Sequence record: MZ501067
Direction: 5' to 3' (one strand)
Length of the DNA: 64,000 nucleotides
DNA from: Escherichia phage FriedrichZschokke
A model generated the notes under the pieces. The model was not told the DNA's origin. It saw only the letters and a list, made by a program, of their open reading frames with translations, and did not search any database. Below are positions 1 to 64,000 of this stretch, in pieces. How positions within the stretch are numbered: the stretch's first letter is position 1; every line of letters starts with the position of its first letter. Both the position numbers and the translations under genes were made by a program.

Positions 1-482
1 AATCCTTTAAGTTCTTTTAATACTAAAGGTAGTTTTCCATTTTTAGTAAGAATTGATTTATAGTTAATTGCATCATTTGTATTAACTTGATACCGCTTAG
101 CAAGTAACTTAATAATCAATACTTCGGTGGAATCTTCAACTAGTTTTGCCCATTTACCATATCTTTTACCACGAGGAACTGCAGCCATTAGATAATTAAA
201 ATGAGCTTCATCACTTAAGCCTGATCCAATTAAATTCATAGCATATACAGCTGGCATGCACTCTGGAAATTGTGATAATGCATTTTCAACCATGAATTTT
301 GAATAATCTTTTTGAGCAATAGAGCATTTAGTTTTATTATTAATAGCTCCAATTATTTCAAAAAATTCATTTTCAGCTTTTTCTTTAAAAGTATCAGCAG
401 CAGATTGGACAGCTGTCCAATCTTTAGAATACCAAGCAACTTGATGCTCGTTTAATTGAATATCATCTTCAAATAAGCTCAT
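1..482 (-). CDS. 62: Clamp loader small subunit gp62, partial (N-terminal ~160 aa; 3' end lies beyond window start)
   Basis: Manual minus-strand translation from ATG at 482 gives [22 protein letters not shown]..., matching T4 gp62; TGA of gene 44 sits 1 nt upstream of this ATG. Confidence 0.85.
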
Positions 483-483
483 A

Positions 484-1443
484 TCACTTCCACTGCATTT
501 CGCATGCTAATTGAATGAAAAGATAAGCTAAATGCAATTCAGTATTAGCTGCAATACCATGATACTGATTATTTTCGCCGACAATTTCGTACATACGAAT
601 AATACTCTGTGGTGTTACACGTGAATAGATTTCTTCGGCAAGTTTACCCACGAACCACGAATAATCGGCTGCATATTTTGGTGCTAAAGCTCTGAGTTGT
701 TTAACATCTTTATTTTTGAGAGACTCAAGAACATCATCAATAGCACCACGATCGTTAGTAACCAGTGATAAAATACCAGCATCCAAAACACCTTTAGATG
801 AATAGCTATCGAGCTCGCCAATAGTTTTACGAAAATCAGGAAAATTCTTTTTAACCAAAGCTGCTACAACTTTCATATCAGCTATAGCAATACCTTCATG
901 TTTACAGATTTCAGTCAATCGACGAATCATCTGCTTCATCATTTCAATTTTATCTTCATCGGTCGGTTGACCGAACGTAATAACTCGGCAGCGTGACTGA
1001 AGTGGTTTAATAATACCATCAATATTGTTAGCAGTAATAATAATACTACAGTTTGAACTATAAGCTTCCATAAAGGAACGAAGATGTCGCTGAGATTCTG
1101 CTAAACCTGAGCGGTCAAATTCATCAATAACGATTACTTTTTGACGACCATCAAATGAAGCTGCACTCGCAAAATTAGTTAAAGGACCACGAACGAAATC
1201 AATTTTACAGTCTGATCCATTTACAAACATCATATCAGCATTTACATCATGACACAATGCTTTTGCTACAGTTGTTTTACCTGTTCCTGGAGAAGGAGAA
1301 TGAAGAATAATATGTGGAATCTTACCTTTACTTGTAATAGATTTAAAGGTTTCTTTATCAAAGGCGGGAAGAATACATTCATCGATAGTAGATGGACGAT
1401 ATTTCTGTTCAAGAATGTGTTCTTTTTCATTTACGGTAATCAT
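484..1443 (-). CDS. 44: Clamp loader ATPase subunit gp44
   Basis: ORF track 484..1458; protein from [17 protein letters not shown] with Walker A GTGKTT matches T4 gp44; start placed at internal ATG (MITV). Confidence 0.93.
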
Positions 1444-1477
1444 AATTTCCTCATTCAAGTTTTAGTGTAAATTATAA

Positions 1478-1491
1478 AGGGCCGAAGCCCT
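1478..1491 (-). other. Intercistronic C(UUCG)G tetraloop hairpin between genes 45 and 44 (minus-strand RNA GGGCUUCGGCCC)
   Basis: Plus-strand AGGGCCGAAGCCCT, inverted repeat with 4-nt loop, directly after gene 45 stop. Confidence 0.6.
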
Positions 1492-1494
1492 CTA

Positions 1495-2181
1495 TTAAAA
1501 ATCGTGGGTAGAATCAGCTTCAAGAGCTACTACATAATTCGCATGTTCACCTTCAAATTTAGCAGCACCTTGTTTACCTTTTGCCCAGAGCAGAAGTTTA
1601 TAATTTCCTGGTTGCATTTTCATATTTGCCATATTGATAATGAAATTAAATGTATTTTCACCATCATAATCACCAAGAGTCAAAGAATATTTAACACGGG
1701 TCAGAGCAGAATCTTCTACTTTATTAAAACCGTTAATTACGATTTTACCTTCTTTTACCGTGATAGCAATTGTATCAATTTGCAGACCACGAGATACACG
1801 CAACAGTTGTTGAAGGTCTTCAGCTTTAATTTCAGTAACAACAGATGCTACCGGGAATGGAATTGGTTTATTAGGAGCAACTACTGTACTCGGATCGGCT
1901 GCTGGCCAAAAAATTGTTGAACGGGCATCAGCAATTTTAATATTTCCATCTTCTGACTGGGAAATTTCTGCATCATCATTAACTAGAGACAGAATACCGA
2001 GAAAACCGTTCAAATCGTAAATTGCTACATCAAAATCAATAACGTCAGAAATATTTGCTTCCGCATAAGTTGTACCATTAACTGCGCGAGTCATAATAAA
2101 TTGACCGGATTTAAGCATAATACCGGAGTTAATAGTAGCGAAATTTTTAAGCAGAGCAGTAGTATCTTTAGACAGTTTCAT
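1495..2181 (-). CDS. 45: Sliding clamp gp45
   Basis: 228 aa ORF MKLSKDTTALLKNFATINSGIMLKSGQF... matches T4 gp45 in length and sequence. Confidence 0.95.
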   Translation of the reverse strand: MKLSKDTTALLKNFATINSGIMLKSGQFIMTRAVNGTTYAEANISDVIDFDVAIYDLNGFLGILSLVNDDAEISQSEDGNIKIADARSTIFWPAADPSTVVAPNKPIPFPVASVVTEIKAEDLQQLLRVSRGLQIDTIAITVKEGKIVINGFNKVEDSALTRVKYSLTLGDYDGENTFNFIINMANMKMQPGNYKLLLWAKGKQGAAKFEGEHANYVVALEADSTHDF

Positions 2182-2236
2182 GTAATTTCCTTCAATTCAA
2201 ATGAGATTTAATTTTATAACTAATTTAATAAAGCAA

Positions 2237-2626
2237 TTAACGATTAAAATCAGCCGCAATTGTTTCCGCAACAATTTGAGCAGCAACAATTAGACGTTCA
2301 TCTGCATTACCACAATAATCATCTTCAAGGCGTTCACCACATGAAGTCATAATAAATTTAGCACCGGCGTTTAGGGATTCTGTAGTATGTTTGCGCATTA
2401 GTTCAATCCATTTATTACTTACTTCACGATCGATAGCTTCATAATACGCATGACGAGCAGGTGCAGATTTAATTTTGTTCTGAATAACTTCCATTGCGTT
2501 ATCAGAAAGAGACAAAACCCATGCTCGACGAATTTTATTTTGGTTTTGTGGATTTGATTCAGAACGCACGTGTTTTGGCTGAATATCTTTTACGTCAACA
2601 GTATAATTCACAGTAATTTTAGTCAT
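2237..2626 (-). CDS. rpbA: RNA polymerase-binding protein RpbA
   Basis: 129 aa ORF at the T4 rpbA position between 45 and 46; size matches. Confidence 0.75.
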
Positions 2627-2635
2627 AATACACCT

Positions 2636-2824
2636 TTAGTCATAATAATCAGTAACAGTCCAAGCTTCATTTCTATTGGACATTATTTTTGTATATTCTG
2701 CTTTAAATGCATTCCTAAGCATAGATTCAGTAACTATATGCTCTTCATTAGAAAAATTATTTCTCAGAATATATCGTTTTATTTCAGGAAAAGTTAATAA
2801 ATGCTGTCCAGTTGAATATTCCAT
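2636..2824 (-). CDS. Hypothetical protein (T4 45.2 position)
   Basis: 62 aa ORF, synteny with T4 45.2. Confidence 0.55.
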   Translation of the reverse strand: MEYSTGQHLLTFPEIKRYILRNNFSNEEHIVTESMLRNAFKAEYTKIMSNRNEAWTVTDYYD

Positions 2825-2879
2825 GTTTTTCCTCCATAGAGATTATACTCTAATAAATTAAAGCATAATCTCTTATAAA

Positions 2880-4562
2880 TTAAACCATTACAGTAAATCG
2901 ACCAACTTTCTTCATTTGAAGATGCTGACCATATTCTTGTGGGTCATGGTCTTTATGCGAAATTATAAAAACATTAGTATTTTTCATTGAATTTATAATA
3001 TTCGCTACACCTTTAATACCTTCGGCATCAAATGACCCATCAAACACTTCATCGAGTATTAATGTACTAATACTAACACCAGATACAATAGAAGCAATAT
3101 CACGCCAAGTAAATAAAAGAGCAATATCAATTCTTGCCTTTTCACCTTCACTAAATGAAGCATAACTAAAATCTTCACGACCACGGGATTTAATTGTCTC
3201 ATTAAATTCTTCATCTAATGTAAACACATAATCCGCTTCCATTATTTTAAGATAGTGGTTAATCTGCTTATTAAATAATGGAATGTACTTTTTAATAATA
3301 GCACCTTTAATACCAGAATCTTTGAGCATATCAGTCAAAATTCCTCGGTGGTATTTTTCCATTACTAAATTAGTTTTTGTCTTAACAATTTTATCAAGTT
3401 CTTCTTGAAGCAGTGCTATTTCATCAGCATGGTCAATAAACTCAGAAGATGCTTTTTCTATAGCTGCTTTAACTTTTTTAGCTTTATCTACTGTCGTGAT
3501 TAGAGATTGCTTTTTATTGCGAATATCATTTGCCAACGACTGCTGGGTTTTAATATTATCTCGGTATTCATCAACAAGAACTTTTAAATTATCACGGTGT
3601 GTTGAAAGCTGTTCAAACGAATGCGTGCATTCAGAAACTTTATCTTTAATTTTAGAAACAACTTTATCACCGGAACTCAATTGTGACAAACAGGTTGGAC
3701 ATAATCCACCTTCGTGATACATATTAATGACTTTATTATACGAGTCAATTTTTGATTTAATTAAAACTGCTTCTTGACCGATTTTATTAAATGCATCAGT
3801 CGGGTCTTCGTCTAAAACAATATTAACTAATCTTTCATTAGCTTCTTCTATTTCCGATTTTAGCGTTCTAGCTTCTTTTGCCAAATCATCATACATATTT
3901 TGCAGACGAGTAAGATTGTCACCCGTTAATTTTTTCTGGCGTTCAACGTTATCATTATATATTTTAATTTGTTGGATAATACTATCTTTTTTAACATCAA
4001 GCACTTGGTTTTGTGAATTTAATTCACGTATTAGTGCTTTATTAAGCTTATCCATTTCAGCTAATGTTCCTACCTCAAGCAGGTCTTCCACAAGCTTTCT
4101 TCGTGCAGGGGTCGACAAACCCATGAAAGGGGTATACCCTGCTGTACCAAGGACAACAATCTGCTTGAAACTGGCATATGACATTCCGATAAGCTGTTCA
4201 AATTCTGCTTGGAAATCTTTACTGCTGGCAGATTCATTAAGACGTGTACCGTTAACGGTGATTTCGAAAACGTTTGGTTTTTGTCCTCTTTTGATATAGT
4301 ACTTTTTCTCATCATATTCCATCCACAGTTCAACTAAAAGTTCTTTCTTATTTGTGCTGTTTATTAATTGACCTTTCTTTACATCACGAAATGGTTTGCC
4401 AAAAAGCCCAAATGTGATGGCTTCTAACATAGTAGACTTACCACCGCCATTTCGTCCAGTAATAAGAGTTTTTTGAACCTTATCTAATTGAATGTCAATA
4501 GGATTTCCACCTACTGACATTATATTTTGATACCTAACTCGGTTTAATTTAAAATTCTTCAC
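2880..4562 (-). CDS. 46: Recombination endonuclease subunit gp46 (Rad50/SbcC-like ATPase)
   Basis: 560 aa ORF, Walker A GRNGGGKST near N-terminus, long coiled coil, C-terminal signature region; same length as T4 gp46. Confidence 0.93.
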   Translation of the reverse strand: MKNFKLNRVRYQNIMSVGGNPIDIQLDKVQKTLITGRNGGGKSTMLEAITFGLFGKPFRDVKKGQLINSTNKKELLVELWMEYDEKKYYIKRGQKPNVFEITVNGTRLNESASSKDFQAEFEQLIGMSYASFKQIVVLGTAGYTPFMGLSTPARRKLVEDLLEVGTLAEMDKLNKALIRELNSQNQVLDVKKDSIIQQIKIYNDNVERQKKLTGDNLTRLQNMYDDLAKEARTLKSEIEEANERLVNIVLDEDPTDAFNKIGQEAVLIKSKIDSYNKVINMYHEGGLCPTCLSQLSSGDKVVSKIKDKVSECTHSFEQLSTHRDNLKVLVDEYRDNIKTQQSLANDIRNKKQSLITTVDKAKKVKAAIEKASSEFIDHADEIALLQEELDKIVKTKTNLVMEKYHRGILTDMLKDSGIKGAIIKKYIPLFNKQINHYLKIMEADYVFTLDEEFNETIKSRGREDFSYASFSEGEKARIDIALLFTWRDIASIVSGVSISTLILDEVFDGSFDAEGIKGVANIINSMKNTNVFIISHKDHDPQEYGQHLQMKKVGRFTVMV

Positions 4563-4822
4563 AAAAGATTCCTTTTAATGTATCTTTTAGACCATTCTAT
4601 CATATCATCATAATCTAAAAAGTATTCATCAAATTCAGCCATGCAAACAACACCTTGTGCTGCTTTTGATGTGATATAAATTATTCCAACATATCTAGAA
4701 TCTTCTTCGGTATAATCAATATTTGCTATGAATTCATCATTAATGTCAAATGTCGAAAACTTCACAGTATGCATCCTTAATACAAGATACAGCCATATCT
4801 TGTAATGATTTAGGTGTGTCAT
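4559..4822 (-). CDS. Hypothetical protein (T4 46.1 position); start uncertain, may be internal Met
   Basis: 87 aa ORF; overlaps upstream ORF by 77 nt if the first start is used. Confidence 0.45.
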   Translation of the reverse strand: MTHLNHYKIWLYLVLRMHTVKFSTFDINDEFIANIDYTEEDSRYVGIIYITSKAAQGVVCMAEFDEYFLDYDDMIEWSKRYIKRNLL

Positions 4823-5009
4823 TATCTAAAATGTTGAAGTTAAAAGATACAGCCCAGTCAGTGCAGACTGTAACCTTTTTAATACAATTATCTTCAACCT
4901 CTAACGGTTCAAACCAATATTCAATAATTTCTTTATGCCCAATATCATCTTTTACTTCGCATTCAAAATGCTGACTCATCATAACATTTTTAAATTCATC
5001 AAAAGTCAT
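4746..5009 (-). CDS. Hypothetical protein (T4 46.2 position)
   Basis: 87 aa ORF between genes 47 and 46. Confidence 0.5.
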   Translation of the reverse strand: MTFDEFKNVMMSQHFECEVKDDIGHKEIIEYWFEPLEVEDNCIKKVTVCTDWAVSFNFNILDNDTPKSLQDMAVSCIKDAYCEVFDI

Positions 5010-6025
5010 TGTGTTGCCTCTACATATAGCTGGTTTGCATATTGAATAAGTGCTTCACGGTCAGAATCAGTGATGTCTGGAATTGCATTAATGTATTCTT
5101 CCATCAACGTCTGAAGAGATTGAACTTCAACTTCTTCACTGTCATCTGACTCGACAGAGTTATCAATTTTTGACACAACTCGTAATGAATGCACAACTTT
5201 TTCTAGTTCAGATTCGAACTTCGTTAGATTTTTGTCTACTTCAGTTACTATAACACGTACTGATAGATTTGTAAAATCTTTATAGTCAATTTTTCCTTTA
5301 AATGGATAATGAATTCTACGATGCCAAGTAGTGTTGTTTGGAATAAATTCCATTCGTTCTGTTTCTGTATCAAACATCCAGAACCCGCGAGGGTCATTCT
5401 CGTCACCTGCAGTTAGTGTCCATGGTGTCCCAATATATCTGACGTTAGCAGCCTCAGAGATAGTATGGAAGTGACCAGACCACACTTCTTTATAAGTCTT
5501 AAGGAAATCAGGTTCAAGACCATGAGATTTCATTCCTTTATAAAAATAAAATCCGTTCAGTTCCCAGTGACCAACGCAAAAAGAAGCAGATGAAGTTTTG
5601 ATGTGTTCAAGAATTTCACCAGTATTTTCTTCACACATCCAAGGAATTAAATCAATTAAACATCCGTCAAAATCTACTGTAGTAGGCTTATCATACACTT
5701 TAACATTAGGATATTTAGCCAAAAGCTCAGTAGAGGCATTTGGAGTTAAAGTATTTTTAAAGTGCATATCATGGTTTCCTACAACAGTATGTAGGGTAAT
5801 ACCAGCATCATCAAGCATTTGAACTATTTCACGAGCAAACTCCATAGTTTTATGCGTGATTGCTTTTCGCACATCAAAAATATCGCCGTATTGAATCCAG
5901 GTAGTAATTCCATTTTTCTTAGAATATTCTATTGCTTGTTTAATTCCATCCAACTGAATGGATTGAACCCACTCATCATCGGCTTTAACACCTAAATGCC
6001 AATCACCTAAATTTAAAATTTTCAT
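5006..6025 (-). CDS. 47: Recombination nuclease subunit gp47 (Mre11/SbcD-like phosphoesterase)
   Basis: 339 aa ORF with metallophosphoesterase motifs (GDWHLG, GNHD); same length as T4 gp47. Confidence 0.93.
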   Translation of the reverse strand: MKILNLGDWHLGVKADDEWVQSIQLDGIKQAIEYSKKNGITTWIQYGDIFDVRKAITHKTMEFAREIVQMLDDAGITLHTVVGNHDMHFKNTLTPNASTELLAKYPNVKVYDKPTTVDFDGCLIDLIPWMCEENTGEILEHIKTSSASFCVGHWELNGFYFYKGMKSHGLEPDFLKTYKEVWSGHFHTISEAANVRYIGTPWTLTAGDENDPRGFWMFDTETERMEFIPNNTTWHRRIHYPFKGKIDYKDFTNLSVRVIVTEVDKNLTKFESELEKVVHSLRVVSKIDNSVESDDSEEVEVQSLQTLMEEYINAIPDITDSDREALIQYANQLYVEATQ

Positions 6026-6162
6026 ATATCAAGAACCGTCATTGAAATGCAAAATAAAATTATTGAAATAAACCCATCTGGTGTGCTAAAGAACCCAATC
6101 CAACATGCTCTAGTGAATAGATAAAATGCGAGAAAAAGTATCACATATCCAAGAAATATCAT
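6022..6162 (-). CDS. Small hydrophobic protein, 46 aa (T4 47.1 position)
   Basis: Manual translation MIFLGYVILFLAFYLFTRACWIGFF...; GGAG Shine-Dalgarno upstream; stop overlaps gene 47 start (ATATGA); below the ORF-track size cut-off. Confidence 0.55.
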   Translation of the reverse strand: MIFLGYVILFLAFYLFTRACWIGFFSTPDGFISIILFCISMTVLDI

Positions 6163-6185
6163 TATATCAAACTCCGTATAAAGCT

Positions 6186-6203
6186 AAAGGGCCGAAGCCC
6201 TTT
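6186..6203 (-). terminator. C(UUCG)G hairpin / probable terminator after a-gt
   Basis: AAAGGGCCGAAGCCCTTT inverted repeat abutting the a-gt stop, followed on the minus strand by a U-rich tract. Confidence 0.55.
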
Positions 6204-7404
6204 ATTTTGTAATAATGTCAAACTGTTCTTTAAAGCAGAAGCTTGAATCTTGATGTTGATACAAAAATTCATACGCTTTTTCTCGCTCACGGTCATAAAG
6301 AGCTCGGTCAGATGACAGTTCTTTAATACGCTCGAATGTTGATTCCATATCATTTTCATCAAACCAAATGATACCGCTATCATGCGAGGTCAAAGGAGTA
6401 TTATCAACACGGAATTTTAAATTTTCGCCAGTAGATTTCCAAAATACCGGAATTGTTCCACATGCACCAAGCTCAAGATGAGTATATTCTAAAGAGCGCT
6501 GTAGATATTTTTTATCCAACTTACTCAACTGATAACCAAAACCGGATTTACTCATACGTTCAAGCATTTCGCTATTTACATAACGGTCAAGAATTTGCGT
6601 TGGCAAATTAGGAGCAATTTTAATTTGGTCTACTTGATGAAGACGATAATACTCGTATGGAATTCCTTTTTCTTTAATAGGAATGAACGCTGGAGAACGT
6701 TCCAGACCTTCCATAATAGTACTTAGTCCTGCAGGTTTAAGATGTTTTTCATGAAAATCAAACATCTGATAAAAACCTTTCCATGTAGTCGTACGACCAA
6801 TCCAACGGTTGATATTCATGTTAATTTCAGAAACATCTTTCCAGTAGGTTGACCGAACCTTCGCAATATCCATAGGAGGCTGAAAGTTATATACTGTCGG
6901 TGCTTCTTCAATATCATCAAACAGAGAAACTGTTTCAGGATACCATTCTTTCATCAGAACTTTATTAAAATCACCATTATCAGAATGGCTAAAAATAACA
7001 TCAGCTCGACGAACAGTTTCTTCTAATCCCAAATTTCGGCGCAAAGAAAGAGAAGAATGGTCATGTTGATAAACTACAACACGAACAGAAGGTTTAATGT
7101 TATCAATAATTTTTTTATAGTTATTAATAGTGTCTTCTTCAACCGAAGTAGCAGGAACTGAATTGATAATTAGAATATCACAATCATTTACCAGCTTAAG
7201 TGTTTTATCATATTCTTTTGCCAATAAAACCGGAATTGAAAATGATTTATAATCATGCGCGCAATTACGAGTAAATGATTTATCTTTAGCATAAACCAAA
7301 GTTACTTCATGACCATTTTTAATAAACCAATCACGTTGCTCGAGTGAGAATTTTGTTACACCACAACCTTCAAGACCTCGAGCCATAAAAATACATACTT
7401 TCAT
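6202..7404 (-). CDS. agt: DNA alpha-glucosyltransferase (glucosylates hydroxymethylcytosine)
   Basis: 400 aa ORF MKVCIFMARGLEGCGVTKFSLEQRDWF...; length and N-terminus match T4 alpha-gt. Confidence 0.9.
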   Translation of the reverse strand: MKVCIFMARGLEGCGVTKFSLEQRDWFIKNGHEVTLVYAKDKSFTRNCAHDYKSFSIPVLLAKEYDKTLKLVNDCDILIINSVPATSVEEDTINNYKKIIDNIKPSVRVVVYQHDHSSLSLRRNLGLEETVRRADVIFSHSDNGDFNKVLMKEWYPETVSLFDDIEEAPTVYNFQPPMDIAKVRSTYWKDVSEINMNINRWIGRTTTWKGFYQMFDFHEKHLKPAGLSTIMEGLERSPAFIPIKEKGIPYEYYRLHQVDQIKIAPNLPTQILDRYVNSEMLERMSKSGFGYQLSKLDKKYLQRSLEYTHLELGACGTIPVFWKSTGENLKFRVDNTPLTSHDSGIIWFDENDMESTFERIKELSSDRALYDREREKAYEFLYQHQDSSFCFKEQFDIITK

Positions 7405-7455
7405 TTAATATCCTCTTTGTTTTGGTTTATTTTACCAAAAATTTATAAAGCAATA

Positions 7456-7474
7456 TAGGAGCCGAAGCTCCTAT
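7456..7474 (-). terminator. UUCG-tetraloop hairpin, possible terminator
   Basis: TAGGAGCCGAAGCTCCTA inverted repeat with 4-nt loop in the intergenic region upstream of a-gt. Confidence 0.4.
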
Positions 7475-7558
7475 CCACATAATACGCCATACAGAGGCTC
7501 ATTAGAACTTTTAAATTTTATGCGCTTATATTTTATAGTTCCTTCTGCTTTAGCTTTA

Positions 7559-7586
7559 TCATGAGACTCTTTAAAGAGTCTCATGA
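7559..7586. repeat. Perfect 28-bp palindrome TCATGAGACTCTT-TA-AAGAGTCTCATGA
   Basis: 13-bp arms are exact reverse complements with a 2-bp centre; intergenic. Confidence 0.8.
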
Positions 7587-7647
7587 TTTCCTCTTTAGAG
7601 GAACGAATTTTATTATAATCTATTTCAGAAGTCTGGGTGTTCATCTT

Positions 7648-7854
7648 TCATAACTGCCACCATTTTTTGACTTGATAAGAATCAACCCACACTTTCATAT
7701 TAGGGTCTGCTCTTACAATAGGAGGATTAACTTCTTTAATTGAACTATCATGGTATTCTTTTTCAGAAATTTTCACACAAAGATGACCATTCAAAGATTC
7801 AGTAAATCCTGCATTAATTTTAAGACGCTTGAATTTTACGTGTGTAAGCATCAA
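7648..7854 (-). CDS. Hypothetical protein
   Basis: 68 aa ORF in the a-gt to 55 intergenic gene set. Confidence 0.4.
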   Translation of the reverse strand: MMLTHVKFKRLKINAGFTESLNGHLCVKISEKEYHDSSIKEVNPPIVRADPNMKVWVDSYQVKKWWQL

Positions 7855-8137
7855 TCATATCCTCAATTTGCGATCTAGTAGTCTTCCAAAGAATACTGAT
7901 GAGTTCATCGTTATATGGCTGTTTTAGAATATCCCGACTTTTCTTGATAGCATATTCGTATTGAGCAAAATTATTGTTTTCAGCTGCAATCTGAGCGTGC
8001 TTATAAAGACGATTCAGTTCGCGTTTGTTTTTAGACAATAACTTATTTGCTTTTCTTTCTGCTTCAAGACGGTTCTTTTCTTCAATAGAAGAAATAAGCT
8101 TTTCCACTTCATCATTAATTTCGGGTTTATCAGTCAT
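7820..8137 (-). CDS. Hypothetical protein, predicted alpha-helical
   Basis: 105 aa ORF. Confidence 0.5.
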   Translation of the reverse strand: MTDKPEINDEVEKLISSIEEKNRLEAERKANKLLSKNKRELNRLYKHAQIAAENNNFAQYEYAIKKSRDILKQPYNDELISILWKTTRSQIEDMIDAYTRKIQAS

Positions 8138-8138
8138 A

Positions 8139-8357
8139 TTATTTCTCTAATATAAAATAAAAATCATCATCTGTTAAATGATACCTGTAATTTAATTCTA
8201 CACCATTAGATTTAAAAGCGGTATCATACGGATTTTCTGGATCAATATCAATGTCAAGAGCTAAAACTTCCCTGAGATACATTTTAAGTAAATAGGGAAT
8301 AGCTTCAACTTCAGGTATTTCTTCCAAGAATCCGGAGAGGTTAATCGTTAGCCTCAT
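8139..8357 (-). CDS. Hypothetical protein
   Basis: 72 aa ORF immediately downstream of gene 55. Confidence 0.5.
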
Positions 8358-8898
8358 ATAAAAAATCCAAACTAGGAGAATCGTCTACAACACTTTTCTT
8401 TTCAGCCCCCGGTGTTCTATAGGTTGATTCTTCGTAATGCGTCATTTTATCATAGATGTCTTGAATAAAAGTTTCATCTACTAACGCAACCATATCGTCG
8501 TCACGGCTGTCATAGACATTGTGAACGAAGTAACTATATTTCTTTGCAACTTCCTTACGTTCTTTTTTAATACGCTGGACGAATGCATTAAAACAAGCTT
8601 GAGTTATATACGCATGTGGGTTTTTATATTTCGTTTCATCAAAATTGTGAAGCCCCTTAATAGAAGCTTCTATACCATCTGCAATCATTTCTTGTTTCCA
8701 AGACTGGGTGTATCCTGAAAAGTTGAAACGTTTAGATAAGCCTTCTGCAATAAGCATAATGGCTAATCCGATAGTATCATTCTGACGAACTACTTTATTT
8801 GGGTCTTTATTATTTGCTAATTCTGTTTTCCAATCAATAATAGCTTGTAAAAGCTCTTTATTGTTTACGTAATTATATTTAGGCTTAGTTTCTGACAT
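8341..8898 (-). CDS. 55: Late-transcription sigma factor gp55
   Basis: Protein from [23 protein letters not shown]... matches T4 gp55; start set at the internal ATG of ORF 8341..8904. Confidence 0.93.
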
Positions 8899-8976
8899 TT
8901 TCACCTCTTAGCTCAATTCATAGATCTATTATATCATAATATTTGAAGATCTATCTTAAAGCATAGAGGATATCAG

Positions 8977-9246
8977 TTATCTAAGTAAACAGTATGCTTG
9001 GAATACTTTTTCCATCATCTTTTTAAATTCATGAATATCTATATAATGACTAGTTAGATCAGCATGATATAAAAAGTCTAAAAACTTTTCATGTGTACTA
9101 ACATATTCACTTTCATTTAATTCAGAAACATGGCTTTCCCAATATCCAACACCAGTCTTATTTGGGAAAAATGAAATTTTCATGTATTGGTCAACATAGA
9201 AAATGCCATAATTTTCAATAGTAATAGAAATATTAATAAATTTCAT
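8977..9246 (-). CDS. Hypothetical protein
   Basis: 89 aa ORF. Confidence 0.45.
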   Translation of the reverse strand: MKFINISITIENYGIFYVDQYMKISFFPNKTGVGYWESHVSELNESEYVSTHEKFLDFLYHADLTSHYIDIHEFKKMMEKVFQAYCLLR

Positions 9247-9458
9247 ACATTCATCAACTTAGCCGCTTCAAGAGCTGCATCTAGTGAATCAAATTGGTCA
9301 ACGTATTCAATCAATTCGCCATAATTGGCATATAACCACCATTGGCTAAATTCATACTCAAGGATGAATCCGTTTCCTTCAATTTGAGTTAAACCAATGC
9401 CATTTGTATTTACTTCATATCCAGCAAGACGCAAATCGTTAATAAGAGCTTCGTTCAT
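9243..9458 (-). CDS. Hypothetical protein
   Basis: 71 aa ORF, coupled to neighbours by overlapping stop/start. Confidence 0.45.
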   Translation of the reverse strand: MNEALINDLRLAGYEVNTNGIGLTQIEGNGFILEYEFSQWWLYANYGELIEYVDQFDSLDAALEAAKLMNV

Positions 9459-9460
9459 AA

Positions 9461-9787
9461 TTATACCTTAGTAATTTTCAGGTCTGCAAATTTTTTCTTG
9501 CGTTGATTTTTCATGCGACGAATAGTTTTATCGGAAATTTCATGCTTTTGATAAGCTTTAGATTCTACACCAAAAGCTTTAACATCAAATTCTGACAAGA
9601 TATATTGAACCAACAATTCACGGACAGTATTGCGTCCAATCTTCTGATCATTCTGTTTCATCGTCTGATGAAGCTCTTTTTCCCATTTATCCAAACTTTG
9701 AGGAGTTACAATATCGCCTTTTTCTAGCAAAGAAACTACTTTATCATATGCGTAAGAATTGATGGCGTTTTTAATTTGAATAGTCAT
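9461..9787 (-). CDS. Hypothetical protein
   Basis: 108 aa ORF. Confidence 0.5.
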   Translation of the reverse strand: MTIQIKNAINSYAYDKVVSLLEKGDIVTPQSLDKWEKELHQTMKQNDQKIGRNTVRELLVQYILSEFDVKAFGVESKAYQKHEISDKTIRRMKNQRKKKFADLKITKV

Positions 9788-9825
9788 ACATTATCCTCAA
9801 TTGCGTTAAAATTTTATTATCCAAA

Positions 9826-9841
9826 AAGGGCCGAAGCCCTT
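9826..9841 (-). terminator. Rho-independent terminator with UUCG tetraloop
   Basis: AAGGGCCGAAGCCCTT followed on the minus strand by UUUUU. Confidence 0.6.
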
Positions 9842-10040
9842 AGCTAAACTTTTTGGCACCCTTCCAGCCTTCATACATCATTGCGGCTGATATTAATATT
9901 GCTCCTGAACAACTTGAATATTTGTGATTCCAAAACCAGTTTAGAAAAACTTCGTCATCAATACCTTGTGCTATCATATTTTCAAAGAACTGACGACGAG
10001 CTTCGGCAATTCGCTGCGATAATTTAGATTCAGGATTCAT
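9840..10040 (-). CDS. Hypothetical protein
   Basis: 66 aa ORF. Confidence 0.45.
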   Translation of the reverse strand: MNPESKLSQRIAEARRQFFENMIAQGIDDEVFLNWFWNHKYSSCSGAILISAAMMYEGWKGAKKFS

Positions 10041-10256
10041 TTAAATTTTCCAATTACCGTTTTCATCAATGAATTTAATCCAGTCATTTACTGACCACTT
10101 AGTTGTATCGCCTTTTGGAGTAACATTTAAAGTATATAGCCCTTGCTTAAAAAGCATTCGTTTGATATTCATATTTTCCTCAGCTGTAACGATAACACTC
10201 GTTTGATTTACGTTTAGCAACTCGTTGAGAAGTATTATAATCAAAATCATCGTCAA
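10041..10256 (-). CDS. Hypothetical protein (true start may be internal Met near 10175)
   Basis: 71 aa ORF. Confidence 0.4.
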   Translation of the reverse strand: MTMILIIILLNELLNVNQTSVIVTAEENMNIKRMLFKQGLYTLNVTPKGDTTKWSVNDWIKFIDENGNWKI

Positions 10257-10473
10257 TGTAAACTGATTTTTTCAACTTTCTTACTTCACCACGTAATTGG
10301 CGATTTAGCTCATCTTTAACTTCTGAATCAATACCTTTCATTCTACGCCATTTATCTGAGCGAAAAATGTTTTCAACCATATCTTTATGACTTACCCCAT
10401 CAGGAGCTTTACGCTTTCCGAAATAGTCATAATCACGAACTTTCAAGTCTTTACGACGATACGTTTTACCCAT
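10180..10473 (-). CDS. Hypothetical basic protein
   Basis: ORF 10180..10512 trimmed to ATG at 10473, which has an AAGGAAA Shine-Dalgarno upstream; product begins MGKTYRRKDLKVRDYDYFGKRK. Confidence 0.45.
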   Translation of the reverse strand: MGKTYRRKDLKVRDYDYFGKRKAPDGVSHKDMVENIFRSDKWRRMKGIDSEVKDELNRQLRGEVRKLKKSVYIDDDFDYNTSQRVAKRKSNECYRYS

Positions 10474-10648
10474 GGAGTTTAATTTCCTTAGCAACTGAAC
10501 TAAATGCAGCACGATCGCAAATCATGCGTTTATGTAACTTGAGTATAATATAGCAAACTTCAAAACTATTTACATGAGTAACACGAACAGCATTACCATT
10601 AATGAGATAATACTGTCCCTTTTTAATTTCTTTATCAACCATAACCAT
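10466..10648 (-). CDS. Hypothetical protein
   Basis: 60 aa ORF with GAGG Shine-Dalgarno, downstream of a predicted early promoter. Confidence 0.45.
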   Translation of the reverse strand: MVMVDKEIKKGQYYLINGNAVRVTHVNSFEVCYIILKLHKRMICDRAAFSSVAKEIKLHG

Positions 10649-10677
10649 ATCAATTCCTCAAAGGTAATTCATATGTT

Positions 10678-10706
10678 AATAATACCACGGTTTGAACTTG
10701 TTGTAA
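10678..10706 (-). promoter_or_regulatory. T4-type early promoter (-35 TTTACA, 17-nt spacer, -10 TATATT)
   Basis: Minus strand GTTTACA-N17-TATATT upstream of ORF 10466..10648. Confidence 0.45.
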
Positions 10707-10788
10707 ACAACTTTGTGAAAAATATTTCAGGGAATGATAAGAAAGGAACGATAGCTTAGAATGGTAATATACAGAATGTAAGAAAGAA

Positions 10789-10804
10789 AGGCCCAGAGGG
10801 CCCA
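10789..10804 (-). terminator. Hairpin terminator downstream of the redoxin gene
   Basis: GGCCC-AGA-GGGCC inverted repeat followed on the minus strand by a U-rich tract. Confidence 0.45.
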
Positions 10805-10806
10805 TC

Positions 10807-11130
10807 TTAGTCTTCTATGATATCTCTATCATATCCAAGTGAAATGAGAGTTTCTTTGAAGTGTTTAATGTTCTTTTGTCTGGAATCATTAATGAAAATG
10901 ACTGGATAACGAATGTTAAGAGATGTGAATCCAGCGCGTTTAGCAAGAGATACAATCAGTTGACGATCATACTCAATCTTACCATTATTAGTAAGAACTT
11001 TATAAAAAGTAAAAGGAGCATTGAGCTCCTTTAGAAGTTTTGTAACTGATTGACATCCAGGACAACGACCTACTTCATCTGGAATTCCATAGACTTCAAT
11101 CTTATTCTTTAAGTTCGAGTTTTGTTCCAC
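10807..11130 (-). CDS. Glutaredoxin/thioredoxin-fold redoxin (NrdH-like), probable GTG start
   Basis: CPGC redox motif in KIEVYGIPDEVGRCPGCQSV; the N-terminal 43 codons of ORF 10807..11259 look non-coding and overlap ORF 11102..11413. Confidence 0.55.
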   Translation of the reverse strand: MEQNSNLKNKIEVYGIPDEVGRCPGCQSVTKLLKELNAPFTFYKVLTNNGKIEYDRQLIVSLAKRAGFTSLNIRYPVIFINDSRQKNIKHFKETLISLGYDRDIIED

Positions 11131-11413
11131 GAGAAATAATTCCTTGGTAAGCCCAATAAGGAGGATTAACAGAATCCTCACCAGAGTTTTCTTCAGGAAA
11201 ATAAACCTGGATAACGAAGCCGGATTCATCAAAGGTAAAATAAACCGTAGGCAGTTCACCTAACAAATCGGCACGAGCGTTGATTTCTTCGAGGTCTTGT
11301 TCACGTCCAGCCCAGAAGATTGGGTTCAGACTACATTCATAGAAATAATAGTCATTACCGAACATATCAAAACCATTCCAACTCTCTACTACATACCGCT
11401 CAAAACTAATCAT
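11102..11413 (-). CDS. Hypothetical protein
   Basis: 103 aa ORF with balanced composition. Confidence 0.5.
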   Translation of the reverse strand: MISFERYVVESWNGFDMFGNDYYFYECSLNPIFWAGREQDLEEINARADLLGELPTVYFTFDESGFVIQVYFPEENSGEDSVNPPYWAYQGIISRGTKLELKE

Positions 11414-11415
11414 AA

Positions 11416-11631
11416 TTAATCCTTTTTATCAAGAACCGCATTCAGCTTGTTAGTAATTTTATCCAGACGCTCATTGAACTCACTAGAAGATAAGCCCTTT
11501 TCTGGAGAAATTAAACTAATCACGAAAAATACAACAATAAAAGGAATAAGAAAAATAGCTCCAACTGCCATAAACAGAAAGAACGTTACAGTTGTAAGAA
11601 AATCAGCTAAACCTTTACGAAATTTATACAT
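11416..11631 (-). CDS. Small membrane protein (one predicted transmembrane helix)
   Basis: 71 aa ORF with hydrophobic stretch TVTFFLFMAVGAIFLIPFIVVFFVISLI. Confidence 0.5.
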   Translation of the reverse strand: MYKFRKGLADFLTTVTFFLFMAVGAIFLIPFIVVFFVISLISPEKGLSSSEFNERLDKITNKLNAVLDKKD

Positions 11632-11746
11632 ATTTTACCCTTAATTGATTAACCAAGCATTGATAAGCACTAAACTATATTGCGAATAAAATTCTGGACC
11701 AAAATGAAAAATCATATCATTTATAGTATCCATAATGTAATTCAAT

Positions 11747-12217
11747 TTAATCATGTGTCCACACCCCATCGGTATTTGACCAAAGTCGCTGATTATCTGA
11801 TCCTCGCCACAGCTTTTTAGTCGGAAGATTTTTCTCATACTTCCCATCAATAATAACATCAACATATTTAAGCATTTCTAGTTGTTTAATATCTTCAAAC
11901 TTATATCCTGTCCACAACCAAATGCTTTTATTGGGATAAAGATTTTTTACTGTTTGAACCACAGAGTGAATCACGTCTCTGTTATCAGGATAAAGAGGGT
12001 CACCTCCGGTTATAGTTAATCCTTCTATATAATCATTATTCAAACATTCAATTAATTGTTCTAGTGTTTCACCAGTGAATGGAATACCATTTCTAGCATT
12101 CCATGTTGATTTATTATAACACCCTTCGCATTTATGCAAACAACCTGTAACGAAAAGAACGACCCTGCATCCAGGGCCATTCACAAAATCGCAAGGATAA
12201 AATCTATCATAATTCAT
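11747..12217 (-). CDS. nrdG: Anaerobic ribonucleotide reductase activating protein NrdG (radical SAM)
   Basis: 156 aa ORF with CxxxCxxC cluster motif (CLHKCEGC); stop overlaps the nrdD start. Confidence 0.9.
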   Translation of the reverse strand: MNYDRFYPCDFVNGPGCRVVLFVTGCLHKCEGCYNKSTWNARNGIPFTGETLEQLIECLNNDYIEGLTITGGDPLYPDNRDVIHSVVQTVKNLYPNKSIWLWTGYKFEDIKQLEMLKYVDVIIDGKYEKNLPTKKLWRGSDNQRLWSNTDGVWTHD

Positions 12218-14031
12218 TGGTGTTTAACCCTATGCATGATTTCTTTATTTTTGCCGAGATTAAATCCGCGTTCGTTCGGATTTCCCAAATAACCACATGT
12301 TCTTCTTATTGTGTTCATCTTTTTAGGATCAGTTTCTCCACAAATAGAACAAACAAATCCATTTTCAGTAGGAGTCATTTCATGGGTACTTCCACATGTA
12401 AAACATTTATCTACTGGCATATTAACACCAAAATAATCTAAATGTTGTGCAGCATAATCCCATACAGCCTCAAGACCTTTTAAGTTATTTTTCATATCAG
12501 GAAGTTCAACATAAGAAATGTGACCACCTGTCGCAATGAAATGATATGGCGCTTCACGAGAAATCTTTTCAAACTGAGTAATATTTTCTTCTACTGAAAC
12601 GTGGAAACTGTTAGTGTACCAGCCTTTATCGGTAACATCTTTTACACTTCCATATTTTTCTGTATCAAGTTTACAGAAGCGATAACAAAGGTTTTCAGCA
12701 GGAGTAGAATACAAACTAAAAGCAAACCCAGTTCTTTCAGTCCACTGTTTAAGACGAGCATTCATTTTAGTTAAAATTTCTCGTCCAATATCACGACCGA
12801 CAAGAATATTCAATTCGTGAATACCAATGTATCCTAAGGACACTGAACTTCTACCATTTTTAAATAACTCAATTATATCGTCATCAGGTTTAAGACGAAC
12901 CCCGAATGCACCTTCTTGGTAAAGAATAGGAGCAACAGTCGCTTTAACTCCTTTTAAGGAACTAATTCTACACATCAATGCTTCAAAACATAAATCCATT
13001 CGTTCATTGAACAATTCAACAAATTTCTGCTCATTGAATTGAGTTCCAATATAAGAATCTAATGCGATACGAGGAAGATTCAGTGTTACAACACCGAGAT
13101 TATTACGTCCATCAAGAATTTCATTACCGGTTGAATCTTTCCACACACTCAAGAAACTACGACAACCCATTGGAGAAACAGGAATAGATGAGCCGGTGAT
13201 AGCTTTATTGTTCTTAGCCGAAATGATGTCAGGATACATTCTTTTGCTTGCGCACTCTAAAGCAAGCTGCTTAATATCATAGTTCGGGTCGTCTTTATAA
13301 AGATTAATACCTTCTTCAACGAACATAACAAGTTTAGGGAAAATAGGAGTTATCCCATCACGACCAAGACCTTTAATACGATTTTTCAGAATTGCTTTCT
13401 GAATCATTCGTTCAGTCCAGTCAGTTCCCGTACCAAATGTAATTGTTACAAAGGGTGTTTGTCCGTTTGAACTAAAGAGAGTATTTACTTCATATTCATA
13501 AGCTTGGAATGCATCGTATACATCTTTTTCTGTTTTAGATTGAGCATAATTCAATGCATCAGCGATTTGCCATTTTTCTGCATCCTCAATATGTTTTGCA
13601 TAGGTGCGTTTAACATAAGGAGAAAGTACTTTATCTACATTAGCAAAAGTCGTTCCGCCGTATTGGTGGGAAGCAACCTGTGCAGTAATTTGTGCCATAA
13701 TTGCAGTAGCAACGCCAATTGATTTAGGAGTTTCAATCTGCGCATTACCTAGCTTAAATCCGTTCTCAAGCATTCCTTTTAAATCTACTAAACAACAATT
13801 AGTAAATGGAAGAGCAGGGGAATAATCAATATCGTGGAAATGAATAATTCCGCTTTCATGCGCTTTCATAATAAAAGACGGGACCATATTTTTGGCAATG
13901 TGTTTAGACACAATACCAGCCATAAGGTCCCGTTGAGTTGGAAAAACACGAGAATCTTTATTGGCATTCTCGTTTAAAAGGTCTTTATTAGTTTTATGAA
14001 TCAATCCTTCAATTTCTTTTTCAATTGTCAT
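12214..14031 (-). CDS. nrdD: Anaerobic ribonucleotide reductase NrdD, uninterrupted
   Basis: Continuous 605 aa ORF with C-terminal glycyl radical motif RTCGYLG and Cys-rich zinc site. Confidence 0.93.
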   Translation of the reverse strand: MTIEKEIEGLIHKTNKDLLNENANKDSRVFPTQRDLMAGIVSKHIAKNMVPSFIMKAHESGIIHFHDIDYSPALPFTNCCLVDLKGMLENGFKLGNAQIETPKSIGVATAIMAQITAQVASHQYGGTTFANVDKVLSPYVKRTYAKHIEDAEKWQIADALNYAQSKTEKDVYDAFQAYEYEVNTLFSSNGQTPFVTITFGTGTDWTERMIQKAILKNRIKGLGRDGITPIFPKLVMFVEEGINLYKDDPNYDIKQLALECASKRMYPDIISAKNNKAITGSSIPVSPMGCRSFLSVWKDSTGNEILDGRNNLGVVTLNLPRIALDSYIGTQFNEQKFVELFNERMDLCFEALMCRISSLKGVKATVAPILYQEGAFGVRLKPDDDIIELFKNGRSSVSLGYIGIHELNILVGRDIGREILTKMNARLKQWTERTGFAFSLYSTPAENLCYRFCKLDTEKYGSVKDVTDKGWYTNSFHVSVEENITQFEKISREAPYHFIATGGHISYVELPDMKNNLKGLEAVWDYAAQHLDYFGVNMPVDKCFTCGSTHEMTPTENGFVCSICGETDPKKMNTIRRTCGYLGNPNERGFNLGKNKEIMHRVKHQ

Positions 14032-14501
14032 TTTAAACTCTTTCTAAGCTGCTTCTTAAATGAAGCTATTAACTGTGTTTTGGTGTCAGATTCATTATAT
14101 TCAAATCCTCTTTGAAGCATCTCGGCCATCATTTCCTCTTTTCCTAAACGAGAAAATTCCTTTGATTTATCTCCAACAAAGTTAGGGTGAATATTATTTT
14201 GGGTGTAATCGGATTTTAAATAAGTAAGTAAATTTTCTAACCATTCAAGATAATCAACACCTTGTCCCTTTAAGCCAGAACGATTAAATTTATGCTTCAT
14301 TTGACCTTCTGCGGCATTGCAGAGATTACAAAGCAATCCACGTACCTTTCCTGCTTTTGGTCCATTTAATTCATGGTCATGGTCGAGGTGATTAGCTTGA
14401 ACGTCAGGATTTAGTTCTCGTTGGCAAATTAAGCATTTACCATTTTGTGCATCATAAAATTTCTGTTTTTCTTCTTTATATAATTTGCCAGTCAATAACA
14501 T
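14028..14501 (-). CDS. 49: Endonuclease VII (Holliday junction resolvase) gp49
   Basis: 157 aa ORF MLLTGKLYKEEKQKFYDAQNGKCLICQRELNPDVQANHLDHDHE... matches T4 endo VII. Confidence 0.93.
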   Translation of the reverse strand: MLLTGKLYKEEKQKFYDAQNGKCLICQRELNPDVQANHLDHDHELNGPKAGKVRGLLCNLCNAAEGQMKHKFNRSGLKGQGVDYLEWLENLLTYLKSDYTQNNIHPNFVGDKSKEFSRLGKEEMMAEMLQRGFEYNESDTKTQLIASFKKQLRKSLK

Positions 14502-14543
14502 AATAAAACCCTTACCTTAAATAGATAAGGGTATTTATTATTT

Positions 14544-15029
14544 TCAAGTATTGTAAAACATTTGATGCAATCGCTTATATTGCCGAATCTTTTGGTCAGA
14601 AAAAGAAATTTGAGTTTCAAGCCATTCAATGTATTCTGCGGCAGCTTGCATCAGGTTACCTTCATAGCCATCGTTATTTTCTTGCGCAGCTAATTTAGCT
14701 AATGCGTATGAAATACGTTCACCTTGAAAATCGGCTTTAGGCTTCTGAACAACTTGATTAGTTCGCTCTACAACTTCTTCAATTTCGCCATTTTCAACGG
14801 ATTCAGTATTCCATAAGCACCAATACGTAATTGGCTTATCGTAGATGTTAATAATCTTTCCATCAGAAAGTTCAATTTCAATAATTCCAGTATCAGGCTC
14901 TATATCATCTTCACATTCTTTTGCAAGTTCACGAACTTTAAAGACAGTACCTGCGCTAAGTTCCGGCCAGTAATTACACAGCCCTGTATCAGCACGATTA
15001 ATTCTAAACCACTTATCTACTGTAATCAT
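14544..15029 (-). CDS. pin: Pin (inhibitor of host Lon protease)
   Basis: Synteny after gene 49; 161 aa from the internal ATG (MITVDKW); the ORF-track first codon is TTG. Confidence 0.7.
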   Translation of the reverse strand: MITVDKWFRINRADTGLCNYWPELSAGTVFKVRELAKECEDDIEPDTGIIEIELSDGKIINIYDKPITYWCLWNTESVENGEIEEVVERTNQVVQKPKADFQGERISYALAKLAAQENNDGYEGNLMQAAAEYIEWLETQISFSDQKIRQYKRLHQMFYNT

Positions 15030-15152
15030 GTCCCATCTCCATATCAATTAAGTCATTTATCGTTGGTTCATTATATACTGTTTCTTCATCAGTGTAAACC
15101 GGTTCTTCCGGCTCTGGCTCTACAGTTTCCCATCTAGCCGCCCACCAAGGTT

Positions 15153-15473
15153 TTATAGCGTAATCCATTCTCGTACTATCTGAGTTACTACACGTTCACG
15201 GGGCTCGACTAGTTCAACAGTCGGAACTGCATAATACCAGTCAGAATGGTAAGAACCCGAACGGCATTCATTTACGGAAACATGTACGTTATGTTTTGGA
15301 CTAAAATAAACACACTGACGATATTGACATTTACCATCTTGCACCCAGTCTTCTATTTCGACAGGTTTAAGATAATCGGAAAAATCGAAATCATAGTTTT
15401 CCGAAAATGCATCATGGTCTTCAATGATTTCGCTCAGAACTGCATCAACATCTAATTTATTTTCAATAGTCAT
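15153..15473 (-). CDS. Hypothetical protein (T4 49.1 position)
   Basis: 106 aa ORF. Confidence 0.5.
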   Translation of the reverse strand: MTIENKLDVDAVLSEIIEDHDAFSENYDFDFSDYLKPVEIEDWVQDGKCQYRQCVYFSPKHNVHVSVNECRSGSYHSDWYYAVPTVELVEPRERVVTQIVREWITL

Positions 15474-15483
15474 TTTTCACCAA

Positions 15484-15693
15484 TTAATTTCGCAATTTAT
15501 TAAGTTCTTCATAATCAATCCAGGATTCTAATCCTGATGGCAAATCAGATTCAATTTCCCAAAGAAGTTCTTCAATTTTATGAAGACGATCTAGTTCTTC
15601 AGCAGGAATAGTAACCATTGACGGAGCTCTTGCTACATTAATATCGTAAATCATATTTACCCCAGTTTGACCATACAATCGCCGTATTTCCAC
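15484..15693 (-). CDS. Hypothetical protein (T4 49.2 position)
   Basis: 69 aa ORF. Confidence 0.45.
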   Translation of the reverse strand: MEIRRLYGQTGVNMIYDINVARAPSMVTIPAEELDRLHKIEELLWEIESDLPSGLESWIDYEELNKLRN

Positions 15694-15872
15694 TTAGAAA
15701 TAGACTTTTCACCGTTAGAATAATAAACTTCAAGTTTAGCACGATTATTTTTAATTTGAATAACCTTTGCTGTCATCAAAGTTCCATACCCATAATAAAC
15801 TGCAACTTCATCACCTACATATACCGCGCTTCCGCGGTAATCGTGAATATAGTCAGTTCCTTCGAGCATCAT
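15657..15872 (-). CDS. Hypothetical protein (T4 49.3 position)
   Basis: 71 aa ORF; stop overlaps nrdC. Confidence 0.45.
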   Translation of the reverse strand: MMLEGTDYIHDYRGSAVYVGDEVAVYYGYGTLMTAKVIQIKNNRAKLEVYYSNGEKSISKWKYGDCMVKLG

Positions 15873-16132
15873 TTAAAATATTCTCGCAGTTGGTCAAATC
15901 CACCAATATGACTTCCATCAGGAGCAAATACCTGGGGCATTGTCAAGCCGATTTGAGTATCACGACCTAGTTTAGTCAGAAGCTCAGCAATTTTCTCATC
16001 ATCAAAAACACCTTTTTCCGGCATAATGTTGATAAATTCAAACGGCTGTTTCTTCACGGTCAAAAGACGTTTTGCATTATCGCAATACACACATTTATGA
16101 ATGTTGCTATCATAACCATATACTTTAAACAT
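15869..16132 (-). CDS. nrdC: Glutaredoxin/thioredoxin NrdC
   Basis: 87 aa ORF MFKVYGYDSNIHKCVYCDNAKRLL... with CVYC redox motif; matches T4 NrdC. Confidence 0.9.
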   Translation of the reverse strand: MFKVYGYDSNIHKCVYCDNAKRLLTVKKQPFEFINIMPEKGVFDDEKIAELLTKLGRDTQIGLTMPQVFAPDGSHIGGFDQLREYFK

Positions 16133-16133
16133 A

Positions 16134-16376
16134 TTATTCCTTAATTCCTAGTACTTGTTTAAAAGTCTCGTCGTAATCAAGACTTTGGCCCGTTTGTTCT
16201 TTATGTTTGTATATAATATCACTTACTTCTGATAGCATATTTTTATATGAACGAGTTAAAGCAGATTTAAGCACGCTGTATCTATCAGGAAATTTACCAT
16301 GTTCATTATAATAAGCTATTGCTAATTCACGGACTGCCTTTTCAGCAGCCTCCATATATTCTTTACGCTTGGTCAT
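16134..16376 (-). CDS. Hypothetical protein (nrdC.1 position)
   Basis: ORF 16134..16517 trimmed to the internal ATG ([13 protein letters not shown]) so that it overlaps the upstream gene by only 14 nt. Confidence 0.45.
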
Positions 16377-16680
16377 TTTCTTCTCGGTCAAATCGGTGTT
16401 TACAATGGCGACATTTATAACGAAGATTACTAGTCTGCCAATGGACCAATTGCACCTGTTCAGTACCGCATTCAGGGCAATTAGGAACGTTTTTAGAAGC
16501 TCTTTCACGTCGTTCAACCATAGCCATAATAGCGTCCCAGGCCGGCGGTTTAAAATCTAAATCGTCGCAGCCGTGAATCTTTCCACGCATTTCCATATCA
16601 TCTTCCTCACCAGCCATAATAATTTTAATTAAACTGGAATTACTTGAAGCTGCAATGTCTTCTAATAAACGCTTTTTCAT
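16363..16680 (-). CDS. Zinc-ribbon protein (nrdC.2 position)
   Basis: 105 aa ORF with CPECG...CRHCKH four-Cys motif. Confidence 0.5.
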
Positions 16681-17606
16681 TTCAATACCTCAATAGCATT
16701 ACGTAAACCATTTGCTTTTGCATTAAGAGCTTTTAACAATTTGGTGTGTTCTGCAATTTGGGCTTCAACTTCAATCAAACGGGCATTGAGATATTCACGT
16801 TCTTCACTCAGATTATCAACCTTTTCTACTTTAGGCTCTTTTACAACTGTCTTATATGTATTAGGGTTCTTCAGTTTAATTAGAATGCGTGAACTGTATA
16901 ACATTGAACCATTATCTTCGGTTTCGTCATACATTTCCACTACGTCCATAATTTTTAACATCATGCGGAGTTTATAAGACAACGAACGAATAGTTTTGTT
17001 GTGCTTATTAATTTCTTTAGCTGTCATGGTGCCAAGATTACGTGAGTAATAATAAGGAACCTGGATATTAATTAATACTGATGAACCACCTGGCTTGTGT
17101 GTTACTTCATCAGCAATAACCCAGTCCTTAACATGAACTGTATTTGTACGGTCATCGCCCGCGGTAAATAGTTTGCGAGCATGCTTAAAAAGCATATTCA
17201 CTTGGTCATTGAATTGACAAGCAAATTTATCAGCAAATTTAGTTTCAGGAATGGTAGAAAACCAATCAGCCAAATGAGTCTTTTTAACATCATTAACAAT
17301 AGTAAATTCAACAAAATCGGTTATAGATGTCTCAGATTTAATGAAGCTCGGCTTCATAAAGTTTTTAATGTTCTCATGAGCTACAGTAGAAGATAACATA
17401 CGAGAACGTTTAAACCATTCAAGCAAATTGCCTAACGAATGAGAATAAGCGTTTTGAGTATCTTTACAGATATGATTTTCCCGACCAACATATTGAAGGA
17501 AATCACGAAGAATATTATTGATTACTGCTCTGTGCCCGATCTGATAATTACGGTGTTTAGTAATAAGACTGTCAAAATAATCAATATAATGTTTACGAGT
17601 TTTCAT
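16677..17606 (-). CDS. Hypothetical protein with C-terminal coiled coil (paralogous family member 1)
   Basis: 309 aa ORF; C-terminal heptad-rich segment. Confidence 0.6.
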   Translation of the reverse strand: MKTRKHYIDYFDSLITKHRNYQIGHRAVINNILRDFLQYVGRENHICKDTQNAYSHSLGNLLEWFKRSRMLSSTVAHENIKNFMKPSFIKSETSITDFVEFTIVNDVKKTHLADWFSTIPETKFADKFACQFNDQVNMLFKHARKLFTAGDDRTNTVHVKDWVIADEVTHKPGGSSVLINIQVPYYYSRNLGTMTAKEINKHNKTIRSLSYKLRMMLKIMDVVEMYDETEDNGSMLYSSRILIKLKNPNTYKTVVKEPKVEKVDNLSEEREYLNARLIEVEAQIAEHTKLLKALNAKANGLRNAIEVLK

Positions 17607-17660
17607 GTTCTTCTCACTTGGTTAATGATTTATACTCCGAGCCATCCTTGGCTTTAAATT

Positions 17661-18689
17661 TTACTTAATTAACTGTAAAGCCTGTTCTAAACGATCAAGA
17701 CGATTAACAGATTCTTCCCAAATCCTTTTAGCCTGCTCATATTCTTTCTGCGCTTTATTAGAAATTTCTAGAACTTCTTTATAAGCTTTTTCTAATGCAA
17801 TAACTTCTGGACGAATTTCTACCGGTTCAGGTGAATCATCAAGATTATTCATTAGTTCCTCAAGGGTAGTTTCTTCTTTAGGAGTATTCACAATTTCCTC
17901 ACATTTTTGTTGATAAATTTCTTTATCAGTAGGTGAATAAGCACATTTCACTTCACGAAGACTAATTACAATTTTATATCCTTCCCATCCGCATATATTC
18001 TTAAAAGGATATGTATGAATATTTTCTACCGTTTCCATACAAAGTAATGCAGTCTCTAACTGACGAGTTATAGTGCTAGCAATTGAGAAAAATTTATTAA
18101 TATTCTTTTGGTTAGCGTTTGGTGTAAAAAATCCATAATTCACAAAAATAGCTACTTTATTTTCATCAAGATCATATTCTTTTACGATAATCATATCAGA
18201 AGCCAAAGGATGAATTTGACGATAATCGCCATAACATAATTTAGAAGCTGATTTTAGAATTTGTCCTTTGAAAAGTCTGAAATTACTAATCCAACGGCGA
18301 GTAAAAATATTCTCAGGGTCTTCTTTATTAAGATGATAAGAATTAACATCACCGAACCAATTATATCCTACTACATCTTTGGTTCGTTTAATTTCTTTCC
18401 CAAAATTACCAAGAATATCCCGATTAACCAAATATGAAAGAAGACGAGACTCTTTAAAGGTTTTCTTGATAACATCTTTATCTACACGGCTAGAAATTTT
18501 ACGAATTTCATGAATAAATTTAGCAGAAGAAACAATACTTGCATCAACACTATTGAGCCACTGATTGATAATAGAAAGAACGCTATTTTGACCAAACATC
18601 GGTATAGCTTTATCATCAATAACTCTATTGAATGATTTAATATATTCGTTGCGAGTCATATTAATCTCCTCAGTAGAAAGTAAGAACAT
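17661..18689 (-). CDS. Hypothetical protein with C-terminal coiled coil (family member 2)
   Basis: 342 aa ORF. Confidence 0.6.
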   Translation of the reverse strand: MFLLSTEEINMTRNEYIKSFNRVIDDKAIPMFGQNSVLSIINQWLNSVDASIVSSAKFIHEIRKISSRVDKDVIKKTFKESRLLSYLVNRDILGNFGKEIKRTKDVVGYNWFGDVNSYHLNKEDPENIFTRRWISNFRLFKGQILKSASKLCYGDYRQIHPLASDMIIVKEYDLDENKVAIFVNYGFFTPNANQKNINKFFSIASTITRQLETALLCMETVENIHTYPFKNICGWEGYKIVISLREVKCAYSPTDKEIYQQKCEEIVNTPKEETTLEELMNNLDDSPEPVEIRPEVIALEKAYKEVLEISNKAQKEYEQAKRIWEESVNRLDRLEQALQLIK

Positions 18690-18716
18690 TATACCACATC
18701 CTTGTGGCGAAGTAAA
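18688..18716 (-). promoter_or_regulatory. T4-type early promoter with a hairpin in the spacer
   Basis: Minus strand TTTACT-N17-TATAAT; spacer contains CCACAAGGATGTGG. Confidence 0.45.
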
Positions 18717-19736
18717 CTAGTTTAGTGCATTTAGTGCGTTGTTCAATTTAGAACGTTGCTTCGTGAGATTTTTTACTTTTTCTTGAGCTTTTTCTAGCAT
18801 CTTTTCAGCTTCTAACGCTTCATTAGTTGCTTTAACGAGTTCATCATCTACTGCCTTGATAGACTTCTCAATCGCATCCGCGTGCCATTTTTCAACAGGT
18901 TTAAGACTAGGATTTTCAACAGGAAGAAAATTCACTTTATTAAATTTCCATGCATCTTTATTACCTGAACTATACATCCAAAATTTAGGATCGTTTGATG
19001 AGCAATTAGATAAATTTAAGTTATCTTGTACTTCCTGCTTTTTCTCTTGCGTGACTTCGTCTTTTCTCAAAAAATCATATTTAAATGAAACGATCATATC
19101 AAGTTCATATGTTGTTGTATGTTCCCAATTTCGCTCAAAACGAGGTAAAATCTTAGATTGAACAGCAGCAACAACATCCATATACTTAAATGCTTCTGTC
19201 AGCTGTGATTTAAGACATTCACAAATTGAACGAGAATTTTTAGTATTAGGTTTAAAGCTAATTCGTGCAGTTCTATTATTTTCTTTAGATGGTCTTACTT
19301 CCATTTGAAGAGTATAACCATCAAATTTCAGATTCTTTAAGTTAATATCAGAGCCTTTTAATCGACTAGCAGTAGACAAAATTTGCTTTAATTGTTTACG
19401 AAATAGAGCAATAAATCTCCATTCAATACGATAATGATTTGGATTAAAAAATCCTGTTGATAAATCAACCTTACTCTGACCAACGCCTTGAACAAATAGA
19501 GGATTTTTATAATCAATAGTTTTACAGAAATCGGTGAGCTGCTCACGAGCAGTCATTTGTGTAATATATCCCGCTTTACTAAAATGACGTAACCATTCAC
19601 TGCTATTCATATACTTAAAGTGAATGGAACTATTAACTCTATCAGGGTCTAAATTATTTTGGTACAAAAATGTCATAACATTACGGGTATAGCTGGCATT
19701 ACGAACCATATCTTCAATTTGAGAACGAGTTTTCAT
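18717..19736 (-). CDS. Hypothetical protein with C-terminal coiled coil (family member 3)
   Basis: 339 aa ORF. Confidence 0.6.
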   Translation of the reverse strand: MKTRSQIEDMVRNASYTRNVMTFLYQNNLDPDRVNSSIHFKYMNSSEWLRHFSKAGYITQMTAREQLTDFCKTIDYKNPLFVQGVGQSKVDLSTGFFNPNHYRIEWRFIALFRKQLKQILSTASRLKGSDINLKNLKFDGYTLQMEVRPSKENNRTARISFKPNTKNSRSICECLKSQLTEAFKYMDVVAAVQSKILPRFERNWEHTTTYELDMIVSFKYDFLRKDEVTQEKKQEVQDNLNLSNCSSNDPKFWMYSSGNKDAWKFNKVNFLPVENPSLKPVEKWHADAIEKSIKAVDDELVKATNEALEAEKMLEKAQEKVKNLTKQRSKLNNALNALN

Positions 19737-19744
19737 AGTGTTCC

Positions 19745-20653
19745 TTAAGATTTAAGTAAATCAACAATTTTAATTAATTTTTCACGCTCAGATTTAGCTT
19801 TACTACTCAATCCAGATAGTCTGAAAATTTCATCGTCATACTGTTGAATAGAAATATTCAGCTCTTCAATTTGCTTATTAAAATAATCAATTTGCTCAGA
19901 ATGTTTTTCATTACTGCGAACTGGTACAGGTTTTGTAGGCAATTTAGTTAAACTGGATTCATCCGGGCGATAAATTAAAATACAACTTGAACCAATCGGG
20001 CATTTAGCACCAGACACATATTCTAATGTTCCGGCTTCTTTTAAAACTTCAAAAGCTAAACAGAGATGATGCCCCATATTAACATAATCTGTAGAGCGAG
20101 CTCTGACGTAATAATCATCGCCGCGAATACTAAATTTAAAGCATTTAAGGTCTTCTGTATTATTGGTCTTAAAAATCATTTGTTTATCTAGACCTTTAGC
20201 TAATCGAGCGCCTAATGCTAATAATCGTCGTTGATTTTCCCACAAATCTGCGATCATTTGGTCAAATGATAATTTCGGCATTAGTCGACCGTAAAGATCA
20301 TAGCCTTTATTATAATTGCGAAGAATTTCACTCGCGTTAATACGAGACAATGCTCCAATTTTATTAAGGGCTTTCATGATGCGATTAGATAAACCCATTC
20401 CAGACCCGTTTGTTCGTTGTAAATGTTTATCTAATCCAAACCCAATATCAACTTTAAATTTATCTAAAATTTCAGCATGAACATCTCTGTCAATAACATT
20501 CAAATCCAAAGTTGGGTTAAATCTATGAAAAAATTTATCTGGCTCTCCACGACGAAGTACAGTCCATTCATTCAATTTTTTATTAACTAAAGATTTAATT
20601 ACTGCATTGACATTATTAATTACTACTGACATATTTTCCTCACTCAATTTCAA
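19745..20653 (-). CDS. Hypothetical protein with C-terminal coiled coil (family member 4)
   Basis: 302 aa ORF. Confidence 0.6.
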   Translation of the reverse strand: MKLSEENMSVVINNVNAVIKSLVNKKLNEWTVLRRGEPDKFFHRFNPTLDLNVIDRDVHAEILDKFKVDIGFGLDKHLQRTNGSGMGLSNRIMKALNKIGALSRINASEILRNYNKGYDLYGRLMPKLSFDQMIADLWENQRRLLALGARLAKGLDKQMIFKTNNTEDLKCFKFSIRGDDYYVRARSTDYVNMGHHLCLAFEVLKEAGTLEYVSGAKCPIGSSCILIYRPDESSLTKLPTKPVPVRSNEKHSEQIDYFNKQIEELNISIQQYDDEIFRLSGLSSKAKSEREKLIKIVDLLKS

Positions 20654-21047
20654 TTTTACTAAATACGCAGAATATGATGGAAAAGACTATATAAGCACCG
20701 CATACAGATTGAACTAATACCATTCCAAAGAACCAAACAATATTATCAAACAATGTCTGTTTTACGTCGAAAGGACGTAAACTTACAGTAATATTATCGC
20801 CTTTTTCTATTGATGAATACATCTCTGGGGAAATATATTCACTAAATCTATAACCGTCTTTGAGTTCATATACGGCAATAAACGATAAACTAGACCCCTT
20901 TCCTTGAGTTCCTGTAAAGGTATTAACCACAGTAACATCATAATCTTTATAATGCATATAATCATTAATTGCGTAATAACCATATGCAATTGCTATACAT
21001 AAACAACATATCAATAAATTCAATCTTTTAATTATCAACTGTTTCAT
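20640..21047 (-). CDS. Membrane protein (N- and C-terminal transmembrane helices)
   Basis: 135 aa ORF with two hydrophobic segments. Confidence 0.55.
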   Translation of the reverse strand: MKQLIIKRLNLLICCLCIAIAYGYYAINDYMHYKDYDVTVVNTFTGTQGKGSSLSFIAVYELKDGYRFSEYISPEMYSSIEKGDNITVSLRPFDVKQTLFDNIVWFFGMVLVQSVCGAYIVFSIIFCVFSKIEIE

Positions 21048-21076
21048 AATAATCTCAATTAAAAGGGCTTAGAACC

Positions 21077-21101
21077 ATTATACCATCCTTGGTATAAAGC
21101 G
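21077..21101 (-). promoter_or_regulatory. Candidate middle promoter (MotA-box-like GCTTTA, 12-nt spacer, -10 TATAAT) with a spacer hairpin
   Basis: Minus strand CGCTTTA-TACCAAGGATGG-TATAAT. Confidence 0.35.
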
Positions 21102-21102
21102 G

Positions 21103-21630
21103 TTATGCGAGTACCGTCTTTAACCGTTCTTCAAACTTCCGAAGAGTATTTTGGCGTTCAGCTCTTTGCTTTTTGTAAGTTTCAATACGCTCTGAAATGA
21201 GAGTGTATCGTTCATTTACTGATTCTTTCATAAAATCAGGAATTTCACGAGAAGCTTTAATCTCGTCAAATTTATCAATAACAGCTTGCTCTTCAGCAAT
21301 TAAGTTATCATACATCAAAATATCTTTCTTGATGAACTCAATATCTTCTTGAGTTACACGAGATAACTTAGATGCTTTATCCTTTTTGTACTGTTCATTA
21401 GTATCACGAGACCAGTGTAATGTACGATTTTTATTCGTATTCTTATAAATTTCTACAATACCAATCTCATCAATAATAACGATCCAATTCCAACGGGATT
21501 TGTAAATTTGTCCTCCATCAACTGTGATTTCACCTCCGATTGAGATGTCATTAAAGAACTTGCTTTGTGCTTCAGATTTAAATTTACCATCGTTGTAATT
21601 TACCAAGTTGAAAATATCTTTAGCGTTCAT
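21103..21630 (-). CDS. Hypothetical protein
   Basis: 175 aa ORF. Confidence 0.55.
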   Translation of the reverse strand: MNAKDIFNLVNYNDGKFKSEAQSKFFNDISIGGEITVDGGQIYKSRWNWIVIIDEIGIVEIYKNTNKNRTLHWSRDTNEQYKKDKASKLSRVTQEDIEFIKKDILMYDNLIAEEQAVIDKFDEIKASREIPDFMKESVNERYTLISERIETYKKQRAERQNTLRKFEERLKTVLA

Positions 21631-21657
21631 TTTCTGTTCCTCCGTAGTTGATAGTTG

Positions 21658-21688
21658 TATAGTACCACAGAGGAACAGTCTTGTAAAC
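21658..21688 (-). promoter_or_regulatory. T4-type early promoter
   Basis: Minus strand GTTTACA-N17-TACTATA upstream of ORF 21103..21630. Confidence 0.45.
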
Positions 21689-21690
21689 CA

Positions 21691-22005
21691 CTAAAAGAAG
21701 CTTCTTTCACAATTTTTTCCACTGAACCACGCGCTCACTGCTTTCTTAGTCTCAGGAGCAGTGTTATCCATAAACCATTCAAAGGCAGCCTTTTTATGAT
21801 TCTGGAGGGCTTCTCGGGCTTTAATCTGCTCACGGTCTATTAACACTAACATGTGAGCCTTTCTTGTCACCAAGGGCTTCTTATGATTCTTGGAGTATTC
21901 CCAGTCATTTGTCCAACGCATTGTCGTTGCGAACTGATGAACCGCGTCTTTAATTTTAGTTTCGTAAATTTCACGAGCCTTTGAGTATAACATCACTACC
22001 TCCAT
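21691..22005 (-). CDS. Hypothetical protein
   Basis: 104 aa ORF. Confidence 0.5.
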   Translation of the reverse strand: MEVVMLYSKAREIYETKIKDAVHQFATTMRWTNDWEYSKNHKKPLVTRKAHMLVLIDREQIKAREALQNHKKAAFEWFMDNTAPETKKAVSAWFSGKNCERSFF

Positions 22006-22094
22006 TTACCAGTTTAATTCTAATCATCTTTTTGATGGCAGTCCATATAATCTATTTCTGAACTGCCTTTTTGTCATAGAAGTCCTCTTATGAA

Positions 22095-23063
22095 TTATTT
22101 CAGAAGAGTAACCTCAGCAATTTCTTCCCAACCGTTTTTGTCGGTCATAATAAAGTCAGCAAGATAAAGAGCAGTACGCAGTGAAACATTACGTAAACGG
22201 TTAACATTGACTTTCATCCATGATAATGCTTTATAAGTTTCTTCATCAGAAAGACCGCGTTTTTGCATCATGTCAGTTGAAAGAATAACATCTTCAACCC
22301 TGACCATAATTTCTTCATTAGTGTGAACACCCAAATCCAAATAAACTGAGCGGGACACTAATGCTTGTAAATGTGGAGCAAGTTTAGTACCACGGTCTAA
22401 TTCGCGGTCAATGTCAACGTTTGTGATAAAAACAATCGTTCCTTTAAATTCAAACTCACGCTCAATGCCTTTTTCTTCTAAGTAAGAAGATGCGGTGCTC
22501 CAGCAGACTTTACGGGTCTCTCCAGTGTCCAGAGCGGCTTTTAGAAGATTAAGAATGTCCATATCAGAGAAAACATCCACATCATCAATCAAAAGGACAT
22601 AATTCTCTTCACGATTATTCCAAAGCTGTTCATAAAGACCGATACCAGAGATTTTACCATTAATGCTTTTATATTCAATGTATCCAATATCATTTGCTTT
22701 ATTTAAAGCTTTATCTAAAGAATACGTTTTACCAATACCCGCCGCACCAGAGATAATTAATGAACGAATGTTTCCGTTAATAATACCATTCGTCATCATT
22801 CCCATAACATTAAATCTTTTATTAATGCGGGTTTTCATGTCTTCATACGATTCTTTAACTTCTTCAACTTTTACACCATCATATGAAATGTCTGATTTGT
22901 AAACCCAAACACCGCGACGCTTACCGTCAATTTCAACAAAAACTTTACCATCTCCTTGTGCATCTACCGGAGCATTATCTGGGAACCATTCGCCTAAGAG
23001 CTCAAAAGTTCCAGAGATTTCTTTACCGAAGTAGATACCCTTATTGATAGTTACAGTTTTCAT
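22095..23063 (-). CDS. P-loop ATPase of unknown function (nrdC.10 position)
   Basis: 322 aa ORF with Walker A GAAGIGKTYS and Walker B-like LLIDDVD. Confidence 0.65.
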   Translation of the reverse strand: MKTVTINKGIYFGKEISGTFELLGEWFPDNAPVDAQGDGKVFVEIDGKRRGVWVYKSDISYDGVKVEEVKESYEDMKTRINKRFNVMGMMTNGIINGNIRSLIISGAAGIGKTYSLDKALNKANDIGYIEYKSINGKISGIGLYEQLWNNREENYVLLIDDVDVFSDMDILNLLKAALDTGETRKVCWSTASSYLEEKGIEREFEFKGTIVFITNVDIDRELDRGTKLAPHLQALVSRSVYLDLGVHTNEEIMVRVEDVILSTDMMQKRGLSDEETYKALSWMKVNVNRLRNVSLRTALYLADFIMTDKNGWEEIAEVTLLK

Positions 23064-23120
23064 TTTATTCTCCTTTGATTTGATAGGACTACTATAACAT
23101 AGTCCTATCAGTTTGTATAC

Positions 23121-23321
23121 TTATTTTGACATTTCTTCGATGTCACGACGATACCCGTCACGAACTTCACGAAGAGCTTCAAGGCCACACATAGGCTCGA
23201 TACCAGTAATGTGAACTTGATTAATCTGATACTCTACATCTTCTAACTGAGCGAAAACATAACGACGTTCAGCTGCACACCCAGATTTAGCTTTACCGAA
23301 ACGTTTATTCAAAGTAGTCAT
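23121..23321 (-). CDS. Hypothetical protein
   Basis: 66 aa ORF downstream of an early promoter. Confidence 0.45.
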   Translation of the reverse strand: MTTLNKRFGKAKSGCAAERRYVFAQLEDVEYQINQVHITGIEPMCGLEALREVRDGYRRDIEEMSK

Positions 23322-23358
23322 TTTGTATCTCCAATTTACTCATTTGTTTTGATAGTTG

Positions 23359-23389
23359 TATAGTACCATAAAGCTTTATGCTTGTAAAC
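23359..23389 (-). promoter_or_regulatory. T4-type early promoter with a palindromic spacer
   Basis: Minus strand GTTTACA-N17-TACTATA; spacer contains the perfect palindrome CATAAAGCTTTATG. Confidence 0.45.
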
Positions 23390-23410
23390 AGTTTTGTGAA
23401 AAATTTTTGA

Positions 23411-23438
23411 AATAAAAAAGGGAGCCCGAAGGCTCCCT
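23411..23438 (-). terminator. Rho-independent terminator with UUCG tetraloop
   Basis: GGGAGCC-CGAA-GGCTCCC followed on the minus strand by UUUUUU. Confidence 0.6.
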
Positions 23439-23439
23439 A

Positions 23440-24452
23440 TCATTTATAATAACTTCGGTGGTTTTCAAGATAGACCTTCTCAAGGAAGTCATCCCAGAAA
23501 CTCATGTCTACTGTTTTAGGCATACCGTTCTTAGAAGCTTCAGTAGATGCTGCTTCTACTTGATCGACCACATCTTCCAAAAACTCTTGAACTGTTTTAA
23601 ATGGATGTTTACCCAACTTCACGTCGAGAATAAATGGAGCATCTTGAAGTGGATAGACTAAGTCACCAGTTTTGTAAATTTCCAATAGTTGGAGTCCACC
23701 ACGACAAGCATGACTTAGTGCTTTCCAATCAATGCCTTCATTGGCTTCGGCCTTACGAGCACGTTCACCGTATTCAGCATCTAATTTGTTCAGTGACTGC
23801 TTAAGCTCAATAAGAGAAAGCGTTGTCTGATATTTACGACCCAACACAGTGTAGAACGTTTGTGGGCCTGTTTTCTCATGATTATGGAACACCCATTCAC
23901 AGAATTCGTTTTCTGGAAGACGATGCTTAATATCTTCAACTTTAGTACGACGCTGCTTAATGGAACCGTCTTCTTGGTAATCAACCATTGCTCAGGGATT
24001 TGATTAACTACTTTCAATACATCACGTAATGCAGCCAAACGAGAACCCTTGACGCCGTATTTAGAAGCTTGCTTGCGGACATATCCTAAATATGATTTCA
24101 TGTTAGTCGTATAAAAACGAGAACGGTTGTCTTGAATAAACTTCCACACATCAGGCAAATCGGATTTAACCACTAGTTCAGGTGGAGTGTGAAGCATATC
24201 CAACGCTACAGTTTCACCATCTGCTGCTAATTTAAAGAAATATTTAAGACTGTATAGTTCATGGTCAATATCATCTTTAGTGTTTTTAGATGATGTATTG
24301 TTAGTATTTTTACTCATATGCTCTTTAACATTTCCGATAAGAATATCACGAGCAGGAGGAACAAAGATTTCTTTAAAATCTACATCAGATTCTGGGGTAG
24401 AAGTTCCATAAAGATGACTACCAAAATAGCTTTTCATTACTGTTTTCATCAT
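23440..24452 (-). pseudogene. Pol-beta-superfamily nucleotidyltransferase-fold protein, apparently split by a -1 frameshift near 23986-23995 (~150 aa N-terminal part plus 182 aa C-terminal part)
   Basis: N-terminal G[S]x10DxD motif YFGSHLYGTSTPESDVDF; after residue ~155 the upstream frame becomes low-complexity while the overlapping frame (ORF 23440..23988) is protein-like; TGA in the downstream frame lies 6 nt before its ATG. Confidence 0.45.
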
Positions 24453-24910
24453 TCAGCCTTATATTCAATAACAGGACATACTTTAGCTTTACGAGCTTTT
24501 AAAAATTCAACGATAACCGATTTCTTGGGTTGAATAGGAGGTAAACCTTTATACGCCCTATCAATATTTTCTACGTGTAAAGCATAATCCTTTTTCCATT
24601 TATAATCTTTATATTTTTCACGCAAATGTGCAGGAATAACAAATGAACCGATAATAAGTAAAACAACCAAAAGCGCAAGTATAAATGCTGATGGAAGCAA
24701 AGTCCATAAACTACCAAAAATAATCCAACGTTGTAGGCTTTCTGCACAAATAATTGTTAGCCCTACGAGTATAGCACATCCAAAAATAGAAACGAAAAAT
24801 GTAGGAATGGCAATAGACCAAAAATATGCGCACAGTGTCTTAGGTCGTTGCCATTCATCGTTAAACAATTTGAATAATTTATAGTGCCAAGAGTTTTCAT
24901 TAATAATCAT
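24449..24910 (-). CDS. Membrane protein (multiple transmembrane helices)
   Basis: 153 aa ORF with hydrophobic segments. Confidence 0.5.
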   Translation of the reverse strand: MIINENSWHYKLFKLFNDEWQRPKTLCAYFWSIAIPTFFVSIFGCAILVGLTIICAESLQRWIIFGSLWTLLPSAFILALLVVLLIIGSFVIPAHLREKYKDYKWKKDYALHVENIDRAYKGLPPIQPKKSVIVEFLKARKAKVCPVIEYKAE

Positions 24911-24912
24911 AA

Positions 24913-25434
24913 TTATTCTTTCATTGAAGGCGTAACGGTTGTTAAATACTTAATCATAGCTTCAGCTTCTGATTTTGATAGTGAAATTTCTTCACCGTTT
25001 TGGCGAATAGAAACAAAATCTGGATGACGATCACCACCAGCTTTTAAAACACACATATAAGTATCAGCTTCGCCTTCAATATTTGAAATGATTGAAGCAG
25101 TTCCACATGAATGAGGTTTTTGATAAATCAATACAGCTTTTCTTCCACCATTTGACTGTTCATAGGCTTTTAATACATCAAGCAAATCAGTTCTTTTATC
25201 AATAGCTAAGATGTTATTTTCATCTTCAATATTAAATCCTTCGGATACTTCATAAAGAGTTACCCATAAATCACCGATGTCAATAACAGCATTTACTTTT
25301 CCACGGCTTTCAAGAGTATGACAAATTTTCTTGATTTCGTCATAACTCATTTTAATAATATCATCTCCTTGACTAAGGAAGATGTCATTTTTAAATTCAA
25401 CACGAATTAAACCGCTTCCACTTGAAATAAACAT
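24913..25434 (-). CDS. Hypothetical protein, tandem paralog A
   Basis: 173 aa ORF; C-terminus and GFNIE motif resemble the adjacent ORF. Confidence 0.5.
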   Translation of the reverse strand: MFISSGSGLIRVEFKNDIFLSQGDDIIKMSYDEIKKICHTLESRGKVNAVIDIGDLWVTLYEVSEGFNIEDENNILAIDKRTDLLDVLKAYEQSNGGRKAVLIYQKPHSCGTASIISNIEGEADTYMCVLKAGGDRHPDFVSIRQNGEEISLSKSEAEAMIKYLTTVTPSMKE

Positions 25435-25440
25435 ATTTCC

Positions 25441-25995
25441 TCACTTTGAAATCATAGTTGGAATAACAGAATCAAGATAAGTCTTTAGTGCAATAGCTTC
25501 GTCTTTGGTAAATGTGACAATATGTGCTCGAGAATCATCAATTTGACGAATAGTTAAGACATCTCCATCTTCATAACATTTTGATACGTTTAAAACAGTT
25601 TCATCATTCTGATTGCAAGCGTTAGTAATAATAGCATTGCAATTTTTAAACCATTTTAAACTATGTTTTCTTTCATTAGAATAATAAAAATATTTAATCT
25701 TATCTATAAAACTATCCCAATGGATAACTGATAAGCATATTGACTCGCTTTCAATATTAAATCCTGGGCATGAAGAATAAAAATGAATTTTATGCTCATC
25801 ATTAATGCTTACAATTTTATCAGTATAAGGATTTTCAATTTGGGTTAAATGAATGATTTCACTAGGCGTAAAATATAGCATATCGTCTTCTTGTGTCAAA
25901 CGATACATATTATTTACTTTTTCTATAGCCAATTCACCAAAAAGTGAACTAACTTCTAATACTAATCGTTTCATATTAATCCTTTTTATTGGCAC
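25441..25995 (-). CDS. Hypothetical protein, tandem paralog B
   Basis: 184 aa ORF; C-terminus similar to paralog A. Confidence 0.5.
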   Translation of the reverse strand: MPIKRINMKRLVLEVSSLFGELAIEKVNNMYRLTQEDDMLYFTPSEIIHLTQIENPYTDKIVSINDEHKIHFYSSCPGFNIESESICLSVIHWDSFIDKIKYFYYSNERKHSLKWFKNCNAIITNACNQNDETVLNVSKCYEDGDVLTIRQIDDSRAHIVTFTKDEAIALKTYLDSVIPTMISK

Positions 25996-26254
25996 GAATT
26001 TGTTCTAAAATTTTAGAGTATTCCTTTGTATCAGATTTACGTACAATCGATACACTATACGGCATACTATCGGTGTCTTTTATAAAGCGTTCCAAATGAC
26101 ACTCTAATAAAATTTCTGGATTATAAATCGTGTACATCAAATTACCTGTTGCTCCACGATATTGACAGATTTCTACTGATTGAACACCATTCCATAATTT
26201 TGTTAAGACCAAATCACCTACTTCTAATTTAGGAAAGCCCATGTTATTCACCAA
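25976..26254 (-). CDS. Hypothetical protein
   Basis: 92 aa ORF. Confidence 0.45.
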   Translation of the reverse strand: MVNNMGFPKLEVGDLVLTKLWNGVQSVEICQYRGATGNLMYTIYNPEILLECHLERFIKDTDSMPYSVSIVRKSDTKEYSKILEQIRANKKD

Positions 26255-26429
26255 TTAAAGTTTCAATATAAGAATCAAGATTTACTTTAGCTTCTTCCAT
26301 AAGAGTTTTGTATTTAATCTTGTTAGCATGTCCGGAGAAAGCTGATTCATCAATAACTGTTGATGTATGAACAGCTCTACTATACGTCTCAATTAATTCT
26401 CTTAATTTAAAAGCCTGCTCACTTGTCAT
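26244..26429 (-). CDS. Hypothetical protein
   Basis: 61 aa ORF. Confidence 0.4.
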   Translation of the reverse strand: MTSEQAFKLRELIETYSRAVHTSTVIDESAFSGHANKIKYKTLMEEAKVNLDSYIETLIGE

Positions 26430-26560
26430 TACATACTCCTTTGAATCATATCAATAATATTGTTCACCAGATTATAGGTAAACATTGGGTAATTATATTG
26501 AATCATCACATATATAACAAACAAAACTTTCATTCTCTTCTCCTTGACAGTTGACAAGAT

Positions 26561-26589
26561 TACTATACCATAACCTTGCCAACTTGTAA
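26561..26589 (-). promoter_or_regulatory. T4-type early promoter
   Basis: Minus strand TTTACA-N17-TATAGT. Confidence 0.4.
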
Positions 26590-26767
26590 ACCGTTAAATG
26601 TTGTTTTCAATAAAATTCTGAAGCTTTGTGTGAGCATCAACCATGATTTTCATTTCTTCCTTTGCGAAAGCTGTATCTCTTTCCCGAGCAGAATACTCAT
26701 AGTCAGAAACTGCATTAGCATATTCTTCAATTAGCTTCATTAAAAACATCTGCTTTTCAGTTTTCAT
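26588..26767 (-). CDS. Small hypothetical protein, 59 aa (below the ORF-track cut-off)
   Basis: Manual translation MKTEKQMFLMKLIEEYANAVSDYEY...; AGGTGG Shine-Dalgarno upstream; start overlaps the stop of ORF 26757..26951. Confidence 0.4.
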
Positions 26768-26951
26768 TATTCCACCTAATCATTTCAAGATATTGAACTA
26801 ACTTAGCTTTAGATTTATCCAAATCCTTTTTAGCTGCTTCTATACCGTCGTATGAATATCCTTCACAATGCTCAACTGCTAATTGATATGAATCTATTTC
26901 AATATCACGTGCTAATTTAATGATTTTTTCAAACTGTTCGCGTGTTAGCAT
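26757..26951 (-). CDS. Hypothetical protein
   Basis: 64 aa ORF. Confidence 0.4.
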   Translation of the reverse strand: MLTREQFEKIIKLARDIEIDSYQLAVEHCEGYSYDGIEAAKKDLDKSKAKLVQYLEMIRWNNEN

Positions 26952-26953
26952 AA

Positions 26954-27193
26954 TTAAACTCTCGTATTATGATCGATAATTTCATCAAGAAACATATCTA
27001 ACGCTTCTAAAGCATTATCAACTTTAGTTTCAAAGTCTTTAATGCCTTTATTCGAAATACCCGATGAATACCAAGCAAAGTCAATCAGCTCTTCATCTGC
27101 TCTACGAATTGAAGCCACTAATTCCTTGATTTTATCTGCTCGCTCTATACTAATCATTATTCCACCACATATGACAGAGAGAATATTGCACAC
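26954..27193 (-). CDS. Hypothetical protein
   Basis: 79 aa ORF. Confidence 0.4.
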
Positions 27194-27345
27194 GCCATAT
27201 GCGTTGCAGCTTCATCACACATATTATAACGTTTCTTCAAAACTTCAACAAGTTCTTCACTAGTAACTTCATCCATGTCGACGAAAAAATCACCATTAAT
27301 GATGACGTAGATATTTCCTTCTTGATTGAGTGCTTCAATTTTCAT
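27157..27345 (-). CDS. Hypothetical protein
   Basis: ORF 27157..27390 trimmed to the internal ATG ([10 protein letters not shown]), which has a GAGGAG Shine-Dalgarno; lies downstream of an early promoter. Confidence 0.45.
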
Positions 27346-27372
27346 GATGTTCTCCTCTTTATTCGATAGTTG

Positions 27373-27403
27373 TATAGTACCACAACTCAAACGGAAAGTA
27401 AAC
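27373..27403 (-). promoter_or_regulatory. T4-type early promoter
   Basis: Minus strand GTTTACT-N17-TACTATA. Confidence 0.45.
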
Positions 27404-27410
27404 CGGTAAA

Positions 27411-27436
27411 ATGAAAAAAGTCTCCCGAAGGAGACT
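27411..27436 (-). terminator. Rho-independent terminator with UUCG tetraloop
   Basis: AGTCTCC-CGAA-GGAGACT followed on the minus strand by UUUUU. Confidence 0.55.
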
Positions 27437-27440
27437 AATG

Positions 27441-27827
27441 TTATTCGAGGGAAAGAAGATACTTACTCTGGTAAAACATTCCAGTAATATCATCTATCGT
27501 GCTTTGAATGGCTGGAGGCATTTCTTTATAAATGCTGTTAGATTGGTCTAGTATGCGATCAATCATTTTAATTGTGTCGGTAGGAAGTTTACTGGCATCT
27601 GGAATTGAAGGTGTGTATTTTCTACCAGAATACCCCAAATATTGCTCACCAAATTTATCAATCAAATCTGGCAACTCGGAGAAAATAAAATCGTATGCTT
27701 TGTGTCTAGCATAACTTTTAGTTTCAAAATGTGCAGAATGAAAATAAGCTTGTGCAGCCATTAATAAACCTAAGTATTCATCTGCCTTTGAAGGTTTTCC
27801 ACTTTGTGAAAAGTCGCTGAATTTCAT
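27441..27827 (-). CDS. Hypothetical protein (T4 rI.-1 position)
   Basis: 128 aa ORF adjacent to rI. Confidence 0.5.
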
Positions 27828-28117
27828 TCAGTCTCCAATTTAATGTTCATAATTCTAGCGTATGATTGTGCCATCTCCGCGCCTCGTTCTATACATTCAA
27901 AATCAGAAGAGCACGGGTCATTTTTATAGGTCGTTCTCATAAAACTATAGAATTGTTCAGACGATTCTACGCTTTTATTTTCAAAAAGCATATAAACATG
28001 TCTAATACCAGATTCCATAAATTTATCAAAATGAGGATTGACATTCGCTTCAATCGATGGAGATAAAACAAATGACAATCCTAGCATGGCAAATAGTGCC
28101 GTTGCTTTTAAGGCCAT
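27824..28117 (-). CDS. rI: Lysis inhibition regulator RI (secreted, signal-anchor)
   Basis: 97 aa ORF MALKATALFAMLGLSFVLSPSIEA... with N-terminal signal sequence; matches T4 RI in length and sequence. Confidence 0.85.
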   Translation of the reverse strand: MALKATALFAMLGLSFVLSPSIEANVNPHFDKFMESGIRHVYMLFENKSVESSEQFYSFMRTTYKNDPCSSDFECIERGAEMAQSYARIMNIKLETE

Positions 28118-28129
28118 AAAGGCCTCCTA

Positions 28130-28342
28130 TCATTTTTGTCCTGTATTTACTTTATGCCGATGCACGGCCTTAACTTTATCAAGGTATTTTTCAAAATTTC
28201 GCAATCTAGTATAGTCTGCCGGAGATTGGTTGAGTGATACTTCTCGACGCAAAGCTGAAATAACATTTCCAACTTCCCTACGAATTTCATCTAATTGAAG
28301 CACAGTAAGATTGCGAAGTTGCTTTTCAGTTAATTGTAGCAT
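28130..28342 (-). CDS. Hypothetical protein (T4 rI.1 position)
   Basis: 70 aa ORF. Confidence 0.45.
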
Positions 28343-28384
28343 ATATACCCCTTTAGTTAGATAAACCTATTTATAACTTTTGCA

Positions 28385-28966
28385 CTAACCGAGCTTTTTA
28401 GTTAATTCATTCCAATGTTTTCTACACAAAGAAACATAAATTTCATCACCAATACAGATTTGATTACCTTCTTTAACTGGTGTTCCATCTTCCATTAATC
28501 GAGCTGTCATAATCGCTTTTTTGCCGCAATGACAAACTGCCTTTAGTTCAATAAGTTTATCTGCAATCGCTAAAAGTTCTTTAGAACCTTCAAACAATTT
28601 TCCAGCGAAATCAGTCCTTAATCCATAAGCCATAACAGGAACATTATATGTATCAACAATTCGGCTCAATTGATGTACTTGTTCAGTTTTTAAAAATTGG
28701 GCTTCATCTACAAATACGCAATGAATATCTTTTTGTGCTTCAGCCCATTTATAGAACTCGAAAATATCCATATCATCTGTAATAATATTCGCTTCCTGTT
28801 TAATTCCAATGCGAGAAACGACTTCGCAGACAGAATCGCGAGTATCAATAGCAGGCTTAAGAACTAATACACTCATTCCACGTTCTTTATAATTATGTGC
28901 AGCAGTCAAAAGAGAAGCAGATTTTCCAGCATTCATTGCTGCATAAGTAAAAATTAAACTCGCCAT
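28385..28966 (-). CDS. tk: Thymidine kinase
   Basis: 193 aa ORF with Walker A AAMNAGKS and C-terminal Cys zinc motif; matches T4 Tk. Confidence 0.93.
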   Translation of the reverse strand: MASLIFTYAAMNAGKSASLLTAAHNYKERGMSVLVLKPAIDTRDSVCEVVSRIGIKQEANIITDDMDIFEFYKWAEAQKDIHCVFVDEAQFLKTEQVHQLSRIVDTYNVPVMAYGLRTDFAGKLFEGSKELLAIADKLIELKAVCHCGKKAIMTARLMEDGTPVKEGNQICIGDEIYVSLCRKHWNELTKKLG

Positions 28967-28975
28967 ATCACCTTC

Positions 28976-29161
28976 TTAAAGCGTATTCACATAAGCTATT
29001 AATTCATTTTCTTTCTTATCAAACCGATCAGCAAATTCTTCCTGCTGTTCGGGAGATAGCGGGCCGTATTCATCATAAAAGGTGTTTGCTTCTATATGCT
29101 CATCTAGAAGTTCATGGATAAGCTCAAACAATTTATCTTTTTGTTCTTTACTCAGACTCAT
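28976..29161 (-). CDS. Hypothetical acidic protein
   Basis: 61 aa ORF. Confidence 0.45.
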   Translation of the reverse strand: MSLSKEQKDKLFELIHELLDEHIEANTFYDEYGPLSPEQQEEFADRFDKKENELIAYVNTL

Positions 29162-29327
29162 ATATTAATTTCCAGGAGTTTTAAAATAATTCGCTTTTGC
29201 TTAAATATTTCCATAGTTAAATGACCAGTATCTTTTTGACCGATTCCAATGGCAAAACCTTTATTAACAGCGAGTTCAATTAAATTATCAAGCTCACGTA
29301 ACACTTCGTATTGTAACTCAAAACTAT

Positions 29328-29540
29328 TCATTTTGGTTTACCTTCTTTAACGAAATCAGGATAAGGATAAAATCCTGAATAAAATCCTTCACCTTTATGA
29401 TTGATGCATCCTTTATTAGAACAATAGCACCAATAATCGAAATCACAAGCCATTTCATCATTACATAAAGCAAAAACAACAGGCCATTTACACTTTTCAC
29501 AATGGGCATTTTTAAGAATACTAGTTTGGCTCATAACCAT
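29328..29540 (-). CDS. Small Cys-rich protein (8 Cys, putative zinc-binding)
   Basis: HCEKCKW...CNDEMACDFDYWCYCSNKGC; start uncertain. Confidence 0.4.
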   Translation of the reverse strand: MVMSQTSILKNAHCEKCKWPVVFALCNDEMACDFDYWCYCSNKGCINHKGEGFYSGFYPYPDFVKEGKPK

Positions 29541-29743
29541 GTAACCTTTAAGCAATATTCTTCTACATGTTGTTTACGACCTTTCTTATCAATAAAGGTA
29601 TATTCAACGAATGTTCCAATGTAGTCTTTATCTACATCATGTGGACTATTAATTGGACATTTAGTACGGCAAATGCGTTCCCATTGACGAATAATTTCCA
29701 CTTTGTTTTTAGGATCAAACGGATGTGGGTAATGTACTTTCAT
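29531..29743 (-). CDS. Hypothetical protein
   Basis: 70 aa ORF. Confidence 0.4.
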   Translation of the reverse strand: MKVHYPHPFDPKNKVEIIRQWERICRTKCPINSPHDVDKDYIGTFVEYTFIDKKGRKQHVEEYCLKVTWL

Positions 29744-30194
29744 AATCCACCACTATTAAATCAATATCAGGAGTAAACATGTCGATTAATTTAGAAACCT
29801 TATCCCAATCGCCGCCAGCAATACCACAACCTATGCGTGGAATGTAAATTACTGGTTTAAACAAAAGGGTTTCTGCCTGTAGATTTAATTCTATCATGCA
29901 GTTTACTAAAGCACCATAATCAAGATTAGGACCTGGTTCGTATTGCGTATACAGGTTATAGCATATACCAAAACCATTAGGTTTATGTTTAAAAACAATA
30001 GACATATCGCCTAATTTATCACGAGAACCGTACTCAGTAGTGGTTTTATCTATTTCTAAAATTTTGGGATAGGCTCTTGCTAATTGACCAGCTACACCTG
30101 AACCCATAGTATGAAAACAATTGCACCCGTGCGCAATAATATTACCTTGAAGAAATAGGGCGACAATATCGCCCTTGATATATTTTACAATCAT
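29715..30194 (-). CDS. Macrodomain-like protein (putative ADP-ribose binding / ADP-ribosyl hydrolase)
   Basis: 159 aa ORF; GDIV...NxxxxxGxGVAGQL and IGCGIAGG motifs resemble the macrodomain diphosphate-binding loops. Confidence 0.45.
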   Translation of the reverse strand: MIVKYIKGDIVALFLQGNIIAHGCNCFHTMGSGVAGQLARAYPKILEIDKTTTEYGSRDKLGDMSIVFKHKPNGFGICYNLYTQYEPGPNLDYGALVNCMIELNLQAETLLFKPVIYIPRIGCGIAGGDWDKVSKLIDMFTPDIDLIVVDYESTLPTSV

Positions 30195-30532
30195 CTAGTA
30201 CTCAATCCTCGATTATAAGAATCTACCAAACGGTCAACCATTGAATGACAAGCGGCTTTATCTTTCTCCTCCGCAACTGAACATTCTAAGGTATTCCACT
30301 TTTTAGCATATCGTTTTAACAATGTATCATTTTTGTATCTGCTTGATTTATCTCTTTCTCCGTCTTTATATGCATATATTAATTTCTGCGCAAATTCAGC
30401 TTGGCATGCTTTATTTTTCCCGCAATAATCCGCTGCAGTACGGTTTACATACTCTCTAATTTCAGTATATGATGTATCTGCTAACGCAGAAAATGAAATT
30501 AATCCTATACATAAAACCAAAATTTTAGTCAT
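30191..30532 (-). CDS. Secreted protein with signal peptide (T4 vs position)
   Basis: 113 aa ORF MTKILVLCIGLISFSALA...; synteny only. Confidence 0.45.
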   Translation of the reverse strand: MTKILVLCIGLISFSALADTSYTEIREYVNRTAADYCGKNKACQAEFAQKLIYAYKDGERDKSSRYKNDTLLKRYAKKWNTLECSVAEEKDKAACHSMVDRLVDSYNRGLSTR

Positions 30533-31070
30533 TTACTATTTCCAAAAGTTTATTATTTTTAAGGTAATTAGCCTTTTCTAGGACTTCAGAAGCATATTTA
30601 GAACCTGCTTTAACATTCCATCCCGAATTATAAGAGGATATTGCTTTTCTTATATCGCCCTTATGTATATTTAACCAATAAGAAAGTTCAATGTACGCCC
30701 AGGAAGCTGAATTGGACCGTTTATTCAACATTCTTTTTATTTCAGCATCGGTCATATTATAACCAAGTTCCTTAACTCTTGCTCGCATAGTAGGCAAATA
30801 ATTTTGGAACATTCCGTAGGCGTGATGCTTTGGTTTAGATTTTAAATTAACTCCGCCAGAGCTTTCTTGCCATAAAATAGCAGCCATTATATGACCTAAT
30901 CCGCTCTTGTGGATATTTTTATGTGTTTTATATTTTCCATCCTTAGAAAATTGTTCCCCGAATTGATACGCGTAACGCATGTTATCGAGTTGGACATTAC
31001 TGAAAGTATGCTCGGAGCTATGTGCCATCATTGAAATGGCCAATAGACCAGCGAGTAGTGCTTTTCTCAT
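30525..31070 (-). CDS. Secreted lytic-transglycosylase-like protein (SLT-like motifs)
   Basis: 181 aa ORF with signal peptide and ES...GMFQ...Y motifs. Confidence 0.5.
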   Translation of the reverse strand: MRKALLAGLLAISMMAHSSEHTFSNVQLDNMRYAYQFGEQFSKDGKYKTHKNIHKSGLGHIMAAILWQESSGGVNLKSKPKHHAYGMFQNYLPTMRARVKELGYNMTDAEIKRMLNKRSNSASWAYIELSYWLNIHKGDIRKAISSYNSGWNVKAGSKYASEVLEKANYLKNNKLLEIVND

Positions 31071-31077
31071 GCTTACC

Positions 31078-31539
31078 TCATTGAGTTTTAATTACTGCTT
31101 TAGAAGCCTTTCCTGGTAAACGACGACTGTTGATAATTGCCATCCTGCATTGAAGTGACGGGTCTTTGAACTTCTCATTAGGCTTACAAACCGTAAATCC
31201 AAGCCAAAGATTTCCATCTGTGATTTCTAAACGTCCAGGACGATATTCAACCCCATCAATAAAATCCTCGTCAATGTCAGGACGCGGAGGCATACTCAGG
31301 AATTCATTAACTTCTAAAACATGGTCTTTTATTTTATGGAATAATTCAAAAACATATGTCTCATCAATCTCCCGTTGAATTGCACGATCAAGAAGATGTT
31401 GAGAATATTTTAGATGAAACGATGAGACTCCTGCTGCTTTTGATGCCTCACGAATCTCATTGTTAATTTGACGAAACTCCGACTCAAAGTGACGACGAAG
31501 CTTATTTCGACGGATAAAAACTTCTGTATTGATAGTCAT
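31078..31539 (-). CDS. regB: Site-specific endoribonuclease RegB
   Basis: 153 aa ORF MTINTEVFIRRNKLRRHFESEF... at the T4 regB position and of the same length. Confidence 0.8.
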   Translation of the reverse strand: MTINTEVFIRRNKLRRHFESEFRQINNEIREASKAAGVSSFHLKYSQHLLDRAIQREIDETYVFELFHKIKDHVLEVNEFLSMPPRPDIDEDFIDGVEYRPGRLEITDGNLWLGFTVCKPNEKFKDPSLQCRMAIINSRRLPGKASKAVIKTQ

Positions 31540-31566
31540 GTTGTTCTCCTCTTAACTGATAGAAAA

Positions 31567-31595
31567 ATTATACCACAGTCAAGAGGAAAAGTAAA
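31567..31595 (-). promoter_or_regulatory. T4-type early promoter upstream of regB
   Basis: Minus strand TTTACT-N17-TATAAT. Confidence 0.5.
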
Positions 31596-31598
31596 CAG

Positions 31599-31877
31599 TT
31601 ATTCTTTAAATCTAATCAATTTATTCATAGACTTTGAAACTTCTGCACGAACCTCATGTAAGTTTTTAAGCTGTTCAAGACGCTGCTCATAGTAAGCAAT
31701 TTCATCTTCTTCGAGACAGTCCTGTGAATCTTCTTTAAGATAGCGTGCATAGTCCTGGAAAGCTTTACGGACTACTTCCTGGAAGTCATCAAGACTTTGA
31801 ATTTTCTTAGGAGCGGCAGATACACGACGAGGGGCAGTATAATACTCATAACCAAACCCTGCACTTAATTGAGCCAT
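31599..31877 (-). CDS. Hypothetical protein (T4 vs.3 position)
   Basis: ORF 31599..31919 trimmed to the internal ATG ([13 protein letters not shown]). Confidence 0.4.
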
Positions 31878-32143
31878 TAGTATTTTTCCTCTGGTTGGAA
31901 CACAGCACGGCAAGCCCACATACTTGCTTCTTTGAGTTTCGTTTTAGCAATAGTTAACTGATCGAGGCTTTCGGCGTAATTCTTCGCGAGTTCATCATCT
32001 TCACAGCTATCAAATGCTTCCCAGAATTCATCGTATAAAGCGTCAAAGATAAGTCCTAAACGAACTTCAGCGTCTTTGATAGCATTCACTTTACCGATTT
32101 TCTCTTCAGTATGCGGCTTATAACCTTTAATGTCTTCAATCAT
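31877..32143 (-). CDS. Small helical protein at the T4 vs.4 position (possible Acb2-type anti-CBASS sponge, by synteny only)
   Basis: ORF 31877..32179 trimmed to the internal ATG ([15 protein letters not shown]); position between regB and the GrcA-like gene. Confidence 0.3.
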
Positions 32144-32357
32144 ATTTGACTTCCTCACCAGTACATAAATCGTATTCAACTAAACGAATAGGTTCATGAA
32201 TGCCATATCCCTGAACAGAAATTTCTGTAGTAGGATAAATTCCATCAATATCACCCATATTCCACGCTTCGTTAAATTGCTGTTCGCCTGAATTACTAAA
32301 CCACTCGGCGAAAGCATTTAGCACATCTTTAGAACCTTCAATAATTATCTTTGCCAT
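32136..32357 (-). CDS. Hypothetical protein
   Basis: 73 aa ORF. Confidence 0.45.
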   Translation of the reverse strand: MAKIIIEGSKDVLNAFAEWFSNSGEQQFNEAWNMGDIDGIYPTTEISVQGYGIHEPIRLVEYDLCTGEEVKYD

Positions 32358-32719
32358 TATAAGCTCTCAGTAAAGGTACGAGCAATAACGTCGCGCTGCT
32401 GTTCCGGAGTCAGAGAGTTAAAGCGAACTGCATAACCGGATACACGGATGGTCAGCTGCGGATATTTTTCCGGATGCTTAACTGCATCTTCCAGAGTTTC
32501 ACGACGCAGAACGTTAACGTTCAGGTGTTGACCACCTTCAATTTTAACTGTAGGCTGTGGCTCAATTTCAATTTCACGAGCATGCAAACCGTAGAAAATT
32601 TCTGGGTCTACAAAAGAGTCCTCTTTAAAGGTTTTAGAGACAATAATTCGTGCTTGAATACCATCTTCAAAATAAATAGTACCTTTATGTGTGCCTTCAA
32701 GAATTTGATATGCTTTCAT
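32357..32719 (-). CDS. Autonomous glycyl-radical cofactor (GrcA/YfiD-like)
   Basis: 120 aa ORF whose C-terminal ~60 aa ([59 protein letters not shown]) carry the RVSGY glycyl radical motif. Confidence 0.85.
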
Positions 32720-32726
32720 ATAAACC

Positions 32727-33053
32727 TCAATTAGAAAATAAATTTATCCAAGATTGTTCTTTAATTAAAAATGGCTCAGAATCATATGCCATTAAACTTT
32801 GGGTGATTAGTCCTTTAAAAGGTCCATCAATAAATTCCATGGTAAAATATGGAATTTTATTCATTAACTGTGCGTTAGGAGCAGTGCACAAAACTCTGCA
32901 TCCTTTGAATACACCTTTTTGTAATTTGTATTGCTTGGGATAAAATTCGCTTAAAATGTTGTTATTTGCCAAAATTTCAAAATGATTTACCAATTTATTT
33001 TTAATAGTTTTTGGCGAAAAATAGAGATATTCGAAAAGCTGTGTGTCTGTCAT
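32727..33053 (-). CDS. Hypothetical protein
   Basis: ORF 32727..33107 trimmed to ATG at 33053 (MTDTQLFEY), overlapping the upstream stop in TAATG. Confidence 0.45.
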
Positions 33054-33649
33054 TATTGCATTCCGATTACGAAAAACTGTGGACGAGTAATACCACCAAT
33101 GCAACATTTACTATTACAGCAGTAGTGTACAGTGTCAATATGGACGCTATAAATCTTATCCATATCAGGAGATTTGACAGGCTCATCAATTATATACAAA
33201 ATTCGCGAAAGCGATAAACCTCTGAACTTGCTTCCTTTATTACCAATAAAACTGCGTACAGAATCAGTAAATAAACGAAAACGTATATCATCATTAGAAT
33301 AACGCGAAAATTCCTTTTTAATGTTATTTGCAGAAATTTTAGCGTAAGCTGAAGTATTAGAAAGAACAATAACTGTTCCGCCATCATACAGCCAATTAGC
33401 AGCAAAGTTAGTCACAGCAATTGATTTACCAGATTGACGTCCACCATCTATACGAAGTGTGCAGTACTGCTTAAGTAATTCTTCAAATGGCGGGATATAT
33501 TCGTTTTTACAAATTTCTTCTACTCTAGCATCAGAATGGTGTGTAAAAGCATTCATCAGGGATAGATACGGGCCAGTTAAAAATGTTCTCATATTTTCTC
33601 TCTTAATTTTTGGGCCATTCCATGGCACATGAGTTGTCCATTCCTGCAT
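33053..33649 (-). CDS. Small P-loop NTPase-like protein
   Basis: Walker A-like GGRQSGKS and Walker B-like LYIIDEP; start uncertain. Confidence 0.45.
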   Translation of the reverse strand: MQEWTTHVPWNGPKIKRENMRTFLTGPYLSLMNAFTHHSDARVEEICKNEYIPPFEELLKQYCTLRIDGGRQSGKSIAVTNFAANWLYDGGTVIVLSNTSAYAKISANNIKKEFSRYSNDDIRFRLFTDSVRSFIGNKGSKFRGLSLSRILYIIDEPVKSPDMDKIYSVHIDTVHYCCNSKCCIGGITRPQFFVIGMQ

Positions 33650-33727
33650 TACCCATTACCGCGCTTTGGCTCGACCTTATCACAGGTTGACGGGAATACC
33701 TCAAATGAGGTCCAGGCTGTTCCCATA

Positions 33728-34201
33728 TTATTTGAACGATTTAACGTACTGAATAGAACCTTTACTATTTACAAAGGCAATTTTACCATTTTTACTATAC
33801 ATGGTAGCAGTACGTTGATAACCATAAGTTTGTTTACCAGATTGATAACCAACTAATGCGAAATTATCTTCGCCCATTTTATTCTGTTTAGCGCGAATGC
33901 GTTCATGACCATGTGCCATAAGAACCTTAGCATCACCGGTTGCAATGGATCGACGAGTTTTTTCATCTTCAACTGTATTAACAAAGTCGTCAAATGAATC
34001 AAATTTAGCATGAGATTTATTATACAGTTTTCCATCTACTGCATAATTATATCCCTGTACATCCATCTCAACTTCTGTACCATCATCCAATACAGCAGTG
34101 ATTTTTTGACCTTTTTTAAATTTCAAAAGATCAGTAAAAGATTCAGCAATAATTTGAGAATTAATAGCTGCTTCAGTGATAAATTCTTGATATGTTTTCA
34201 T
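33728..34201 (-). CDS. Capsid-targeted internal protein (IP-family), 157 aa
   Basis: N-terminal capsid targeting sequence MKTYQEFITE as in T4 internal proteins; body not recognised. Confidence 0.6.
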   Translation of the reverse strand: MKTYQEFITEAAINSQIIAESFTDLLKFKKGQKITAVLDDGTEVEMDVQGYNYAVDGKLYNKSHAKFDSFDDFVNTVEDEKTRRSIATGDAKVLMAHGHERIRAKQNKMGEDNFALVGYQSGKQTYGYQRTATMYSKNGKIAFVNSKGSIQYVKSFK

Positions 34202-34217
34202 ATGATTCCTTTAATTT

Positions 34218-34535
34218 TTATTCTTTAGGAAAATTTTTAGAATATGCGTCGTAAAGCTTATTTCCAATACGACGAAAAACTCTAGCTGCAAAACGATTTT
34301 CTGGGTTTTTAATCATAATTTGCATCATATAAGTACCCGCGTCTGAAAGAGCTTCTTCATAGTACCCGTTAATTTCTTTAAGAGTCCTACGTTTACCACC
34401 AGGACCATCAACAGTGATTTTCCATTTACCTGTAGAAGTGCGACTCGGCGGCTCAACTTGTTCAATCCAAATATAACCGCCTTCTACACGTTGTCCTGCA
34501 GCAGATTCTGCAATAAATTCTTGATATGTTTTCAT
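34218..34535 (-). CDS. Capsid-targeted internal protein (IP-family), 105 aa
   Basis: N-terminal MKTYQEFIAE capsid targeting sequence. Confidence 0.6.
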   Translation of the reverse strand: MKTYQEFIAESAAGQRVEGGYIWIEQVEPPSRTSTGKWKITVDGPGGKRRTLKEINGYYEEALSDAGTYMMQIMIKNPENRFAARVFRRIGNKLYDAYSKNFPKE

Positions 34536-34544
34536 ATGTTTCCT

Positions 34545-34961
34545 TTAAATGTAAATATTTTTACCGTAATACTTATACCAATGTGGTTTCATTAAAATTT
34601 TTTCATCAAGTCGTTGTTGACTCAATTTAATAGCTGATTTGCATGGATTATAATCATTTTTCCATTCTACTGGAATATCGCTGATGTCAGGAACTTCAGT
34701 ATCTTTTATACTGAACCCTCGTTTTAAGCATTCCGTTATAATGTCTAATTGACGCTTTCGCAAAAATTCTAACTTATCGTAAAAGAAAGTAACATGACCA
34801 GAACCTAAAATAAATTTAGAAGATATTTTAAAATCTTTAACGCGCTTACCGTTTGCCACATGCTTACGAACTATACCAAAAACACGCGGCAATTCACGGT
34901 ATTCTGCGATTAAATGTTGATCAGCAAGTTCAGATACTAAAGTCAAATTAATACGAGTCAT
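34545..34961 (-). CDS. denV: Endonuclease V (pyrimidine dimer DNA glycosylase) DenV
   Basis: 138 aa [31 protein letters not shown]... matches T4 DenV, with divergence in the C-terminal half. Confidence 0.9.
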
Positions 34962-34985
34962 TTTATCCCTCCAAGTAACTGTGAA

Positions 34986-35014
34986 TATACTATCACAATT
35001 CTAGGAGAAAGTAA
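34986..35014 (-). promoter_or_regulatory. T4-type early promoter upstream of denV
   Basis: Minus strand TTTACT-N17-TAGTAT. Confidence 0.4.
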
Positions 35015-35020
35015 ACAACT

Positions 35021-35989
<969 letters not shown>

Positions 35990-36008
<19 letters not shown>

Positions 36009-36478
36009 TCAGTGATAAAGTTATTTAAATTTTGAGTATATTTCTTTTCATCAAAAATCCTTTGTTGTCTGCGTAGCCGCCATGGCATTTCAATGAACGT
36101 GTACCATATCCCAGATAATATTGCTGCTGTAAAAATATTAACAAGTATGGTTAAAAGAATCCAATCTCCTATTCTGTCCATTGGATTTTTTATAAAAAAG
36201 TAAAATACGAATGATGTCACAGGAAAACTAATAATGTACCACAGAATCATAATTTTATCTGTGAACCAATCAGCATTTGTTAACTTAGCACGACCATTAT
36301 GAATACACACGAATTTATCATCTGTTATAATAGATGGCTTAGCTGCTTGATATCCCATTCTAAACTCCCTAATCAACAAATTTTTCATATCTTCGGAACA
36401 ACCATTCCAGTCAACTCTATTAACTGAAATGCCATCATCCCCATCATCTAAATCATACCAGCGAGTTTTTAAAATCAT
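35990..36478 (-). CDS. Membrane protein (e.2-type); C-terminal FITECRKLK
   Basis: 162 aa ORF with transmembrane segments. Confidence 0.5.
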
Positions 36479-36849
36479 TTAATTTTCCTACAATCATTCA
36501 CGAATTCTTTCATTGATTCATTTTCAATATAAGACATGTAGTTATTATATTCTTTTAATTGTATTTTGTAATCCTTTTTTCTTTGCCAATTTATTTTAAA
36601 ATTATCATAATGAAAATATAAAATGATACTAAAGAATGAAAATAATGAAATTGCTATAGTATAATGAAGTTCACTCCAAACTTCTATTATATCTACTATA
36701 CCGCTGACGTTACTGCGGATGTTTAAAATAATACAGTCAATCATTAATCCAATAAGACTACCAGCAAGAGCTGCAGCCAACGCCACAGCAAAAATTAAAA
36801 ATGACTCAGAAAAAGAATATTTGACTTTATTTAGTTTTGGCTTTTGCAT
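36475..36849 (-). CDS. Membrane protein; C-terminal FVNDCRKIK
   Basis: 124 aa ORF with transmembrane segments. Confidence 0.5.
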   Translation of the reverse strand: MQKPKLNKVKYSFSESFLIFAVALAAALAGSLIGLMIDCIILNIRSNVSGIVDIIEVWSELHYTIAISLFSFFSIILYFHYDNFKINWQRKKDYKIQLKEYNNYMSYIENESMKEFVNDCRKIK

Positions 36850-37223
36850 CGTGATTCCTTAACAAATTTCATAATTTCATTAAATTCATACATATTTAGT
36901 TTAAGCTGGTGTTCCTTTTTAATCTTTTTACACTGAGCTTTCCATTCACGTACACGTTTACGATAATGCCTTCCTTGATACCAATATCCTACCCAATTTA
37001 CAGGTACCAATAAAAATGGAACTACTAATGGAAGAATTAATACTAACAAAAATATTACGCCAGATTTAATATCAGTCATAAAGTCTATAACCATTCCAAC
37101 AATCAATAGAATTACAAATGATATAGCTGTCACAGGACCTATTAATACATCAGTAGGAATTAGCTGACGTTTTAGTTCATACTTCACAGGTTCACTTGGA
37201 AGGTATAGTGATGGCTTTGACAT
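36831..37223 (-). CDS. Membrane protein; C-terminal FVKESRCKSQN
   Basis: ORF 36831..37244 trimmed to ATG (MSKPSLYLP), which has an AAGGAA Shine-Dalgarno. Confidence 0.5.
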   Translation of the reverse strand: MSKPSLYLPSEPVKYELKRQLIPTDVLIGPVTAISFVILLIVGMVIDFMTDIKSGVIFLLVLILPLVVPFLLVPVNWVGYWYQGRHYRKRVREWKAQCKKIKKEHQLKLNMYEFNEIMKFVKESRCKSQN

Positions 37224-37797
37224 ATTCTCTACATTCCTTAACAAATTTTTCTAATAATAAATCGCTTTCAAAATTAGGATTTTCTACGAATTTATCAAAA
37301 AGATCATCAACAATAGTTAAGATATTCTTTTTACTAAGAATACGTTTATTTTCATGCTTTGTTTCAGAATCAACTATAAGAGTAAAGAAATATTTCTTGC
37401 CCTGAAATTTTACAGTAGTATCAATATAGAATAAATTTGACTTTTGTAAATTACGTTTAAACCATGCATCACTTAAACTATAAACACCAAGATAATCATA
37501 ATCGTCGTTTAAATAACATACTGTCCATTCAGGAGAAATGAAATCAGTAAATTCAACATCAAAATCACATGTTAATGAATGAATTGATTCAATACTGTTA
37601 ATAAGTATTCCAGGACGTATTAAAGACTTTTTACCTTTATAAAATCCAGAAAGACTTTCATCAGTTTCATATGAAGAACCCCAATAATAATTACGTCCTT
37701 CTGCCATACGTTTAAGAGCATTTAATAATTGGTCTGGAACATCAACCTGTCTTTGGAACTCTTCAAACATTGAATTGAAATCACTTTGCATTTTCAT
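37192..37797 (-). CDS. Hypothetical protein; C-terminal FVKECREYV
   Basis: 201 aa ORF. Confidence 0.5.
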   Translation of the reverse strand: MKMQSDFNSMFEEFQRQVDVPDQLLNALKRMAEGRNYYWGSSYETDESLSGFYKGKKSLIRPGILINSIESIHSLTCDFDVEFTDFISPEWTVCYLNDDYDYLGVYSLSDAWFKRNLQKSNLFYIDTTVKFQGKKYFFTLIVDSETKHENKRILSKKNILTIVDDLFDKFVENPNFESDLLLEKFVKECREYVKAITIPSK

Positions 37798-37817
37798 TCC
37801 TACTTACTCCAAGTAAT

Positions 37818-37833
37818 AGGGGCCGAAGCCCCT
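37818..37833 (-). other. Intercistronic UUCG-tetraloop hairpin
   Basis: AGGGGC-CGAA-GCCCCT inverted repeat. Confidence 0.5.
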
Positions 37834-37838
37834 TATCA

Positions 37839-38432
37839 TTATTTCAGAGAATTAATGTATTCCTGAACATCGGCAGAGGTAGTTTCAACCCCAGAAATAT
37901 TGCCATTAAAGGTTTCAACTCGAGCAAGAGTATCTTCAATATCAACCTTAGTCAGTGCTGCAATTTCAACTACATCATCAGCAGTACTAATTCCAAGGGC
38001 ATTTGCTGCACGAGTTTCACGGATATATTCCAATTTAACTGCAAGTTCTTGGCGAGCATCATCCAATTCAACTACTTTCTTGGCGATTTCAATTCGCATT
38101 TCAGCATAACCATCAGCTTTAGTAGTCAACTGTTCAGCTGTTCGACGATATAGCAAGCCGAGTTTAGCATGCATTGTTACATCTTGACCTTCAGAAAGAA
38201 GCTTGCGAATTTCACGCTCTTTTGATTCGGCCTGTCGATTCTTTTCGACAATAAGTTCACGAATACGTTTTTCTTCATTAATAGATTTAACAGAAGCAGT
38301 TTTTAGATCTTTAATCTTATCAAGTAGTTTTGCTGCCGCAGCAGTATACTGTTCTTCAACAGATAGATTTTTAGCCATAGCAGAACCAAGTTTAGTGCGA
38401 ATAAACTCAACAATTTTCTTCAGTGTGTTCAT
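37839..38432 (-). CDS. Alpha-helical coiled-coil protein (loosely PspA-like)
   Basis: 197 aa ORF rich in E/K/R/A heptad-like repeats. Confidence 0.5.
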
Positions 38433-38489
38433 AGTATTTCCTTAGGTTGGTATAATTAGATAATATCACGTTTCTAATAGATTGTAAAC

Positions 38490-38825
38490 TTATTCTTCGT
38501 CTAGCTCGTCGATAAAGGCGTCGATGGCCTCGACAACGGCATCATTGATAGCCAATAAAATAAAATCATCGTCAGTACCTTTAGAAGATTTTAAAGCATT
38601 GATATATGCTTGGTTGGCGAGTTCCCAAGCCTTTTTAAAATAAGGAGCTTCATCATCGGGGCCAACGAAACGTACGCCTTCAAAGATACGGTTAGCATAA
38701 TCCAATACCCAATGTACAGGTATGTTTTGAGAACGTTCGTTAAACTCTTTAAATTCCTTAGATTCAAAAAGCTCTTCAGGATAATCATTTCTATTACAAA
38801 AAGCTTTACTAAAGTTACGTTTCAT
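38490..38825 (-). CDS. Hypothetical acidic protein
   Basis: 111 aa ORF downstream of an early promoter. Confidence 0.5.
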   Translation of the reverse strand: MKRNFSKAFCNRNDYPEELFESKEFKEFNERSQNIPVHWVLDYANRIFEGVRFVGPDDEAPYFKKAWELANQAYINALKSSKGTDDDFILLAINDAVVEAIDAFIDELDEE

Positions 38826-38850
38826 AATGTTTTCCTTGTGATGATAAGTC

Positions 38851-38880
38851 TATAGTAACGCCTTCATACTTAGATGTAAA
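38851..38880 (-). promoter_or_regulatory. T4-type early promoter
   Basis: Minus strand TTTACA-N17-TACTATA. Confidence 0.45.
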
Positions 38881-39040
38881 CTATTTCAACATCGCCTTTT
38901 GCTGTTTTATAACCTTCAGCCCAAGATACAACCGAGTTTTTATCTGAAGATTCAAATTCTGGCATTGGGCTTTCGCCAATGTTCACGCAGTATGTTTCTT
39001 CATTTTCGTCGAACCAAATAATTAAAGTAGTCATTTATTT
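38876..39040 (-). CDS. Small hypothetical protein, 54 aa (below the ORF-track cut-off)
   Basis: Manual translation MTTLIIWFDENEETYCVNIGESPMPEFESSDK...; GGAG Shine-Dalgarno upstream. Confidence 0.4.
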
Positions 39041-39070
39041 CTCCGTTTCTGTATTTGTTTTGATAAGTCT

Positions 39071-39099
39071 ATAATAACACCATCCTTGGTGTTTGTACA
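39071..39099 (-). promoter_or_regulatory. Early-type promoter with a spacer hairpin
   Basis: Minus strand TGTACA-N17-TATTAT; spacer ACACCAAGGATGGTGT forms a 6-bp stem with a 4-nt loop. Confidence 0.35.
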
Positions 39100-39102
39100 C
39101 AA

Positions 39103-39378
39103 TTATTTCATATTATTGAAATATTCTTCTGCGATTTCGTCGTTATCATGGTAAACTTTAGAAGACAGTTTAACATAACCTTCAGCAGTGAACATGTTAA
39201 TCACAACCTTTACAGTATACCACTGACCATCTTCATTACCCATTACTGCGTAAGTTTCAAACATCGGATGGTCAGGACCGATAACTTTAATATCATTCAC
39301 TGTACGACCGAAATCTTCTGAAACACATTTCATAAAGAAGTTGAACAGTTCGCCGTAATTATCCATTTTATTCTCCAA
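39103..39378 (-). CDS. Hypothetical protein
   Basis: 91 aa ORF. Confidence 0.5.
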   Translation of the reverse strand: MENKMDNYGELFNFFMKCVSEDFGRTVNDIKVIGPDHPMFETYAVMGNEDGQWYTVKVVINMFTAEGYVKLSSKVYHDNDEIAEEYFNNMK

Positions 39379-39408
39379 GTTGTTTTCTGTATCAGTAGTT
39401 GATATTGA

Positions 39409-39438
39409 TATAGTACCATGGAAGAACAGGGATGTAAA
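39409..39438 (-). promoter_or_regulatory. T4-type early promoter
   Basis: Minus strand TTTACA-N17-TACTATA. Confidence 0.45.
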
Positions 39439-39550
39439 CAGTTTTGTGAAAAAATTTTTTAAAAAGTTTTGGGGAATTCTGGGGCAGGGAGGGGCAATTA
39501 AAGGATAGGATAATATATTATAACGGGTAGAAACTAAATGATGTCTGGAG

Positions 39551-39600
39551 AGGCCCAGAAAGGCCTAGATGCCAAAAAGCCCCAACCTTTCGGTCGGGGC
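39551..39600 (-). terminator. Tandem hairpins; strong rho-independent terminator at the end of the tRNA/stable-RNA transcription unit
   Basis: Minus strand GCCCCGACC-GAAA-GGUUGGGGC followed by UUUUU, then a second hairpin AGGCC-UUUCUG-GGCCU. Confidence 0.65.
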
Positions 39601-39917
39601 TAAGCCTTGCGGCAACCTTGTCGGGGTTCCACCTGCTAAGGCAAGTGTTTGTACGAAACGCCGGGATTCGAACCCGGTTATTAAGCAGTTGACGCTACTC
39701 AATATTTTTAAAAGGCCATATCTCGACCATATCCGAACGTTCCGTCAAAAACGCTACTCGGCTTACGGCAAAGATATTTCCTCGAATCGATAATTCGGTG
39801 CGCCGTTTCTGCTGTGATGTAAGGGGATATTAACAAATCATAAAGATTTATTAAGACCAGTCCTTACTCAGGGAACATCAGTCCGACGTCTTGCCGGTAG
39901 CGACCCGGCTTCTTGTT
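39601..39917 (-). ncRNA. Putative stable small RNA(s) downstream of tRNA-Arg, with a tRNA-like T-arm (possible counterpart of T4 rnaC/rnaD species)
   Basis: Non-coding ~320 nt between tRNA-Arg and the terminator; contains CCGGG-TTCGAAT-CCCGG followed by CGTTTCG, but no canonical cloverleaf. Confidence 0.35.
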
Positions 39918-39993
39918 TGGTCGAGGCAGTAGGGATCGAACCTACGACCCAGGACTTAGAAGGTCCTTGCTCTTCCTTCTGAGCTATGCCCCG
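39918..39993 (-). tRNA. tRNA-Arg (anticodon TCT), CCA encoded
   Basis: Manually folded cloverleaf: acceptor CGGGGCA/TGCCTCG, anticodon loop CTTCTAA, T-arm GTAGG-TTCGATC-CCTAC. Confidence 0.8.
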
Positions 39994-39997
39994 TAAT

Positions 39998-40073
39998 TGG
40001 GGTGACCGATGGGAGTCGAACCCATGACTACGAGAATCACAATCTCGAGTTCTACCAACTGAACTACGGCCAC
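39998..40073 (-). tRNA. tRNA-His (anticodon GTG), CCA encoded, C73 discriminator
   Basis: Cloverleaf: acceptor GTGGCCG/CGGTCAC, anticodon loop TTGTGAT, T-arm ATGGG-TTCGACT-CCCAT. Confidence 0.75.
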
Positions 40074-40187
40074 ATTAATACCTACTCCAACAATCAAGAT
40101 GTCTTCACACGAAATTAAGAGAAGAGTGATCAGTTCAACCCCTATAATCGCGTCAAGTAGATATTAATGTGACAGTTGTCACAAATT

Positions 40188-40262
40188 TGGCGGACGTGAT
40201 AGGATTCGAACCTATAACCAATCGCTTAACAGGCGATCGCTCTGCCATTGAGCTACACATCC
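40188..40262 (-). tRNA. tRNA-Asn (anticodon GTT), CCA encoded
   Basis: Cloverleaf: acceptor GGATGTG/CACGTCC, anticodon loop CTGTTAA, T-arm ATAGG-TTCGAAT-CCTAT. Confidence 0.75.
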
Positions 40263-40266
40263 AAAT

Positions 40267-40353
40267 TGGTGGGGAGTGGTGGAGTCGAACCACCCGAGTC
40301 GCAATGACAATGGATTTACAGTCCACACCGCTACCTCTACGGGATAACTCCCC
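40267..40353 (-). tRNA. tRNA-Tyr (anticodon GTA), long variable arm, CCA encoded
   Basis: Acceptor GGGGAGT/ACTCCCC, anticodon loop CTGTAAA, variable arm with GTC/GAC stem, T-arm GGTGG-TTCGACT-CCACC. Confidence 0.75.
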
Positions 40354-40366
40354 TTAATTCTTAATT

Positions 40367-40441
40367 TGGTGGCCCTGGGTGGAATTGAACCACCATCTGG
40401 CGATTATGAGTCGCTTGCTTGAACCTTCCAGCTACAGGGCC
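40367..40441 (-). tRNA. tRNA with CAT anticodon (Met, or Ile2 if lysidine-modified), CCA encoded
   Basis: Acceptor GGCCCTG/CAGGGCC, anticodon loop CTCATAA, T-arm GGTGG-TTCAATT-CCACC. Confidence 0.7.
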
Positions 40442-40442
40442 T

Positions 40443-40518
40443 TGGTGCTGATTGACGGAATCGAACCGCCGACCTTCTCATTACAAGTGAGTTGCTCTAC
40501 CTACTGAGCTAAATCAGC
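40443..40518 (-). tRNA. tRNA-Thr (anticodon TGT), CCA encoded
   Basis: Acceptor GCTGATT/AATCAGC, D-arm GCTCAGTAGGTAGAGC, anticodon loop CTTGTAA. Confidence 0.8.
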
Positions 40519-40523
40519 AAAAC

Positions 40524-40613
40524 TGGCGGAGGCGATAGGATTTGAACCTATGAGTCGCCGGAGCGACTGCCGGTTTTCAAGACCGGTGCATTAAACCACT
40601 CTGCCACGCCTCC
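40524..40613 (-). tRNA. tRNA-Ser (anticodon TGA), class II with long variable arm
   Basis: Acceptor GGAGGCG/CGCCTCC, anticodon loop CTTGAAA, long variable arm, T-arm ATAGG-TTCAAAT-CCTAT. Confidence 0.8.
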
Positions 40614-40615
40614 AG

Positions 40616-40689
40616 TCTCCATACAAGGATTTGAACCTTGGACCTCCTGATCCCAAATCAGGCGCTCTACCAAACTGAGCTACACGGAG
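40616..40689 (-). tRNA. tRNA-Pro (anticodon TGG), 3' CCA not encoded
   Basis: Acceptor CTCCGTG/TATGGAG, anticodon loop TTTGGGA, T-arm CAAGG-TTCAAAT-CCTTG. Confidence 0.8.
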
Positions 40690-40699
40690 TAAATTAAAT

Positions 40700-40773
<74 letters not shown>

Positions 40774-40778
40774 AAATT

Positions 40779-40865
40779 TGGTGCGAGAAGTGGGACTCGA
40801 ACCCACAAGGAAATCATTCCGCAGCATTTTAAGTGCTGTGCCTTTACCAATTTGACCATTCTCGC
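40779..40865 (-). tRNA. tRNA-Leu (anticodon TAA), class II, CCA encoded
   Basis: Acceptor GCGAGAA/TTCTCGC, anticodon loop CTTAAAA, long variable arm, T-arm GTGGG-TTCGAGT-CCCAC. Confidence 0.8.
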
Positions 40866-40866
40866 G

Positions 40867-40939
40867 CTGGGAATAAAGGACTCGAACCTTTGCATCCTGG
40901 AATCAAAATCCAGTGCCTTACCAACTTGGCTAATTCCCA
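40867..40939 (-). tRNA. tRNA-Gln (anticodon TTG), 3' CCA not encoded
   Basis: Acceptor TGGGAAT/ATTCCCA, anticodon loop TTTTGAT, T-arm AAAGG-TTCGAGT-CCTTT. Confidence 0.8.
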
Positions 40940-41008
40940 ATTATTAACAAAGGCTCTTAAGCAAGAACCCTTGATGATAGAGGGTATTAATCAGTGCGGT
41001 ATGAGTTA

Positions 41009-41034
41009 ATAATAACAAATAATTCTTAAAGCAT
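41009..41034 (-). promoter_or_regulatory. Candidate middle promoter for the tRNA cluster (MotA box ATGCTTTA, 12-nt spacer, -10 TATTAT)
   Basis: Minus-strand motif immediately upstream of tRNA-Gln. Confidence 0.35.
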
Positions 41035-41036
41035 AT

Positions 41037-41330
41037 TTACCATTTATGATAATACATATTTACGATGCATTCAAGACCCAAAGGATTCTTGAAAATATCA
41101 TATTCAAGAGGACCTTTTTCTGTTTCAATAAAGAAATCAAAATTTACTGTATTAAATTTACGGTCTTCCTTTACTAATTTAACTTGAGAAGATGAACGGT
41201 CAATGTAAACCTTTTCAACTTCAAAACATGTTAAAATGCCATAATCATCAATCAAGGCTTTAGCTGCTTCTTGATCATATTTATATCCATTTTCAATGGA
41301 TGATACTTTCGCATAAAGAATCATTATCAA
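41037..41330 (-). CDS. Hypothetical protein
   Basis: 97 aa ORF. Confidence 0.5.
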   Translation of the reverse strand: MIMILYAKVSSIENGYKYDQEAAKALIDDYGILTCFEVEKVYIDRSSSQVKLVKEDRKFNTVNFDFFIETEKGPLEYDIFKNPLGLECIVNMYYHKW

Positions 41331-41710
41331 CCTTCATCAACAATAGTGTGCGTATTGGCATTAACTATTTGCCACCAATCAAAGCGATTAAAACCATACA
41401 TCGGTTTGTTTTCATTTTCTTTGATAATGTCACGGAGTTCATCTTCGGTAGCGGCTTTCGCTATTAAATCAGCATATCCACCACGAGGATAATAATTATC
41501 ACCTGCAAAAAGTAAAAAGTTTGGTTTAATGTTATTGAACTCTTCAAGAGTAATAACTTTTCCTGATGGTAGTTGAACAATCTCTACATATTTATATCCC
41601 AATTTTTGAGCAGCATCTACTGCTTCAAGCAAAGTATCATGAGCCCATCCAATTTGACAACCTGGCTTTTCAGATGGATTAGCCTGATAATCCGCATACA
41701 CTTTGTACAT
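41327..41710 (-). CDS. Hypothetical protein
   Basis: ORF 41327..41749 trimmed to ATG at 41710 (MYKVYADYQ), which has an AAGGTGA Shine-Dalgarno. Confidence 0.5.
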   Translation of the reverse strand: MYKVYADYQANPSEKPGCQIGWAHDTLLEAVDAAQKLGYKYVEIVQLPSGKVITLEEFNNIKPNFLLFAGDNYYPRGGYADLIAKAATEDELRDIIKENENKPMYGFNRFDWWQIVNANTHTIVDEG

Positions 41711-41711
41711 T

Positions 41712-41897
41712 CTATTCACCTTTAGAAATTTTATCCATAACGATAGCAATTAAACCAATTAAAAATGCTACTACAAGTGAAAAAACATTTTCTGCTGTAG
41801 TCAATAATCCGCATATAAATCCAACAAACATTGAAAAACTAAAAGCGGAAGCAGAAATTGCAATAGCAACATTTCGAATTAATTCACAACGTTTCAT
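41712..41897 (-). CDS. Small membrane protein
   Basis: 61 aa ORF with hydrophobic segments. Confidence 0.45.
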   Translation of the reverse strand: MKRCELIRNVAIAISASAFSFSMFVGFICGLLTTAENVFSLVVAFLIGLIAIVMDKISKGE

Positions 41898-41925
41898 TTT
41901 ATTCTCCTCAGTAGTTGATAGGGTA

Positions 41926-41954
41926 ATAGTATCACAACTAAAACCCTATGTAAA
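41926..41954 (-). promoter_or_regulatory. T4-type early promoter
   Basis: Minus strand TTTACA-N17-TACTAT. Confidence 0.45.
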
Positions 41955-41973
41955 CAACTTTGTGAAATATTTA

Positions 41974-42261
41974 TTACAAAAGATTTTTAGCAATAATCTT
42001 GAGATGTGCCGCAGAAATGTGTTTAGCTTTAAACAACGCAGTTTCTTCAGCAGGAGAGATAACGATTGTAGCACCATCCTTTTTAGCAGACCACCCATCA
42101 CCTAGGTAAACAGTACCTTTGATTTCTTCGCCATCAACCAGACTAATCATTGGTTTACCTTCTCGTCCTTTATTTGCTTTAATAACTTCAGAAGTAAGAG
42201 TAGCCTCGGTAATGGTAGAAACCGGGGTAGTTGTAGAAGTAAATTCTTTGAAAGTTTTCAT
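41974..42261 (-). CDS. ipI: Internal protein I (IPI), capsid-packaged anti-restriction protein
   Basis: 95 aa ORF MKTFKEFTSTTTPVSTITEATL...; same length and position (between the tRNA cluster and 57B) as T4 IPI. Confidence 0.8.
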   Translation of the reverse strand: MKTFKEFTSTTTPVSTITEATLTSEVIKANKGREGKPMISLVDGEEIKGTVYLGDGWSAKKDGATIVISPAEETALFKAKHISAAHLKIIAKNLL

Positions 42262-42291
42262 TTTATTTTCCTAATTAATTTTGATGAGATA

Positions 42292-42320
42292 ATAGTATCA
42301 CTACCTCATCAACGTGTAAA
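42292..42320 (-). promoter_or_regulatory. T4-type early promoter upstream of ipI
   Basis: Minus strand TTTACA-N17-TACTAT. Confidence 0.45.
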
Positions 42321-42333
42321 CAACTTTGTGAAA

Positions 42334-43030
<697 letters not shown>

Positions 43031-43031
<1 letters not shown>

Positions 43032-43744
43032 TATAGTACCTTTAGTGTATTTTTAATTTTAGAAAAAAGCTCTTCAAGAGAACCATCGTTTGTAATTACT
43101 AAATCGCCATCACGAATTGGCAATCCAGCTTCTGTAATATGAGTATCATTGGATTTTTGACCAGGACGAACTACATGAATTACTGTAGCACCCATCGCCC
43201 TAGCCGCATCCATTTCATGATCTTGACGAGTATCAGGAACGATATAATAATCATAACCTGAGTTAAATTTATCAAGATAATCTAAAGCAAATAATTTTAC
43301 CCAATACATGCGGTCGAAGTTATTAACAATCAAATCCGTACCTAGGGCTTGCATCAGACGACGGACTGACCATTGATCTTCAATATTATTTATAACGTCA
43401 GCAATCTTGTTAAATGCTACGAAATTAACTGCGTCATCAAAAACAAACACACCTTTAATTGGGCTTTTACTATTAAGATAGCAAAATGCTTGTTCCATAA
43501 TCGTAATTACTTCTAATTTAGTCAGATTTAAATTAGTTTCACGATCATAGTCAATTCCTTCAAACTCTTTACGAGTTAAACAAGGATAGTCAGTGTTTGC
43601 TGCAAATACACCCCATGCATAAGCCAATGCATCTTTAATAGGACCAGCAAGTTGATATTTAACTGCAGAATAATTGCTCATGATAAAATCTGCAGTAGTA
43701 TCTTTTCCACTACGCTTTACACCACTTAAAAAGATTAGTTTCAT
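43031..43744 (-). CDS. 1: Deoxynucleoside monophosphate kinase gp1
   Basis: Protein from MKLIFLSGVKRSGKDT with P-loop; start set at the internal ATG of ORF 43031..43783. Confidence 0.9.
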
Positions 43745-43793
43745 ATGTTTCTCCTCAAATTTAATTAAGATTATAACACACAAAACTGAAGCA

Positions 43794-44324
43794 TTAAACT
43801 TCTGCTATAATTTTTCCATCTTTTTCTACTTGAAAATACGTATAAGGAATCGTTGCTGTGCATACTAAGGCTGGGTCTGAATCTTCTGTGTAGCTAAATT
43901 CTACTTCAGATAGGTCAGAAACCCAAGGCTTATAAAAATTTATTGACATCACGATTTCAGTTTTGCTATTATCTAAGATGTAAAGCGTAATGTACTCAGG
44001 ACCTGTTTTTTGGGCAGTATTTTCACCTGTAAGATAGTTACTAGTTCCTAGCATCCATTCATACATTCCTATCCACGACTTAAGTTCTTCATCAACTATA
44101 AATCTCACGATGAGTGGATCATACTCGAATGTAACACCAGGACGTTGTGCTCGGCCCAGTCCAAACGGCCCAGTCACGGTATCAGTAACAGGTATTCTAA
44201 TTCCCGGAATAGGAACTGACTGAGCATTTAAAGTAAAAGCAGATGTAGTATTACTATGCGGTATTGATACTACAAAGTTAGTTGTATTTGCTTGGTTAAA
44301 AATTTGTTGCAGAGCTTGCGACAT
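43794..44324 (-). CDS. 3: Tail completion / sheath stabiliser gp3
   Basis: ORF 43794..44405 trimmed to MSQALQQIFNQANTTNF (176 aa), matching T4 gp3. Confidence 0.85.
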   Translation of the reverse strand: MSQALQQIFNQANTTNFVVSIPHSNTTSAFTLNAQSVPIPGIRIPVTDTVTGPFGLGRAQRPGVTFEYDPLIVRFIVDEELKSWIGMYEWMLGTSNYLTGENTAQKTGPEYITLYILDNSKTEIVMSINFYKPWVSDLSEVEFSYTEDSDPALVCTATIPYTYFQVEKDGKIIAEV

Positions 44325-44430
44325 ATATTCCTCATAATGCTTTATAACTGTTGGTGGTATAATGGGTCTAAGTCCCTTCCATTCAATTCCATTTAGAACA
44401 AACAATAGAAAAGAATGGAAGATAATAGAA

Positions 44431-45255
44431 TTAGATATTTGACCAGACTTTGTTTGCAGAGAAACGTTTTCCTTTTGAAACGAACTGCTGAAGTGGCATT
44501 AACACAACGTTCGCCCAGTCTTTCGGGGCGATTTCAACAAGGCTACCCATAATATTACCAGGTATATATGCCTTAATCATTTGGTCTGCACCCCTAAATC
44601 CTTTCACTTGACTCCAATCAATTTTTAATTTCGTTTTATTAGTAATAGTAGGTGTATTTGCATATTGCTTTAAAAGCTCTTCTAGAAATTGCTGACGAGC
44701 TTTAGGTGGAATATAGTGCAAGTTCAATCCGTACATTAAGTTATGCTTACCTAAACCAAGATAAATTATCAAAGGAAATTTATCCCAGTAAGGAAGAGTT
44801 TCCTTGTGTTTAGCATCATAAGCAAAAGCATATATTCGTCCCGGCTGCGGGCGAACAACTTTATGTCCTTTTACTTGCTTAATAGTTTCAGCAAACCACT
44901 TTCTGGTTTTATTATTAATTGCTGCACCTTCATTACGAATTTTATCGCGCAATGTTTGTCTGAATGAATTTATCATAAGCAGTTGTCTTTCTTGCTTATT
45001 GAGTTTATTCATTGGTTTTGATTCAAGCTTTTGAATCTTTTCAGCCGTTTTAATTCCTGAAGCATATTTTGACATTGCTGAAGTAAACGTAGAGTATTTG
45101 ATTCCTCTTTCTTCAGCAAATTGCTTTCCTGTCATTCCTTTTGCTTTGGCCTTTTTATATTCAAGACCTATCTGAATCCATTTCTTTTCGTTTAATGATT
45201 GCTTAACCTTTGGAACTTGGGGAGTGCTTTCATTAATTATTTGAAAAATAGCCAT
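44431..45255 (-). CDS. 2: DNA end-protector protein gp2
   Basis: 274 aa ORF at the T4 gene 2 position, same length. Confidence 0.88.
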
Positions 45256-45707
45256 TATGCCCCCTTAAAGCCAAGAGCTCGTAATCCATCTTCTGTTAGA
45301 ATTCTAAATTTTATTCCACGCTTTTCAGCTAAAGCTTGCGCTGCTTTCCATTTGTCGGTATTAACGGAATATGTATAAATTTCATTCATAAATCTTTTCT
45401 TCGCTGCGGTTGTTAGATGTGCTGGTTTAACTGGTGGTTGTGTTTCTTTTTTAGGTTTTATTTCAATAAAAAATTCTTGTCCAGAAGAATCTTTCATCCA
45501 AATATCCATGAAGTATCTACGTTTTTTCCCTTCTGCATTACAAAAATAAGGAATTACTGCTGTTTCACTACCCCATGCAATAATTTCTGGATTTTTATCT
45601 AACCATTCAAAAAAGAATTTTTCCCAATTTGATCTATACGTAATTTTTTTAGGGTCACCTCTATACTTTGATATATTTTTAGGAACCCATTTTCCAGAAT
45701 ATGCCAT
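45255..45707 (-). CDS. 4: Head completion protein gp4
   Basis: 150 aa [24 protein letters not shown]... Confidence 0.88.
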
Positions 45708-45718
45708 TGGATTCTCCT

Positions 45719-45742
45719 TATAAATAGATAATATATTTATAA
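45719..45742. promoter_or_regulatory. Divergent late promoters (TATAAATA on plus for gene 53 and on minus for gene 4)
   Basis: TATAAATA at 45719-45726 (plus) and reverse complement of 45735-45742 (minus), between the divergent genes 4 and 53. Confidence 0.55.
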
Positions 45743-45754
45743 ACAGGAGGGCCC

Positions 45755-46345
45755 ATGCTCTTTACATTTTTTGATCCGATTGAATATGCGGCCAAAACGG
45801 TGAATAAAAACGCGCCGACTATTCCTATGACAGATATTTTTAGAAACTATAAAGACTATTTTAAACGCGCTCTTGCGGGATACCGCTTACGTACTTATTA
45901 TATTAAAGGTTCACCACGCCCGGAAGAATTAGCAAATGCTATATATGGAAATCCGCAGTTGTATTGGGTTTTATTGATGTGTAATGATAATTATGATCCG
46001 TATTATGGATGGATTACTTCGCAAGAAGCTGCTTATCAAGCATCTATACAAAAATACAAAAACGTAGGTGGAGACCAAATAGTATATCATGTGAATGAGA
46101 ATGGTGAAAAATTTTATAATTTAATATCATACGATGATAATCCATATGTTTGGTATGACAAAGGTGATAAAGCTAGAAAATATCCTCAATATGAAGGAGC
46201 ACTTGCTGCGGTAGATACGTATGAAGCTGCTGTTCTTGAAAATGAAAAACTTCGTCAAATAAAAATAATAGCAAAATCAGACATCAATTCATTTATGAAC
46301 GACCTTATACGTATAATGGAGAAATCTTATGGAAATGATAAGTAA
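45755..46345 (+). CDS. 53: Baseplate wedge protein gp53
   Basis: 196 aa ORF; AGGAGG Shine-Dalgarno; synteny and length as T4 gp53. Confidence 0.9.
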   Translation: MLFTFFDPIEYAAKTVNKNAPTIPMTDIFRNYKDYFKRALAGYRLRTYYIKGSPRPEELANAIYGNPQLYWVLLMCNDNYDPYYGWITSQEAAYQASIQKYKNVGGDQIVYHVNENGEKFYNLISYDDNPYVWYDKGDKARKYPQYEGALAAVDTYEAAVLENEKLRQIKIIAKSDINSFMNDLIRIMEKSYGNDK

Positions 46346-48056
46346 TAACCTTAATTGGTTTGTTGGTGTTGTTGAAGATAGAATGGACCCATTAAAATTA
46401 GGTCGTGTTCGTGTTCGTGTAGTTGGTCTGCATCCACCTCAAAGAGCACAAGGCGACGTAATGGGTATTCCAACTGATAAATTACCATGGATGTCAGTTA
46501 TTCAACCTATAACTTCTGCAGCAATGTCAGGAATTGGAGGTTCTGTTACAGGGCCAGTAGAAGGAACTAGAGTTTATGGTCATTTTTTGGACAAATGGAA
46601 AACTAACGGAATTGTCCTTGGCACGTATGGTGGGATAGTTCGCGAAAAACCTAATAGACTTGAAGGATTTTCTGACCCAACCGGGCAGTATCCTAGACGT
46701 TTAGGAAATGATACTAACGTACTAAACCAAGGCGGAGAAGTAGGATATGATTCCTCTTCTAACGTTATTCAAGATAGTAACTTAGACACCGCAATAAATC
46801 CCGATGATAGACCACTATCAGAGATTCCAACCGATGATAATCCAAATATGTCAATGGCTGAAATGCTTCGCCGTGATGAAGGATTAAGACTAAAAGTTTA
46901 TTGGGATACCGAAGGATATCCGACAATTGGCATTGGTCATCTTATCATGAAGCAGCCAGTTCGTGATATGGCCCAAATTAATAAAGTTTTATCAAAACAA
47001 GTTGGTCGTGAAATTACCGGAAATCCAGGTTCTATTACAATGGAAGAAGCGGTAGCTTTATTTGAGCGTGATTTGGCTGATATGCAACGTGACATTAAAT
47101 CACATTCTAAAGTTGGCCCAGTTTGGCAAGCAGTTAATCGTTCTCGTCAAATGGCGTTAGAAAATATGGCATTTCAGATGGGTGTTGGCGGTGTAGCTAA
47201 ATTTAACACAATGTTAACTGCCATGTTAGCAGGAGATTGGGAAAAAGCATATAAAGCCGGTCGTGATTCATTGTGGTATCAACAAACAAAAGGCCGTGCA
47301 TCCCGTGTTACCATGATTATTCTTACGGGGAATTTGGAATCATATGGTGTTGAAGTGAAAACTCCAGCTAGGTCTTTATCGGCAATGGCTGCGACTGTAA
47401 CTAAATCTTCTGACCCTGCTGACCCTCCTATTCCAAATGACTCGAGAATTTTATTCAAAGAACCAGTTTCTTCATATAAAGGCGAATATCCTTATGTGCA
47501 TACAATGGAAACTGAAAGTGGACATATTCAGGAATTTGATGATACCCCTGGGCAAGAACGATATAGATTAGTTCATCCAACTGGAACTTATGAAGAAGTA
47601 TCACCGTCAGGGAGAAGAACAAGAAAAACTGTTGATAATTTGTATGATATAACCAACGCTGATGGTAATTTTTTGGTAGCCGGCGATAAAAAGACTAACG
47701 TCGGTGGATCAGAAATTTATTACAACATGGATAATCGTCTTCACCAAATAGATGGAAGCAATACAATATTTGTACGTGGCGATGAAACTAAGACGGTTGA
47801 AGGTAATGGAACTATCCTAGTTAAAGGTAATGTTACTATTGTAGTTGAAGGTAATGCTGACATTACAGTTAAAGGAGATGCTACCACTTTAGTTGAAGGA
47901 AATCAGACTAATACAGTAAATGGAAATCTTTCTTGGAAAGTTGCTGGGACAGTTGATTGGGACGTTGGTGGTGATTGGACAGAAAAAATGGCATCTATGA
48001 GTTCTATTTCATCTGGTCAATACACAATTGATGGATCGAGGATTGACATTGGCTAA
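46329..48056 (+). CDS. 5: Baseplate central spike / tail lysozyme gp5
   Basis: 575 aa ORF with internal lysozyme domain (MAEMLRRDEGLRLKVYWDTEGYPTIGIGHL) and C-terminal beta-helix VxGxxxxx repeats. Confidence 0.95.
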   Translation: MEMISNNLNWFVGVVEDRMDPLKLGRVRVRVVGLHPPQRAQGDVMGIPTDKLPWMSVIQPITSAAMSGIGGSVTGPVEGTRVYGHFLDKWKTNGIVLGTYGGIVREKPNRLEGFSDPTGQYPRRLGNDTNVLNQGGEVGYDSSSNVIQDSNLDTAINPDDRPLSEIPTDDNPNMSMAEMLRRDEGLRLKVYWDTEGYPTIGIGHLIMKQPVRDMAQINKVLSKQVGREITGNPGSITMEEAVALFERDLADMQRDIKSHSKVGPVWQAVNRSRQMALENMAFQMGVGGVAKFNTMLTAMLAGDWEKAYKAGRDSLWYQQTKGRASRVTMIILTGNLESYGVEVKTPARSLSAMAATVTKSSDPADPPIPNDSRILFKEPVSSYKGEYPYVHTMETESGHIQEFDDTPGQERYRLVHPTGTYEEVSPSGRRTRKTVDNLYDITNADGNFLVAGDKKTNVGGSEIYYNMDNRLHQIDGSNTIFVRGDETKTVEGNGTILVKGNVTIVVEGNADITVKGDATTLVEGNQTNTVNGNLSWKVAGTVDWDVGGDWTEKMASMSSISSGQYTIDGSRIDIG

Positions 48057-48090
48057 TATACTTCCAATGAGCGCTGATTTAGGAGAATCC

Positions 48091-48585
48091 ATGGAAGGTT
48101 CTTCTATCGACGTCACCTTTACCGCTCAATTAGAAACAGGTGAAACGTTAGTATCTATAAATATAACTAGTTACGAAGAAACTCCTGGGGTTTTAGTAGA
48201 AGAAAATCGCTTATATGGAACATATGAATCTGTATTTGGTTTCGGAAATGACGCGTTGAAATATCGTTTAGGCGATGAATTTAAAACTGCTGCTTCATGG
48301 GAAGAACTTCCTACTGATTCTGATACTCAGTTGTATTTGTGGAAAGCTCCTCAAAATCTCCAGAAGACATTCACTTACGAAGTAACATTAATATATGACT
48401 ACCAAGAACAAAGTGAATCTGGAGGTTCTGGCAGTAATTCTAGGTCATCTTCTGATACTACTGAACCGACAGATCCTCCTGCTCCAGTAAGAAAAACTCT
48501 CGTTAAAAATTATACTAAAACTATAGTTGGAAATTGGAGTCGTTGGGCTAATAAATTAAGAAGCTATGTGTATGAGAGGTCATAG
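48091..48585 (+). CDS. Hypothetical protein (T4 5.1 position)
   Basis: ORF 48028..48585 trimmed to the ATG at 48091, which has an AGGAG Shine-Dalgarno. Confidence 0.55.
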
Positions 48586-48879
48586 ATGTCAGGATTAAGT
48601 TATGATAAATGTGTTACTGCTGGTCATGAAGCATGGCCTCCAACAGTTGTGAATGCTACACAAAGTAAAGTATTCACTGGAGGAATTGCTGTTCTCGTAG
48701 CAGGTGATCCAATTACAGAACATACAGAAATTAAAAAGCCATATGAAACACATGGCGGAGTGACACAACCCAGAACTTCTAAGGTATATGTCACTGGAAA
48801 GAAAGCTGTTCAAATGGCTGATCCAATATCATGCGGTGATACTGTGGCTCAGGCATCATCTAAAGTATTCATTAAATAG
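48586..48879 (+). CDS. 5.4: PAAR-like spike tip protein gp5.4
   Basis: 97 aa ORF, same length and position as T4 gp5.4. Confidence 0.8.
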
Positions 48880-48887
48880 GATTTAAA

Positions 48888-50870
48888 ATGGCAAATACCC
48901 CTGTAAATTATCAATTAACAAGAACAGCAAATGCTATTCCCGAGATATTCGTCGGGGGTACGTTTGCTGAAATAAAACAAAACCTCATTGAATGGCTTAA
49001 TGGCCAAAATGAATTTTTGGATTATGATTTTGAAGGCTCAAGATTAAACGTTCTGTGTGACCTTTTGGCTTATAATACATTGTACATTCAGCAGTTTGGT
49101 AATGCTGCTGTATATGAAAGCTTTATGCGTACTGCTAACTTACGAAGTTCAGTTGTTCAAGCTGCACAAGATAACGGATATTTACCTACTTCAAAATCCG
49201 CTGCGCAGACCGAAATTATGTTAACATGCACCGACGCATTGAATAGGAATTACATTACTATTCCTCGCGGAACTCGCTTTTTAGCATATGCAAAAGATAC
49301 TTCTGTTAATCCATATAACTTCGTTTCTACCGAAGACGTTATTGCCATTCGTGATAAAAATAACCAATATTTTCCGCGTTTAAAATTGGCCCAGGGACGT
49401 ATAGTAAGAACTGAAATCATTTATGATAAATTAACACCTATTATCATTTATGATAAAAATATTGATAGAAACCAGGTTAAATTATATGTTGATGGAGCGG
49501 AATGGATTAACTGGACGAGAAAGTCAATGGTTCATGCTGGTTCAACATCAACGATTTACTATATGCGTGAAACTATTGATGGAAACACTGAATTCTATTT
49601 TGGCGAAGGTGAAATTTCTGTTAATGCTTCTGAAGGAGCTTTGACCGCTAATTATATCGGAGGTCTTAAACCTACCCAGAACTCTACGATTGTTATTGAG
49701 TACATCAGTACTAACGGTGCAGATGCGAATGGCGCAGTCGGATTTTCATATGCAGATACATTAACAAATATAACTGTCATCAATATTAATGAAAATCCAA
49801 ACGACGACCCAGATTTTGTCGGAGCAGATGGCGGCGGTGATCCAGAAGATATTGAGCGTATTCGCGAATTGGGTACTATTAAACGCGAAACCCAGCAACG
49901 CTGCGTAACTGCGACTGACTACGATACATTCGTTTCAGAGAGATTTGGTTCTATTATTCAAGCTGTTCAGACTTTCACTGATTCTACTAAACCTGGGTAT
50001 GCATTTATTGCTGCTAAACCTAAATCAGGATTGTATTTAACTACTGTGCAACGTGAAGATATTAAAAATTATCTCAAAGACTATAATTTAGCTCCTATTA
50101 CGCCATCAATTATTTCTCCTAATTATCTTTTTATTAAGACTAATTTAAAAGTCACATATGCCTTAAATAAGCTGCAAGAATCCGAACAGTGGCTCGAAGG
50201 TCAAATAATTGATAAAATTGATCGTTATTATACCGAAGATGTAGAAATTTTTAACTCGTCTTTTGCCAAGTCTAAGATGTTGACATATGTAGATGATGCA
50301 GATCATTCTATCATTGGTTCATCAGCGACAATTCAAATTGTTCGTGAAGTACAAAACTTCTATAAAACGCCTGAAGCAGGTATTAAATACAATAATCAAA
50401 TAAAAGATCGTTCTATGGAATCTAATACGTTTTCATTTAATTCTGGACGAAAGGTTGTAAATCCTGATACTGGTTTAGAAGAAGATGTATTATATGACGT
50501 TCGTATAGTATCAACAGACCGAGATTCTAAAGGAATTGGTAAAGTTATTATTGGTCCATTTGCTTCTGGCGATGTTACAGAAAATGAAAACATTCAGCCG
50601 TATACAGGAAACGATTTTAACAAATTAGCAAATTCTGATGGACGCGACAAATACTATGTTATCGGTGAAATAAATTATCCAGCTGACATGATTTATTGGA
50701 ATATCGCTAAAATTAATTTAACATCTGAAAAATTTGAAGTTCAGACTATTGAATTATATTCTGACCCAACCGATGATGTTATCTTTACTCGTGATGGTTC
50801 ACTGATTGTATTTGAAAATGACTTACGTCCACAATACTTAACTATCGATTTGGAGCCTATATCACAATGA
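48888..50870 (+). CDS. 6: Baseplate wedge protein gp6
   Basis: 660 aa ORF, synteny and length as T4 gp6. Confidence 0.93.
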   Translation: MANTPVNYQLTRTANAIPEIFVGGTFAEIKQNLIEWLNGQNEFLDYDFEGSRLNVLCDLLAYNTLYIQQFGNAAVYESFMRTANLRSSVVQAAQDNGYLPTSKSAAQTEIMLTCTDALNRNYITIPRGTRFLAYAKDTSVNPYNFVSTEDVIAIRDKNNQYFPRLKLAQGRIVRTEIIYDKLTPIIIYDKNIDRNQVKLYVDGAEWINWTRKSMVHAGSTSTIYYMRETIDGNTEFYFGEGEISVNASEGALTANYIGGLKPTQNSTIVIEYISTNGADANGAVGFSYADTLTNITVININENPNDDPDFVGADGGGDPEDIERIRELGTIKRETQQRCVTATDYDTFVSERFGSIIQAVQTFTDSTKPGYAFIAAKPKSGLYLTTVQREDIKNYLKDYNLAPITPSIISPNYLFIKTNLKVTYALNKLQESEQWLEGQIIDKIDRYYTEDVEIFNSSFAKSKMLTYVDDADHSIIGSSATIQIVREVQNFYKTPEAGIKYNNQIKDRSMESNTFSFNSGRKVVNPDTGLEEDVLYDVRIVSTDRDSKGIGKVIIGPFASGDVTENENIQPYTGNDFNKLANSDGRDKYYVIGEINYPADMIYWNIAKINLTSEKFEVQTIELYSDPTDDVIFTRDGSLIVFENDLRPQYLTIDLEPISQ

Positions 50871-53800
50871 CAGTAAAAGCACCTTCAGTCACTAGTCTCA
50901 GAATTTCCAAGTTATCCGCAAATCAGGTGCAAGTACGCTGGGATGACGTTGGTGCTAATTTCTACTATTTTGTAGAAATCGCTGAGACAAAAACAAACTC
51001 GGGGGAAAATCTCCCGAGTAATCAATACAGATGGATTAACTTAGGATATACTGCAAATAACAGCTTCTTTTTTGATGATGCTGATCCATTGACATCATAC
51101 ATTATCAGAGTAGCTACAGCTGCGCAAGATTTTGAGCAGTCTGATTGGATTTATACCGAAGAGTTTGAAACTTTTGCTACAAATGCTTATACATTTCAAA
51201 ACATGATTGAAATGCAATTAGCCAATAAATTCATTCAGGAAAAATTTACTCTTAATAATTCTGATTATGTTAATTTTAATAATGACACTATAATGGCTGC
51301 ATTGATGAATGAATCATTTCAATTCAGCCCATCGTATGTTGATGTTTCATCAATAAGTAATTTTATTATTGGTGAAAATGAGTATCATGAAATACAAGGT
51401 TCTATTCAGCAAGTATGTAAGGATATTAACCGAGTTTATTTGATGGAATCAGAAGGAATTCTATATCTTTTTGAGCGCTATCAACCTGTAGTTAAAGTAT
51501 CCAATGATAAAGGACAAACTTGGAAAGCTGTAAAGCTCTTCAATGACCGTGTAGGATATCCTTTATCTAAGACAGTATATTACCAATCTGCGAACACAAC
51601 ATACGTTCTAGGATACGACAAGATTTTCTATGGCCGCAAATCTACTGATGTTAGATGGTCAGCTGATGATGTCAGATTTAGTTCACAGGATATAACATTC
51701 GCTAAACTTGGTGACCAATTGCATCTAGGATTTGATGTAGAAATTTTTGCCACTTATGCGACTTTACCAGCGAATGTATACCGCATTGCAGAAGCTATTA
51801 CTTGCACCGATGATTACATTTACGTTGTCGCCAGAGACAAAGTTAGATACATAAAAACGAGTAATGCACCTATAGATTCTGATCCATTATCTCCAACATA
51901 TTCGGAAAGACTTTTTGAACCTGATACCATGACTATAACTGGAAATCCTAAAGCAGTATGCTATAAAATGGATTCTATCGGTGATAAAGTTTTTGCTCTT
52001 ATTATTGGTGAAGTTGAAACATTGAATGCTAATCCGAGAACATCAAAAATAATTGATTCTGCTGATAAAGGAATATATGTTTTAAATCATGATGAAAAAA
52101 CATGGAAAAGAGTTTTTGGTAATACCGAAGAAGAAAGAAGACGTATTCAACCCGGATATGCGAATATGTCAACTGACGGTAAATTAGTTTCTCTGTCTTC
52201 GAGTAATTTTAAATTTTTAAGTGATAATGTTGTTAATGACCCTGAAACTGCAGCAAAATATCAGTTAATTGGTGCTGTCAAATATGAATTTCCTCGTGAA
52301 TGGTTAGCTGATAAGCATTATCATATGATGGCATTTATAGCAGATGAAAAGTCTGATTGGGAAACTTTTACTCCTCAGCCGATGAAATACTATGCAGAAC
52401 CATTCTTTAACTGGTCTAAAAAATCTAACACACGTTGTTGGATAAACAACTCTGATAGGGTTGTAGTAGTTTATGCTGATTTAAAATACACTAAAGTTAT
52501 AGAAAATATTCCGGAAACATCACCAGATAGATTAGTTCATGAATACTGGGATGATGGCGATTGCACTATAGTAATGCCAAATGTTAAATTCACTGGATTT
52601 AAAAAATATGCATCTGGGATGCTTTTCTATAAAGCCTCTGGTGAAATAATTTCTTACTATGATTTTAACTATCGCGTGAGAGATACAGTAGAAATTATTT
52701 GGAAGCCAACTGAAGTATTTTTAAAAGCATTTTTACAAAACCAAGAGCATGAGACTCCTTGGTCACCAGAAGAAGAGCGTGGATTAGCTGACCCTGATTT
52801 AAGACCATTAATTGGCACAATGATGCCTGATTCTTATTTGTTACAGGATTCGAATTTTGAAGCATTTTGCGAAGCATATATTCAATATCTTTCTGATGGA
52901 TATGGAACTCAGTATAACAATTTACGAAATTTAATTCGTAACCAATATCCACGAGAAGAGCATGCATGGGAATATTTGTGGTCAGAGATATATAAAAGAA
53001 ACATTTATTTAAATGCTGACAAACGCGATGCTGTTGCGAGATTCTTTGAATCACGTAGCTATGATTTTTATTCTACTAAAGGAATTGAAGCATCATACAA
53101 ATTTCTTTTTAAAGTTCTTTATAATGAAGAGGTTGAAATTGAAATTGAATCTGGGGCTGGTACTGAATATGATATAATCGTTCAATCTGATTCTTTGACT
53201 GAAGACTTAGTAGGACAAACGATTTATACAGCTACAGGAAGATGTAATGTTACTTATATAGAAAGAAGCTATTCTAATGGTAAATTGCAATGGACCGTAA
53301 CTATTCATAATCTTTTGGGACGATTAATTGCTGGTCAAGAAGTTAAAGCAGAAAGACTTCCTAGTTTTGAAGGCGAAATTATTCGTGGAGTTAAAGGAAA
53401 GGATTTGCTTCAAAATAATATAGACTATATTAATAGAAGTCGATCATATTATGTAATGAAAATTAAATCCAATTTACCTTCTTCTCGTTGGAAATCTGAC
53501 GTTATTCGTTTTGTTCATCCAGTAGGATTTGGATTTATAGCAATTACCCTTTTAACGATGTTTATTAATGTTGGTTTAACTCTTAAACACACAGAGACTA
53601 TAATTAATAAATACAAAAACTATAAATGGGATTCTGGATTGCCTACTGAATATGCTGATAGAGTAGCTAAATTGACTCCAACTGGTGAAATTGAGCATGA
53701 TTCGGTAACAGGCGAAGCAATTTATGAGCCTGGCCCAATGGCTGGTGTAGAATATCCTCTTCCTGATGACTATAATGCTGAAAATAATAATTCAATATTT

Positions 53801-53965
53801 CAAGGTCAATTGCCGTCTGAACGACGTAAATTAATGAGTCCTTTATTTGATGCATCTGGAACAACATTTGCGCAATTTAGAGATTTAGTTAATAAACGTC
53901 TAAAAGATAATATAGGAAATCCAAGAGACCCTGAAAATCCAACACAGGTTAAAATAGATGAATGA
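50867..53965 (+). CDS. 7: Baseplate wedge protein gp7
   Basis: 1032 aa ORF, synteny and length as T4 gp7. Confidence 0.93.
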   Translation: MTVKAPSVTSLRISKLSANQVQVRWDDVGANFYYFVEIAETKTNSGENLPSNQYRWINLGYTANNSFFFDDADPLTSYIIRVATAAQDFEQSDWIYTEEFETFATNAYTFQNMIEMQLANKFIQEKFTLNNSDYVNFNNDTIMAALMNESFQFSPSYVDVSSISNFIIGENEYHEIQGSIQQVCKDINRVYLMESEGILYLFERYQPVVKVSNDKGQTWKAVKLFNDRVGYPLSKTVYYQSANTTYVLGYDKIFYGRKSTDVRWSADDVRFSSQDITFAKLGDQLHLGFDVEIFATYATLPANVYRIAEAITCTDDYIYVVARDKVRYIKTSNAPIDSDPLSPTYSERLFEPDTMTITGNPKAVCYKMDSIGDKVFALIIGEVETLNANPRTSKIIDSADKGIYVLNHDEKTWKRVFGNTEEERRRIQPGYANMSTDGKLVSLSSSNFKFLSDNVVNDPETAAKYQLIGAVKYEFPREWLADKHYHMMAFIADEKSDWETFTPQPMKYYAEPFFNWSKKSNTRCWINNSDRVVVVYADLKYTKVIENIPETSPDRLVHEYWDDGDCTIVMPNVKFTGFKKYASGMLFYKASGEIISYYDFNYRVRDTVEIIWKPTEVFLKAFLQNQEHETPWSPEEERGLADPDLRPLIGTMMPDSYLLQDSNFEAFCEAYIQYLSDGYGTQYNNLRNLIRNQYPREEHAWEYLWSEIYKRNIYLNADKRDAVARFFESRSYDFYSTKGIEASYKFLFKVLYNEEVEIEIESGAGTEYDIIVQSDSLTEDLVGQTIYTATGRCNVTYIERSYSNGKLQWTVTIHNLLGRLIAGQEVKAERLPSFEGEIIRGVKGKDLLQNNIDYINRSRSYYVMKIKSNLPSSRWKSDVIRFVHPVGFGFIAITLLTMFINVGLTLKHTETIINKYKNYKWDSGLPTEYADRVAKLTPTGEIEHDSVTGEAIYEPGPMAGVEYPLPDDYNAENNNSIFQGQLPSERRKLMSPLFDASGTTFAQFRDLVNKRLKDNIGNPRDPENPTQVKIDE

Positions 53966-54962
53966 TTCAAGTGTTATCTATCGTGCGATAGTTACTTCAA
54001 AATTTAGAACAGAAAAAATGTTGAATTTTTATAATTCAATTGGAAGTGGTCCGGATAAAAACACTATCTTTATCACATTTGGAAGATCAGAACCGTGGTC
54101 ATCAAATGAAAATGAGGTGGGCTTTGCCCCACCTTATCCTACCGATTCTGTATTAGGTGTAACTGACATGTGGACTCATATGATGGGAACAGTAAAAGTT
54201 CTTCCATCAATGCTTGATGCTGTTATTCCTCGCAGAGATTGGGGAGATACTAGATATCCGGATCCATACACATTTAGAATTAACGATATTGTAGTGTGTA
54301 ACTCAGCTCCTTACAACGCTACTGAATCAGGCGCAGGCTGGTTAGTATATCGTTGTTTAGATGTTCCTGATACCGGAATGTGTTCAATCGCATCTTTAAC
54401 TGATAAGGATGAATGCCTTAAGTTAGGTGGAAAATGGACTCCTTCTGCTAGGTCAATGACTCCTCCTGAAGGTCGAGGAGATGCTGAAGGAACAATTGAA
54501 CCTGGGGACGGATATGTTTGGGAATATCTATTTGAGATTCCGCCTGATGTATCTATAAATAGATGCACGAATGAATATATCGTGGTTCCTTGGCCTGAGG
54601 AATTAAAAGAAGACCCGACTAGATGGGGATATGAAGATAATCTCACTTGGCAGCAAGATGATTTTGGATTAATTTACCGTGTTAAGGCAAATACTATCCG
54701 TTTTAAAGCATATTTAGATTCAGTTTATTTTCCTGAAGCTGCATTGCCAGGAAATAAAGGATTTAGACAAATATCAATAATCACGAATCCTCTTGAAGCT
54801 AAAGCTCATCCAAATGACCCAAACGTTAAAGCTGAAAAGGATTATTATGATCCGGAAGATTTAATGAGGCATTCGGGCGAAATGATTTATATGGAAAATA
54901 GGCCACCTATTATTATGGCAATGGATCAGACAGAAGAAATCAATATTCTGTTTACATTTTAA
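53958..54962 (+). CDS. 8: Baseplate wedge protein gp8
   Basis: 334 aa ORF, synteny and length as T4 gp8. Confidence 0.93.
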   Translation: MNDSSVIYRAIVTSKFRTEKMLNFYNSIGSGPDKNTIFITFGRSEPWSSNENEVGFAPPYPTDSVLGVTDMWTHMMGTVKVLPSMLDAVIPRRDWGDTRYPDPYTFRINDIVVCNSAPYNATESGAGWLVYRCLDVPDTGMCSIASLTDKDECLKLGGKWTPSARSMTPPEGRGDAEGTIEPGDGYVWEYLFEIPPDVSINRCTNEYIVVPWPEELKEDPTRWGYEDNLTWQQDDFGLIYRVKANTIRFKAYLDSVYFPEAALPGNKGFRQISIITNPLEAKAHPNDPNVKAEKDYYDPEDLMRHSGEMIYMENRPPIIMAMDQTEEINILFTF

Positions 54963-54967
54963 ATTAA

Positions 54968-54992
54968 GGGAGCCCATGGGCTCCCTTTTTCT
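54968..54992 (+). terminator. Rho-independent terminator after gene 8
   Basis: GGGAGCC-CATG-GGCTCCC hairpin followed by TTTTTCTTT. Confidence 0.65.
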
Positions 54993-54993
54993 T

Positions 54994-55001
54994 TATAAAT
55001 A
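54994..55001 (+). promoter_or_regulatory. Late promoter TATAAATA upstream of gene 9
   Basis: Exact TATAAATA 25 nt upstream of the gene 9 ATG. Confidence 0.55.
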
Positions 55002-55025
55002 CTATAAACTCATAAGGAAACCGCT

Positions 55026-55892
55026 ATGTTCATTCAAGAACCAAAGAAATTGATTGATACCGGCGAAATTGGTAACGCTTCTACTGGTGATATCTTATTC
55101 GACGGTGGTAATAAAATTAATAGTGATTTTAACGCAATTTATAATGCGTTTGGCGATCAACGTAAAATGGCAGTAGCAAATGGCACCGGAGCAGATGGTC
55201 AAATTATCCATGCTACTGGATATTATCAAAAACACTCTATTGCAGAGTATGCAACTCCAGTAAAAGTTGGCACTAGGCATGATATTGATACCTCTACCGT
55301 AGGTGTTAAAGTTATCATTGAAAGAGGCGAACTCGGCGATTGTGTTGAATTCATTAATTCTAACGGATCAATATCAGTTACTAATCCTTTGACAATTCAA
55401 GCTATTGATTCAATTAAAGGTGTTTCAGGTAATTTAGTAGTAACTAGCCCATATAGTAAAGTTACTTTACGCTGTATTTCATCTGATAATTCTACGTCGG
55501 TTTGGAATTATTCTATTGAAAGTATGTTTGGACAAAAGGAATCACCAGCTGAAGGTACATGGAATATTTCTACATCTGGATCAGTTGATATTCCACTATT
55601 TCATCGCACTGAATACAATATGGCTAAATTACTAGTTACATGCCAATCGGTAGATGGAAGAAAAATTAAAACAGCAGAAATAAATATTCTTGTGGATACT
55701 GTCAATTCAGAGGTAATTTCTTCTGAATATGCTGTCATGCGAGTTGGGAATGAAACCGAAGAAGACGAAATCGCTAATATTGCATTTAGTATTAAAGAAA
55801 ATTACGTAACGGCGACTATAAGTTCTTCAACTGTCGGTATGAGAGCAGCAGTTAAAGTTATCGCTACGCAGAAAATCGGGGTGGCTCAATAA
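55026..55892 (+). CDS. 9: Baseplate protein gp9 (long tail fiber socket)
   Basis: 288 aa ORF, synteny and length as T4 gp9. Confidence 0.93.
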   Translation: MFIQEPKKLIDTGEIGNASTGDILFDGGNKINSDFNAIYNAFGDQRKMAVANGTGADGQIIHATGYYQKHSIAEYATPVKVGTRHDIDTSTVGVKVIIERGELGDCVEFINSNGSISVTNPLTIQAIDSIKGVSGNLVVTSPYSKVTLRCISSDNSTSVWNYSIESMFGQKESPAEGTWNISTSGSVDIPLFHRTEYNMAKLLVTCQSVDGRKIKTAEINILVDTVNSEVISSEYAVMRVGNETEEDEIANIAFSIKENYVTATISSSTVGMRAAVKVIATQKIGVAQ

Positions 55893-57700
55893 TGAAACAA
55901 AATATTAATATCGGTAATGTTGTAGATGATGGTACCGGTGACTACCTGCGTAAAGGTGGTATAAAAATAAATGAAAACTTTGATGAGCTTTATTATGAAC
56001 TCGGTGATGGTGATGTTCCATATTCAGCCGGTGCCTGGAAAACTTATAATGCTTCATCAGGACAAACATTAACAGCAGAATGGGGAAAATCGTACGCTAT
56101 TAATACATCTTCTGGAAGAGTGACTATAAATCTTCCAAAGGGCACAGTTAATGATTACAACAAGGTAATTAGAGCTAGAGACGTATTTGCTACATGGAAC
56201 GTCAACCCAGTTACACTAGTAGCTGCTTCCGGAGATACGATTAAAGGGTCTGCAGTACCAGTTGAAATTAATGTTCAATTCAGCGATTTAGAACTAGTGT
56301 ATTGTGCCCCAGGACGTTGGGAATATGTCAAAAATAAACAAATTGACAAAATTACCAGTTCAGACATTAGTAATGTAGCTCGTAAAGAATTTTTAGTCGA
56401 AGTCCAAGGACAAACAGACTTTTTAGATGTTTTCCGTGGAACCAGTTATAATGTAAATAACATCAGAGTAAAACATCGTGGTAACGAATTGTATTACGGC
56501 GATGTGTTTAGCGAAAACAGCGATTTTGGCTCTCCGGGCGAAAATGAAGGAGAACTAGTTCCTCTTGATGGATTTAATATTCGATTAAGACAGCCTTGTA
56601 ATATTGGTGACACTGTTCAAATTGAAACATTTATGGATGGTGTATCGCAGTGGAGAAGTTCATATACAAGACGTCAAATTAGATTGTTAGATTCAAAATT
56701 AACGTCAAAAACTTCTTTAGAAGGAAGCATTTACGTTACTGATTTATCAACAATGAAATCAATTCCATTTTCAGCTTTTGGATTAATTCCAGGTGAACCT
56801 ATTAATCCTAATTCTCTTGAGGTTCGTTTTAATGGAATTTTACAAGAATTGGCTGGAACAGTTGGAATGCCATTATTTCATTGTGTCGGTGCAGATTCAG
56901 ACGATGAAGTAGAATGCTCTGTTTTAGGTGGAACTTGGGAACAATCTCATACCGATTATTCAGTTGAAACTGATGAAAACGGCATACCGGAAATTTTACA
57001 TTTCGATAGAGTATTTGAGCATGGTGACATTATCAATATCACCTGGTTTAATAATGATTTGGGTACATTATTAACGAAAGATGAGATTATTGATGAAACT
57101 GATAATCTCTATGTATCGCAAGGACCAGGAGTAGATATTTCCGGTGATGTAAATTTAACAGACTTTGATAAAATTGGATGGCCAAATGTAGAAGCAGTTC
57201 AATCTTATCAACGCGAATTTAATGCTGTTTCAAATATCTTTGATACGATTTATCCTATTGGAACTATATATGAAAACGCTGTTAATCCAAACAACCCTGT
57301 TACATATATGGGATTCGGCTCATGGAAATTATTTGGGCAAGGAAAAGTTTTAGTTGGATGGAATGAAGATATTTCGGATCCGAATTTTGCTCTAAATAAC
57401 AACGATTTAGATTCTGGCGGAAATCCTTCGCATACTGCAGGTGGAACAGGTGGTTCTACTTCTGTTACATTGGAAAATGCTAATCTTCCTGCAACTGAAA
57501 CAGATGAAGAAGTTCTAATAGTTGATGAAAATGGATCAGTCATTGTTGGTGGGTGTCAATACGATCCAGATGAATCCGGTCCAATTTACACTAAATACCG
57601 TGAAGCTAAAGCATCTACTAACTCTACTCACACTCCGCCAACATCAATAACTAACATTCAACCATATATTACAGTTTATCGTTGGATAAGGATTGCATAA
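55892..57700 (+). CDS. 10: Baseplate protein gp10
   Basis: 602 aa ORF, synteny and length as T4 gp10. Confidence 0.93.
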
Positions 57701-58359
57701 TGAGTTTACTTAATAATAAAGCGGGAGTTATTTCCCGCTTAGCCGATTTTCTTGGTTTTAGACCTAAAGCTGGTAATATAGATGTAATGAATCGTCAATC
57801 AGTTGGGTCAGTGACAATTTCTCAATTAGCGAAAGGATTCTATGAACCAAACGTAGAATCAGCTATTAATGATGTTCATAATTTTTCTATAAAAGACGTT
57901 GGTACAATTATTACTAATAAAACTGGTGTTTCTCCTGAGGGTGTTTCTCAAACCGATTATTGGGCATTTTCTGGAACTGTAACAGACGATTCTCTTCCTC
58001 CGGGTTCTCCTGTTACGGTATTAGTATTTGGTCTTCCAGTTTCAGCAACTACTGGAATGACGGCAATTGAGTTTGTTGCAAAAGTTCGTGTTGCCCTTCA
58101 AGAAGCTATTGCGTCATTTACTGCTATTAACTCATATAAAGACCATCCAACAGATGGTAGTAAATTAGAAGTTACTTATTTAGATAATCAAAAACATGTA
58201 TTAAGCACATATTCTACATATGGAATAACTATTTCACAGGAAATTATTTCTGAGTCTAAACCTGGCTACGGTACATGGAATTTATTAGGCGCACAAACTG
58301 TAACTTTAGATAATCAGCAGACTCCTACAGTATTTTATCATTTTGAGAGAACAGCATGA
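57700..58359 (+). CDS. 11: Baseplate protein gp11 (short tail fiber attachment)
   Basis: 219 aa from [23 protein letters not shown]; ATG overlaps the gene 10 stop (TAATG). Confidence 0.93.
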
Positions 58360-59939
58360 GTAATAATACATATCAACACGTTTCTAATGAATCTCGTTAT
58401 GTAAAATTTGATCCTACCGATACGAATTTTCCACCAGAGATTACTGATGTTCAGGCTGCTATAGCAGCCATTTCTCCTGCTGGCGTAAATGGAGTTCCTG
58501 ATGCATCGTCAACAACAAAGGGAATTTTATTTCTTGCCACTGAACAGGAAGTTATAGATGGAACTAATAATACCAAAGCAGTTACACCGGCAACGTTGGC
58601 AACAAGATTATCATATCCAAATGCTACCGAAGAAGTTTATGGACTTACACGTTATTCAACAGACGATGAAGCTGTAGCTGGTGTTAATAATGAATCATCT
58701 ATAACTCCGGCTAAATTTACTACAGCAATTAATCACATTTTTGATACACGAATTTCTTCTGAAAGTTCACTTGGCGTTATTAAGTTATCATCTCTACCGC
58801 AAGCATTAGCTGGTGCAGATGATACTACTGCAATGACTCCATTAAAAACGCAGCAGTTAGCTATTAAATTAATTGCGCAAATTGCTCCTTCTGAAACCAC
58901 AGCTACCGAATCGGACCAAGGTGTTGTTCAATTAGCAACAGTAGCGCAGGTTCGTCAGGGAACTTTAAGAGAAGGCTATGCAATTTCTCCTTATACGTTT
59001 ATGAATTCATCTGCTACTGAAGAATATAAAGGCGTAATTAAATTAGGAACACAGTCAGAAGTTAACTCGAATAATGCTTCTGTTGCTGTTACTGGTGCAA
59101 CTCTTAATGGTCGTGGTTCTACAACGTCAATGAGAGGCGTAGTTAAATTAACTACAACTGCCGGCTCACAGAGTGGAGGTGATGCTTCATCAGCACTAGC
59201 TTGGAATGCTGACGTTATCCATCAAAGAGGCGGTCAAACTATTAATGGAACACTCCGCATTAATAACACGCTTACAATAGCTTCAGGTGGAGCAAATATT
59301 ACCGGAACAGTTAACATGACCGGTGGTTATATTCAAGGTAAGCGTGTCGTAACACAAAATGAAATTGATAGAACTATTCCTGTCGGAGCTATTATGATGT
59401 GGGCCGCTGATAGTCTTCCTAGTGATGCTTGGCGTTTTTGCCACGGTGGAACTGTTTCAGCGTCAGATTGTCCATTATATGCTTCTAGAATTGGAACAAG
59501 ATATGGCGGAAGTTCATCAAATCCTGGATTACCTGATATGCGTGGTCTTTTTGTTCGCGGCTCTGGTCGTGGCTCTCACTTAACAAATCCAAATGTTAAT
59601 GGTAATGACCAGTTTGGTAAGCCTAGATTAGGTGTAGGTTGTACTGGTGGATATGTTGGTGAAGTACAGAAACAACAGATGTCTTATCATAAACATGCTG
59701 GCGGATTTGGTGAGCATGATGATTCTGGAGCATTCGGTAATACCCGTAGATCAAATTTTGTTGGTACACGTAAAGGACTTGACTGGGATAACCGTTCATA
59801 CTTCACCAATGACGGATACGAAATTGACCCGGCATCACAACGAAATTCCAAATATACATTAAATCGTCCTGAATTAATTGGAAATGAAACACGTCCATGG
59901 AACATTTCTTTAAACTACATAATTAAGGTAAAAGAATGA
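58356..59939 (+). CDS. 12: Short tail fiber protein gp12
   Basis: 527 aa ORF, synteny and length as T4 gp12. Confidence 0.93.
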
Positions 59940-61399
59940 CAGATATTGTACTGAATGACTTACCATTCGTTGACGGCCCTCCTGCGGAGGGCCAGAGCCG
60001 CATTTCCTGGATTAAAAACGGCGAAGAAATATTAGGAGCTGACACGCAGTATGGAAGCGAAGGTTCAATGAATAGACCTACAGTTTCTGTACTAAGAAAT
60101 GTTGAAGTTCTTGATAAAAACATTGGAATACTTAAAACATCTTTAGAAACCGCAAATAGTGATATTAAAACCATCCAGGGCATCTTAGATGTATCTGGTG
60201 ATATAGAAGCTTTAGCACAAATAAGTATCAATAAAAAGGATATTTCTGACCTCAAAACGCTAACCAGTGAACATACAGAAATATTAAATGGAACTAATAG
60301 TACAGTTGACAACATTCTTGCTGATATTGGTCCATTTAACTCCGAGGCCAACTCTGTATACAGAACGATCAGAAATGATTTACTGTGGATAAAGCGTGAA
60401 CTTGGACAATACACTGGTCAAGATATTAATGGTCTTCCTGTTGTAGGAAATCCTAGTAGTGGAATGAAGCATCGCATTATTAATAATACTGATGTCATTA
60501 CTTCACAGGGAATACGTTTAAGTGAATTAGAAACAAAATTTATTGAATCTGATGTAGGTTCTTTGACCATTGAAGTTGGTAATCTTCGCGAAGAGCTTGG
60601 ACCGAAACCACCGTCTTTTTCACAAAACATTTACAGCCGCTTAAATGAAATTGACACTAAACAGACAACAGTTGAGTCTGACATTAGTGCTATTAAGACC
60701 TCAATAGGATATCCAGGAAATAATTCGATTATCACGAGTGTTAATACAAACACTGATAATATTGCATCTATTAATTTAGAGCTAAATCAAAGTGGAGGTA
60801 TTAAACAGCGTTTAACCGTTATTGAAACTTCTATTGGATCAGACGATATTCCTTCGAGTATTAAAGGCCAAATCAAAGATAATACAACTTCAATCGAATC
60901 TTTAAATGGAATCGTCGGTGAAAACACTTCATCTGGTTTAAGAGCGAATGTTTCGTGGTTAAACCAAATTGTTGGAACTGATTCTAGCGGTGGACAACCT
61001 TCTCCTCCTGGGTCTCTTTTAAACCGAGTTTCTACAATTGAAACTTCTGTTTCAGGCTTGAATAACGATGTTCAAAACCTACAAGTAGAGATTGGTAATA
61101 ACAGCACAGGAATTAAAGGGCAAGTTGTAGCGTTAAATACTTTAGTAAATGGAACTAATCCAAACGGTTCAACTGTTGAAGAACGCGGATTAACCAATTC
61201 AATAAAAGCTAACGAAACTAACATTGCATCAGTTACACAAGAAGTGAATACAGCTAAAGGCAATATATCTTCTTTACAAGACGATGTTCAAGCTCTCCAA
61301 GAAGCCGGTTATATTCCTGAAGCTCCAAAAGATGGCCAAGCTTACGTTCGTAAAGACGGCGAATGGGTATTACTTTCTACCTTTTTATCACCAGCATAA
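59936..61399 (+). CDS. wac: Fibritin (whisker antigen control) Wac
   Basis: 487 aa ORF with segmented coiled coil and C-terminal foldon-like [27 protein letters not shown]. Confidence 0.95.
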
Positions 61400-61402
61400 C
61401 AT

Positions 61403-61418
61403 GGGGCCGCAAGGCCCC
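61403..61418 (+). other. GC-rich hairpin between wac and gene 13
   Basis: GGGGCC-GCAA-GGCCCC inverted repeat. Confidence 0.5.
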
Positions 61419-61430
61419 AAAGGATTTTAA

Positions 61431-63132
<1,702 letters not shown>

Positions 63133-63173
63133 TAAATATTATAAACTAATTAAAGCCCAGATTAGGAGAAATC

Positions 63174-63992
63174 ATGTTTGGTTATTTTTATAATTCGTCT
63201 TTTAGACGATATGCTACCTTGATGGGCGATTTGTTTTCAAATATCCAAATCAAACGTCAGTTAGAATCTGGTGATAAGTTTATACGTGTTCCTATTACGT
63301 ATGCATCAAAGGAACACTTCATGATGAAATTGAATAAATGGACATCGATAAATTCACAAGAAGATGTAGCTAAAGTTGAAACTATTCTACCTCGTATAAA
63401 TTTACATTTAGTTGATTTTAGCTATAATGCTCCATTTAAAACAAACATTTTAAATCAGAATTTACTACAAAAAGGCGCAACTTCCGTAGTATCGCAGTAT
63501 AATCCATCTCCTATTAAAATGATTTATGAATTGAGTATCTTTACTCGCTACGAAGATGATATGTTTCAAATAGTTGAACAGATTCTTCCATATTTTCAAC
63601 CTCATTTTAATACAACTATGTACGAGCAGTTTGGAAATGATATTCCATTTAAAAGGGATATTAAAATTGTACTGATGTCTGCTGCTATAGACGAAGCTAT
63701 AGATGGGGACAATTTATCTCGTCGTAGAATTGAATGGTCATTAACATTTGAAGTAAATGGATGGATGTATCCTCCAGTAGATGATGCAGAAGGATTAATT
63801 CGTACTACTTATACAGATTTTCATGCTAATACCAGAGATTTGCCTGATGGCGAAGGCGTTTTTGAATCTGTTGATAATGAAGTTGTTCCTCGAGATATTG
63901 ACCCAGAAGACTGGGATGGAACAGTAAAACAAACTTTCACTAGTAATGTAAATAGACCAACACCGCCAGAACCTCCTGGCCCAAGAACATAG
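63174..63992 (+). CDS. 15: Tail sheath stabiliser / tail terminator gp15
   Basis: 272 aa ORF, synteny and length as T4 gp15. Confidence 0.92.
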   Translation: MFGYFYNSSFRRYATLMGDLFSNIQIKRQLESGDKFIRVPITYASKEHFMMKLNKWTSINSQEDVAKVETILPRINLHLVDFSYNAPFKTNILNQNLLQKGATSVVSQYNPSPIKMIYELSIFTRYEDDMFQIVEQILPYFQPHFNTTMYEQFGNDIPFKRDIKIVLMSAAIDEAIDGDNLSRRRIEWSLTFEVNGWMYPPVDDAEGLIRTTYTDFHANTRDLPDGEGVFESVDNEVVPRDIDPEDWDGTVKQTFTSNVNRPTPPEPPGPRT

Positions 63993-64000
63993 AGGTTATT

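What the first reader, a model, noticed from the sequence alone, without database searches (positions are those of the whole stretch)
16677..20653. Four consecutive 300-340 aa ORFs sharing a C-terminal coiled-coil architecture
ORFs 16677..17606, 17661..18689, 18717..19736 and 19745..20653 are similar in size, each ends in a 50-70 residue heptad-rich helical segment (for example ...[42 protein letters not shown]), and they are arranged in tandem. They look like a family of paralogs with divergent N-terminal domains and a common oligomerisation tail. No enzymatic motif is visible. These appear to fall at the T4 nrdC.3 to nrdC.6 positions.
Basis: seen in the sequence. Interest (0 to 1): 0.4.

Follow-up and report, generated by a model that had tools for sequence, protein, structure and literature searches.

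The report
Four paralogous T4 anti-defence-type genes
The four tandem genes are the phage T4 genes nrdC.3 to nrdC.6, and they turn out to be very old, fast-evolving copies of one T4-like-phage-specific protein, one copy of which (NrdC.5) is already known to disarm the bacterial Dsr1 immune protein, so the other three are good candidates for new immune-evasion factors.

Summary
The window is a Tequatrovirus. The four ORFs are the orthologues of T4 nrdC.3, nrdC.4, nrdC.5 and nrdC.6.

- **Observation:** it holds with corrections. Two start codons are placed too far upstream (nrdC.4 starts at 18659, nrdC.6 at 20632). The C-terminal heptad signal is strong in three proteins and weaker in nrdC.4.
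- **Homology:** plain BLASTP links only nrdC.3 and nrdC.4. With the tails removed, iterative profile searches through bridging homologues from other T4-like phages join all four. hhalign gives 95-96% probability, E 3e-8 to 6e-9, and reversed or shuffled controls fail.
- **Structure:** AlphaFold2 models of nrdC.5 and nrdC.6 show the same order of elements: helical N-domain, alpha-hairpin-alpha-hairpin core, linker, C-terminal helix. Both models hit the same uncharacterised proteins of other T4-like phages. No solved structure matches.
- **Distribution:** the superfamily is tiny, 33 clusters among 1.84 billion proteins, and the named members checked are all from T4-like phages.
- **Function:** T4 NrdC.5 is published as a counter-defence factor against Dsr1. 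The neighbours gp49.2 and NrdC.1 inhibit OLD and Septu.
- **Best reading:** a paralogue battery of host-defence antagonists. The function of the other three copies and the role of the tail are inferred, not shown.

The parts
16677..17606 (-). nrdC.3 orthologue (309 aa), of the 'window-type' allele; superfamily member
   Evidence: The ORF is and the T4 synteny. It matches phrog_1435 at E 4e-115. It is only 61% identical to T4 NrdC.3 but 94-97% identical to other Tequatrovirus contigs. hhalign against nrdC.4 gives 97.5% probability, E 7e-12.
16680..16811 (-). C-terminal heptad helix of nrdC.3 (about residues 266-309)
   Evidence: Its heptad score of 0.78 is above the 99th percentile. Reading the sequence shows an unbroken 3-4 spacing of L, L, V, I, H, L, L, A, L, I, L.
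17661..18659 (-). nrdC.4 orthologue (332 aa; corrected start)
   Evidence: It matches phrog_1435 at E 4e-167 and is 95% identical to T4 NrdC.4. The start is corrected from the SD sequence, the promoter and the homologue alignment.
17664..17822 (-). C-terminal helical tail of nrdC.4 (weaker heptad pattern)
   Evidence: Its heptad score is 0.54, between the 95th and 99th percentiles. It aligns to the other tails in alignment A6 and ends ...LEQALQLIK.
18688..18716 (-). Sigma-70-type (T4 early-like) promoter TTTACT-17-TGgTATAAT in front of nrdC.4
   Evidence: It matches the consensus at 10 of 12 positions and has an extended -10. The sequence is shown. It is a consensus match only; promoter activity was not tested.
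18717..19736 (-). nrdC.5 orthologue (339 aa); DUF7235; orthologue of the published T4 anti-Dsr1 factor
   Evidence: It matches Pfam PF23882 at 410.9 bits against a cut-off of 30. It is 91% identical to T4 NrdC.5. The function is reported in PMC9391042.
19083..19427 (-). Core of nrdC.5: alpha, beta-hairpin, alpha, beta-hairpin (residues 104-218)
   Evidence: In the AlphaFold2 model, pLDDT across this stretch is about 47-83 by 10-residue block. The region aligns with nrdC.4 residues 57-235 in hhalign.
18720..18896 (-). C-terminal 58-residue helix of nrdC.5 (residues 281-338), preceded by the LKPVEKWH motif
   Evidence: AlphaFold2 predicts the helix with pLDDT about 68-87. Its heptad score of 0.88 ranks first of 69 ORFs.
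19745..20632 (-). nrdC.6 orthologue (295 aa; corrected start)
   Evidence: It matches phrog_2257 at E 2e-152, and its homologues carry PF26899. The AlphaFold2 model has pLDDT 78.5 and pTM 0.65. hhalign against the rest of the superfamily gives 95.1% probability, E 3e-8.
19970..20266 (-). Core of nrdC.6: helix pair, beta-hairpin, helix, beta-hairpin (residues 123-221)
   Evidence: The elements are read from the AlphaFold2 secondary structure. Its secondary structure agrees 69% with that of nrdC.5 on alignment A6, against 42.5 +/- 5% for circular shifts.
19748..19909 (-). C-terminal helices of nrdC.6 (residues 242-271 and 277-294), preceded by TKPVPVRS
   Evidence: The two helices are in the AlphaFold2 model. 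The heptad score is 0.74.

Best explanation
**What it is.** The four genes are the Tequatrovirus orthologues of T4 nrdC.3, nrdC.4, nrdC.5 and nrdC.6. They are ancient tandem duplicates of one protein type. As far as I could check, that type occurs only in T4-like (Straboviridae-type) phages.

**Architecture.** Each protein has a helical N-terminal domain, then an alpha / beta-hairpin / alpha / beta-hairpin core, a variable and probably disordered linker that ends in a P-x-K-P-V/I motif, and a 45-60-residue amphipathic C-terminal helix.

**Expression and dispensability.** All four T4 genes are dispensable on a laboratory host. The eLife paper calls nrdC.5 an early gene. A near-consensus sigma-70-type promoter precedes nrdC.4.

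**Proposed function.** One copy, NrdC.5, is an experimentally shown counter-defence factor against the SIR2-domain immune protein Dsr1. I propose that the array is a battery of host-defence antagonists. In this reading the fast-diverging N-terminal and core part of each copy binds a different host immune protein or variant and blocks its activation. The conserved tail would hold the protein in a dimer or higher oligomer, or contribute to target binding.

**Shown.**
- Orthology to the T4 genes.
- Common ancestry of the four proteins.
- Shared order of predicted structural elements in nrdC.5 and nrdC.6.
- Narrow phage-restricted distribution.
- Rapid divergence and copy-number variation.

**From the literature.**
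- The anti-Dsr1 activity of NrdC.5.
- Dispensability of all four genes.

**Inferred.**
- Anti-defence roles for nrdC.3, nrdC.4 and nrdC.6.
- Inhibition by direct binding.
- Oligomerisation through the tail.
For: **Identity and synteny.**

**Homology by sequence.**
- nrdC.3 and nrdC.4 fall in the same PHROG. hhalign between them gives 97.5% probability, E 7e-12.
- I ran a tail-less iterative HMM search over 364 ORFs from the window and 22 fetched loci, plus 364 reversed decoys, seeded with nrdC.4.
- It recruited nrdC.3, Klebsiella phage F48, Mineola and Roth34, then nrdC.5 (E about 1e-6), then nrdC.6 (first hit E 5e-5), then Moonvirus CF1 and an Acinetobacter phage protein.
- It returned no decoy even at E < 10 and no unrelated ORF.
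- Tail-less hhalign: nrdC.6 family versus everything else, 95.1% probability, E 3e-8. nrdC.5 family versus nrdC.3/4 plus bridges, 95.9%, E 6e-9.
- Controls: reversed alignments gave E 0.3-0.7, and column-shuffled alignments scored 9-18 against 59.6.
- An independent MAFFT alignment lines up the same motifs.

**Structure.**
- The AlphaFold2 models of nrdC.5 and nrdC.6 have the same order of elements. Their secondary structures agree 69% on the alignment, against 42.5 +/- 5% for circular shifts.
- Both models hit the same BFVD entries from Erwinia phage Cronus and Serratia phage CBH8.
- The CBH8/CHI14 protein A0A1Z1LY96 is also found by the sequence profile, at E 1.5e-6 in 1.84 billion proteins.
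- The nrdC.6 model hits a 326-aa Mineola protein. A 326-aa gene sits next to nrdC.2, nrdC.1 and nrdC in Mineola, and it is recruited by the nrdC.4 profile. I could not compare the two sequences directly, so the identity of the BFVD entry with that gene is inferred from size and phage.

**Function and context.**
- Expressing T4 nrdC.5 restores plating on MG1655 carrying ECOR17 dsr1 (PMC9391042).
- Neighbouring gp49.2 inhibits OLD (PMC13096335). NrdC.1 inhibits Septu (bioRxiv 2025.11.20.689424).
- All four T4 genes are non-essential.

**Arms-race signature.**
- Against other Tequatrovirus loci, nrdC.3 is 61-97% identical, nrdC.4 90-95% and nrdC.5 89-94%. The flanking nrdC, endonuclease VII, nrdC.8 and nrdC.10 are 98-100%.
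- Copy number runs from 1 to 4 across genera. Deletions, fusions and split genes occur.
Against: - Only NrdC.5 has any functional data, and its mechanism is unknown.
- The HIDEN-SEQ comparison I could read showed no significant fitness effect for insertions in nrdC.3 to nrdC.6.
- The nrdC.5 model is poor overall (mean pLDDT 54). No model was made for nrdC.3 or nrdC.4.
- The link to nrdC.6 depends on bridging sequences and on an iterative search in a small hand-collected database. Direct nrdC.5 versus nrdC.6 hhalign is not significant (E 0.017-0.16).
- Foldseek TM-scores to the bridging proteins are modest, 0.16-0.5.
- Oligomerisation of the tail was not tested, and the nrdC.4 tail has a weak heptad pattern.
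- Sitting near anti-defence genes is only circumstantial evidence of function.
Confidence: 0.6

Rival explanations
1. The four proteins are unrelated, apart from nrdC.3 and nrdC.4. They merely share a generic coiled-coil-like C-terminus and similar length by chance, or by convergent selection for an oligomerisation tail.
For: - BLASTP all-against-all is significant only for nrdC.3 versus nrdC.4.
- Pfam and PHROGs keep them in three separate families.
- hhalign of nrdC.5 versus nrdC.6 is not significant.
Against: - With the tails removed, profile searches still join all four. They recruit no reversed decoy and no unrelated ORF.
- hhalign gives 95-96% probability, and reversed and shuffled controls fail.
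- The independent AlphaFold2 models have the same element order and hit the same bridging proteins.
- The collinear motifs line up in an independent MAFFT alignment: N-terminal KTR.EY (not in nrdC.6), SR..A...L.NF.K, F...L..A.RL..G, and P.KPVE.
Confidence: 0.08
2. The family is real, but its members work together as one machine, for example a hetero-oligomer held by the C-terminal helices. In that case they have a single role, either anti-Dsr1 or a housekeeping accessory role in infection, rather than separate targets.
For: - The tails resemble each other in register to the C-terminus. Tail-only hhalign gives nrdC.3 versus nrdC.5 E 9e-5, nrdC.3 versus nrdC.6 E 2e-3, and nrdC.4 versus nrdC.5 E 2.5e-3, against 0.08-0.6 for reversed controls.
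- The genes are adjacent, on one strand, and separated by gaps of only 8-54 nt.
Against: - Copy number varies from 1 to 4 between genera.
- Single copies are lost or fused within Tequatrovirus: ECO07P1 lacks nrdC.4, and P0056 is a nrdC.5-nrdC.3 fusion. This is unexpected for obligate partners.
- nrdC.5 expressed alone from a plasmid was enough to rescue a deletion phage on dsr1 cells. However, I could not establish which other nrdC genes that phage still carried.
Confidence: 0.15
3. The family has a role unrelated to host immunity. For example, it could bind nucleic acid or act as a regulator during early infection, and the Dsr1 effect of NrdC.5 would then be indirect.
For: - nrdC.3 residues 30-86 give sub-threshold matches to the N-terminal SAM-like (core-binding) domain of tyrosine recombinases: Pfam E 0.11, NCBIfam XerD/XerC E 0.004-0.03.
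- The mechanism of NrdC.5 is unpublished.
Against: - Those matches are far below the curated cut-offs (13-16 bits against 22-330) and are seen only in nrdC.3.
- The genes are non-essential, fast-evolving and variably present. They sit among proven anti-defence genes.
- No DNA-binding or enzymatic domain is detected, and no PDB fold matches.
Confidence: 0.12

Closest known systems
T4 NrdC.5 (DUF7235, Pfam PF23882), counter-defence factor against Dsr1 (Srikant, Guegler and Laub, eLife 2022; PMC9391042)
   Same: ORF 18717-19736 is its direct orthologue. It is 91% identical, sits in the same position, and scores 411 bits against Pfam. The other three ORFs are remote paralogues of it with the same domain order.
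   Different: nrdC.3, nrdC.4 and nrdC.6 do not match the DUF7235 model and share under 20% identity with it. No activity against Dsr1 or anything else has been reported for them. The mechanism of NrdC.5 itself is unknown.
DSAD1, the SPbeta-type phage inhibitor of DSR2 (PMC10973363, PMC11087589, PMC11290490)
   Same: It is a functional analogue. It is a phage protein without enzymatic motifs that neutralises a SIR2-domain NADase defence protein. According to those papers it counteracts DSR2 activation by the tail tube protein.
   Different: - There is no detectable sequence similarity. Profile searches against all PDB chains returned no match at E <= 1 other than an SMC protein, FabG, a tape measure protein, a designed protein, TTC29 and a DNA glycosylase.
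- No DSR2 or DSAD1 entry appears among the top 50 Foldseek PDB matches of the nrdC.6 model.
- The target (Dsr1, not DSR2), the phage lineage and the architecture all differ.
Other T4 anti-defence genes in the same genome segment: gp49.2 (anti-OLD; PMC13096335) and NrdC.1 (anti-Septu; bioRxiv 2025.11.20.689424)
   Same: They are small, non-essential accessory genes in the same nrdC-proximal region. This supports the idea of an anti-defence neighbourhood.
   Different: They are unrelated in sequence and size, at about 80-106 aa against about 300-340 aa. They are not part of the tandem paralogue array.
Uncharacterised 300-375-aa proteins next to nrdC in other T4-like phages (Klebsiella F48, Mineola and Roth34, Citrobacter CF1, Serratia CHI14/CBH8 and Muldoon/PS2, Erwinia Cronus, Acinetobacter Acj9, Acj61 and AB-Navy71)
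   Same: They have the same size and, where fetched, the same locus. Most of those read end in a similar helical tail. They are found by the superfamily profile and/or by Foldseek with the two models, and they act as the bridges that join the four T4 families.
   Different: - There are usually one to three copies per genome rather than four.
- All are uncharacterised.
- Sequence identity to the window proteins is 10-20%.

Membership tests
T4 NrdC.5 / DUF7235 (PF23882) | Match to the Pfam model above its gathering score | tested here: met
   ORF 18717-19736 scores 410.9 bits against a cut-off of 30 over its full length. The other three ORFs give no hit to this model, so only this ORF is a member.
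T4 NrdC.5 / DUF7235 (PF23882) | Orthology to T4 nrdC.5 (position and identity) | tested here: met
   It is 91% identical to T4/T4T NrdC.5 and lies between nrdC.6 and nrdC.4, as in T4.
T4 NrdC.5 / DUF7235 (PF23882) | Neutralises Dsr1 (restores plating on dsr1-carrying cells) | not testable with these tools
   This is shown only for the T4 protein (PMC9391042). Here it is inferred from 91% identity.
nrdC.3/nrdC.4 family (phrog_1435; PF26897 in newer Pfam) | Full-length match to the family profile | tested here: met
   nrdC.3 matches at E 3.8e-115 and nrdC.4 at E 4.2e-167 to phrog_1435. The nrdC.3-derived part of fusion protein P0056 carries PF26897.
nrdC.6 family (phrog_2257; PF26899 in newer Pfam) | Full-length match to the family profile | tested here: met
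   It matches phrog_2257 at E 2.4e-152. Every homologue returned carries PF26899. That model is absent from the local Pfam copy, so the window protein itself shows no Pfam hit.
Proposed NrdC.3-6 superfamily (defined here) | Significant profile-profile similarity outside the C-terminal tail, with failing controls | tested here: met
   - nrdC.6 versus the rest: 95.1% probability, E 3e-8.
- nrdC.5 versus nrdC.3/4 plus bridges: 95.9% probability, E 6e-9.
- Reversed controls gave E 0.3-0.7, and column shuffles scored 9-18 against 59.6.
- The iterative search recruited no decoy.
Proposed NrdC.3-6 superfamily (defined here) | Same fold in the N-terminal and core region | tested here: inconclusive
   - The nrdC.5 and nrdC.6 models show the same order of secondary-structure elements. 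They agree 69% on the alignment, against 42.5% for shifted controls.
- Both models hit the same bridging proteins.
- The nrdC.5 model is of low confidence (pLDDT 54).
- No direct superposition was possible, and nrdC.3 and nrdC.4 were not modelled.
Coiled-coil oligomerisation domain | Uninterrupted heptad repeat of at least 4-5 heptads with hydrophobic a and d positions | tested here: met
   This is met for nrdC.3, nrdC.5 and nrdC.6, with scores of 0.74-0.88, above the 99th percentile. It is weak for nrdC.4, at 0.54.
Coiled-coil oligomerisation domain | Actual self-association | not testable with these tools
   Only monomer predictions were available. In the nrdC.5 model the terminal helix is separated from the core by a 60-residue unstructured linker. 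That would be compatible with a need for a partner, but I did not inspect its contacts.
Thioredoxin/glutaredoxin (the label these ORFs carry in many GenBank records) | Thioredoxin-fold domain match and CxxC active site | tested here: not met
   No thioredoxin or glutaredoxin family appears in the Pfam or NCBIfam hits. None of the four translations contains a CxxC motif. The label is propagated from the gene name nrdC.
DSAD1-type inhibitors of DSR2 | Sequence or fold similarity to DSAD1 | tested here: not met
   Profile searches of all three families against PDB sequences returned no DSAD1 match at E <= 1. Foldseek of the nrdC.6 model against PDB gave a best E of 0.028, to designed proteins.

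The most novel reading that the evidence does not exclude
The array would be a diversified battery built on a previously undescribed fold that is specific to T4-like phages. Each paralogue would neutralise a different host immune sensor or effector, with NrdC.5 acting on Dsr1. The conserved C-terminal helix would be the common device that makes the inhibitors multivalent or lets them co-assemble. The family would then be a general, evolvable inhibitor scaffold across T4-like phages, and three new anti-defence proteins would sit in the best-studied phage genome.
Probability: 0.3. Interest if true: 0.7.

Novelty: new member of a known kind. Interest (0 to 1): 0.5.

Why it matters
T4 is the reference lytic phage, yet most of its accessory early genes have no function. 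This analysis shows that nrdC.3, nrdC.4 and nrdC.6 are remote paralogues of the only characterised gene in the block, the anti-Dsr1 factor NrdC.5. Three anonymous ORFs become specific, testable candidates for counter-defence factors.

The databases currently list three separate families. They collapse into one small superfamily whose named members are all from T4-like phages, with no solved structural relative.

The work also gives a concrete handle on how NrdC.5 might work: a divergent recognition domain plus a conserved helix. The family shows how tandem duplication and rapid divergence may build host-range repertoires in virulent phages.

Tried and rejected
- **Plain BLASTP all-against-all.** Only nrdC.3 versus nrdC.4 reached significance. 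This is insufficient for deciding on the other pairs.
- **hhalign with shallow family alignments.** nrdC.4 versus nrdC.5 gave E 0.011 and the other pairs were not significant. Deeper alignments gave nrdC.5 versus nrdC.3/4 53% probability, nrdC.6 versus nrdC.3/4 E 0.019, and nrdC.5 versus nrdC.6 nothing. Bridging sequences were needed.
- **The search for homologous proteins with a single protein.** It returned only relatives of at least 81% identity. Alignment queries were needed to obtain the diverged members.
- **The search for related loci with nrdC.4.** It found only 5 close loci.
- **First crude coiled-coil score.** It was uninformative, so I replaced it with a heptad-occupancy score compared against all ORFs of the window.
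- **Is nrdC.8 (175 aa, similar tail) a truncated member?** No significant profile similarity was found, either for the tail alone or for the whole protein. I did not include it.
- **Solved-structure relatives.** Foldseek of the nrdC.6 model against PDB gave a best E of 0.028, to de novo designs, H-NOX proteins and ribosome recycling factor, all with TM below 0.3. I rejected these as chance. Sequence profiles against PDB gave nothing.
- **Tail-completion and tail-terminator hits of the low-confidence nrdC.5 model.** These had E about 1e-2. I treated them as generic alpha/beta similarity from a poor model.
- **Tyrosine-recombinase SAM-like hits of nrdC.3.** They are far below the cut-offs and I rejected them as evidence.
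- **Literature.** I found no paper on nrdC.3, nrdC.4 or nrdC.6 function, on the NrdC.5 mechanism, or on DUF7235, PF26897 or PF26899.

Full report
**1. What the region is**

The 3,977-bp stretch is 99.7% identical to Escherichia phage vB_EcoM_11B_SA_NWU. It is 80-99% identical to 656 phage records, almost all of them T4-like phages of enterobacteria. Gene order around it is nrdD, endonuclease VII, pin, 49.x, nrdC, nrdC.1, nrdC.2, then the four ORFs, then nrdC.7 to nrdC.11. This matches the T4 reference annotation, so the ORFs are nrdC.3, nrdC.4, nrdC.5 and nrdC.6.

**2. Checking the observation**

The ORFs exist as described, but two starts need correcting.

- **nrdC.4.** The ATG at 18689 is the last base triplet of TATAATG, inside a near-consensus sigma-70-type promoter at 18716..18688 (TTTACT, 17 nt, TGgTATAAT).
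  - The next ATG, at 18659, has a GAGGAG Shine-Dalgarno sequence.
  - It also matches the T4 annotation and the N-termini of homologues, which begin MTRNEY.
- **nrdC.6.** The ATG at 20632 has GAGGAA upstream and matches the family N-terminus MSxxIN. The T4 annotation used in the HIDEN-SEQ supplement has a gene of equivalent length.

For the tails, I ranked all 69 non-overlapping ORFs of at least 100 aa in the window by heptad occupancy in the last 64 residues.

| Protein | Heptad score | Rank |
|---|---|---|
| nrdC.5 | 0.88 | 1st |
| 487-aa ORF at 59936-61399 | 0.80 | 2nd |
| nrdC.3 | 0.78 | 3rd |
| nrdC.8 | 0.76 | 4th |
| nrdC.6 | 0.74 | 5th |
| nrdC.4 | 0.54 | 8th |

The 99th percentile of all 35-residue windows is 0.68 and the 95th is 0.46. 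So the tail signal is strong in three proteins and weaker in nrdC.4.

**3. Are they paralogues?**

*Simple comparisons.* BLASTP finds only nrdC.3 versus nrdC.4, at 27% identity over 160 residues. PHROGs puts those two in one family (phrog_1435). nrdC.5 goes in phrog_2351 (Pfam DUF7235) and nrdC.6 in phrog_2257. Newer Pfam labels on homologues are PF26897, PF23882 and PF26899. The databases therefore treat them as three unrelated families.

*Collecting bridging sequences.* I fetched the nrdC neighbourhoods of Gaprivervirus, Dhakavirus, Mosigvirus, Moonvirus, Jiaodavirus, Marfavirus, Muldoonvirus, a Pseudotevenvirus, Gualtarvirus and an Acinetobacter phage. Most of these carry one to three proteins of 280-370 aa just upstream of nrdC. 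Most of those proteins end in a similar helical tail.

*Iterative profile search.* To exclude coiled-coil composition as the cause, I removed the last 65 residues from every profile sequence. I then ran an iterative HMM search over 364 ORFs plus their 364 reversed copies. Starting from nrdC.4, the order of recruitment was:

1. nrdC.3 and the Klebsiella F48 protein.
2. The Mineola and Roth34 proteins.
3. nrdC.5, at E about 1e-6, aligned over residues 46-193.
4. Gaprivervirus nrdC.6, at E 5e-5, followed by all nrdC.6 proteins.
5. The Moonvirus CF1 protein, the diverged nrdC.5-like proteins and an Acinetobacter protein.

No reversed decoy appeared even at E < 10, and no unrelated ORF was recruited.

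*Profile-profile comparison.* I re-aligned the groups separately, still without tails.

| Comparison | hhalign result |
|---|---|
| nrdC.6 family vs everything else | 95.1% probability, E 3e-8, 139 columns |
| nrdC.5 family vs nrdC.3/4 plus bridges | 95.9% probability, E 6e-9 |
| Reversed alignments (control) | E 0.3-0.7 |
| 20 column-shuffled versions (control) | scores 9-18, against 59.6 |

*Shared motifs.* An independent MAFFT alignment of window proteins and database homologues lines up the same collinear motifs:
- an N-terminal KTR.EY (not present in nrdC.6);
- SR..A...L.NF.K;
- F...L..A.RL..G;
- a helix of the type L..AL..M..VE;
- P.KPVE just before the tail;
- a terminal R.KL..A..LK.

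*Tail-only comparison.* Tail-only profiles are also more alike than reversed controls, but more weakly, at E 9e-5 to 0.07.

**4. Structure**

- **nrdC.6 model.** Mean pLDDT is 78.5 and pTM 0.65. It has five N-terminal helices, a helix pair, a beta-hairpin, a helix, a second beta-hairpin, a low-confidence linker and two terminal helices.
- **nrdC.5 model.** It is poor overall (pLDDT 54) but has the same order of elements. Confidence is about 47-83 by 10-residue block in the core, and there is a 58-residue terminal helix.
- **Agreement.** Mapped on the sequence alignment, the two independent secondary-structure strings agree at 69% of positions. Circular shifts give 42.5 +/- 5%, with a maximum of 54%.

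*Foldseek against predicted viral structures.*
- The nrdC.6 model finds its own family first. It then finds 300-375-aa uncharacterised proteins of Enterobacter, Pectobacterium, Acinetobacter, Klebsiella (Mineola), Yersinia, Erwinia (Cronus) and Serratia (CBH8) phages.
- Those hits have E 1e-6 to 1e-3 and TM mostly 0.3-0.5; CBH8 is 0.17.
- The nrdC.5 model has Cronus and CBH8 as its two best hits.
- The CBH8/CHI14 protein is also found by the sequence profile of the superfamily, at E 1.5e-6 in a library of 1.84 billion proteins.
- A 326-aa Mineola gene lies next to nrdC.2-like, nrdC.1-like and nrdC genes, and it is one of the sequence bridges. It is probably the 326-aa Mineola entry hit by Foldseek.

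*Solved structures.* Nothing in the PDB resembles the nrdC.6 model (best E 0.028, TM below 0.3). No family profile matches any PDB sequence.

I could not model nrdC.3 or nrdC.4, or superpose models directly. The shared fold is therefore well supported but not proven.

**5. Distribution and evolution**

The superfamily profile finds only 33 clusters (at 50% identity) among 1.84 billion proteins. About two-thirds of them are 280-350 aa long and the rest are short fragments. I checked 20 of the clusters. Apart from a few bacterial-assembly entries of the kind that phage DNA produces, every named member comes from a T4-like phage, and the long contigs are about 165-180 kb.

Within Tequatrovirus, identity to the window proteins was as follows.

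| Gene | Identity to window protein |
|---|---|
| nrdC.3 | 61% (two allelic types) to 97% |
| nrdC.4 | 90-95% |
| nrdC.5 | 89-94% |
| nrdC.6 | 94-98% |
| Flanking nrdC, endonuclease VII, nrdC.8, nrdC.10 | 98-100% |

Copy number also varies:
- ECO07P1 lacks nrdC.4.
- One metagenomic phage carries an in-frame nrdC.5-nrdC.3 fusion.
- Other genomes have split copies.
- Dhakavirus and Gaprivervirus lack nrdC.3, and Mosigvirus lacks nrdC.4.
- Several genera have a single copy.

**6. Function**

- Srikant, Guegler and Laub (eLife 2022, PMC9391042) found that an evolved T4 deletion clone could not plate on ECOR17 because of the SIR2-domain defence gene dsr1. Expressing T4 nrdC.5 alone restored plating on MG1655 carrying dsr1.
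- The window protein is 91% identical to T4 NrdC.5, so it very probably has the same activity.
- In the same genome segment, gp49.2 inhibits OLD (PMC13096335) and NrdC.1 inhibits Septu (bioRxiv 2025.11.20.689424).
- The supplement of the latter study lists T4 nrdC.3 to nrdC.6 as non-essential on a laboratory host.
- No enzymatic or known binding domain is detectable.

The best-supported reading is that the array is a set of duplicated, rapidly diverging antagonists of host immunity. A variable recognition part (N-domain and core) would bind the host target. The conserved amphipathic tail would oligomerise or help binding.

The closest functional analogy is DSAD1, which binds DSR2. There is no sequence or fold similarity to it, so this is a statement about how the proteins may work, not about family membership.

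The anti-defence roles of nrdC.3, nrdC.4 and nrdC.6, direct binding, and tail-mediated oligomerisation are all inferences.

**7. Verdict**

- **Observation:** real, with corrected starts and a weaker tail signal in nrdC.4.
- **Interpretation:** paralogues, yes. The idea of different N-domains joined to a shared tail should be replaced by one diverged protein type that is homologous along its whole length.
- **Prior knowledge:** the genes themselves are known T4 ORFs and one has a published function.
- **New here:** the unification of three database families into one small superfamily seen only in T4-like phages among the members I could name, with no solved structural relative. This nominates three further counter-defence candidates.
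- **Interest:** moderate.

Noticed in passing
window 23440-24452 (minus strand): nrdC.11 (nucleotidyltransferase, one 336-aa ORF in T4) is split here into two overlapping ORFs, 23790-24452 (220 aa) and 23440-23988 (182 aa). The first 157 residues and the last 181 residues each match T4 at about 97%. This is either a frameshift or a sequencing error.
   Followed up: partly
window 18688-18716 (minus strand): A near-consensus early-type promoter (TTTACT, 17 nt, TGgTATAAT) lies directly after the nrdC.5 stop codon. nrdC.4 and the genes downstream of it may therefore have their own promoter. The mechanical ORF start at 18689 lies inside its -10 box.
   Followed up: partly
P0056 (299 aa, on a 167-kb contig); compare window 16677-19736: This is a natural in-frame fusion of the middle of nrdC.5 to the C-terminal two-thirds of nrdC.3, with junction ...KFNKVN|MLFKHARK.... 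It deletes nrdC.4. The array is evidently prone to deletion between paralogues.
   Followed up: partly
window 16677-17606 versus L001 8934-9860 (T4): nrdC.3 occurs as two allelic types that are only 61% identical in protein sequence, a window type and a T4 type. Genes a few kilobases away are 98-100% identical. This suggests allele replacement by recombination, or strong diversifying selection.
   Followed up: partly
window 21103-21630 (minus strand), nrdC.8: This 175-aa protein, two genes upstream of the array, also ends in a heptad-rich helix (score 0.76, 4th of 69 ORFs). It shows no significant profile similarity to nrdC.3 to nrdC.6. A 175-aa Klebsiella phage KPV15 protein appeared weakly in both Foldseek lists.
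   Followed up: partly
GenBank records matching window 16677-20653: Many public phage records annotate all of nrdC.1 to nrdC.11, including these four ORFs, as 'thioredoxin'. The label is propagated from the gene name. None of the four has a thioredoxin domain or a CxxC motif.
   Followed up: yes
window about 17349-17519 (nrdC.3 residues 30-86): There are sub-threshold matches to the N-terminal SAM-like (core-binding) domain of tyrosine recombinases: Pfam PF02899 at E 0.11, and NCBIfam XerD/XerC models at E 0.004-0.03. They are far below the curated cut-offs and are probably chance.
   Followed up: no
L012 (Escherichia phage ECO07P1), L006, L008 (Shigella phage SP18): Array members show loss or decay in related phages. 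ECO07P1 has no nrdC.4. One IMG/VR genome has nrdC.4 split into two ORFs. SP18 has its nrdC.5-like gene split into gp093 and gp092.
   Followed up: partly
L022 (Acinetobacter phage AB-Navy71) 3031-4062, 4661-5668, 8913-9920: Three proteins of 335-343 aa lie upstream of nrdC in this distant T4-like phage. Only the one at 8913-9920 was recruited by the superfamily profile (E 2.6e-5). The other two may be further diverged copies, which would point to an independent expansion.
   Followed up: no

Follow-up and report, generated by a model that had tools for sequence, protein, structure and literature searches.

A family of short hairpins matching the CsrA binding consensus in promoter modules of T-even phages

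Four of the five promoter stem-loops that an initial annotation had singled out in a T4-like phage (Tequatrovirus) are part of a lineage-specific group of short hairpins that T-even phages carry (Tequatrovirus, Mosigvirus and Dhakavirus). The window, i.e., the whole 64-kb stretch of DNA analysed, spans approximately what in T4 lies between gene 45 and the neck genes. Each member has a variable stem of 4-8 bp, closed by C:G without exception, around the loop A-N-G-G-A-N, which is occasionally extended by one base. The most informative feature, overlooked initially, is that loop and closing pair together (C-ANGGAN-G) are the binding consensus of CsrA. Tentatively, we read the stem-loops of these PeSL-type modules as RNA hairpins that may bind a protein, the candidate ligand probably being the host CsrA. 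If this reading is true, known T4-type promoter stem-loop modules carry a previously unnoticed RNA signal.

A hairpin family with an invariant loop

The AGGA inverted repeats annotated at 17640-17653, 21080-21095 and 39077-39092 lie exactly at these positions, and the remaining one, hairpin B, is present as well, one base away from where it had been placed (Table 1). The loop is A-A-G-G-A-U in all four. Across the family, A1, G3, G4, A5 and the C:G closure never vary; at N2 only A or U occurs, and at N6 U, C or A.

Table 1. Hairpins, promoters, terminators and the cassette ORF in the window, with covariance model scores of the four family members
Feature	Position	Strand	Description	Score (bits)
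Hairpin A (site 1)	17640-17653	-	AGCCA-AGGA-TGGCT, as RNA AGCC(AAGGAU)GGCU	23.3
Strict early promoter (site 2)	18688-18717	-	GTTTAC-N18-TATAAT, upstream of nrdC.4 (ATG at 18659)	
Hairpin B	18694-18707	-	CCACA-AGGA-TGTGG, in site 2 spacer	23.9
Middle promoter PnrdC.7 (site 3)	21077-21100	-	GCTTTA (21095-21100, MotA-box-like), 12 nt, TATAAT (21077-21082)	
Hairpin C	21078-21097	-	TTATACCA-AGGA-TGGTATAA	26.9
Strict early promoter (site 5)	23360-23389	-	Palindrome CATAAAGCTTTATG (23369-23382) in spacer	
Canonical terminator hairpin	23419-23438	-	AGGGAGCC-UUCG-GGCUCCCU and U tract, just upstream of promoter at 23389	
Second UUCG terminator hairpin	27419-27436	-	Just upstream of early promoter 27374-27403	
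54-aa ORF	38870-39034	-	RB69ORF145c homologue, in 263 phage records	
Promoter (site 4)	39071-39100	-	GTGTAC-N18-TATTAT, past e.8 stop codon, upstream of 54-aa ORF	
Hairpin D	39076-39093	-	AACACCA-AGGA-TGGTGTT, in site 4 spacer	25.0

A covariance model was trained on 16 distinct members of the family, among them all four sites in the versions that the window has. Searched against the 64-kb window, it recovers the four sites at 23.3-26.9 bits, partly by construction because they are in the model, so that the informative part is the gap to the next match (13.6 bits, E = 1.3). An unbiased test is offered by T4, where CAAGGA[TC]G occurs 12 times: three or more extra stem pairs accompany only the four promoter-borne copies, while the other eight have none or one. 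Over the 16 distinct members, 86.5% of cells are paired, compared with 56% after shuffling and at most 51% after sliding, and the sixth stem pair, which was not a selection criterion, is formed in 13 of the 16.

Syntenic hairpins are kept in other genera with different, mutually compensating stems. Upstream of nrdC.3, the stem reads AGCC/GGCT in T4-like phages (hairpin A), CAACC/GGTTG in Mosigvirus and CATCC/GGATG in Dhakavirus, i.e., both arms have changed. Downstream of nrdC.8, TTATACC/GGTATAA contrasts with ACCC/GGGT; Mosigvirus has ACCC(AAGGAC)GGGT at the position syntenic to hairpin C.

The hairpins are also strand-specific. On the sense versus antisense strand of early genes we count 7 versus 0 in T4 (null 0.70 per strand), 10 versus 1 in Mosigvirus (128 kb; null 0.45), 7 versus 1 in Dhakavirus (123 kb; null 0.85) and 4 versus 0 in the window (null 0.5), with two reservations. 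First, the criteria applied (a C:G closing pair, the sense strand and a 6-7 nt loop) were refined once the data had been seen; when any closing pair is accepted and both strands are counted, T4 holds 6 ANGGAN hairpins against 6.4 expected. Second, some members are paralogs or orthologs of one another, so the counts are not independent. Among tetraloop-hairpin classes, A(AGGA)U (n = 12) is second to C(UUCG)G, and the next class has 7. The family was not found in the sampled regions of RB49 (50 kb) and JD18 (48 kb). Compensatory changes at syntenic sites, strand-specific enrichment and the invariant loop bear out the earlier proposal that the hairpin itself is under selection.

Promoter context and read-through RNA

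The proposed early-promoter motif, GTTTACW-N17-TAYWAT, has 13 exact matches in the window against 0.05 expected, all on the minus strand, and TGG directly precedes the -10 box in seven of them. A spacer hairpin of at least 5 bp is found in just 3 of about 20 credible early promoters in the window, most having none. The hairpin sites themselves had been assigned one common architecture, which only site 2 and the palindrome promoter share. The -35 box of site 4 is GTGTAC, site 3 reads GCTTTA-N12-TATAAT, and site 1 carries merely TTTAAA-N18-TATAAA. Of the four hairpins, only that of site 2 is housed in a strict early promoter, and site 3 coincides with PnrdC.7, a mapped middle promoter that depends on MotA. 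In terms of the established T4 classes (Hinton 2010, PMC2988021), sites 2, 4 and 5 fit the early consensus (sigma-70, UP/-35/TGn/-10) and site 3, with its MotA-box-like element, the middle one; neither definition includes a spacer hairpin, unlike the sites described here.

The hairpins are located 4-9 nt past the stop codon of one early or middle gene, and at their other end they reach or enter the -10 box belonging to the promoter of the following gene. They therefore occupy the promoter spacer, and 21 of 23 family members lie exactly within it. Hairpin A lies 7 nt past the nrdC.4 stop codon, upstream of nrdC.3, and after it come GGAG (17635-17638) and TATAAA (17629-17634), which weakly resembles a -10 box; the hairpin is kept although the promoter, with just TTTAAA as a -35-like box, appears decayed. 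At site 2, the TAG stop codon of nrdC.5 overlaps the G of GTTTAC, and T4 has a near-identical copy upstream of rIIA.1. Hairpin C overlaps both GCTTTA and TATAAT of PnrdC.7. Folding of 111-nt contexts yields each of the four hairpins in the minimum-energy as well as in the centroid structure.

The T4 start of PnrdC.7 (53325) lies exactly 7 nt past the homologous TATAAT, which places hairpin C at -28 to -9; in the window, the start is predicted at ~21070. Being upstream of its own promoter's start, the hairpin is absent from the promoter's own transcript and carried only by read-through RNA. The other promoters probably share this arrangement.

Resemblance to CsrA binding sites

A high-affinity CsrA site is a hairpin of the form (A/U)CANGGANG(U/A), with the SELEX consensus RUACARGGAUGU (PMC7652899, PMC6849547). 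By sequence comparison, the invariant core of the phage hexaloop, C-A-N-G-G-A-N-G, is identical to the high-affinity consensus of CsrA/RsmE. Hairpin B includes ACAAGGAUGU, matching the core of the SELEX consensus (ACARGGAUGU) at 10 of 10 nt. The CsrA/RsmA hairpins of the CsrB/CsrC repeats, the glgC leader and SELEX (PMC7652899, PMC6849547) share GGA in the loop, the ANGGAN hexaloop and the C:G closure, and their conserved and variable positions follow the same pattern; structural work on RsmE shows contacts to the A and GGA bases, with the N positions varying. The E. coli CsrB hairpin ACACC-AGGAU-GGUGU has a stem identical to that of module D, although CsrB loops (AGGAN) are one base shorter than the phage loops. 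The phage-derived model in turn prefers CsrB hairpins, placing 6 of its 17 weak matches over 15 kb in the 369-nt csrB. Unlike the known CsrA/RsmA hairpins, the phage ones are predicted sites that the phage itself encodes within promoter spacers and that read-through RNA alone carries.

The start codon lies 39-52 nt from the hairpin GGA, and in most members a GGA overlapping the Shine-Dalgarno sequence follows the hairpin GGA by 29-42 nt. These distances fall inside the 10-63 nt over which CsrA bridges two sites, and a possible second site at the Shine-Dalgarno sequence is likewise part of CsrA/RsmA systems. We hypothesize that a CsrA dimer seated on the hairpin could reach across the 29-42 nt to a Shine-Dalgarno sequence that contains GGA, which would repress the downstream cistron or alter its stability, specifically on read-through RNA, and that the hairpins may jointly also titrate CsrA. 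This dual-site geometry is weak evidence, because GGA is common in T4 Shine-Dalgarno sequences, and at two of the four window sites (1 and 3) the Shine-Dalgarno sequence has no GGA. Further observations count against CsrA: the exact spacer placement is not obviously required by a pure RNA function, the RB49 and JD18 regions lack the family although their hosts also have CsrA, the orthologous promoters upstream of alc carry the hairpin in a single genus out of three, and N2 (just A or U) is narrower than CsrA requires. Our literature search found no paper tying CsrA to T4 mRNA.

PeSL modules and other explanations

A promoter combined with a stem-loop fits the published PeSL concept (PMC2839356, PMC4122927), as had been suggested. 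The PST/T4 consensus TTTACW-N17-TAYWAT (Comeau 2014, PMC4122927) equals the motif of the initial annotation, and PeSL modules recur and flank indels, as here. In RB49 and phi1, most stem-loops are positioned over the -10 box or in the interval from -35 to -10; one of them lowered lacZ expression about as much as a very strong terminator (Arbiol 2010, PMC2839356). The hairpins could thus be plain PeSL stem-loops that attenuate or terminate upstream transcription, or block exonucleases at a processed 3' end, with no specific protein ligand. The shared promoter position, the terminator-like lacZ effect and the location 4-9 nt past stop codons speak for this, and the AU-rich -10 box that immediately follows the hairpin might serve as an RNase E-type site. 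We nevertheless consider it unlikely. Published PeSL stem-loops function as terminators and are either G/C-rich (Gn-loop-Cn, RB49/phi1) or placed immediately before the promoter (PST/T4), whereas the stems here are weak (about -5 to -9 kcal/mol; -4.9 to -8.9, z -1.3 to -2.3) and have no U tract, hence are not PeSL-terminator-like. They also occur in a mapped middle promoter and without any promoter, and the invariance of A-GGA and the C:G closure beside freely varying stems would be left unexplained. The text of the two PeSL papers mentions neither the loop family nor a CsrA-like consensus.

Strong terminators already serve elsewhere in the phage: UUCG hairpins of this kind number 7 in the window and 45 over three genomes. 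The C(UUCG)G hairpins of T4 intergenic regions form the same type of recurrent, strand-specific intergenic class as the AGGA hairpins, likewise with invariant loop, C:G closure and variable stems, but the UUCG stems are long and rich in G/C, U tracts are present, and the position is upstream of promoters, in contrast to the short, weak AGGA hairpins within the spacer. The terminator at 23419-23438 and its adjoining promoter reproduce the PeSL arrangement as drawn for PST/T4. The palindrome in that promoter, annotated as a fifth stem, does exist, but its RNA fold is not more stable than expected by chance (-2.8 kcal/mol, z = 0.03). It was rejected as a family member, having no AGGA loop and not being kept in the syntenic Mosigvirus promoter; the 30-mer that makes up this promoter is found twice in T4 (55384 and 146875).

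Somewhat less likely still is a promoter element at the DNA level, in which the spacer repeat would tune RNA polymerase, bind a DNA factor or form a small cruciform and so modulate firing. Such an element would suit the exact filling of the spacer, the reuse of TGn/-10 bases in the 3' arm and the fixed orientation relative to the promoter. T4 early promoters do hold consensus information outside the canonical elements; of five lineages sampled, only the three T-even genera have the family, and motA and asiA are annotated in T4, Mosigvirus and Dhakavirus. On the other hand, the distance from the conserved AAGGA to the -10 box varies from 3 to 10 nt, and the hairpin is found with early -35 boxes, with MotA-type boxes or with no promoter, which favors action as RNA over a contact at the promoter. 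Between nrdA and nrdB, TATAAT precedes the hairpin, and a promoterless Dhakavirus member, ACCAC(AUGGAU)GUGGU, is directly followed by AGGAGG-N5-AUG. A binder of duplex DNA would keep the arm sequence rather than complementarity, and stems of 4-8 bp are too short for cruciform extrusion. Orthologous promoters also function without the hairpin: upstream of alc, it is present in one of three genera and is thus dispensable there.

It is improbable that the loop acts as a Shine-Dalgarno mimic, a ribosome standby site or a loop-presented target of the RegB endoribonuclease. AAGGA is complementary to the 16S rRNA 3' end, but the AUGGAU loops of six members are poor partners for the anti-Shine-Dalgarno sequence, and N6 is never G in hexaloops, so that none reads AAGGAG (a 7-nt loop upstream of T4 rnlA, AUGGAGU, is the exception). 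RegB cleaves GGAG/U in early-gene intergenic regions; in module A, a GGAG that three genera have in common adjoins the hairpin on its 3' side, and GGAGUAUAAAU partially fits the consensus GGAGRAYARAA. That consensus, however, calls for a single-stranded, A-rich stretch 3' of GGAG, and RNA that is folded is shielded from cleavage, whereas the 3' side of the loop here is stem; GGAC and GGAA loops fall outside GGAG/U altogether.

We give equally little credence to a recombination signal or neutral passenger, i.e., repeats spread by promoter-module duplication whose hairpin matters only as single-stranded DNA structure or homology for shuffling. Modules do occur at several loci and bound indels, as anticipated, e.g., at nrdC.4 and at the 54-aa ORF cassette. 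The latter consists of the ORF and module D, is missing in T4 between e.8 and e.7, and has both junctions inside promoter modules. Near-identical modules also recur at unlinked loci: T4 copies lie at 2.4 and 50.9 kb, and in Mosigvirus there are four copies of module-A type, one of them a variant and three sharing identical stems, plus two copies of module D, upstream of an RB69ORF145c-like gene and of alc. An RB49 PeSL crossover was mapped to the loop. The evidence for the recombination role envisaged earlier is purely comparative and circumstantial; the mosaic boundary of nrdC.3 falls not at the hairpin but ~60-100 nt downstream of it, and hairpin-less promoter families are duplicated likewise. 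Syntenic compensation and an invariant loop on at least 12 different stems need selection on both fold and loop.

A conserved hairpin class with an AGGA loop

The phage is a Tequatrovirus with 98% identity to phages R5505 and FriedrichMiescher (Megablast), and subtracting 32,250 from a T4 coordinate gives approximately the position in the window. The sites considered here lie in the nrdC.3 to e.8 region, where the minus strand carries almost every gene. The initial annotation described four inverted repeats around AGGA and a palindrome as a fifth element. The four repeats (hairpins A to D, at sites 1 to 4) are found where it placed them, except for the second, whose actual place is listed in the table. 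Its observation was largely right, holding for four of the five sites and failing for the palindrome.

Coordinates of the hairpins and of neighboring features in the window
Feature	Position (nt)	Strand	Remark
nrdC.3 protein	16677-17606		about 60% identity to the T4 protein
GGAG motif	17635-17638		directly 3' of hairpin A
Hairpin A (site 1)	17640-17653	minus	
nrdC.4 5' UTR	18645-18690		SD pairing
Hairpin B (site 2)	18694-18707	minus	
Hairpin C (site 3)	21078-21097	minus	PnrdC.7
12-bp inverted repeat	23080-23111	minus	upstream of nrdC.11
Palindrome promoter	23360-23389		GTTTACAAGCATAAAGCTTTATGGTACTAT
Palindrome	23369-23382		CATAAAGCTTTATG
UUCG terminator	23419-23438		
UUCG terminator	27419-27436		
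54-aa ORF	38870-39034		between e.8 and e.7
Hairpin D (site 4)	39076-39093	minus	
e.8 promoter	39410-39439		T4 70684
tRNA genes	39921-40939	minus	11 genes, one barely past threshold

The family core comprises a stem, a C, a loop A-N-G-G-A-N (at times with one additional base), a G and the opposite stem arm. With this definition, which was sharpened after inspection of the data, and with many of the counted copies related by descent, the early-gene sense strand holds 7 members in T4 (one resembling a coding-region chance match), 10 in Mosigvirus Shf125875 (128 kb), 7 in Dhakavirus IME341 (123 kb) and 4 in the window, versus 0, 1, 1 and 0 on the antisense strand and 0.70, 0.45, 0.85 and 0.5 expected per strand from Markov shuffles. 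When perfect tetraloop hairpins with a stem of at least 5 were counted without bias on the early-sense strands of T4, one Mosigvirus and one Dhakavirus, C(UUCG)G came first with 45 and A(AGGA)U second with 12, the next class having 7; for the window alone the corresponding numbers are 7, 4 and 3. A covariance model built on 16 distinct members, window versions of all four sites included, matches the window only at sites 1-4, with a 10-bit gap before the next match.

The CAAGGATG core by itself is mildly over-represented (5 vs 1.64 expected), and ANGGAN hexaloop hairpins display no excess in T4 when any closing pair is allowed and both strands are counted (6 vs 6.4 expected). Across the whole T4 genome CAAGGA[TC]G occurs 12 times; four of these copies are in promoters and have 3-6 further pairs, the other eight having 0-1. 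No family members were found on either strand in RB49 (50 kb) or Klebsiella phage JD18 (48 kb). At the sites, Rfam returned no match up to E = 10, and the only window matches over the gathering threshold are tRNAs.

All genuine members from the three genera share A1, G3, G4, A5 and the C:G closure, with N2 being A or U and N6 being U, C or A. The stems covary between genera, and the hairpin is kept at syntenic sites with different stems. Upstream of nrdC.3 the arms read AGCC/GGCT in T4-like phages, CAACC/GGTTG in Mosigvirus and CATCC/GGATG in Dhakavirus; after nrdC.8 they read TTATACC/GGTATAA, ACCC/GGGT and TTATACC/GGTATAA, respectively; and upstream of rnlA, CCAC/GTGG and TACCAC/GTGGTA, with none found in Dhakavirus. 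Non-syntenic members precede rIIA.1, ndd.6 and rnlA in T4, motB, motB.1, alt.3, alc, rnlA and nrdB in Mosigvirus, and imm, a cd.3-like ORF and others in Dhakavirus. Across the 16 distinct members, 86.5% of the cells are paired, compared with 56% after shuffling and at most 51% after sliding, and the sixth stem pair is formed in 13. Since four pairs belong to the selection rule, the independent evidence consists of the synteny-defined comparisons, the sixth pair and the enrichment tests. The divergent genera were taken from GenBank phage records. Close relatives are uninformative for covariation because the hairpins are invariant within a genus; the IMG/VR and metagenome collection yielded 5-7 related loci per scan, with nearly all hairpins identical. 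The AGGA hairpins form a defined, conserved and strand-specific class, and the hairpin is very probably under selection.

Promoter context and transcript types

The recurrent motif GTTTACW-N17-TAYWAT has 13 matches in the window, all on the minus strand, versus 0.05 expected, and equals the promoter consensus TTTACW-N17-TAYWAT of the PeSLs (promoter-early stem-loop modules) of PST/T4 (Comeau 2014, PMC4122927). A TGG just 5' of the -10 box is present in 7 of these matches and absent from the other 6. The idea of one shared architecture holds exactly at site 2 and at the palindrome promoter, and not at sites 1, 3 and 4. Site 2 is a strict early promoter, with its -35 box overlapped by the nrdC.5 stop codon. 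The -35 box of site 4, GTGTAC, has a single mismatch to the early consensus, and site 1 is a weak match, with TTTAAA-N18-TATAAA only. Site 3 has the MotA-type middle promoter GCTTTA-N12-TATAAT. Its T4 homologue, PnrdC.7, has been identified experimentally as a MotA-dependent middle promoter, whose mapped start (T4 53325) lies exactly 7 nt past the hairpin-overlapping TATAAT, the hairpin spanning about -28 to -9; start positions were compared with the T4 middle-promoter table only, the T4 GenBank records carrying no promoter features. Site 3 thus falls outside the early class, and the assignment of the sites to early promoters stands for site 2 and fails at site 3.

The promoter-plus-hairpin architecture is that of PeSLs, with a stem-loop in or adjoining the promoter, inside an intergenic region that closes with an SD sequence and a start codon. 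The initial interpretation was thus partly right, in that the modules are of a known kind, not all of them being early promoters. In RB49/phi1, stem-loops placed between -35 and -10 are common and make up one of five published subclasses (Arbiol 2010, PMC2839356). PST has degraded PeSLs at around 43-51 kb in which the stem-loop is intact (Comeau 2014, PMC4122927), and the present sites may be among them. Such T4-type modules have so far been regarded as promoter-terminator cassettes and recombination sites. The kind of module is already known; new is the hairpin class, with a loop equal in sequence to the CsrA site.

Among T4 early promoters, spacer hairpins of at least 5 bp number 8 versus 2.5 expected (P = 0.0015), an excess due to duplicated modules and the AGGA family; in the window they occur in 3 of ~20 credible early promoters. 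Within the family, 21 of 23 members occupy a promoter spacer: the -35 box (GTTTAC, a near match, or MotA-type) adjoins the hairpin on its 5' side, and the 3' arm abuts or includes the -10 box. The distance from the preceding stop codon to the hairpin is 4-9 nt, and that from the hairpin GGA to the following start codon is 39-52 nt. Exceptions are a Dhakavirus member, ACCAC(AUGGAU)GUGGU, which has AGGAGG-N5-AUG immediately after it and lacks a -10 box, and the nrdA-nrdB spacer of Mosigvirus and Dhakavirus, where TATAAT lies upstream of the hairpin, so that a local transcript would begin within the 5' arm.

This arrangement implies that transcripts from the local promoter would lack an intact hairpin, as the mapped start of PnrdC.7 illustrates, and that read-through RNA alone would contain it. 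Read-through across the spacers presumably occurs, given that no strong sense-strand terminators lie upstream and that T4 early/middle transcription is known to be polycistronic. Promoters with upstream room carry strong UUCG terminators instead, for example the two in the table. A spacer hairpin substituting for a terminator wherever the stop codon leaves no room upstream was rejected, as most stop-abutting promoters are hairpin-less.

In the nrdC.4 5' UTR, the SD sequence GAGGAG pairs with an upstream UUCUUAC in a 111-nt fold. The small additional hairpin predicted in this way lies 3' of the -10 box and could affect translation from both transcript types.

Likeness to CsrA sites and competing explanations

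The phage core C-A-N-G-G-A-N-G is identical to the CsrA/RsmA site, variable positions included. According to the CsrA review (CsrA/RsmA hairpin sources PMC7652899, PMC6849547), SELEX gives the consensus RUACARGGAUGU, in which ACA and GGA are invariant, ligands present GGA in a hexaloop on short stems with AC paired to GU, CsrB repeats read CAGGA(U/A/C)G within hairpin loops, RsmE touches the A and the GGA of an ANGGAN hexaloop with variable N positions, and a single CsrA dimer is able to span two sites separated by 10-63 nt. For RsmE, the optimum is (A/U)CANGGANG(U/A). All four window sites display C(AAGGAU)G in such a hexaloop hairpin, site 2 contains ACAAGGAUGU, which represents 10 of 10 bases of the SELEX core, and the family has the strand specificity that a site on transcribed RNA would need. 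The CsrB hairpin ACACC-AGGAU-GGUGU has a 5-bp stem exactly as in module D (AACACC-AAGGAU-GGUGUU), with a loop one base shorter, and the 8-mer CAAGGAUG also occurs within CsrB (csrB, positions 1657-2025 of E. coli segment L032), a likeness that may reflect convergence or a host origin. The phage-derived model applied to 7.5 kb of E. coli gave 17 weak matches, 6 of them in the 369-nt csrB, on its sense strand. A second GGA overlapping the SD, 29-42 nt downstream, accompanies sites 2 and 4 and most members and is missing at sites 1 and 3; it adds little, given how often T4 SD sequences are of the GGAG type.

We consider it most likely, and reasonably probable, that the hairpin acts as RNA on read-through transcripts. 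Host CsrA is the best candidate ligand, a tentative assignment suggested by the loop and its closure. With CsrA bound, the downstream cistron would be marked on read-through RNA, and local-promoter transcripts would escape. In the simplest version, CsrA on the hairpin would bridge to the SD and repress the read-through cistron, as in glgC; alternatively, the bound hairpin might change decay of the read-through RNA, or the hairpins might titrate CsrA. The full proposal, that T-even phages conceal high-affinity CsrA hairpins in promoter spacers so that read-through cistron copies alone are CsrA-marked, is less likely than not. A literature search for a link between CsrA and T4 mRNA, or for the hairpin sequence itself, found nothing relevant. 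Circumstantially, CsrB is reported to be unusually stable during T4 infection, and csrA knock-down confers a broad fitness advantage with phages present, which its authors regard as probably pleiotropic.

If the proposal were true, the early/middle programme of the phage would be coupled to host Csr via isoform-specific translation, CsrA titration, or both, and an RNA signal would be encoded in a non-transcribed part of the promoter. Binding of CsrA by one PeSL subclass would tie the classic T4 programme to a major host post-transcriptional regulator. There would be a reason for nrdC.3, nrdC.4, nrdC.7, rIIA.1, ndd.6, rnlA and others to differ between read-through and local transcripts, and overlapping signals would be seen packed into intergenic regions of ~55 nt. 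If CsrA is not the ligand, the class is still well-defined, conserved and strand-specific, and in these genomes is outnumbered only by the UUCG hairpins.

A hairpin acting without a ligand, as an attenuator or decay barrier, is rather unlikely. The stems are weak (-4.9 to -8.9 kcal/mol) and lack the U tract that, with a G+C-rich stem, defines an intrinsic terminator; these predicted features argue against effective termination or attenuation, and a terminator scan of the sense strand picked up none of the hairpins. Somewhat less probable again is a promoter element acting at the DNA level. It accounts better for the tight association with promoter spacers, the weakest point of the CsrA reading, to which intergenic compactness is only a partial answer. 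The distance from AAGGA to the -10 box varies between 3 and 10 nt, which argues against a fixed polymerase contact. Among orthologous promoters upstream of alc, one of three genera has the hairpin, and the rnlA hairpin is retained despite a MotA-like box in the T4 promoter and GTTTAC in Mosigvirus.

An SD mimic or RegB site is improbable and fits the loop variants poorly. RegB cuts GG*AG(U) followed by an A-rich, unstructured single strand (GGAGRAYARAA); the loops present GGAU or GGAC with a paired 3' side. The sole partial fit to the strong consensus is the GGAG beside hairpin A, where cleavage by RegB could give the upstream RNA a 3' end formed by the hairpin. Three genera share this GGAG with UAUAA(A/U) after it, at ~3010 in the Mosigvirus (L008) and ~18025 in the Dhakavirus (L009). 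A recombination signal is equally improbable. Unlinked loci carry near-identical modules, which speaks for modular shuffling; the duplication of hairpin-less promoter families as well counts against a special hairpin role. None of these four explanations covers the invariant A-GGA loop, the C:G closure, the free stems and the variable -10 distance together.

Possible module shuffling and other promoter elements

The modules lie in hyperplastic regions and do flank variable ORFs, the latter as the initial annotation suggested: the 54-aa ORF cassette, nrdC.4 and the nrdC.3 allele differ between close relatives. Module D and the 54-aa ORF form an insertion relative to T4, which lacks the cassette; each of its junctions lies in a promoter module, and by sequence it is similar to the Mosigvirus ORF145c locus. 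The cassette occurs in 263 phage records, often with another right junction. The gene nrdC.4, flanked by modules B and A, is absent in Mosigvirus; there, nrdC.3 and nrdC.5 have identical A modules upstream. These comparisons are circumstantial and hint at recombination between modules. The flanks of nrdC.3 (nrdC.4, the intergenic module and nrdC.2) have 95-100% DNA identity to T4, and the gene itself is a sharp allelic mosaic. No sharp recombination boundary was found at hairpin A, T4 identity decaying 60-100 nt downstream, inside nrdC.3.

The palindrome is not a fifth family member. The syntenic Mosigvirus promoter lacks it, and as a structured element it was ruled out by its folding (-2.8 kcal/mol, z = 0.03). 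Its site is a duplicated promoter outside the hairpin family, present twice in T4: the 30-nt sequence is identical at T4 55384 and 146875, upstream of nrdC.10 and frd.3. Other hairpin-less promoters, of the AAGACTGTTC... family, are likewise near-identical at T4 27080, 53943 and 166807. By sequence comparison, whole promoters act as dispersed repeats.

The early promoter upstream of e.8 has CATCC(C/T)TG in its spacer; in T4 this matches the CAAGGATG core exactly in reverse complement and forms no hairpin, which is probably due to chance. The inverted repeat upstream of nrdC.11, GATAGGACTA...TAGTCCTATC, spans the -10 box TATAGT: the promoter spacer holds its 5' arm, and the 3' arm falls in the first stretch to be transcribed. 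In Mosigvirus, a similar repeat, TAGGACTA-TGATA-TAGTCCTA, occurs in the promoter that follows denB. Such repeats add another type of promoter-embedded repeat, one not listed in the initial annotation. Further along the minus strand, the tRNA cluster is larger than that of T4, for which 8 genes are annotated.

What the first reader, a model, noticed from the sequence alone, without database searches (positions are those of the whole stretch)
23440..24452. Frameshift-split nucleotidyltransferase gene in the variable locus upstream of rI
ORF 23790..24452 opens with a textbook Pol-beta-superfamily motif (YFGSHLYGTSTPESDVDF, i.e. G-S-x10-D-x-D) and reads as a globular protein for about 155 codons, then turns low-complexity. 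The overlapping -1 frame (ORF 23440..23988) is protein-like for 182 codons. Together they would make a ~335 aa protein with an NTase core plus a helical C-terminal domain, the architecture shared by cGAS/DncV-like, OAS-like, CCA-adding and minimal NTases. No X_XXY_YYZ slippery heptamer is visible at the junction, so a real frameshift mutation or an assembly error is more likely than programmed frameshifting. Counting ORFs after nrdC, this locus sits where T4 carries mobD. A phage NTase in a variable locus could act in anti-defence signalling or tRNA 3'-end repair, but specificity cannot be read from the sequence.
Basis: partly seen in the sequence, partly recalled or inferred. Interest (0 to 1): 0.6.

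Follow-up and report, generated by a model that had tools for sequence, protein, structure and literature searches.

The report
Frameshifted copy of T4 gene nrdC.11
The two overlapping reading frames are the two halves of a well-conserved T4-type phage gene (nrdC.11, an RNA-end nucleotidyltransferase of the RlaP family), broken in this one phage by the loss of a single G, so the finding is real but ordinary.

Summary
Window 23440-24452 (minus strand) holds the orthologue of T4 nrdC.11, a 336-aa Pol-beta-type nucleotidyltransferase of Pfam family RlaP (PF10127). It is split by a 1-nt deletion (GGG to GG, window 23985-23986) between codons W155 and V156.

- **Identity of the halves:** both are 97-98% identical to T4 NrdC.11. 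Apart from the missing G, the 1301-base region around the gene matches phage JLBYU31 exactly.
- **Rarity of the allele:** none of 485 matching phage records and no IMG/VR contig carries this deletion. Homologues occur in 1501 phage records, and 1437 of them cover at least 80% of the protein.
- **No recoding signal:** there is no slippery heptamer, no homopolymer run and no unusual RNA structure at the junction.
- **Source:** the 220-aa ORF is exactly QXV79201.1 (bas41_0212) of Escherichia phage FriedrichZschokke (Bas41). That collection was sequenced on Illumina, typically at 50-100x. No other frame-breaking indel lies inside a gene in the aligned parts of the window. A real, very recent loss-of-function mutation is therefore more likely than an assembly error.
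the T4 counterpart is nrdC.11, not mobD.
- **Dispensability:** several other independent null alleles of this gene exist in public genomes.

Interest is low.

The parts
23985..24449 (-). 5' segment of the nrdC.11 orthologue in its native frame. It covers codons M1-W155 in T4 numbering, counting from the second ATG at 24449. An extra in-frame ATG lies at 24450-24452. This segment is the NTase core plus the helices up to about residue 149.
   Evidence: The ORF list gives the coordinates. BLASTP to T4 NrdC.11 residues 1-156 gives 97.4% identity. Pfam RlaP scores 41.9 bits. Relatives annotate the start at the second ATG.
24378..24422 (-). Pol-beta nucleotidyltransferase active-site motif, G10-S11 ... 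D22-x-D24.
   Evidence: The sequence can be read directly. G10, S11, S21, D22 and D24 are invariant in a 75-sequence family alignment.
23985..23986 (-). Lesion site. GG remains where all relatives have GGG, the run formed by TGG (W155) plus the first G of GTT (V156). It is a 1-nt deletion.
   Evidence: Alignments with JLBYU31, R5505, FriedrichMiescher, T4, slur07 and pSs-1 all show it. None of 485 matching phage records carries the deletion allele, and no IMG/VR contig does either.
23790..23984 (-). Out-of-frame tail of the truncated product (LITKKTVPLSS...SLSSH) with its stop codon at 23790-23792.
   Evidence: The translation is. The stretch has no counterpart in T4 NrdC.11.
23440..23985 (-). 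3' segment of nrdC.11, codons V156-K336 plus the stop codon, now in the -1 frame relative to the 5' segment. It encodes the beta subdomain and the conserved C-terminal helical domain. The listed ORF2 starts at an ATG (23986-23988) that the deletion itself brought into this frame.
   Evidence: BLASTP to T4 NrdC.11 residues 156-336 gives 97.8% identity. Invariant residues R230, K243, H247, R250, P267 and K278 lie in this segment. The start-codon context is poor.
23419..23438 (-). Intrinsic-terminator-like hairpin (AGGGAGCCTTCGGGCTCCCT followed by TTTTTT) directly after the gene's stop codon. It makes nrdC.11 the last gene of its transcription unit.
   Evidence: The terminator scan finds it. The same feature is annotated as a terminator in phage R5505.

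Best explanation
The region is the orthologue of T4 nrdC.11 in Escherichia phage FriedrichZschokke (Bas41).

**What the intact protein does.** It is a 336-aa Pol-beta-superfamily nucleotidyltransferase of the RlaP family. By analogy with the characterised Pseudomonas RlaP enzymes, it is inferred to add one or two nucleotides to the 3'-OH of damaged RNA. That would let tRNAs trimmed by host anticodon nucleases be religated in usable form.

**What happened here.** One G of a GGG run has been lost between codons 155 and 156.

**Consequence for translation (inferred).** Ribosomes starting at the normal start make the NTase core (residues 1-155) followed by 63-64 nonsense residues. The beta subdomain and the conserved C-terminal helical domain are not joined to it. 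That domain forms the substrate cleft and packs against the core in PfRlaP. The downstream half has only a fortuitous ATG with a poor ribosome-binding context, so it is probably not made.

**Net result.** The gene is most likely a very recent, strain-specific loss-of-function allele of a dispensable accessory gene. It is followed by a terminator, so no polar effect on downstream genes is expected.
For: **Shown**
- Orthology and synteny with T4 nrdC.11, which lies between nrdC.10 and the mobD.1 region.
- The lesion is a single-base deletion. It is the only difference from JLBYU31 across 1301 bases, so no secondary decay has accumulated.
- RlaP membership by Pfam, above the curated cut-off, and a full-length match to PHROG 388.
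- Homologues are nearly all single proteins of 310-350 aa: 3322 cluster representatives, and 1437 of 1501 phage records cover at least 80% of the protein.
- Invariant residues lie on both sides of the break.
- The AF2 model of the 99%-identical intact protein (pLDDT 89.6) places the break at the start of a beta subdomain, upstream of the helical domain.
- No recoding signals are present.
- The 220-aa ORF equals QXV79201.1 of Bas41.
- BASEL genomes were sequenced on Illumina NextSeq, typically at 50-100x.
- No other uncompensated frame-breaking indel lies inside a CDS in the parts of the window that aligned to close relatives.
- T4 tolerates deletion of nrdC.11-mobD.3.
- Independent null alleles exist in slur07, pSs-1 and BYEP02. 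Further truncated forms appear among database entries.

**From the literature**
- The activity and structure of RlaP, and the naming of T4 NrdC.11 as a member, come from preprint PMC12776372.
Against: - No reads are available, so a consensus error at the GGG run cannot be excluded.
- The allele is unique to one record, with no independent assembly carrying it. That is what an error would also look like.
- The biochemical function of T4-type NrdC.11 has not been tested. It sits in a different similarity cluster from the assayed Pseudomonas enzymes, and the Pfam profile matches only its N-terminal part (positions 23-142 of 249).
- Inactivity of the truncated product is inferred, not shown.
Confidence: 0.75

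Rival explanations
1. Sequencing, assembly or consensus error. The real phage has GGG and an intact nrdC.11, and the split exists only in the deposited sequence.
For: The deletion sits in a short homopolymer and is the only difference from JLBYU31 over 1301 bases. No other record or contig shares it. The exact 220-aa product is known from only one contig.
Against: The genome comes from Illumina NextSeq data, typically at 50-100x, and a three-base run is not error-prone on that platform (my own knowledge). Comparison of the aligned parts of the window with close relatives shows no other uncompensated frame-breaking indel inside a gene. A generally error-prone assembly would be expected to show several. 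Other T4-like genomes carry different null alleles of the same gene, so real inactivation is plausible.
Confidence: 0.2
2. Functional split gene. The N-terminal NTase fragment and the C-terminal fragment are made separately and assemble into an active enzyme. The C-terminal fragment would be translated from the ATG that the deletion brought into frame.
For: The deletion places ATG directly before V156, so ORF2 begins exactly at the junction. The break lies in a T4-type-specific insertion (residues about 131-239) that is absent from the 232-aa Krischvirus orthologue, so it is not inside the conserved core.
Against: The only Shine-Dalgarno-like element is GAG, 2 nt upstream of that ATG. ORF1 ends 199 nt further downstream, so translational coupling is not possible. 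The N-terminal fragment carries a nonsense tail of 63-64 residues. The listed family members are almost all single chains of 310-350 aa, with no sign of a conserved two-gene arrangement; shorter entries look like fragments.
Confidence: 0.03
3. Programmed -1 ribosomal frameshifting or transcriptional slippage restores a full-length NrdC.11.
For: The downstream half is in the -1 frame relative to the upstream half, and the two ORFs overlap by 199 nt.
Against: The overlap zone has no X_XXY_YYZ heptamer in any frame, and no A/T run of 5 or more or G/C run of 4 or more. The downstream RNA folds no better than shuffles (z -0.51). The -1 frame is closed by TGA one codon upstream of the junction. None of the close relatives examined here uses two frames at this site.
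Confidence: 0.02

Closest known systems
Bacteriophage T4 NrdC.11 (NP_049709.1, annotated 'nucleotidyltransferase', 336 aa)
   Same: It is the same gene. Each half is 97-98% identical at the protein level. The position is the same, downstream of nrdC.10, and relatives have the same 1011-nt length.
   Different: The window copy lacks one G between codons 155 and 156 and is read as two ORFs. In T4 the next gene upstream is the homing endonuclease mobD. Here that place is taken by a 153-aa membrane protein and a MobD.1 paralogue.
RlaP nucleotidyltransferases (Pfam PF10127), with PfRlaP and PaRlaP of Pseudomonas characterised in preprint PMC12776372
   Same: The Pfam match is above the gathering score. 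The G-S and D-x-D motif is present. The architecture is an N-terminal NTase domain plus a C-terminal helical domain ending in a long helix (compared). The preprint places T4 NrdC.11 in this family, in cluster 5.
   Different: The T4-type protein is longer, with an inserted module of about 110 residues (about 131-239) that includes a beta subdomain. No RNA ligase gene lies among the immediate neighbours. Activity of the T4-type enzyme is untested, and the window copy is broken.
Krischvirus (RB49-like) 232-aa orthologue, for example phage MIZ4 WNA15009.1
   Same: [quoted passage not shown] It also matches RlaP, covering profile positions 24-198 of 249.
   Different: It lacks T4-type residues about 131-239. 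It shows what the minimal intact enzyme looks like. The Bas41 break falls inside the region it lacks, but the frameshift still removes everything downstream.
Kanamycin nucleotidyltransferase ANT(4') and the Hailong HalB nucleotidyltransferase (nearest solved structures)
   Different: Sequence identity is only 10-14%, TM-scores are low (0.24-0.30), and the substrates differ. These matches show the fold, not family membership.

Membership tests
T4 nrdC.11 orthologous group | High sequence identity to T4 NrdC.11 over the whole length | tested here: met
   ORF1 is 97.4% identical to residues 1-156 and ORF2 is 97.8% identical to residues 156-336. After restoring the G, the translation reads identically to the JLBYU31 protein.
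T4 nrdC.11 orthologous group | Conserved position: downstream of nrdC.10, same strand, followed by a terminator | tested here: met
   The neighbouring ORF at 22095-23063 is 99% identical to T4 NrdC.10. The T4 gene map is and the terminator.
T4 nrdC.11 orthologous group | One uninterrupted ORF of about 328-336 codons | tested here: not met
   The gene is split into ORFs of 220 and 182 aa by a 1-nt deletion. The window therefore holds a disrupted allele of this gene.
RlaP (Pfam PF10127) | Profile match above Pfam's gathering score | tested here: met
   The repaired protein scores 43.8 bits and the window ORF1 scores 41.9 bits, against a cut-off of 23. Nearly all listed homologues carry PF10127; the only exception seen is a truncated fragment.
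RlaP (Pfam PF10127) | Pol-beta NTase catalytic motif: G-S, D-x-D and a further conserved acidic residue | tested here: met
   G10, S11, D22, D24 and D62 are invariant, and D84 is invariant or nearly so, in alignments of 70-75 sequences. All are present in window ORF1.
RlaP (Pfam PF10127) | N-terminal NTase domain joined to a C-terminal helical domain in one chain | tested here: not met
   The feature is met in the intact orthologue, by the AF2 model, by hhalign to the 232-aa form and by Pfam coverage 24-198 of 249 in that form. In the window the two domains lie in different frames.
RlaP (Pfam PF10127) | Gene neighbourhood with an RNA ligase (the origin of the family name) | tested here: not met
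   The neighbours are an AAA-like protein, a 66-aa ORF, a membrane protein and y05I-like proteins. One distant phage homologue lies 4.3 kb from an RtcB gene. T4's own RNA ligase and Pnkp genes lie elsewhere in its genome (my own knowledge), and I did not look for them in the window.
RlaP (Pfam PF10127) | Adds one or two NMPs to the 3'-OH of RNA | not testable with these tools
   This activity is reported only for PfRlaP and PaRlaP.
Programmed -1 ribosomal frameshift site | Slippery heptamer X_XXY_YYZ in the overlap zone | tested here: not met
   No such heptamer occurs in any frame within 23793-23991.
Programmed -1 ribosomal frameshift site | Stable downstream RNA structure | tested here: not met
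   The MFE is -21.5 kcal/mol against a shuffle mean of -20.0, z -0.51.
Programmed -1 ribosomal frameshift site | Two-frame arrangement conserved among relatives | tested here: not met
   None of 485 records shares the allele. Relatives encode one frame.
   PADLOC gives no hit at E up to 0.01. No CD-NTase appears among the best Pfam, NCBIfam or fold matches.

The most novel reading that the evidence does not exclude
Loss of NrdC.11 may not be neutral. [quoted passage not shown] Several other independent null alleles of nrdC.11 also exist in public T4-like genomes. NrdC.11 activity could therefore be costly, or could be sensed by some host defence, so that its loss is selected and contributes to that escape. 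Nothing here links the two observations. Bas41 differs from its relatives at many other sites, and Tin is reported to target the phage ssDNA-binding protein.
Probability: 0.04. Interest if true: 0.6.

Novelty: already known. Interest (0 to 1): 0.15.

Why it matters
It matters little in itself. This is a strain-specific inactivating mutation, or less likely a sequencing error, in a known, conserved but dispensable accessory gene of T4-like phages.

The practical value is threefold:
- **Annotation.** In the Bas41 record the 220-aa piece is labelled only as a hypothetical protein. The locus would be better annotated as a disrupted nrdC.11 (RlaP family nucleotidyltransferase).
- **A ready-made mutant.** Bas41 is probably a natural nrdC.11 null in a widely used reference phage collection, and near-isogenic intact relatives exist. 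That could be convenient for testing the proposed role of phage RlaP enzymes in repairing tRNAs trimmed by anticodon nucleases such as RloC.
- **Dispensability.** The recurrence of different null alleles supports the idea that the gene is not needed on laboratory hosts.

Tried and rejected
- **Programmed frameshifting or slippage:** rejected. There is no heptamer, no homopolymer run and no stimulatory RNA structure, and relatives do not share the arrangement.
- **Two independently conserved overlapping genes:** rejected. The listed homologues are almost all single-chain proteins of 310-350 aa, and 1437 of 1501 phage records cover at least 80% of the protein.
- **Position equals T4 mobD:** rejected by the T4 gene map and BLASTP.
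- **Error-prone assembly:** I looked for other frame-breaking indels by aligning the window to FriedrichMiescher, R5505 and FelixPlatter. All other indels not divisible by three are either compensated within a few bases or intergenic.
- **Sequence search of the PDB:** the single sequence gave nothing. The 75-sequence profile gave only one insignificant hit (E 0.21). The PfRlaP crystal structure did not turn up in these PDB searches.
- **First structure prediction:** a shallow alignment of sequences 77-88% identical gave an unusable model (pLDDT 54.9). A second run with 70 diverse homologues worked (pLDDT 89.6).
- **Other libraries:** NCBIfam and PADLOC gave no meaningful hit.
- **Exact look-up of the 220-aa product on contigs:** nothing found, although the cluster look-up did find it. 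The 182-aa ORF2 and the 219-aa version of ORF1 are not in the protein collection.
- **Literature:** 'nrdC.11' occurs in only four papers, none functional.

Full report
**1. What is in the sequence**

Two ORFs lie on the minus strand exactly where the finding says: 23790..24452 (220 aa) and 23440..23988 (182 aa). They overlap by 199 nt, and the second is in the -1 frame relative to the first. The first opens with MMKTVMKSYFGSHLYGTSTPESDVDF and matches Pfam PF10127 (RlaP, 'RNA repair pathway DNA polymerase beta family') at 41.9 bits against a cut-off of 23.

**2. What gene it is**

Megablast of the region against 50,697 phage records finds 589 records, nearly all Tequatrovirus and other T4-like phages. 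The best is 99.9% identical. In those relatives the same stretch is one CDS of 1011-1014 nt, often annotated 'nucleotidyltransferase'.

In T4 itself that CDS is nrdC.11 (NP_049709.1, 336 aa). It lies between nrdC.10 and the homing-endonuclease gene mobD.

BLASTP gives these matches:
- ORF1 residues 2-157 match NrdC.11 residues 1-156 at 97.4% identity.
- ORF2 residues 2-182 match NrdC.11 residues 156-336 at 97.8% identity.
- The neighbouring 322-aa ORF is 99% identical to NrdC.10.
- The ORF at 25441-25995 is 84% identical to MobD.1.

The window has no mobD. In its place are a 153-aa membrane protein and a MobD.1/y05I paralogue.

**3. The lesion**

Alignment with three close relatives shows a single missing base: CAATGGGTTGAT in the relatives against CAATGGTTGAT here. 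That deletion is the only difference from phage JLBYU31 across all 1301 aligned bases.

In T4 numbering, the run GGG is formed by TGG (W155) plus the first base of GTT (V156). The remaining GG is at window 23985-23986. My interim notes used the numbering of the window ORF, which starts one ATG earlier. The numbering used here counts from the second ATG, as in T4 and the relatives.

The product from the normal start is therefore NrdC.11 residues 1-155 followed by 63-64 out-of-frame residues.

By coincidence the deletion brings the ATG of caATGg into the downstream frame. That is why the ORF finder lists ORF2 as starting exactly at the junction. That frame is closed by TGA one codon upstream. 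The only Shine-Dalgarno-like element is GAG, two bases before the ATG, so independent translation of the 3' half is unlikely (inference).

**4. Is it recoding?**

No.
- The 199-nt overlap zone holds no X_XXY_YYZ heptamer in any frame, and no A/T run of 5 or more or G/C run of 4 or more.
- The 113 nt from the junction onward fold no better than shuffled sequence (z -0.51).
- None of 485 phage records matching a 60-nt probe across the junction has the deletion allele. The best matches are all 60 of 61, meaning they carry the extra G.
- No IMG/VR contig holds the deletion junction.
- tblastn with the intact protein finds homologues in 1501 phage records of Escherichia, Klebsiella, Aeromonas, Acinetobacter, Vibrio and other hosts. 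Of these, 1437 cover at least 80% of the protein in one place.
- An exhaustive search of 1.84 billion cluster representatives finds 3322 relatives. Those listed are almost all single chains of 310-350 aa, aligned end to end.

The alternative of 'two independently conserved overlapping genes' is thus refuted.

**5. Real mutation or assembly error?**

The 220-aa ORF1 product is, residue for residue, QXV79201.1 (bas41_0212, 'hypothetical protein') of Escherichia phage FriedrichZschokke. This is Bas41 of the BASEL collection, a 165,574-bp genome. The window is therefore from that genome or an identical one.

The BASEL paper states that genomes were sequenced on Illumina NextSeq 550 and assembled in Geneious, typically at 50-100x.

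I looked for other signs of indel errors by aligning the window to FriedrichMiescher, R5505 and FelixPlatter. Every other indel not divisible by three is either compensated within a few bases (alignment wobble in diverged stretches) or lies between genes. The deletion at 23985 is the only uncompensated one inside a coding sequence.

A three-base run is not a typical Illumina error site (my own knowledge). I therefore put about 0.75-0.8 on a real mutation in the sequenced stock and about 0.2 on an error. Only the reads or a PCR product can settle it.

The rest of the gene is undamaged and identical to an intact orthologue. If the mutation is real, it is very recent.

**6. What the intact protein is**

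*Sequence families.* Pfam places the protein in RlaP (43.8 bits for the repaired protein). PHROG 388 ('nucleotidyltransferase') covers it end to end. NCBIfam and PADLOC give nothing meaningful, so there is no support for a CD-NTase signalling enzyme.

*Conserved residues.* An alignment of 75 diverse homologues has invariant G10, S11, S21, D22, D24, N56, D62 and Y131 before the break. After it, R230, K243, H247, R250, P267 and K278 are invariant (similar).

*Predicted structure.* An AlphaFold model of the 99%-identical T2 protein, built with 70 diverse homologues, is confident (pLDDT 89.6, pTM 0.76). It shows four parts:
- an alpha/beta NTase core (residues 1 to about 95);
- helices up to residue 149;
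- a small beta subdomain (154-208);
- a helical C-terminal domain (213-335).

*A minimal form.* The Krischvirus orthologue (phage MIZ4) has only 232 aa. It aligns to T4-type residues 1 to about 130 and 240-336 (hhalign probability 100%). In that short form the Pfam RlaP profile spans both domains (positions 24-198 of 249). T4-type residues about 131-239 are therefore an inserted module. The Bas41 break lies inside that module, but because it is a frameshift, it disconnects the whole conserved helical domain.

**7. How it most likely works**

A December 2025 preprint (PMC12776372) characterises two Pseudomonas RlaP enzymes. According to it:
- They add one or two NMPs to the 3'-OH of RNA and prefer damaged RNAs.
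- The crystal structure has an N-terminal NTase domain and a C-terminal helical domain that form a cleft.
- The very C-terminal helix packs against the NTase domain.
- The authors propose that RlaP restores nucleotides removed by 'smart' anticodon nucleases such as RloC before religation.
- They explicitly list T4 NrdC.11 as an RlaP, in cluster 5 of their similarity network.

By inference, intact NrdC.11 complements T4's tRNA repair enzymes. One distant phage homologue I looked up lies 4.3 kb from an RtcB ligase gene, and another lies next to an HD-domain protein.

In Bas41 the truncated product keeps the catalytic motif. It lacks the cleft-forming domain, with its invariant basic residues, and the C-terminal helix. 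I infer it is inactive and probably unstable.

The gene is followed directly by a terminator-like hairpin (23419-23438) and then a promoter-like site for the next ORF. No polar effect is expected.

**8. Dispensability and recurrence**

T4 tolerates deletion of nrdC.11-mobD.3 (PMC9825161). Other public genomes carry different null alleles of the same gene:
- slur07 has A5 reduced to A4 at about nt 163.
- pSs-1 has a 1-nt deletion at about nt 686.
- BYEP02 has a 77-nt insertion at nt 198.
- An E. coli-labelled contig of 168.9 kb has 130-aa and 199-aa pieces.
- Logan assemblies contain a form ending at E153, which suggests a stop at Q154, and a MobD.1::NrdC.11 fusion that suggests a deletion.

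Set against roughly 750 distinct intact sequences in the closest 90% cluster alone, breakage is rare but recurrent. That pattern fits a conserved accessory gene that is not needed on laboratory hosts.

**9. Verdict**

This is a disrupted copy of a known gene in a public phage genome. It is not a new kind of feature and not a recoding site.

The only mildly interesting thread is that Bas41 is a natural nrdC.11 null in a widely used phage collection. [quoted passage not shown] I found nothing that links the two.

Noticed in passing
window 24449-25434 (minus strand): T4 has the HNH homing endonuclease mobD between nrdC.11 and mobD.1. This window instead has a 153-aa predicted membrane protein (24449-24910, PHROG 944) and a 173-aa y05I-type protein (24913-25434). 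The latter is only 26% identical to T4 MobD.1. The true MobD.1 orthologue follows at 25441-25995 (84% identical).
   Followed up: partly
window 23121-23321 (minus strand), promoter-like site 23388-23360: A 66-aa ORF (PHROG 6200, unknown function) sits between nrdC.11 and nrdC.10. It has its own promoter-like site just after the nrdC.11 terminator. T4 has only a 114-nt gap there, while the close relatives annotate the ORF.
   Followed up: no
whole phage (source of the window): The window's 220-aa ORF equals bas41_0212 of Escherichia phage FriedrichZschokke (Bas41). [quoted passage not shown] No cause is given.
   Followed up: partly
L007 (slur07) 1068-2077; L008 (pSs-1) 767-1776; L009 (BYEP02) 921-2008: Three other deposited Tequatrovirus genomes carry different disruptions of nrdC.11: a 1-nt deletion in an A5 run at about nt 163, a 1-nt deletion at about nt 686, and a 77-nt insertion at nt 198. 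Other database entries add a 130+199 aa split, a form ending at E153, and a MobD.1::NrdC.11 fusion.
   Followed up: partly
L013 (Krischvirus phage MIZ4) 2501-3199: A natural 232-aa 'minimal' NrdC.11 lacks T4-type residues about 131-239. This shows that the T4-type protein carries an inserted module that includes a beta subdomain of unknown role.
   Followed up: partly
window 22095-23063 (minus strand): The NrdC.10 orthologue next door (322 aa) gives only sub-threshold matches to AAA and STAND NTPase families and to clamp-loader PHROGs. It has no PADLOC hit. Its function, and any functional link to NrdC.11, is unknown.
   Followed up: no
L012 6001-7002 and 11346-12572; L011 6001-7445: A 41%-identical homologue on a metagenomic phage-like contig lies 4.3 kb from an RtcB RNA ligase gene. 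Another, 37% identical, is directly followed by an HD-domain protein.
   Followed up: no
window 23986-23994 (minus strand): The deletion itself brings an ATG into the downstream frame directly before V156, with a TGA closing that frame one codon upstream. This makes the 3' half look like a self-standing ORF to any ORF finder.
   Followed up: yes

What the first reader, a model, noticed from the sequence alone, without database searches (positions are those of the whole stretch)
29715..30194. Macrodomain-like protein between tk and regB
The 159 aa product carries motifs resembling both macrodomain ligand-binding loops: GDIVALFLQGNIIAHGCNCFHTMGSGVAGQL near the N-terminus and IPRIGCGIAGGDW near the C-terminus. 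Macrodomains bind or hydrolyse ADP-ribose adducts. T-even phages ADP-ribosylate host proteins (Alt, ModA, ModB), and hosts use ADP-ribosylating defences such as DarT, so a phage macrodomain could be a reversal or counter-defence enzyme. Its function is not evident from sequence alone. Adjacent small ORFs include an 8-Cys putative zinc-binding protein (29328..29540).
Basis: inference. Interest (0 to 1): 0.55.

Follow-up and report, generated by a model that had tools for sequence, protein, structure and literature searches.

The report
Phage T4-type anti-DarT macrodomain (Tk.4/AdfM)
This gene is a T4-like phage's copy of tk.4, a macrodomain enzyme recently named AdfM in phage T4.

Summary
The ORF is real: 29715..30194, minus strand, 159 aa. 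The window is Escherichia phage FriedrichMiescher (Bas39, Tequatrovirus).

- **Identity:** By synteny (tk … tk.3-tk.4-vs-vs.1-regB) it is the ortholog of T4 tk.4.
- **Known function:** A November 2025 preprint showed that tk.4 is the only T4 gene needed to resist DarTG2 and named it adfM. The counter-defence idea is therefore supported, but already known.

Two refinements:
- **Active site:** The family has an invariant Gln (Q84) where DarG and TARG1 have their catalytic Lys. That matches Streptomyces SCO6735, a Gln-dependent hydrolase of thymidine-linked ADP-ribose on DNA. It is not DarG-like in the way PhiKZ's separately named AdfM is.
- **Divergent allele:** This copy is only 57% identical to T4 Tk.4, although the flanking DNA is 97-100% identical. 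About 300 phage records carry this allele.

No biochemistry exists for Tk.4 from T4 or for this allele. Interest is low to moderate.

The parts
29715..30194 (-). tk.4 / adfM allele: 159-aa stand-alone macrodomain of the ALC1-like/TARG1 class. Key residues are H22-G23-C24-N25-C26 (first ligand loop), N80-L-Y82-T83-Q84 (Gln at the catalytic-Lys position) and P119-R-I-G-C-G-I-A-G-G-D-W130 (diphosphate loop).
29715..30058 (-). Divergent cassette within tk.4 (about codons 47-159). It is 46-65% nucleotide identity and 46% amino-acid identity to T4, while the flanks are 97-100% identical. This points to allele replacement by recombination.
30059..30194 (-). Conserved 5' part of tk.4 (codons 1-46, 85% amino-acid identity to T4). 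It carries the HGCNC...MGSGVAG ligand-binding loop.
29531..29743 (-). tk.3 (DUF7202, 70 aa), the downstream neighbour. It overlaps the tk.4 stop by 29 nt. Function unknown; it serves as a synteny marker.
30191..30532 (-). vs (valyl-tRNA synthetase modifier), the upstream neighbour, with a 4-nt overlap with the tk.4 start. Synteny marker.
31567..31595 (-). Sigma-70-like promoter match (TTTACT-17-TATAAT with TG) upstream of regB. It is the nearest candidate promoter for the co-directional regB-vs.1-vs-tk.4 gene string. This is a consensus match only.

Best explanation
The ORF is the Tequatrovirus tk.4 gene, now called adfM (anti-DarT factor, macrodomain). It is a stand-alone macrodomain ADP-ribosylglycohydrolase. 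Most likely mechanism: when a host DarT2 toxin ADP-ribosylates thymidines in single-stranded phage DNA and stalls replication, Tk.4 binds the ADP-ribose through its two glycine-rich loops (HGCNC..MGSGVAG and PRIGCGIAGGDW) and hydrolyses the base-ribose bond, restoring unmodified DNA. The chemistry is probably SCO6735-like rather than DarG/TARG1-like: an invariant Gln (Q84) sits where those enzymes have the catalytic Lys, and the TARG1 Asp is absent. Shown: the ORF, the fold, the class, the active-site equivalences, orthology by synteny, and (from the literature, for the T4 allele only) the genetic requirement against DarTG2. Inferred: enzymatic removal of ADP-ribose from DNA by Tk.4, and that this 57%-identical allele does the same.
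For: Fold and class:
- Pfam Macro E 6e-8. AF2 model pLDDT 94, pTM 0.88.
- Foldseek top hits are TARG1, Poa1p, BT1257 and DarG, E 1e-9 to 3e-7.

Orthology:
- Same gene order as T4. 57% identity over 155 aa, E 1e-69.

Function of the ortholog:
- T4 tk.4 was the single DarTG2-specific hit, and its knockout was sensitised (10.1101/2025.11.20.689424).
- T4 lacking adfA and adfN stays DarTG2-resistant (PMC11825919).

Active site:
- Q84 aligns with DarG K80, TARG1 K84 and SCO6735 Q85. N25 aligns with SCO6735 N27 and PhiKZ AdfM N23. The PRIGCG[IL]AGGxW loop is shared with SCO6735 and BT1257.
- H22, N25, N80, Y82 and Q84 are invariant in 119-121 of 121 family members.
- SCO6735 cleaves thymidine-linked ADP-ribose on DNA and rescues cells from DarT; its Q85A mutant is dead (PMC9411070).
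- Reversal of thymine- and uracil-linked ADP-ribose is a shared property of TARG1-like macrodomains (PMC13036486).
- PhiKZ AdfM, also acidic (pI 5.05), removes DarT2-made ADP-ribose from DNA in vitro (PMC13309987).
Against: - No biochemical assay exists for any Tk.4 protein. The T4 evidence is genetic and comes from a preprint.
- This allele is only 57% identical to the tested one (46% over residues 47-155) and has never been tested.
- The protein falls far below the DarG family cut-off (28 bits against 250) and lacks DarG's DarT-binding domain.
- It lacks the SCO6735 lysines K34 and K89 that were implicated in DNA and diphosphate positioning (S32 and G88 here). It is acidic (pI 5.25), whereas SCO6735 is basic (pI 9.5).
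- Direct binding and inhibition of DarT2, as seen with inactive SCO6735, is not excluded.
Confidence: 0.8

Rival explanations
1. Tk.4 neutralises DarT2 mainly by binding the toxin (antitoxin mimicry or interaction-inhibition), and hydrolysis is secondary.
For: Catalytically dead SCO6735 Q85A, DarG K80A and TARG1 K84A all inhibit DarT in vitro, SCO6735 most strongly (PMC9411070). [quoted passage not shown] The deep allelic divergence across most of the gene outside the first ligand loop is what one might expect from a protein-protein arms race.
Against: Every ligand-binding and catalytic-site residue is invariant across 121 family members, including distant bacterial ones, which argues for retained enzymatic activity. 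There is no DarT-binding C-terminal domain. Bacterial relatives are orphan genes with no DarT among 10 sampled neighbours.
Confidence: 0.1
2. It is a Poa1p-like ADP-ribose-1''-phosphate phosphatase or O-acetyl-ADP-ribose deacetylase acting on small NAD-derived metabolites. This is the historical 'phosphatase / A1pp' annotation.
Against: These labels are transferred from domain names and were not tested. The only phenotype known for tk.4 is DarTG2-specific. Nothing in the window or in the papers read here indicates a phage pathway that produces ADP-ribose-1''-phosphate.
Confidence: 0.05
3. It reverses ADP-ribosylation of protein or RNA, either the phage's own Alt/ModA/ModB marks or marks made by RNA-targeting host toxins, with DNA being incidental.
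For: SCO6735 and TARG1 also act on protein glutamate-linked ADP-ribose and on uracil-linked ADP-ribose in RNA (PMC9411070 and PMC13036486). T-even phages meet RNA ADP-ribosylating defences such as CmdTAC (PMC11618068).
Against: CmdT adenine modification is described as irreversible (PMC13036486), and T4, which carries tk.4, is strongly blocked by CmdTAC. Alt and Mod enzymes modify arginine, which TARG1-class macrodomains are not known to cleave (own knowledge). The published screen links tk.4 to DarTG2.
Confidence: 0.05

Closest known systems
T4 Tk.4 = AdfM (anti-DarT factor Macrodomain; bioRxiv 10.1101/2025.11.20.689424)
   Same: Same locus and gene order (tk.3-tk.4-vs), same length class (159 against 155 aa), all 17 family-invariant residues shared, 57% identity, E 1e-69.
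   Different: Only 46% identity over residues 47-155, although the flanking DNA is 97-100% identical. The diphosphate loop is PRIGCGIAGGDW here and PRIGAGIGKGNW in T4. This allele has a 4-residue C-terminal extension that overlaps tk.3 by 29 nt. It has not been tested.
Streptomyces coelicolor SCO6735 (PDB 5E3B) and Bacteroides BT1257 (2AFC/2FG1), Gln-type ALC1-like macrodomains
   Different: 26-27% identity. The phage protein has NLYTQ rather than NMIGQ. It lacks K34 and K89 and the inserted loop after the Gln. It is acidic (pI 5.25 against 9.5).
DarG antitoxin macrodomain (M. tuberculosis 5M3I, T. aquaticus 5M31)
   Different: The catalytic Lys (FPTK) is replaced by Gln. PRIG replaces PPLG. 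There is no C-terminal DarT-binding domain. It scores 28 bits against the NCBIfam DarG cut-off of 250.
PhiKZ gp104 'AdfM' (Cell Rep 2026, PMC13309987)
   Same: A phage-encoded stand-alone macrodomain that counters DarTG2. It is acidic, has a conserved Asn in the first loop (N23 = N25), and was independently given the same name.
   Different: A separate lineage. PhiKZ gp104 is a true DarG-type protein (FPTK Lys; E 9e-25 to M. tuberculosis DarG; 133-138 bits on DarG models) and shows only marginal pairwise similarity to the window protein (BLASTP E 0.001 over 33 residues).
Human TARG1/OARD1 and yeast Poa1p
   Different: TARG1 uses a K84/D125 dyad, where this protein has Q84/A126. Poa1p is described as a small-molecule phosphatase.

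Membership tests
Macro domain superfamily (Pfam PF01661) | Profile match above the curated gathering score | tested here: met
   33.1 bits against a cut-off of 22, E 6.2e-8, covering profile positions 2-117 of 118
Macro domain superfamily (Pfam PF01661) | Three-layer alpha/beta/alpha macro fold | tested here: met
ALC1-like / TARG1-like macrodomain class (TARG1, DarG, SCO6735, Poa1p) | Closer in structure to class members than to MacroD, PARG or viral macrodomains | tested here: met
Tk.4/AdfM family of T4-like phages | Syntenic position tk.3-tk.4-vs, with significant full-length similarity to T4 Tk.4 | tested here: met
   (57% identity, E 1e-69, no gaps over 155 aa)
Tk.4/AdfM family of T4-like phages | Required for phage growth on a DarTG2-expressing host | not testable with these tools
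   Shown only for the T4 allele (10.1101/2025.11.20.689424). Bas39 was not tested in any paper found
SCO6735-type (Gln-dependent) hydrolases of thymidine-linked ADP-ribose on DNA | Gln at the position of the TARG1 K84 / DarG K80 catalytic Lys, and no TARG1 D125 | tested here: met
   Q84 aligns with Q85, K84 and K80; A126 aligns with D125. Q84 is invariant in 121 of 121 members
SCO6735-type (Gln-dependent) hydrolases of thymidine-linked ADP-ribose on DNA | Electropositive DNA groove with K34 and K89, plus the extra 'mobile loop' element | tested here: not met
   S32 and G88 occupy those positions, the loop after the Gln is 5-6 residues shorter, and pI is 5.25 against 9.5
SCO6735-type (Gln-dependent) hydrolases of thymidine-linked ADP-ribose on DNA | Hydrolysis of thymidine-linked ADP-ribose on DNA in vitro | not testable with these tools
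   Needs an enzyme assay
DarG antitoxin (NCBIfam NF048014 / PADLOC DarG) | Score above the equivalog cut-off; macro domain plus a C-terminal DarT-binding domain; adjacent darT | tested here: not met
   27.8 bits against 250. Only profile positions 2-142 of 338 are matched. The protein is 159 aa, and no darT is annotated among its neighbours in the tk-regB region
DarG antitoxin (NCBIfam NF048014 / PADLOC DarG) | Catalytic lysine in the FPTK motif | tested here: not met
   LYTQ in place of FPTK

The most novel reading that the evidence does not exclude
The two deeply diverged tk.4 alleles circulating in otherwise near-identical Tequatrovirus genomes (T4-type and Bas39-type, 46% identical across the C-terminal three-quarters) may be functionally different products of an arms race. 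They could be tuned to different DarT2 variants, to different ADP-ribosylated bases (thymine in DNA against uracil in RNA), or to escape a host factor that targets AdfM. In that case Tk.4 would be a third, mechanistically distinct solution for reversing base ADP-ribosylation: a T-Q active site, acidic, and lacking the SCO6735 DNA-clamp lysines.
Probability: 0.2. Interest if true: 0.5.

Novelty: already known. Interest (0 to 1): 0.25.

Why it matters
It confirms that a sequence-only reading can recover a real phage counter-defence gene. DarTG2 poisons phage DNA replication by ADP-ribosylating thymidines, and T-even phages carry an eraser for that mark. For specialists the function is no longer news, because the T4 ortholog was named AdfM in 2025.

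What this analysis adds:
- The T4-type AdfM belongs to the Gln-type (SCO6735/BT1257-like) branch of the TARG1 class, not the Lys-type DarG branch.
- It is a different lineage from the PhiKZ protein that carries the same name.
- The gene exists as at least two highly divergent alleles exchanged by recombination inside a hypervariable stretch of small ORFs. Such stretches are the kind of place where further anti-defence genes may lie.

Tried and rejected
- **Membership in DarG proper** was rejected. The protein is far below the family cut-off, has no DarT-binding domain and has no catalytic Lys.
- **Identity with PhiKZ AdfM** was rejected. Pairwise similarity is only marginal, and the two belong to different subfamilies.
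- **A DarT partner next to bacterial relatives** was not found. Of 80 genome loci, the ORFs parsed in 76 are mostly about 150-160 aa, and 10 sampled operon-like neighbours gave RNA ligase, a Dda-like helicase, an EEP nuclease, DUF72, LspA, a weak phosphoribosyltransferase match or nothing. That is too small a sample to suggest an ancestral pathway.
- **Direct evidence that Bas39 resists DarTG2** was not found. The AdfN preprint says the T-even phages are all DarTG2-resistant, but the published version restricts the statement to T4.
- **Acidity as an argument against a DNA substrate** was weakened. PhiKZ AdfM is equally acidic and works on DNA in vitro.
- **The CmdTAC paper** was searched for a macrodomain antagonist; none is mentioned.
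- **A first attempt to read the SCO6735 alignment** with a truncated query showed only the C-terminal loop. This was solved by using BT1257 as the query.
- **The promoter and terminator scan** gave no more promoter-like sites than shuffled sequence, so the transcription unit is only suggested.

Full report
**Observation.** The window is 100% identical over 28300-31600 to Escherichia phage FriedrichMiescher (Bas39, MZ501066.1; Tequatrovirus, BASEL collection). The ORF at 29715..30194 on the minus strand encodes 159 aa and starts with ATG. The record annotates it as a hypothetical protein. The gene lies between tk (28385..28966; Pfam TK, E 6e-61) and regB (31078..31539; Pfam REGB_T4, E 8e-69). 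One detail is off: the neighbouring zinc-binding ORF (29328..29540; Pfam Phage_zn_bind, E 3e-29) has 7 Cys and 2 His, not 8 Cys.

**It is a macrodomain.**
- Pfam Macro scores 33.1 bits against a gathering score of 22, E 6.2e-8, over nearly the whole profile.
- PHROG 335, labelled 'phosphatase', matches at E 1.4e-71.
- By sequence alone the protein matches solved macrodomains: BT1257 (E 1.7e-10), yeast Poa1p (1e-9), SCO6735 (8e-8), the M. tuberculosis DarG macrodomain (2.4e-5) and TARG1 (8e-3). A family profile improves these to between 1.7e-19 and 4e-12.
- An AlphaFold2 model built on a 47-sequence alignment is confident: mean pLDDT 94, pTM 0.88.
- Foldseek against the PDB ranks TARG1, Poa1p, BT1257 and DarG first, with E from 1e-9 to 3e-7.

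The protein therefore belongs to the ALC1-like/TARG1-like class, not the MacroD class.

**Which gene it is.** In T4 (NC_000866) the order is tk, tk.1, tk.2, tk.3, tk.4, vs, vs.1, regB. Tk.4 is annotated there as 'phosphatase; contains A1pp phosphatase motif'. The window ORF occupies the tk.4 slot between tk.3 (DUF7202) and vs. It aligns with T4 Tk.4 without gaps over 155 residues at 57% identity, E 1e-69.

**What the literature says.**
- A bioRxiv preprint of 20 November 2025 (10.1101/2025.11.20.689424) screened a T4 transposon library on a DarTG2-expressing host. tk.4 was the single significant hit, and a clean knockout sensitised T4 to DarTG2.
- The authors named the gene adfM (anti-DarT factor Macrodomain). 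By analogy with DarG, they proposed that it removes ADP-ribose from DNA.
- This fits an earlier observation that T4 lacking both adfA and adfN is still DarTG2-resistant (PMC11825919).
- No enzymology has been reported for Tk.4, and none of the papers found tests Bas39 or its allele.

**Refinement 1: the active site is SCO6735-like, not DarG-like.**
- A profile-profile alignment of the Tk.4 family with DarG macrodomains (probability 98.6%) places the invariant Q84 on the DarG catalytic Lys of the FPTK motif.
- The family profile aligned to TARG1 places Q84 on K84 and A126 on D125.
- I recovered the SCO6735 sequence from a BT1257 query. Its numbering reproduces every residue named in the paper: H24, V25, N27, K34, Q85, K89 and G126.
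- A joint alignment gives these motif rows: window NLYTQ, T4 NLYTQ, SCO6735 NMIGQ, BT1257 NMIGQ, TARG1 YLITK, DarG NFPTK, PhiKZ MFPTK.
- SCO6735 has been shown to cleave thymidine-linked ADP-ribose from DNA more efficiently than DarG or TARG1, and to rescue cells from DarT. Its Q85A and Q85E mutants lose all activity. The authors propose a water-mediated mechanism that needs no Lys (PMC9411070).
- The window protein also shares H22 (= H24), N25 (= N27, and = N23 of PhiKZ AdfM, whose N23A mutant is impaired) and the PRIGCG[IL]AGGxW loop.
- Across 121 family members, N80, Y82 and Q84 are invariant, and H22 and N25 are present in every sequence that covers them.

There are differences from SCO6735. 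The DNA and diphosphate-positioning lysines K34 and K89 are S32 and G88 here. The loop after the Gln is shorter. The phage protein is acidic, pI 5.25 against 9.5. Acidity does not rule out a DNA substrate, because PhiKZ AdfM (pI 5.05) removes ADP-ribose from DNA in vitro.

**Refinement 2: two unrelated 'AdfM' proteins.**
- PhiKZ gp104 was independently named AdfM (Cell Rep 2026, PMC13309987).
- It is a genuine DarG-type macrodomain: E 9e-25 to M. tuberculosis DarG, 133-138 bits on the DarG models, and an FPTK lysine.
- The window protein scores only 28 bits on those models, against a cut-off of 250. It matches only the macro part and has no DarT-binding domain.
- Pairwise similarity between the two is marginal.

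They appear to be separate recruitments from the same macro class.

**Refinement 3: a mosaic allele.**
- Compared with T4, the window is 97-100% identical on both sides. tk.3 is 98% identical, and the first 45 or so codons of tk.4 are 80-100% identical.
- From 29700 to 30058 identity drops to 46-65%. At the protein level this is 85% identity for residues 1-46 and 46% for residues 47-155, with third codon positions near saturation.
- Both allele types are common. 281 phage records carry the window type at 95% or more, and 221 carry the T4 type at 95% or more. Further classes sit at 76-90%.
- The closest relatives of the window allele outside this type are 76-81% identical. Among the named ones are IME08 and EcWhh-1.
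- A second replaced segment lies at 28967-29530. There the T4 tk.1 gene is missing. A Tk.2-like ORF, a 57-aa ORF and the zinc-binding ORF sit in its place.

The gene therefore lies in a recombination-prone stretch of small accessory ORFs.

**Wider family.**
- tblastn finds relatives in about 2,770 phage records from many hosts.
- Bacterial relatives at 33-44% identity are mostly stand-alone proteins of about 150-160 aa in diverse phyla.
- Ten sampled neighbours included no DarT. This is consistent with orphan 'guardian' macrodomains like SCO6735.

**Mechanism and confidence.** I judge it about 80% likely that this protein protects the phage from DarT2-type ADP-ribosylation of thymidines by hydrolysing the adduct, using a Gln-dependent, Lys-independent active site.
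- Shown here: the ORF, the fold, the class, the residue equivalences, the synteny and the allele mosaic.
- Shown in the literature: the genetic requirement for the T4 allele, and the enzymology of SCO6735, DarG, TARG1 and PhiKZ AdfM.
- Inferred: the catalytic activity of Tk.4 itself, and transfer of function to this 57%-identical allele.

The rivals each have little support:
- toxin binding without catalysis;
- a small-molecule Appr-1''-p phosphatase or O-acetyl-ADP-ribose deacetylase role;
- a protein or RNA de-ADP-ribosylase role.

**Verdict.** Its macro (A1pp) nature was already noted in the T4 genome annotation. Novelty: already known. The residual interest lies in the Gln-type active site, the name collision with PhiKZ AdfM and the deep allelic dimorphism.

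Noticed in passing
window 28967-29530: This segment is only 24-46% identical to T4, although the flanks are 97-100% identical. T4 tk.1 is absent. In its place are a Tk.2-like ORF (28976..29161, DUF7438 / phrog_653), a 57-aa ORF with no Pfam match (29158..29331, phrog_3452) and a 70-aa zinc-binding ORF (29328..29540, PF23895, 7 Cys + 2 His). All have unknown function, and they sit next to an anti-defence gene.
   Followed up: partly
window 29715-29743: The tk.3 start overlaps the tk.4 stop by 29 nt, against 4 nt in T4. The cause is a 4-residue C-terminal extension of this tk.4 allele.
   Followed up: partly
window 39918-40939 (-): A cluster of 11 tRNA genes: Arg, His, Asn, Tyr, Met(CAU), Thr, Ser, Pro, Gly, Leu, Gln. 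T4 is usually credited with 8 (own knowledge), so His, Asn and Tyr appear to be extra. The CAU tRNA may be the Ile-type.
   Followed up: no
window 30157-30175: A GC-rich 8-bp hairpin (AGGGCGAT-ATT-GTCGCCCT) lies inside codons 7-13 of tk.4. It was flagged as terminator-like on both strands and sits in the stretch that is 100% conserved with T4. It may be chance or an mRNA structure.
   Followed up: no
window 30525-31070 (-): vs.1 (181 aa), annotated as hypothetical, matches the SLT lytic transglycosylase domain (Pfam E 1.4e-5, above the cut-off). Its N-terminus is hydrophobic and looks like a signal sequence (judged by eye).
   Followed up: no
L012:1896-2936 and other loci L004-L083: Bacterial stand-alone relatives of Tk.4 have varied neighbours and no DarT among the 10 sampled. 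One sits directly upstream of an RNA ligase gene, and one sits next to a Dda-like helicase, which may indicate a prophage.
   Followed up: partly
literature, not sequence: The name 'AdfM' has been given independently to two different macrodomain lineages: T4 Tk.4 (Gln-type) and PhiKZ gp104 (DarG/Lys-type).
   Followed up: yes
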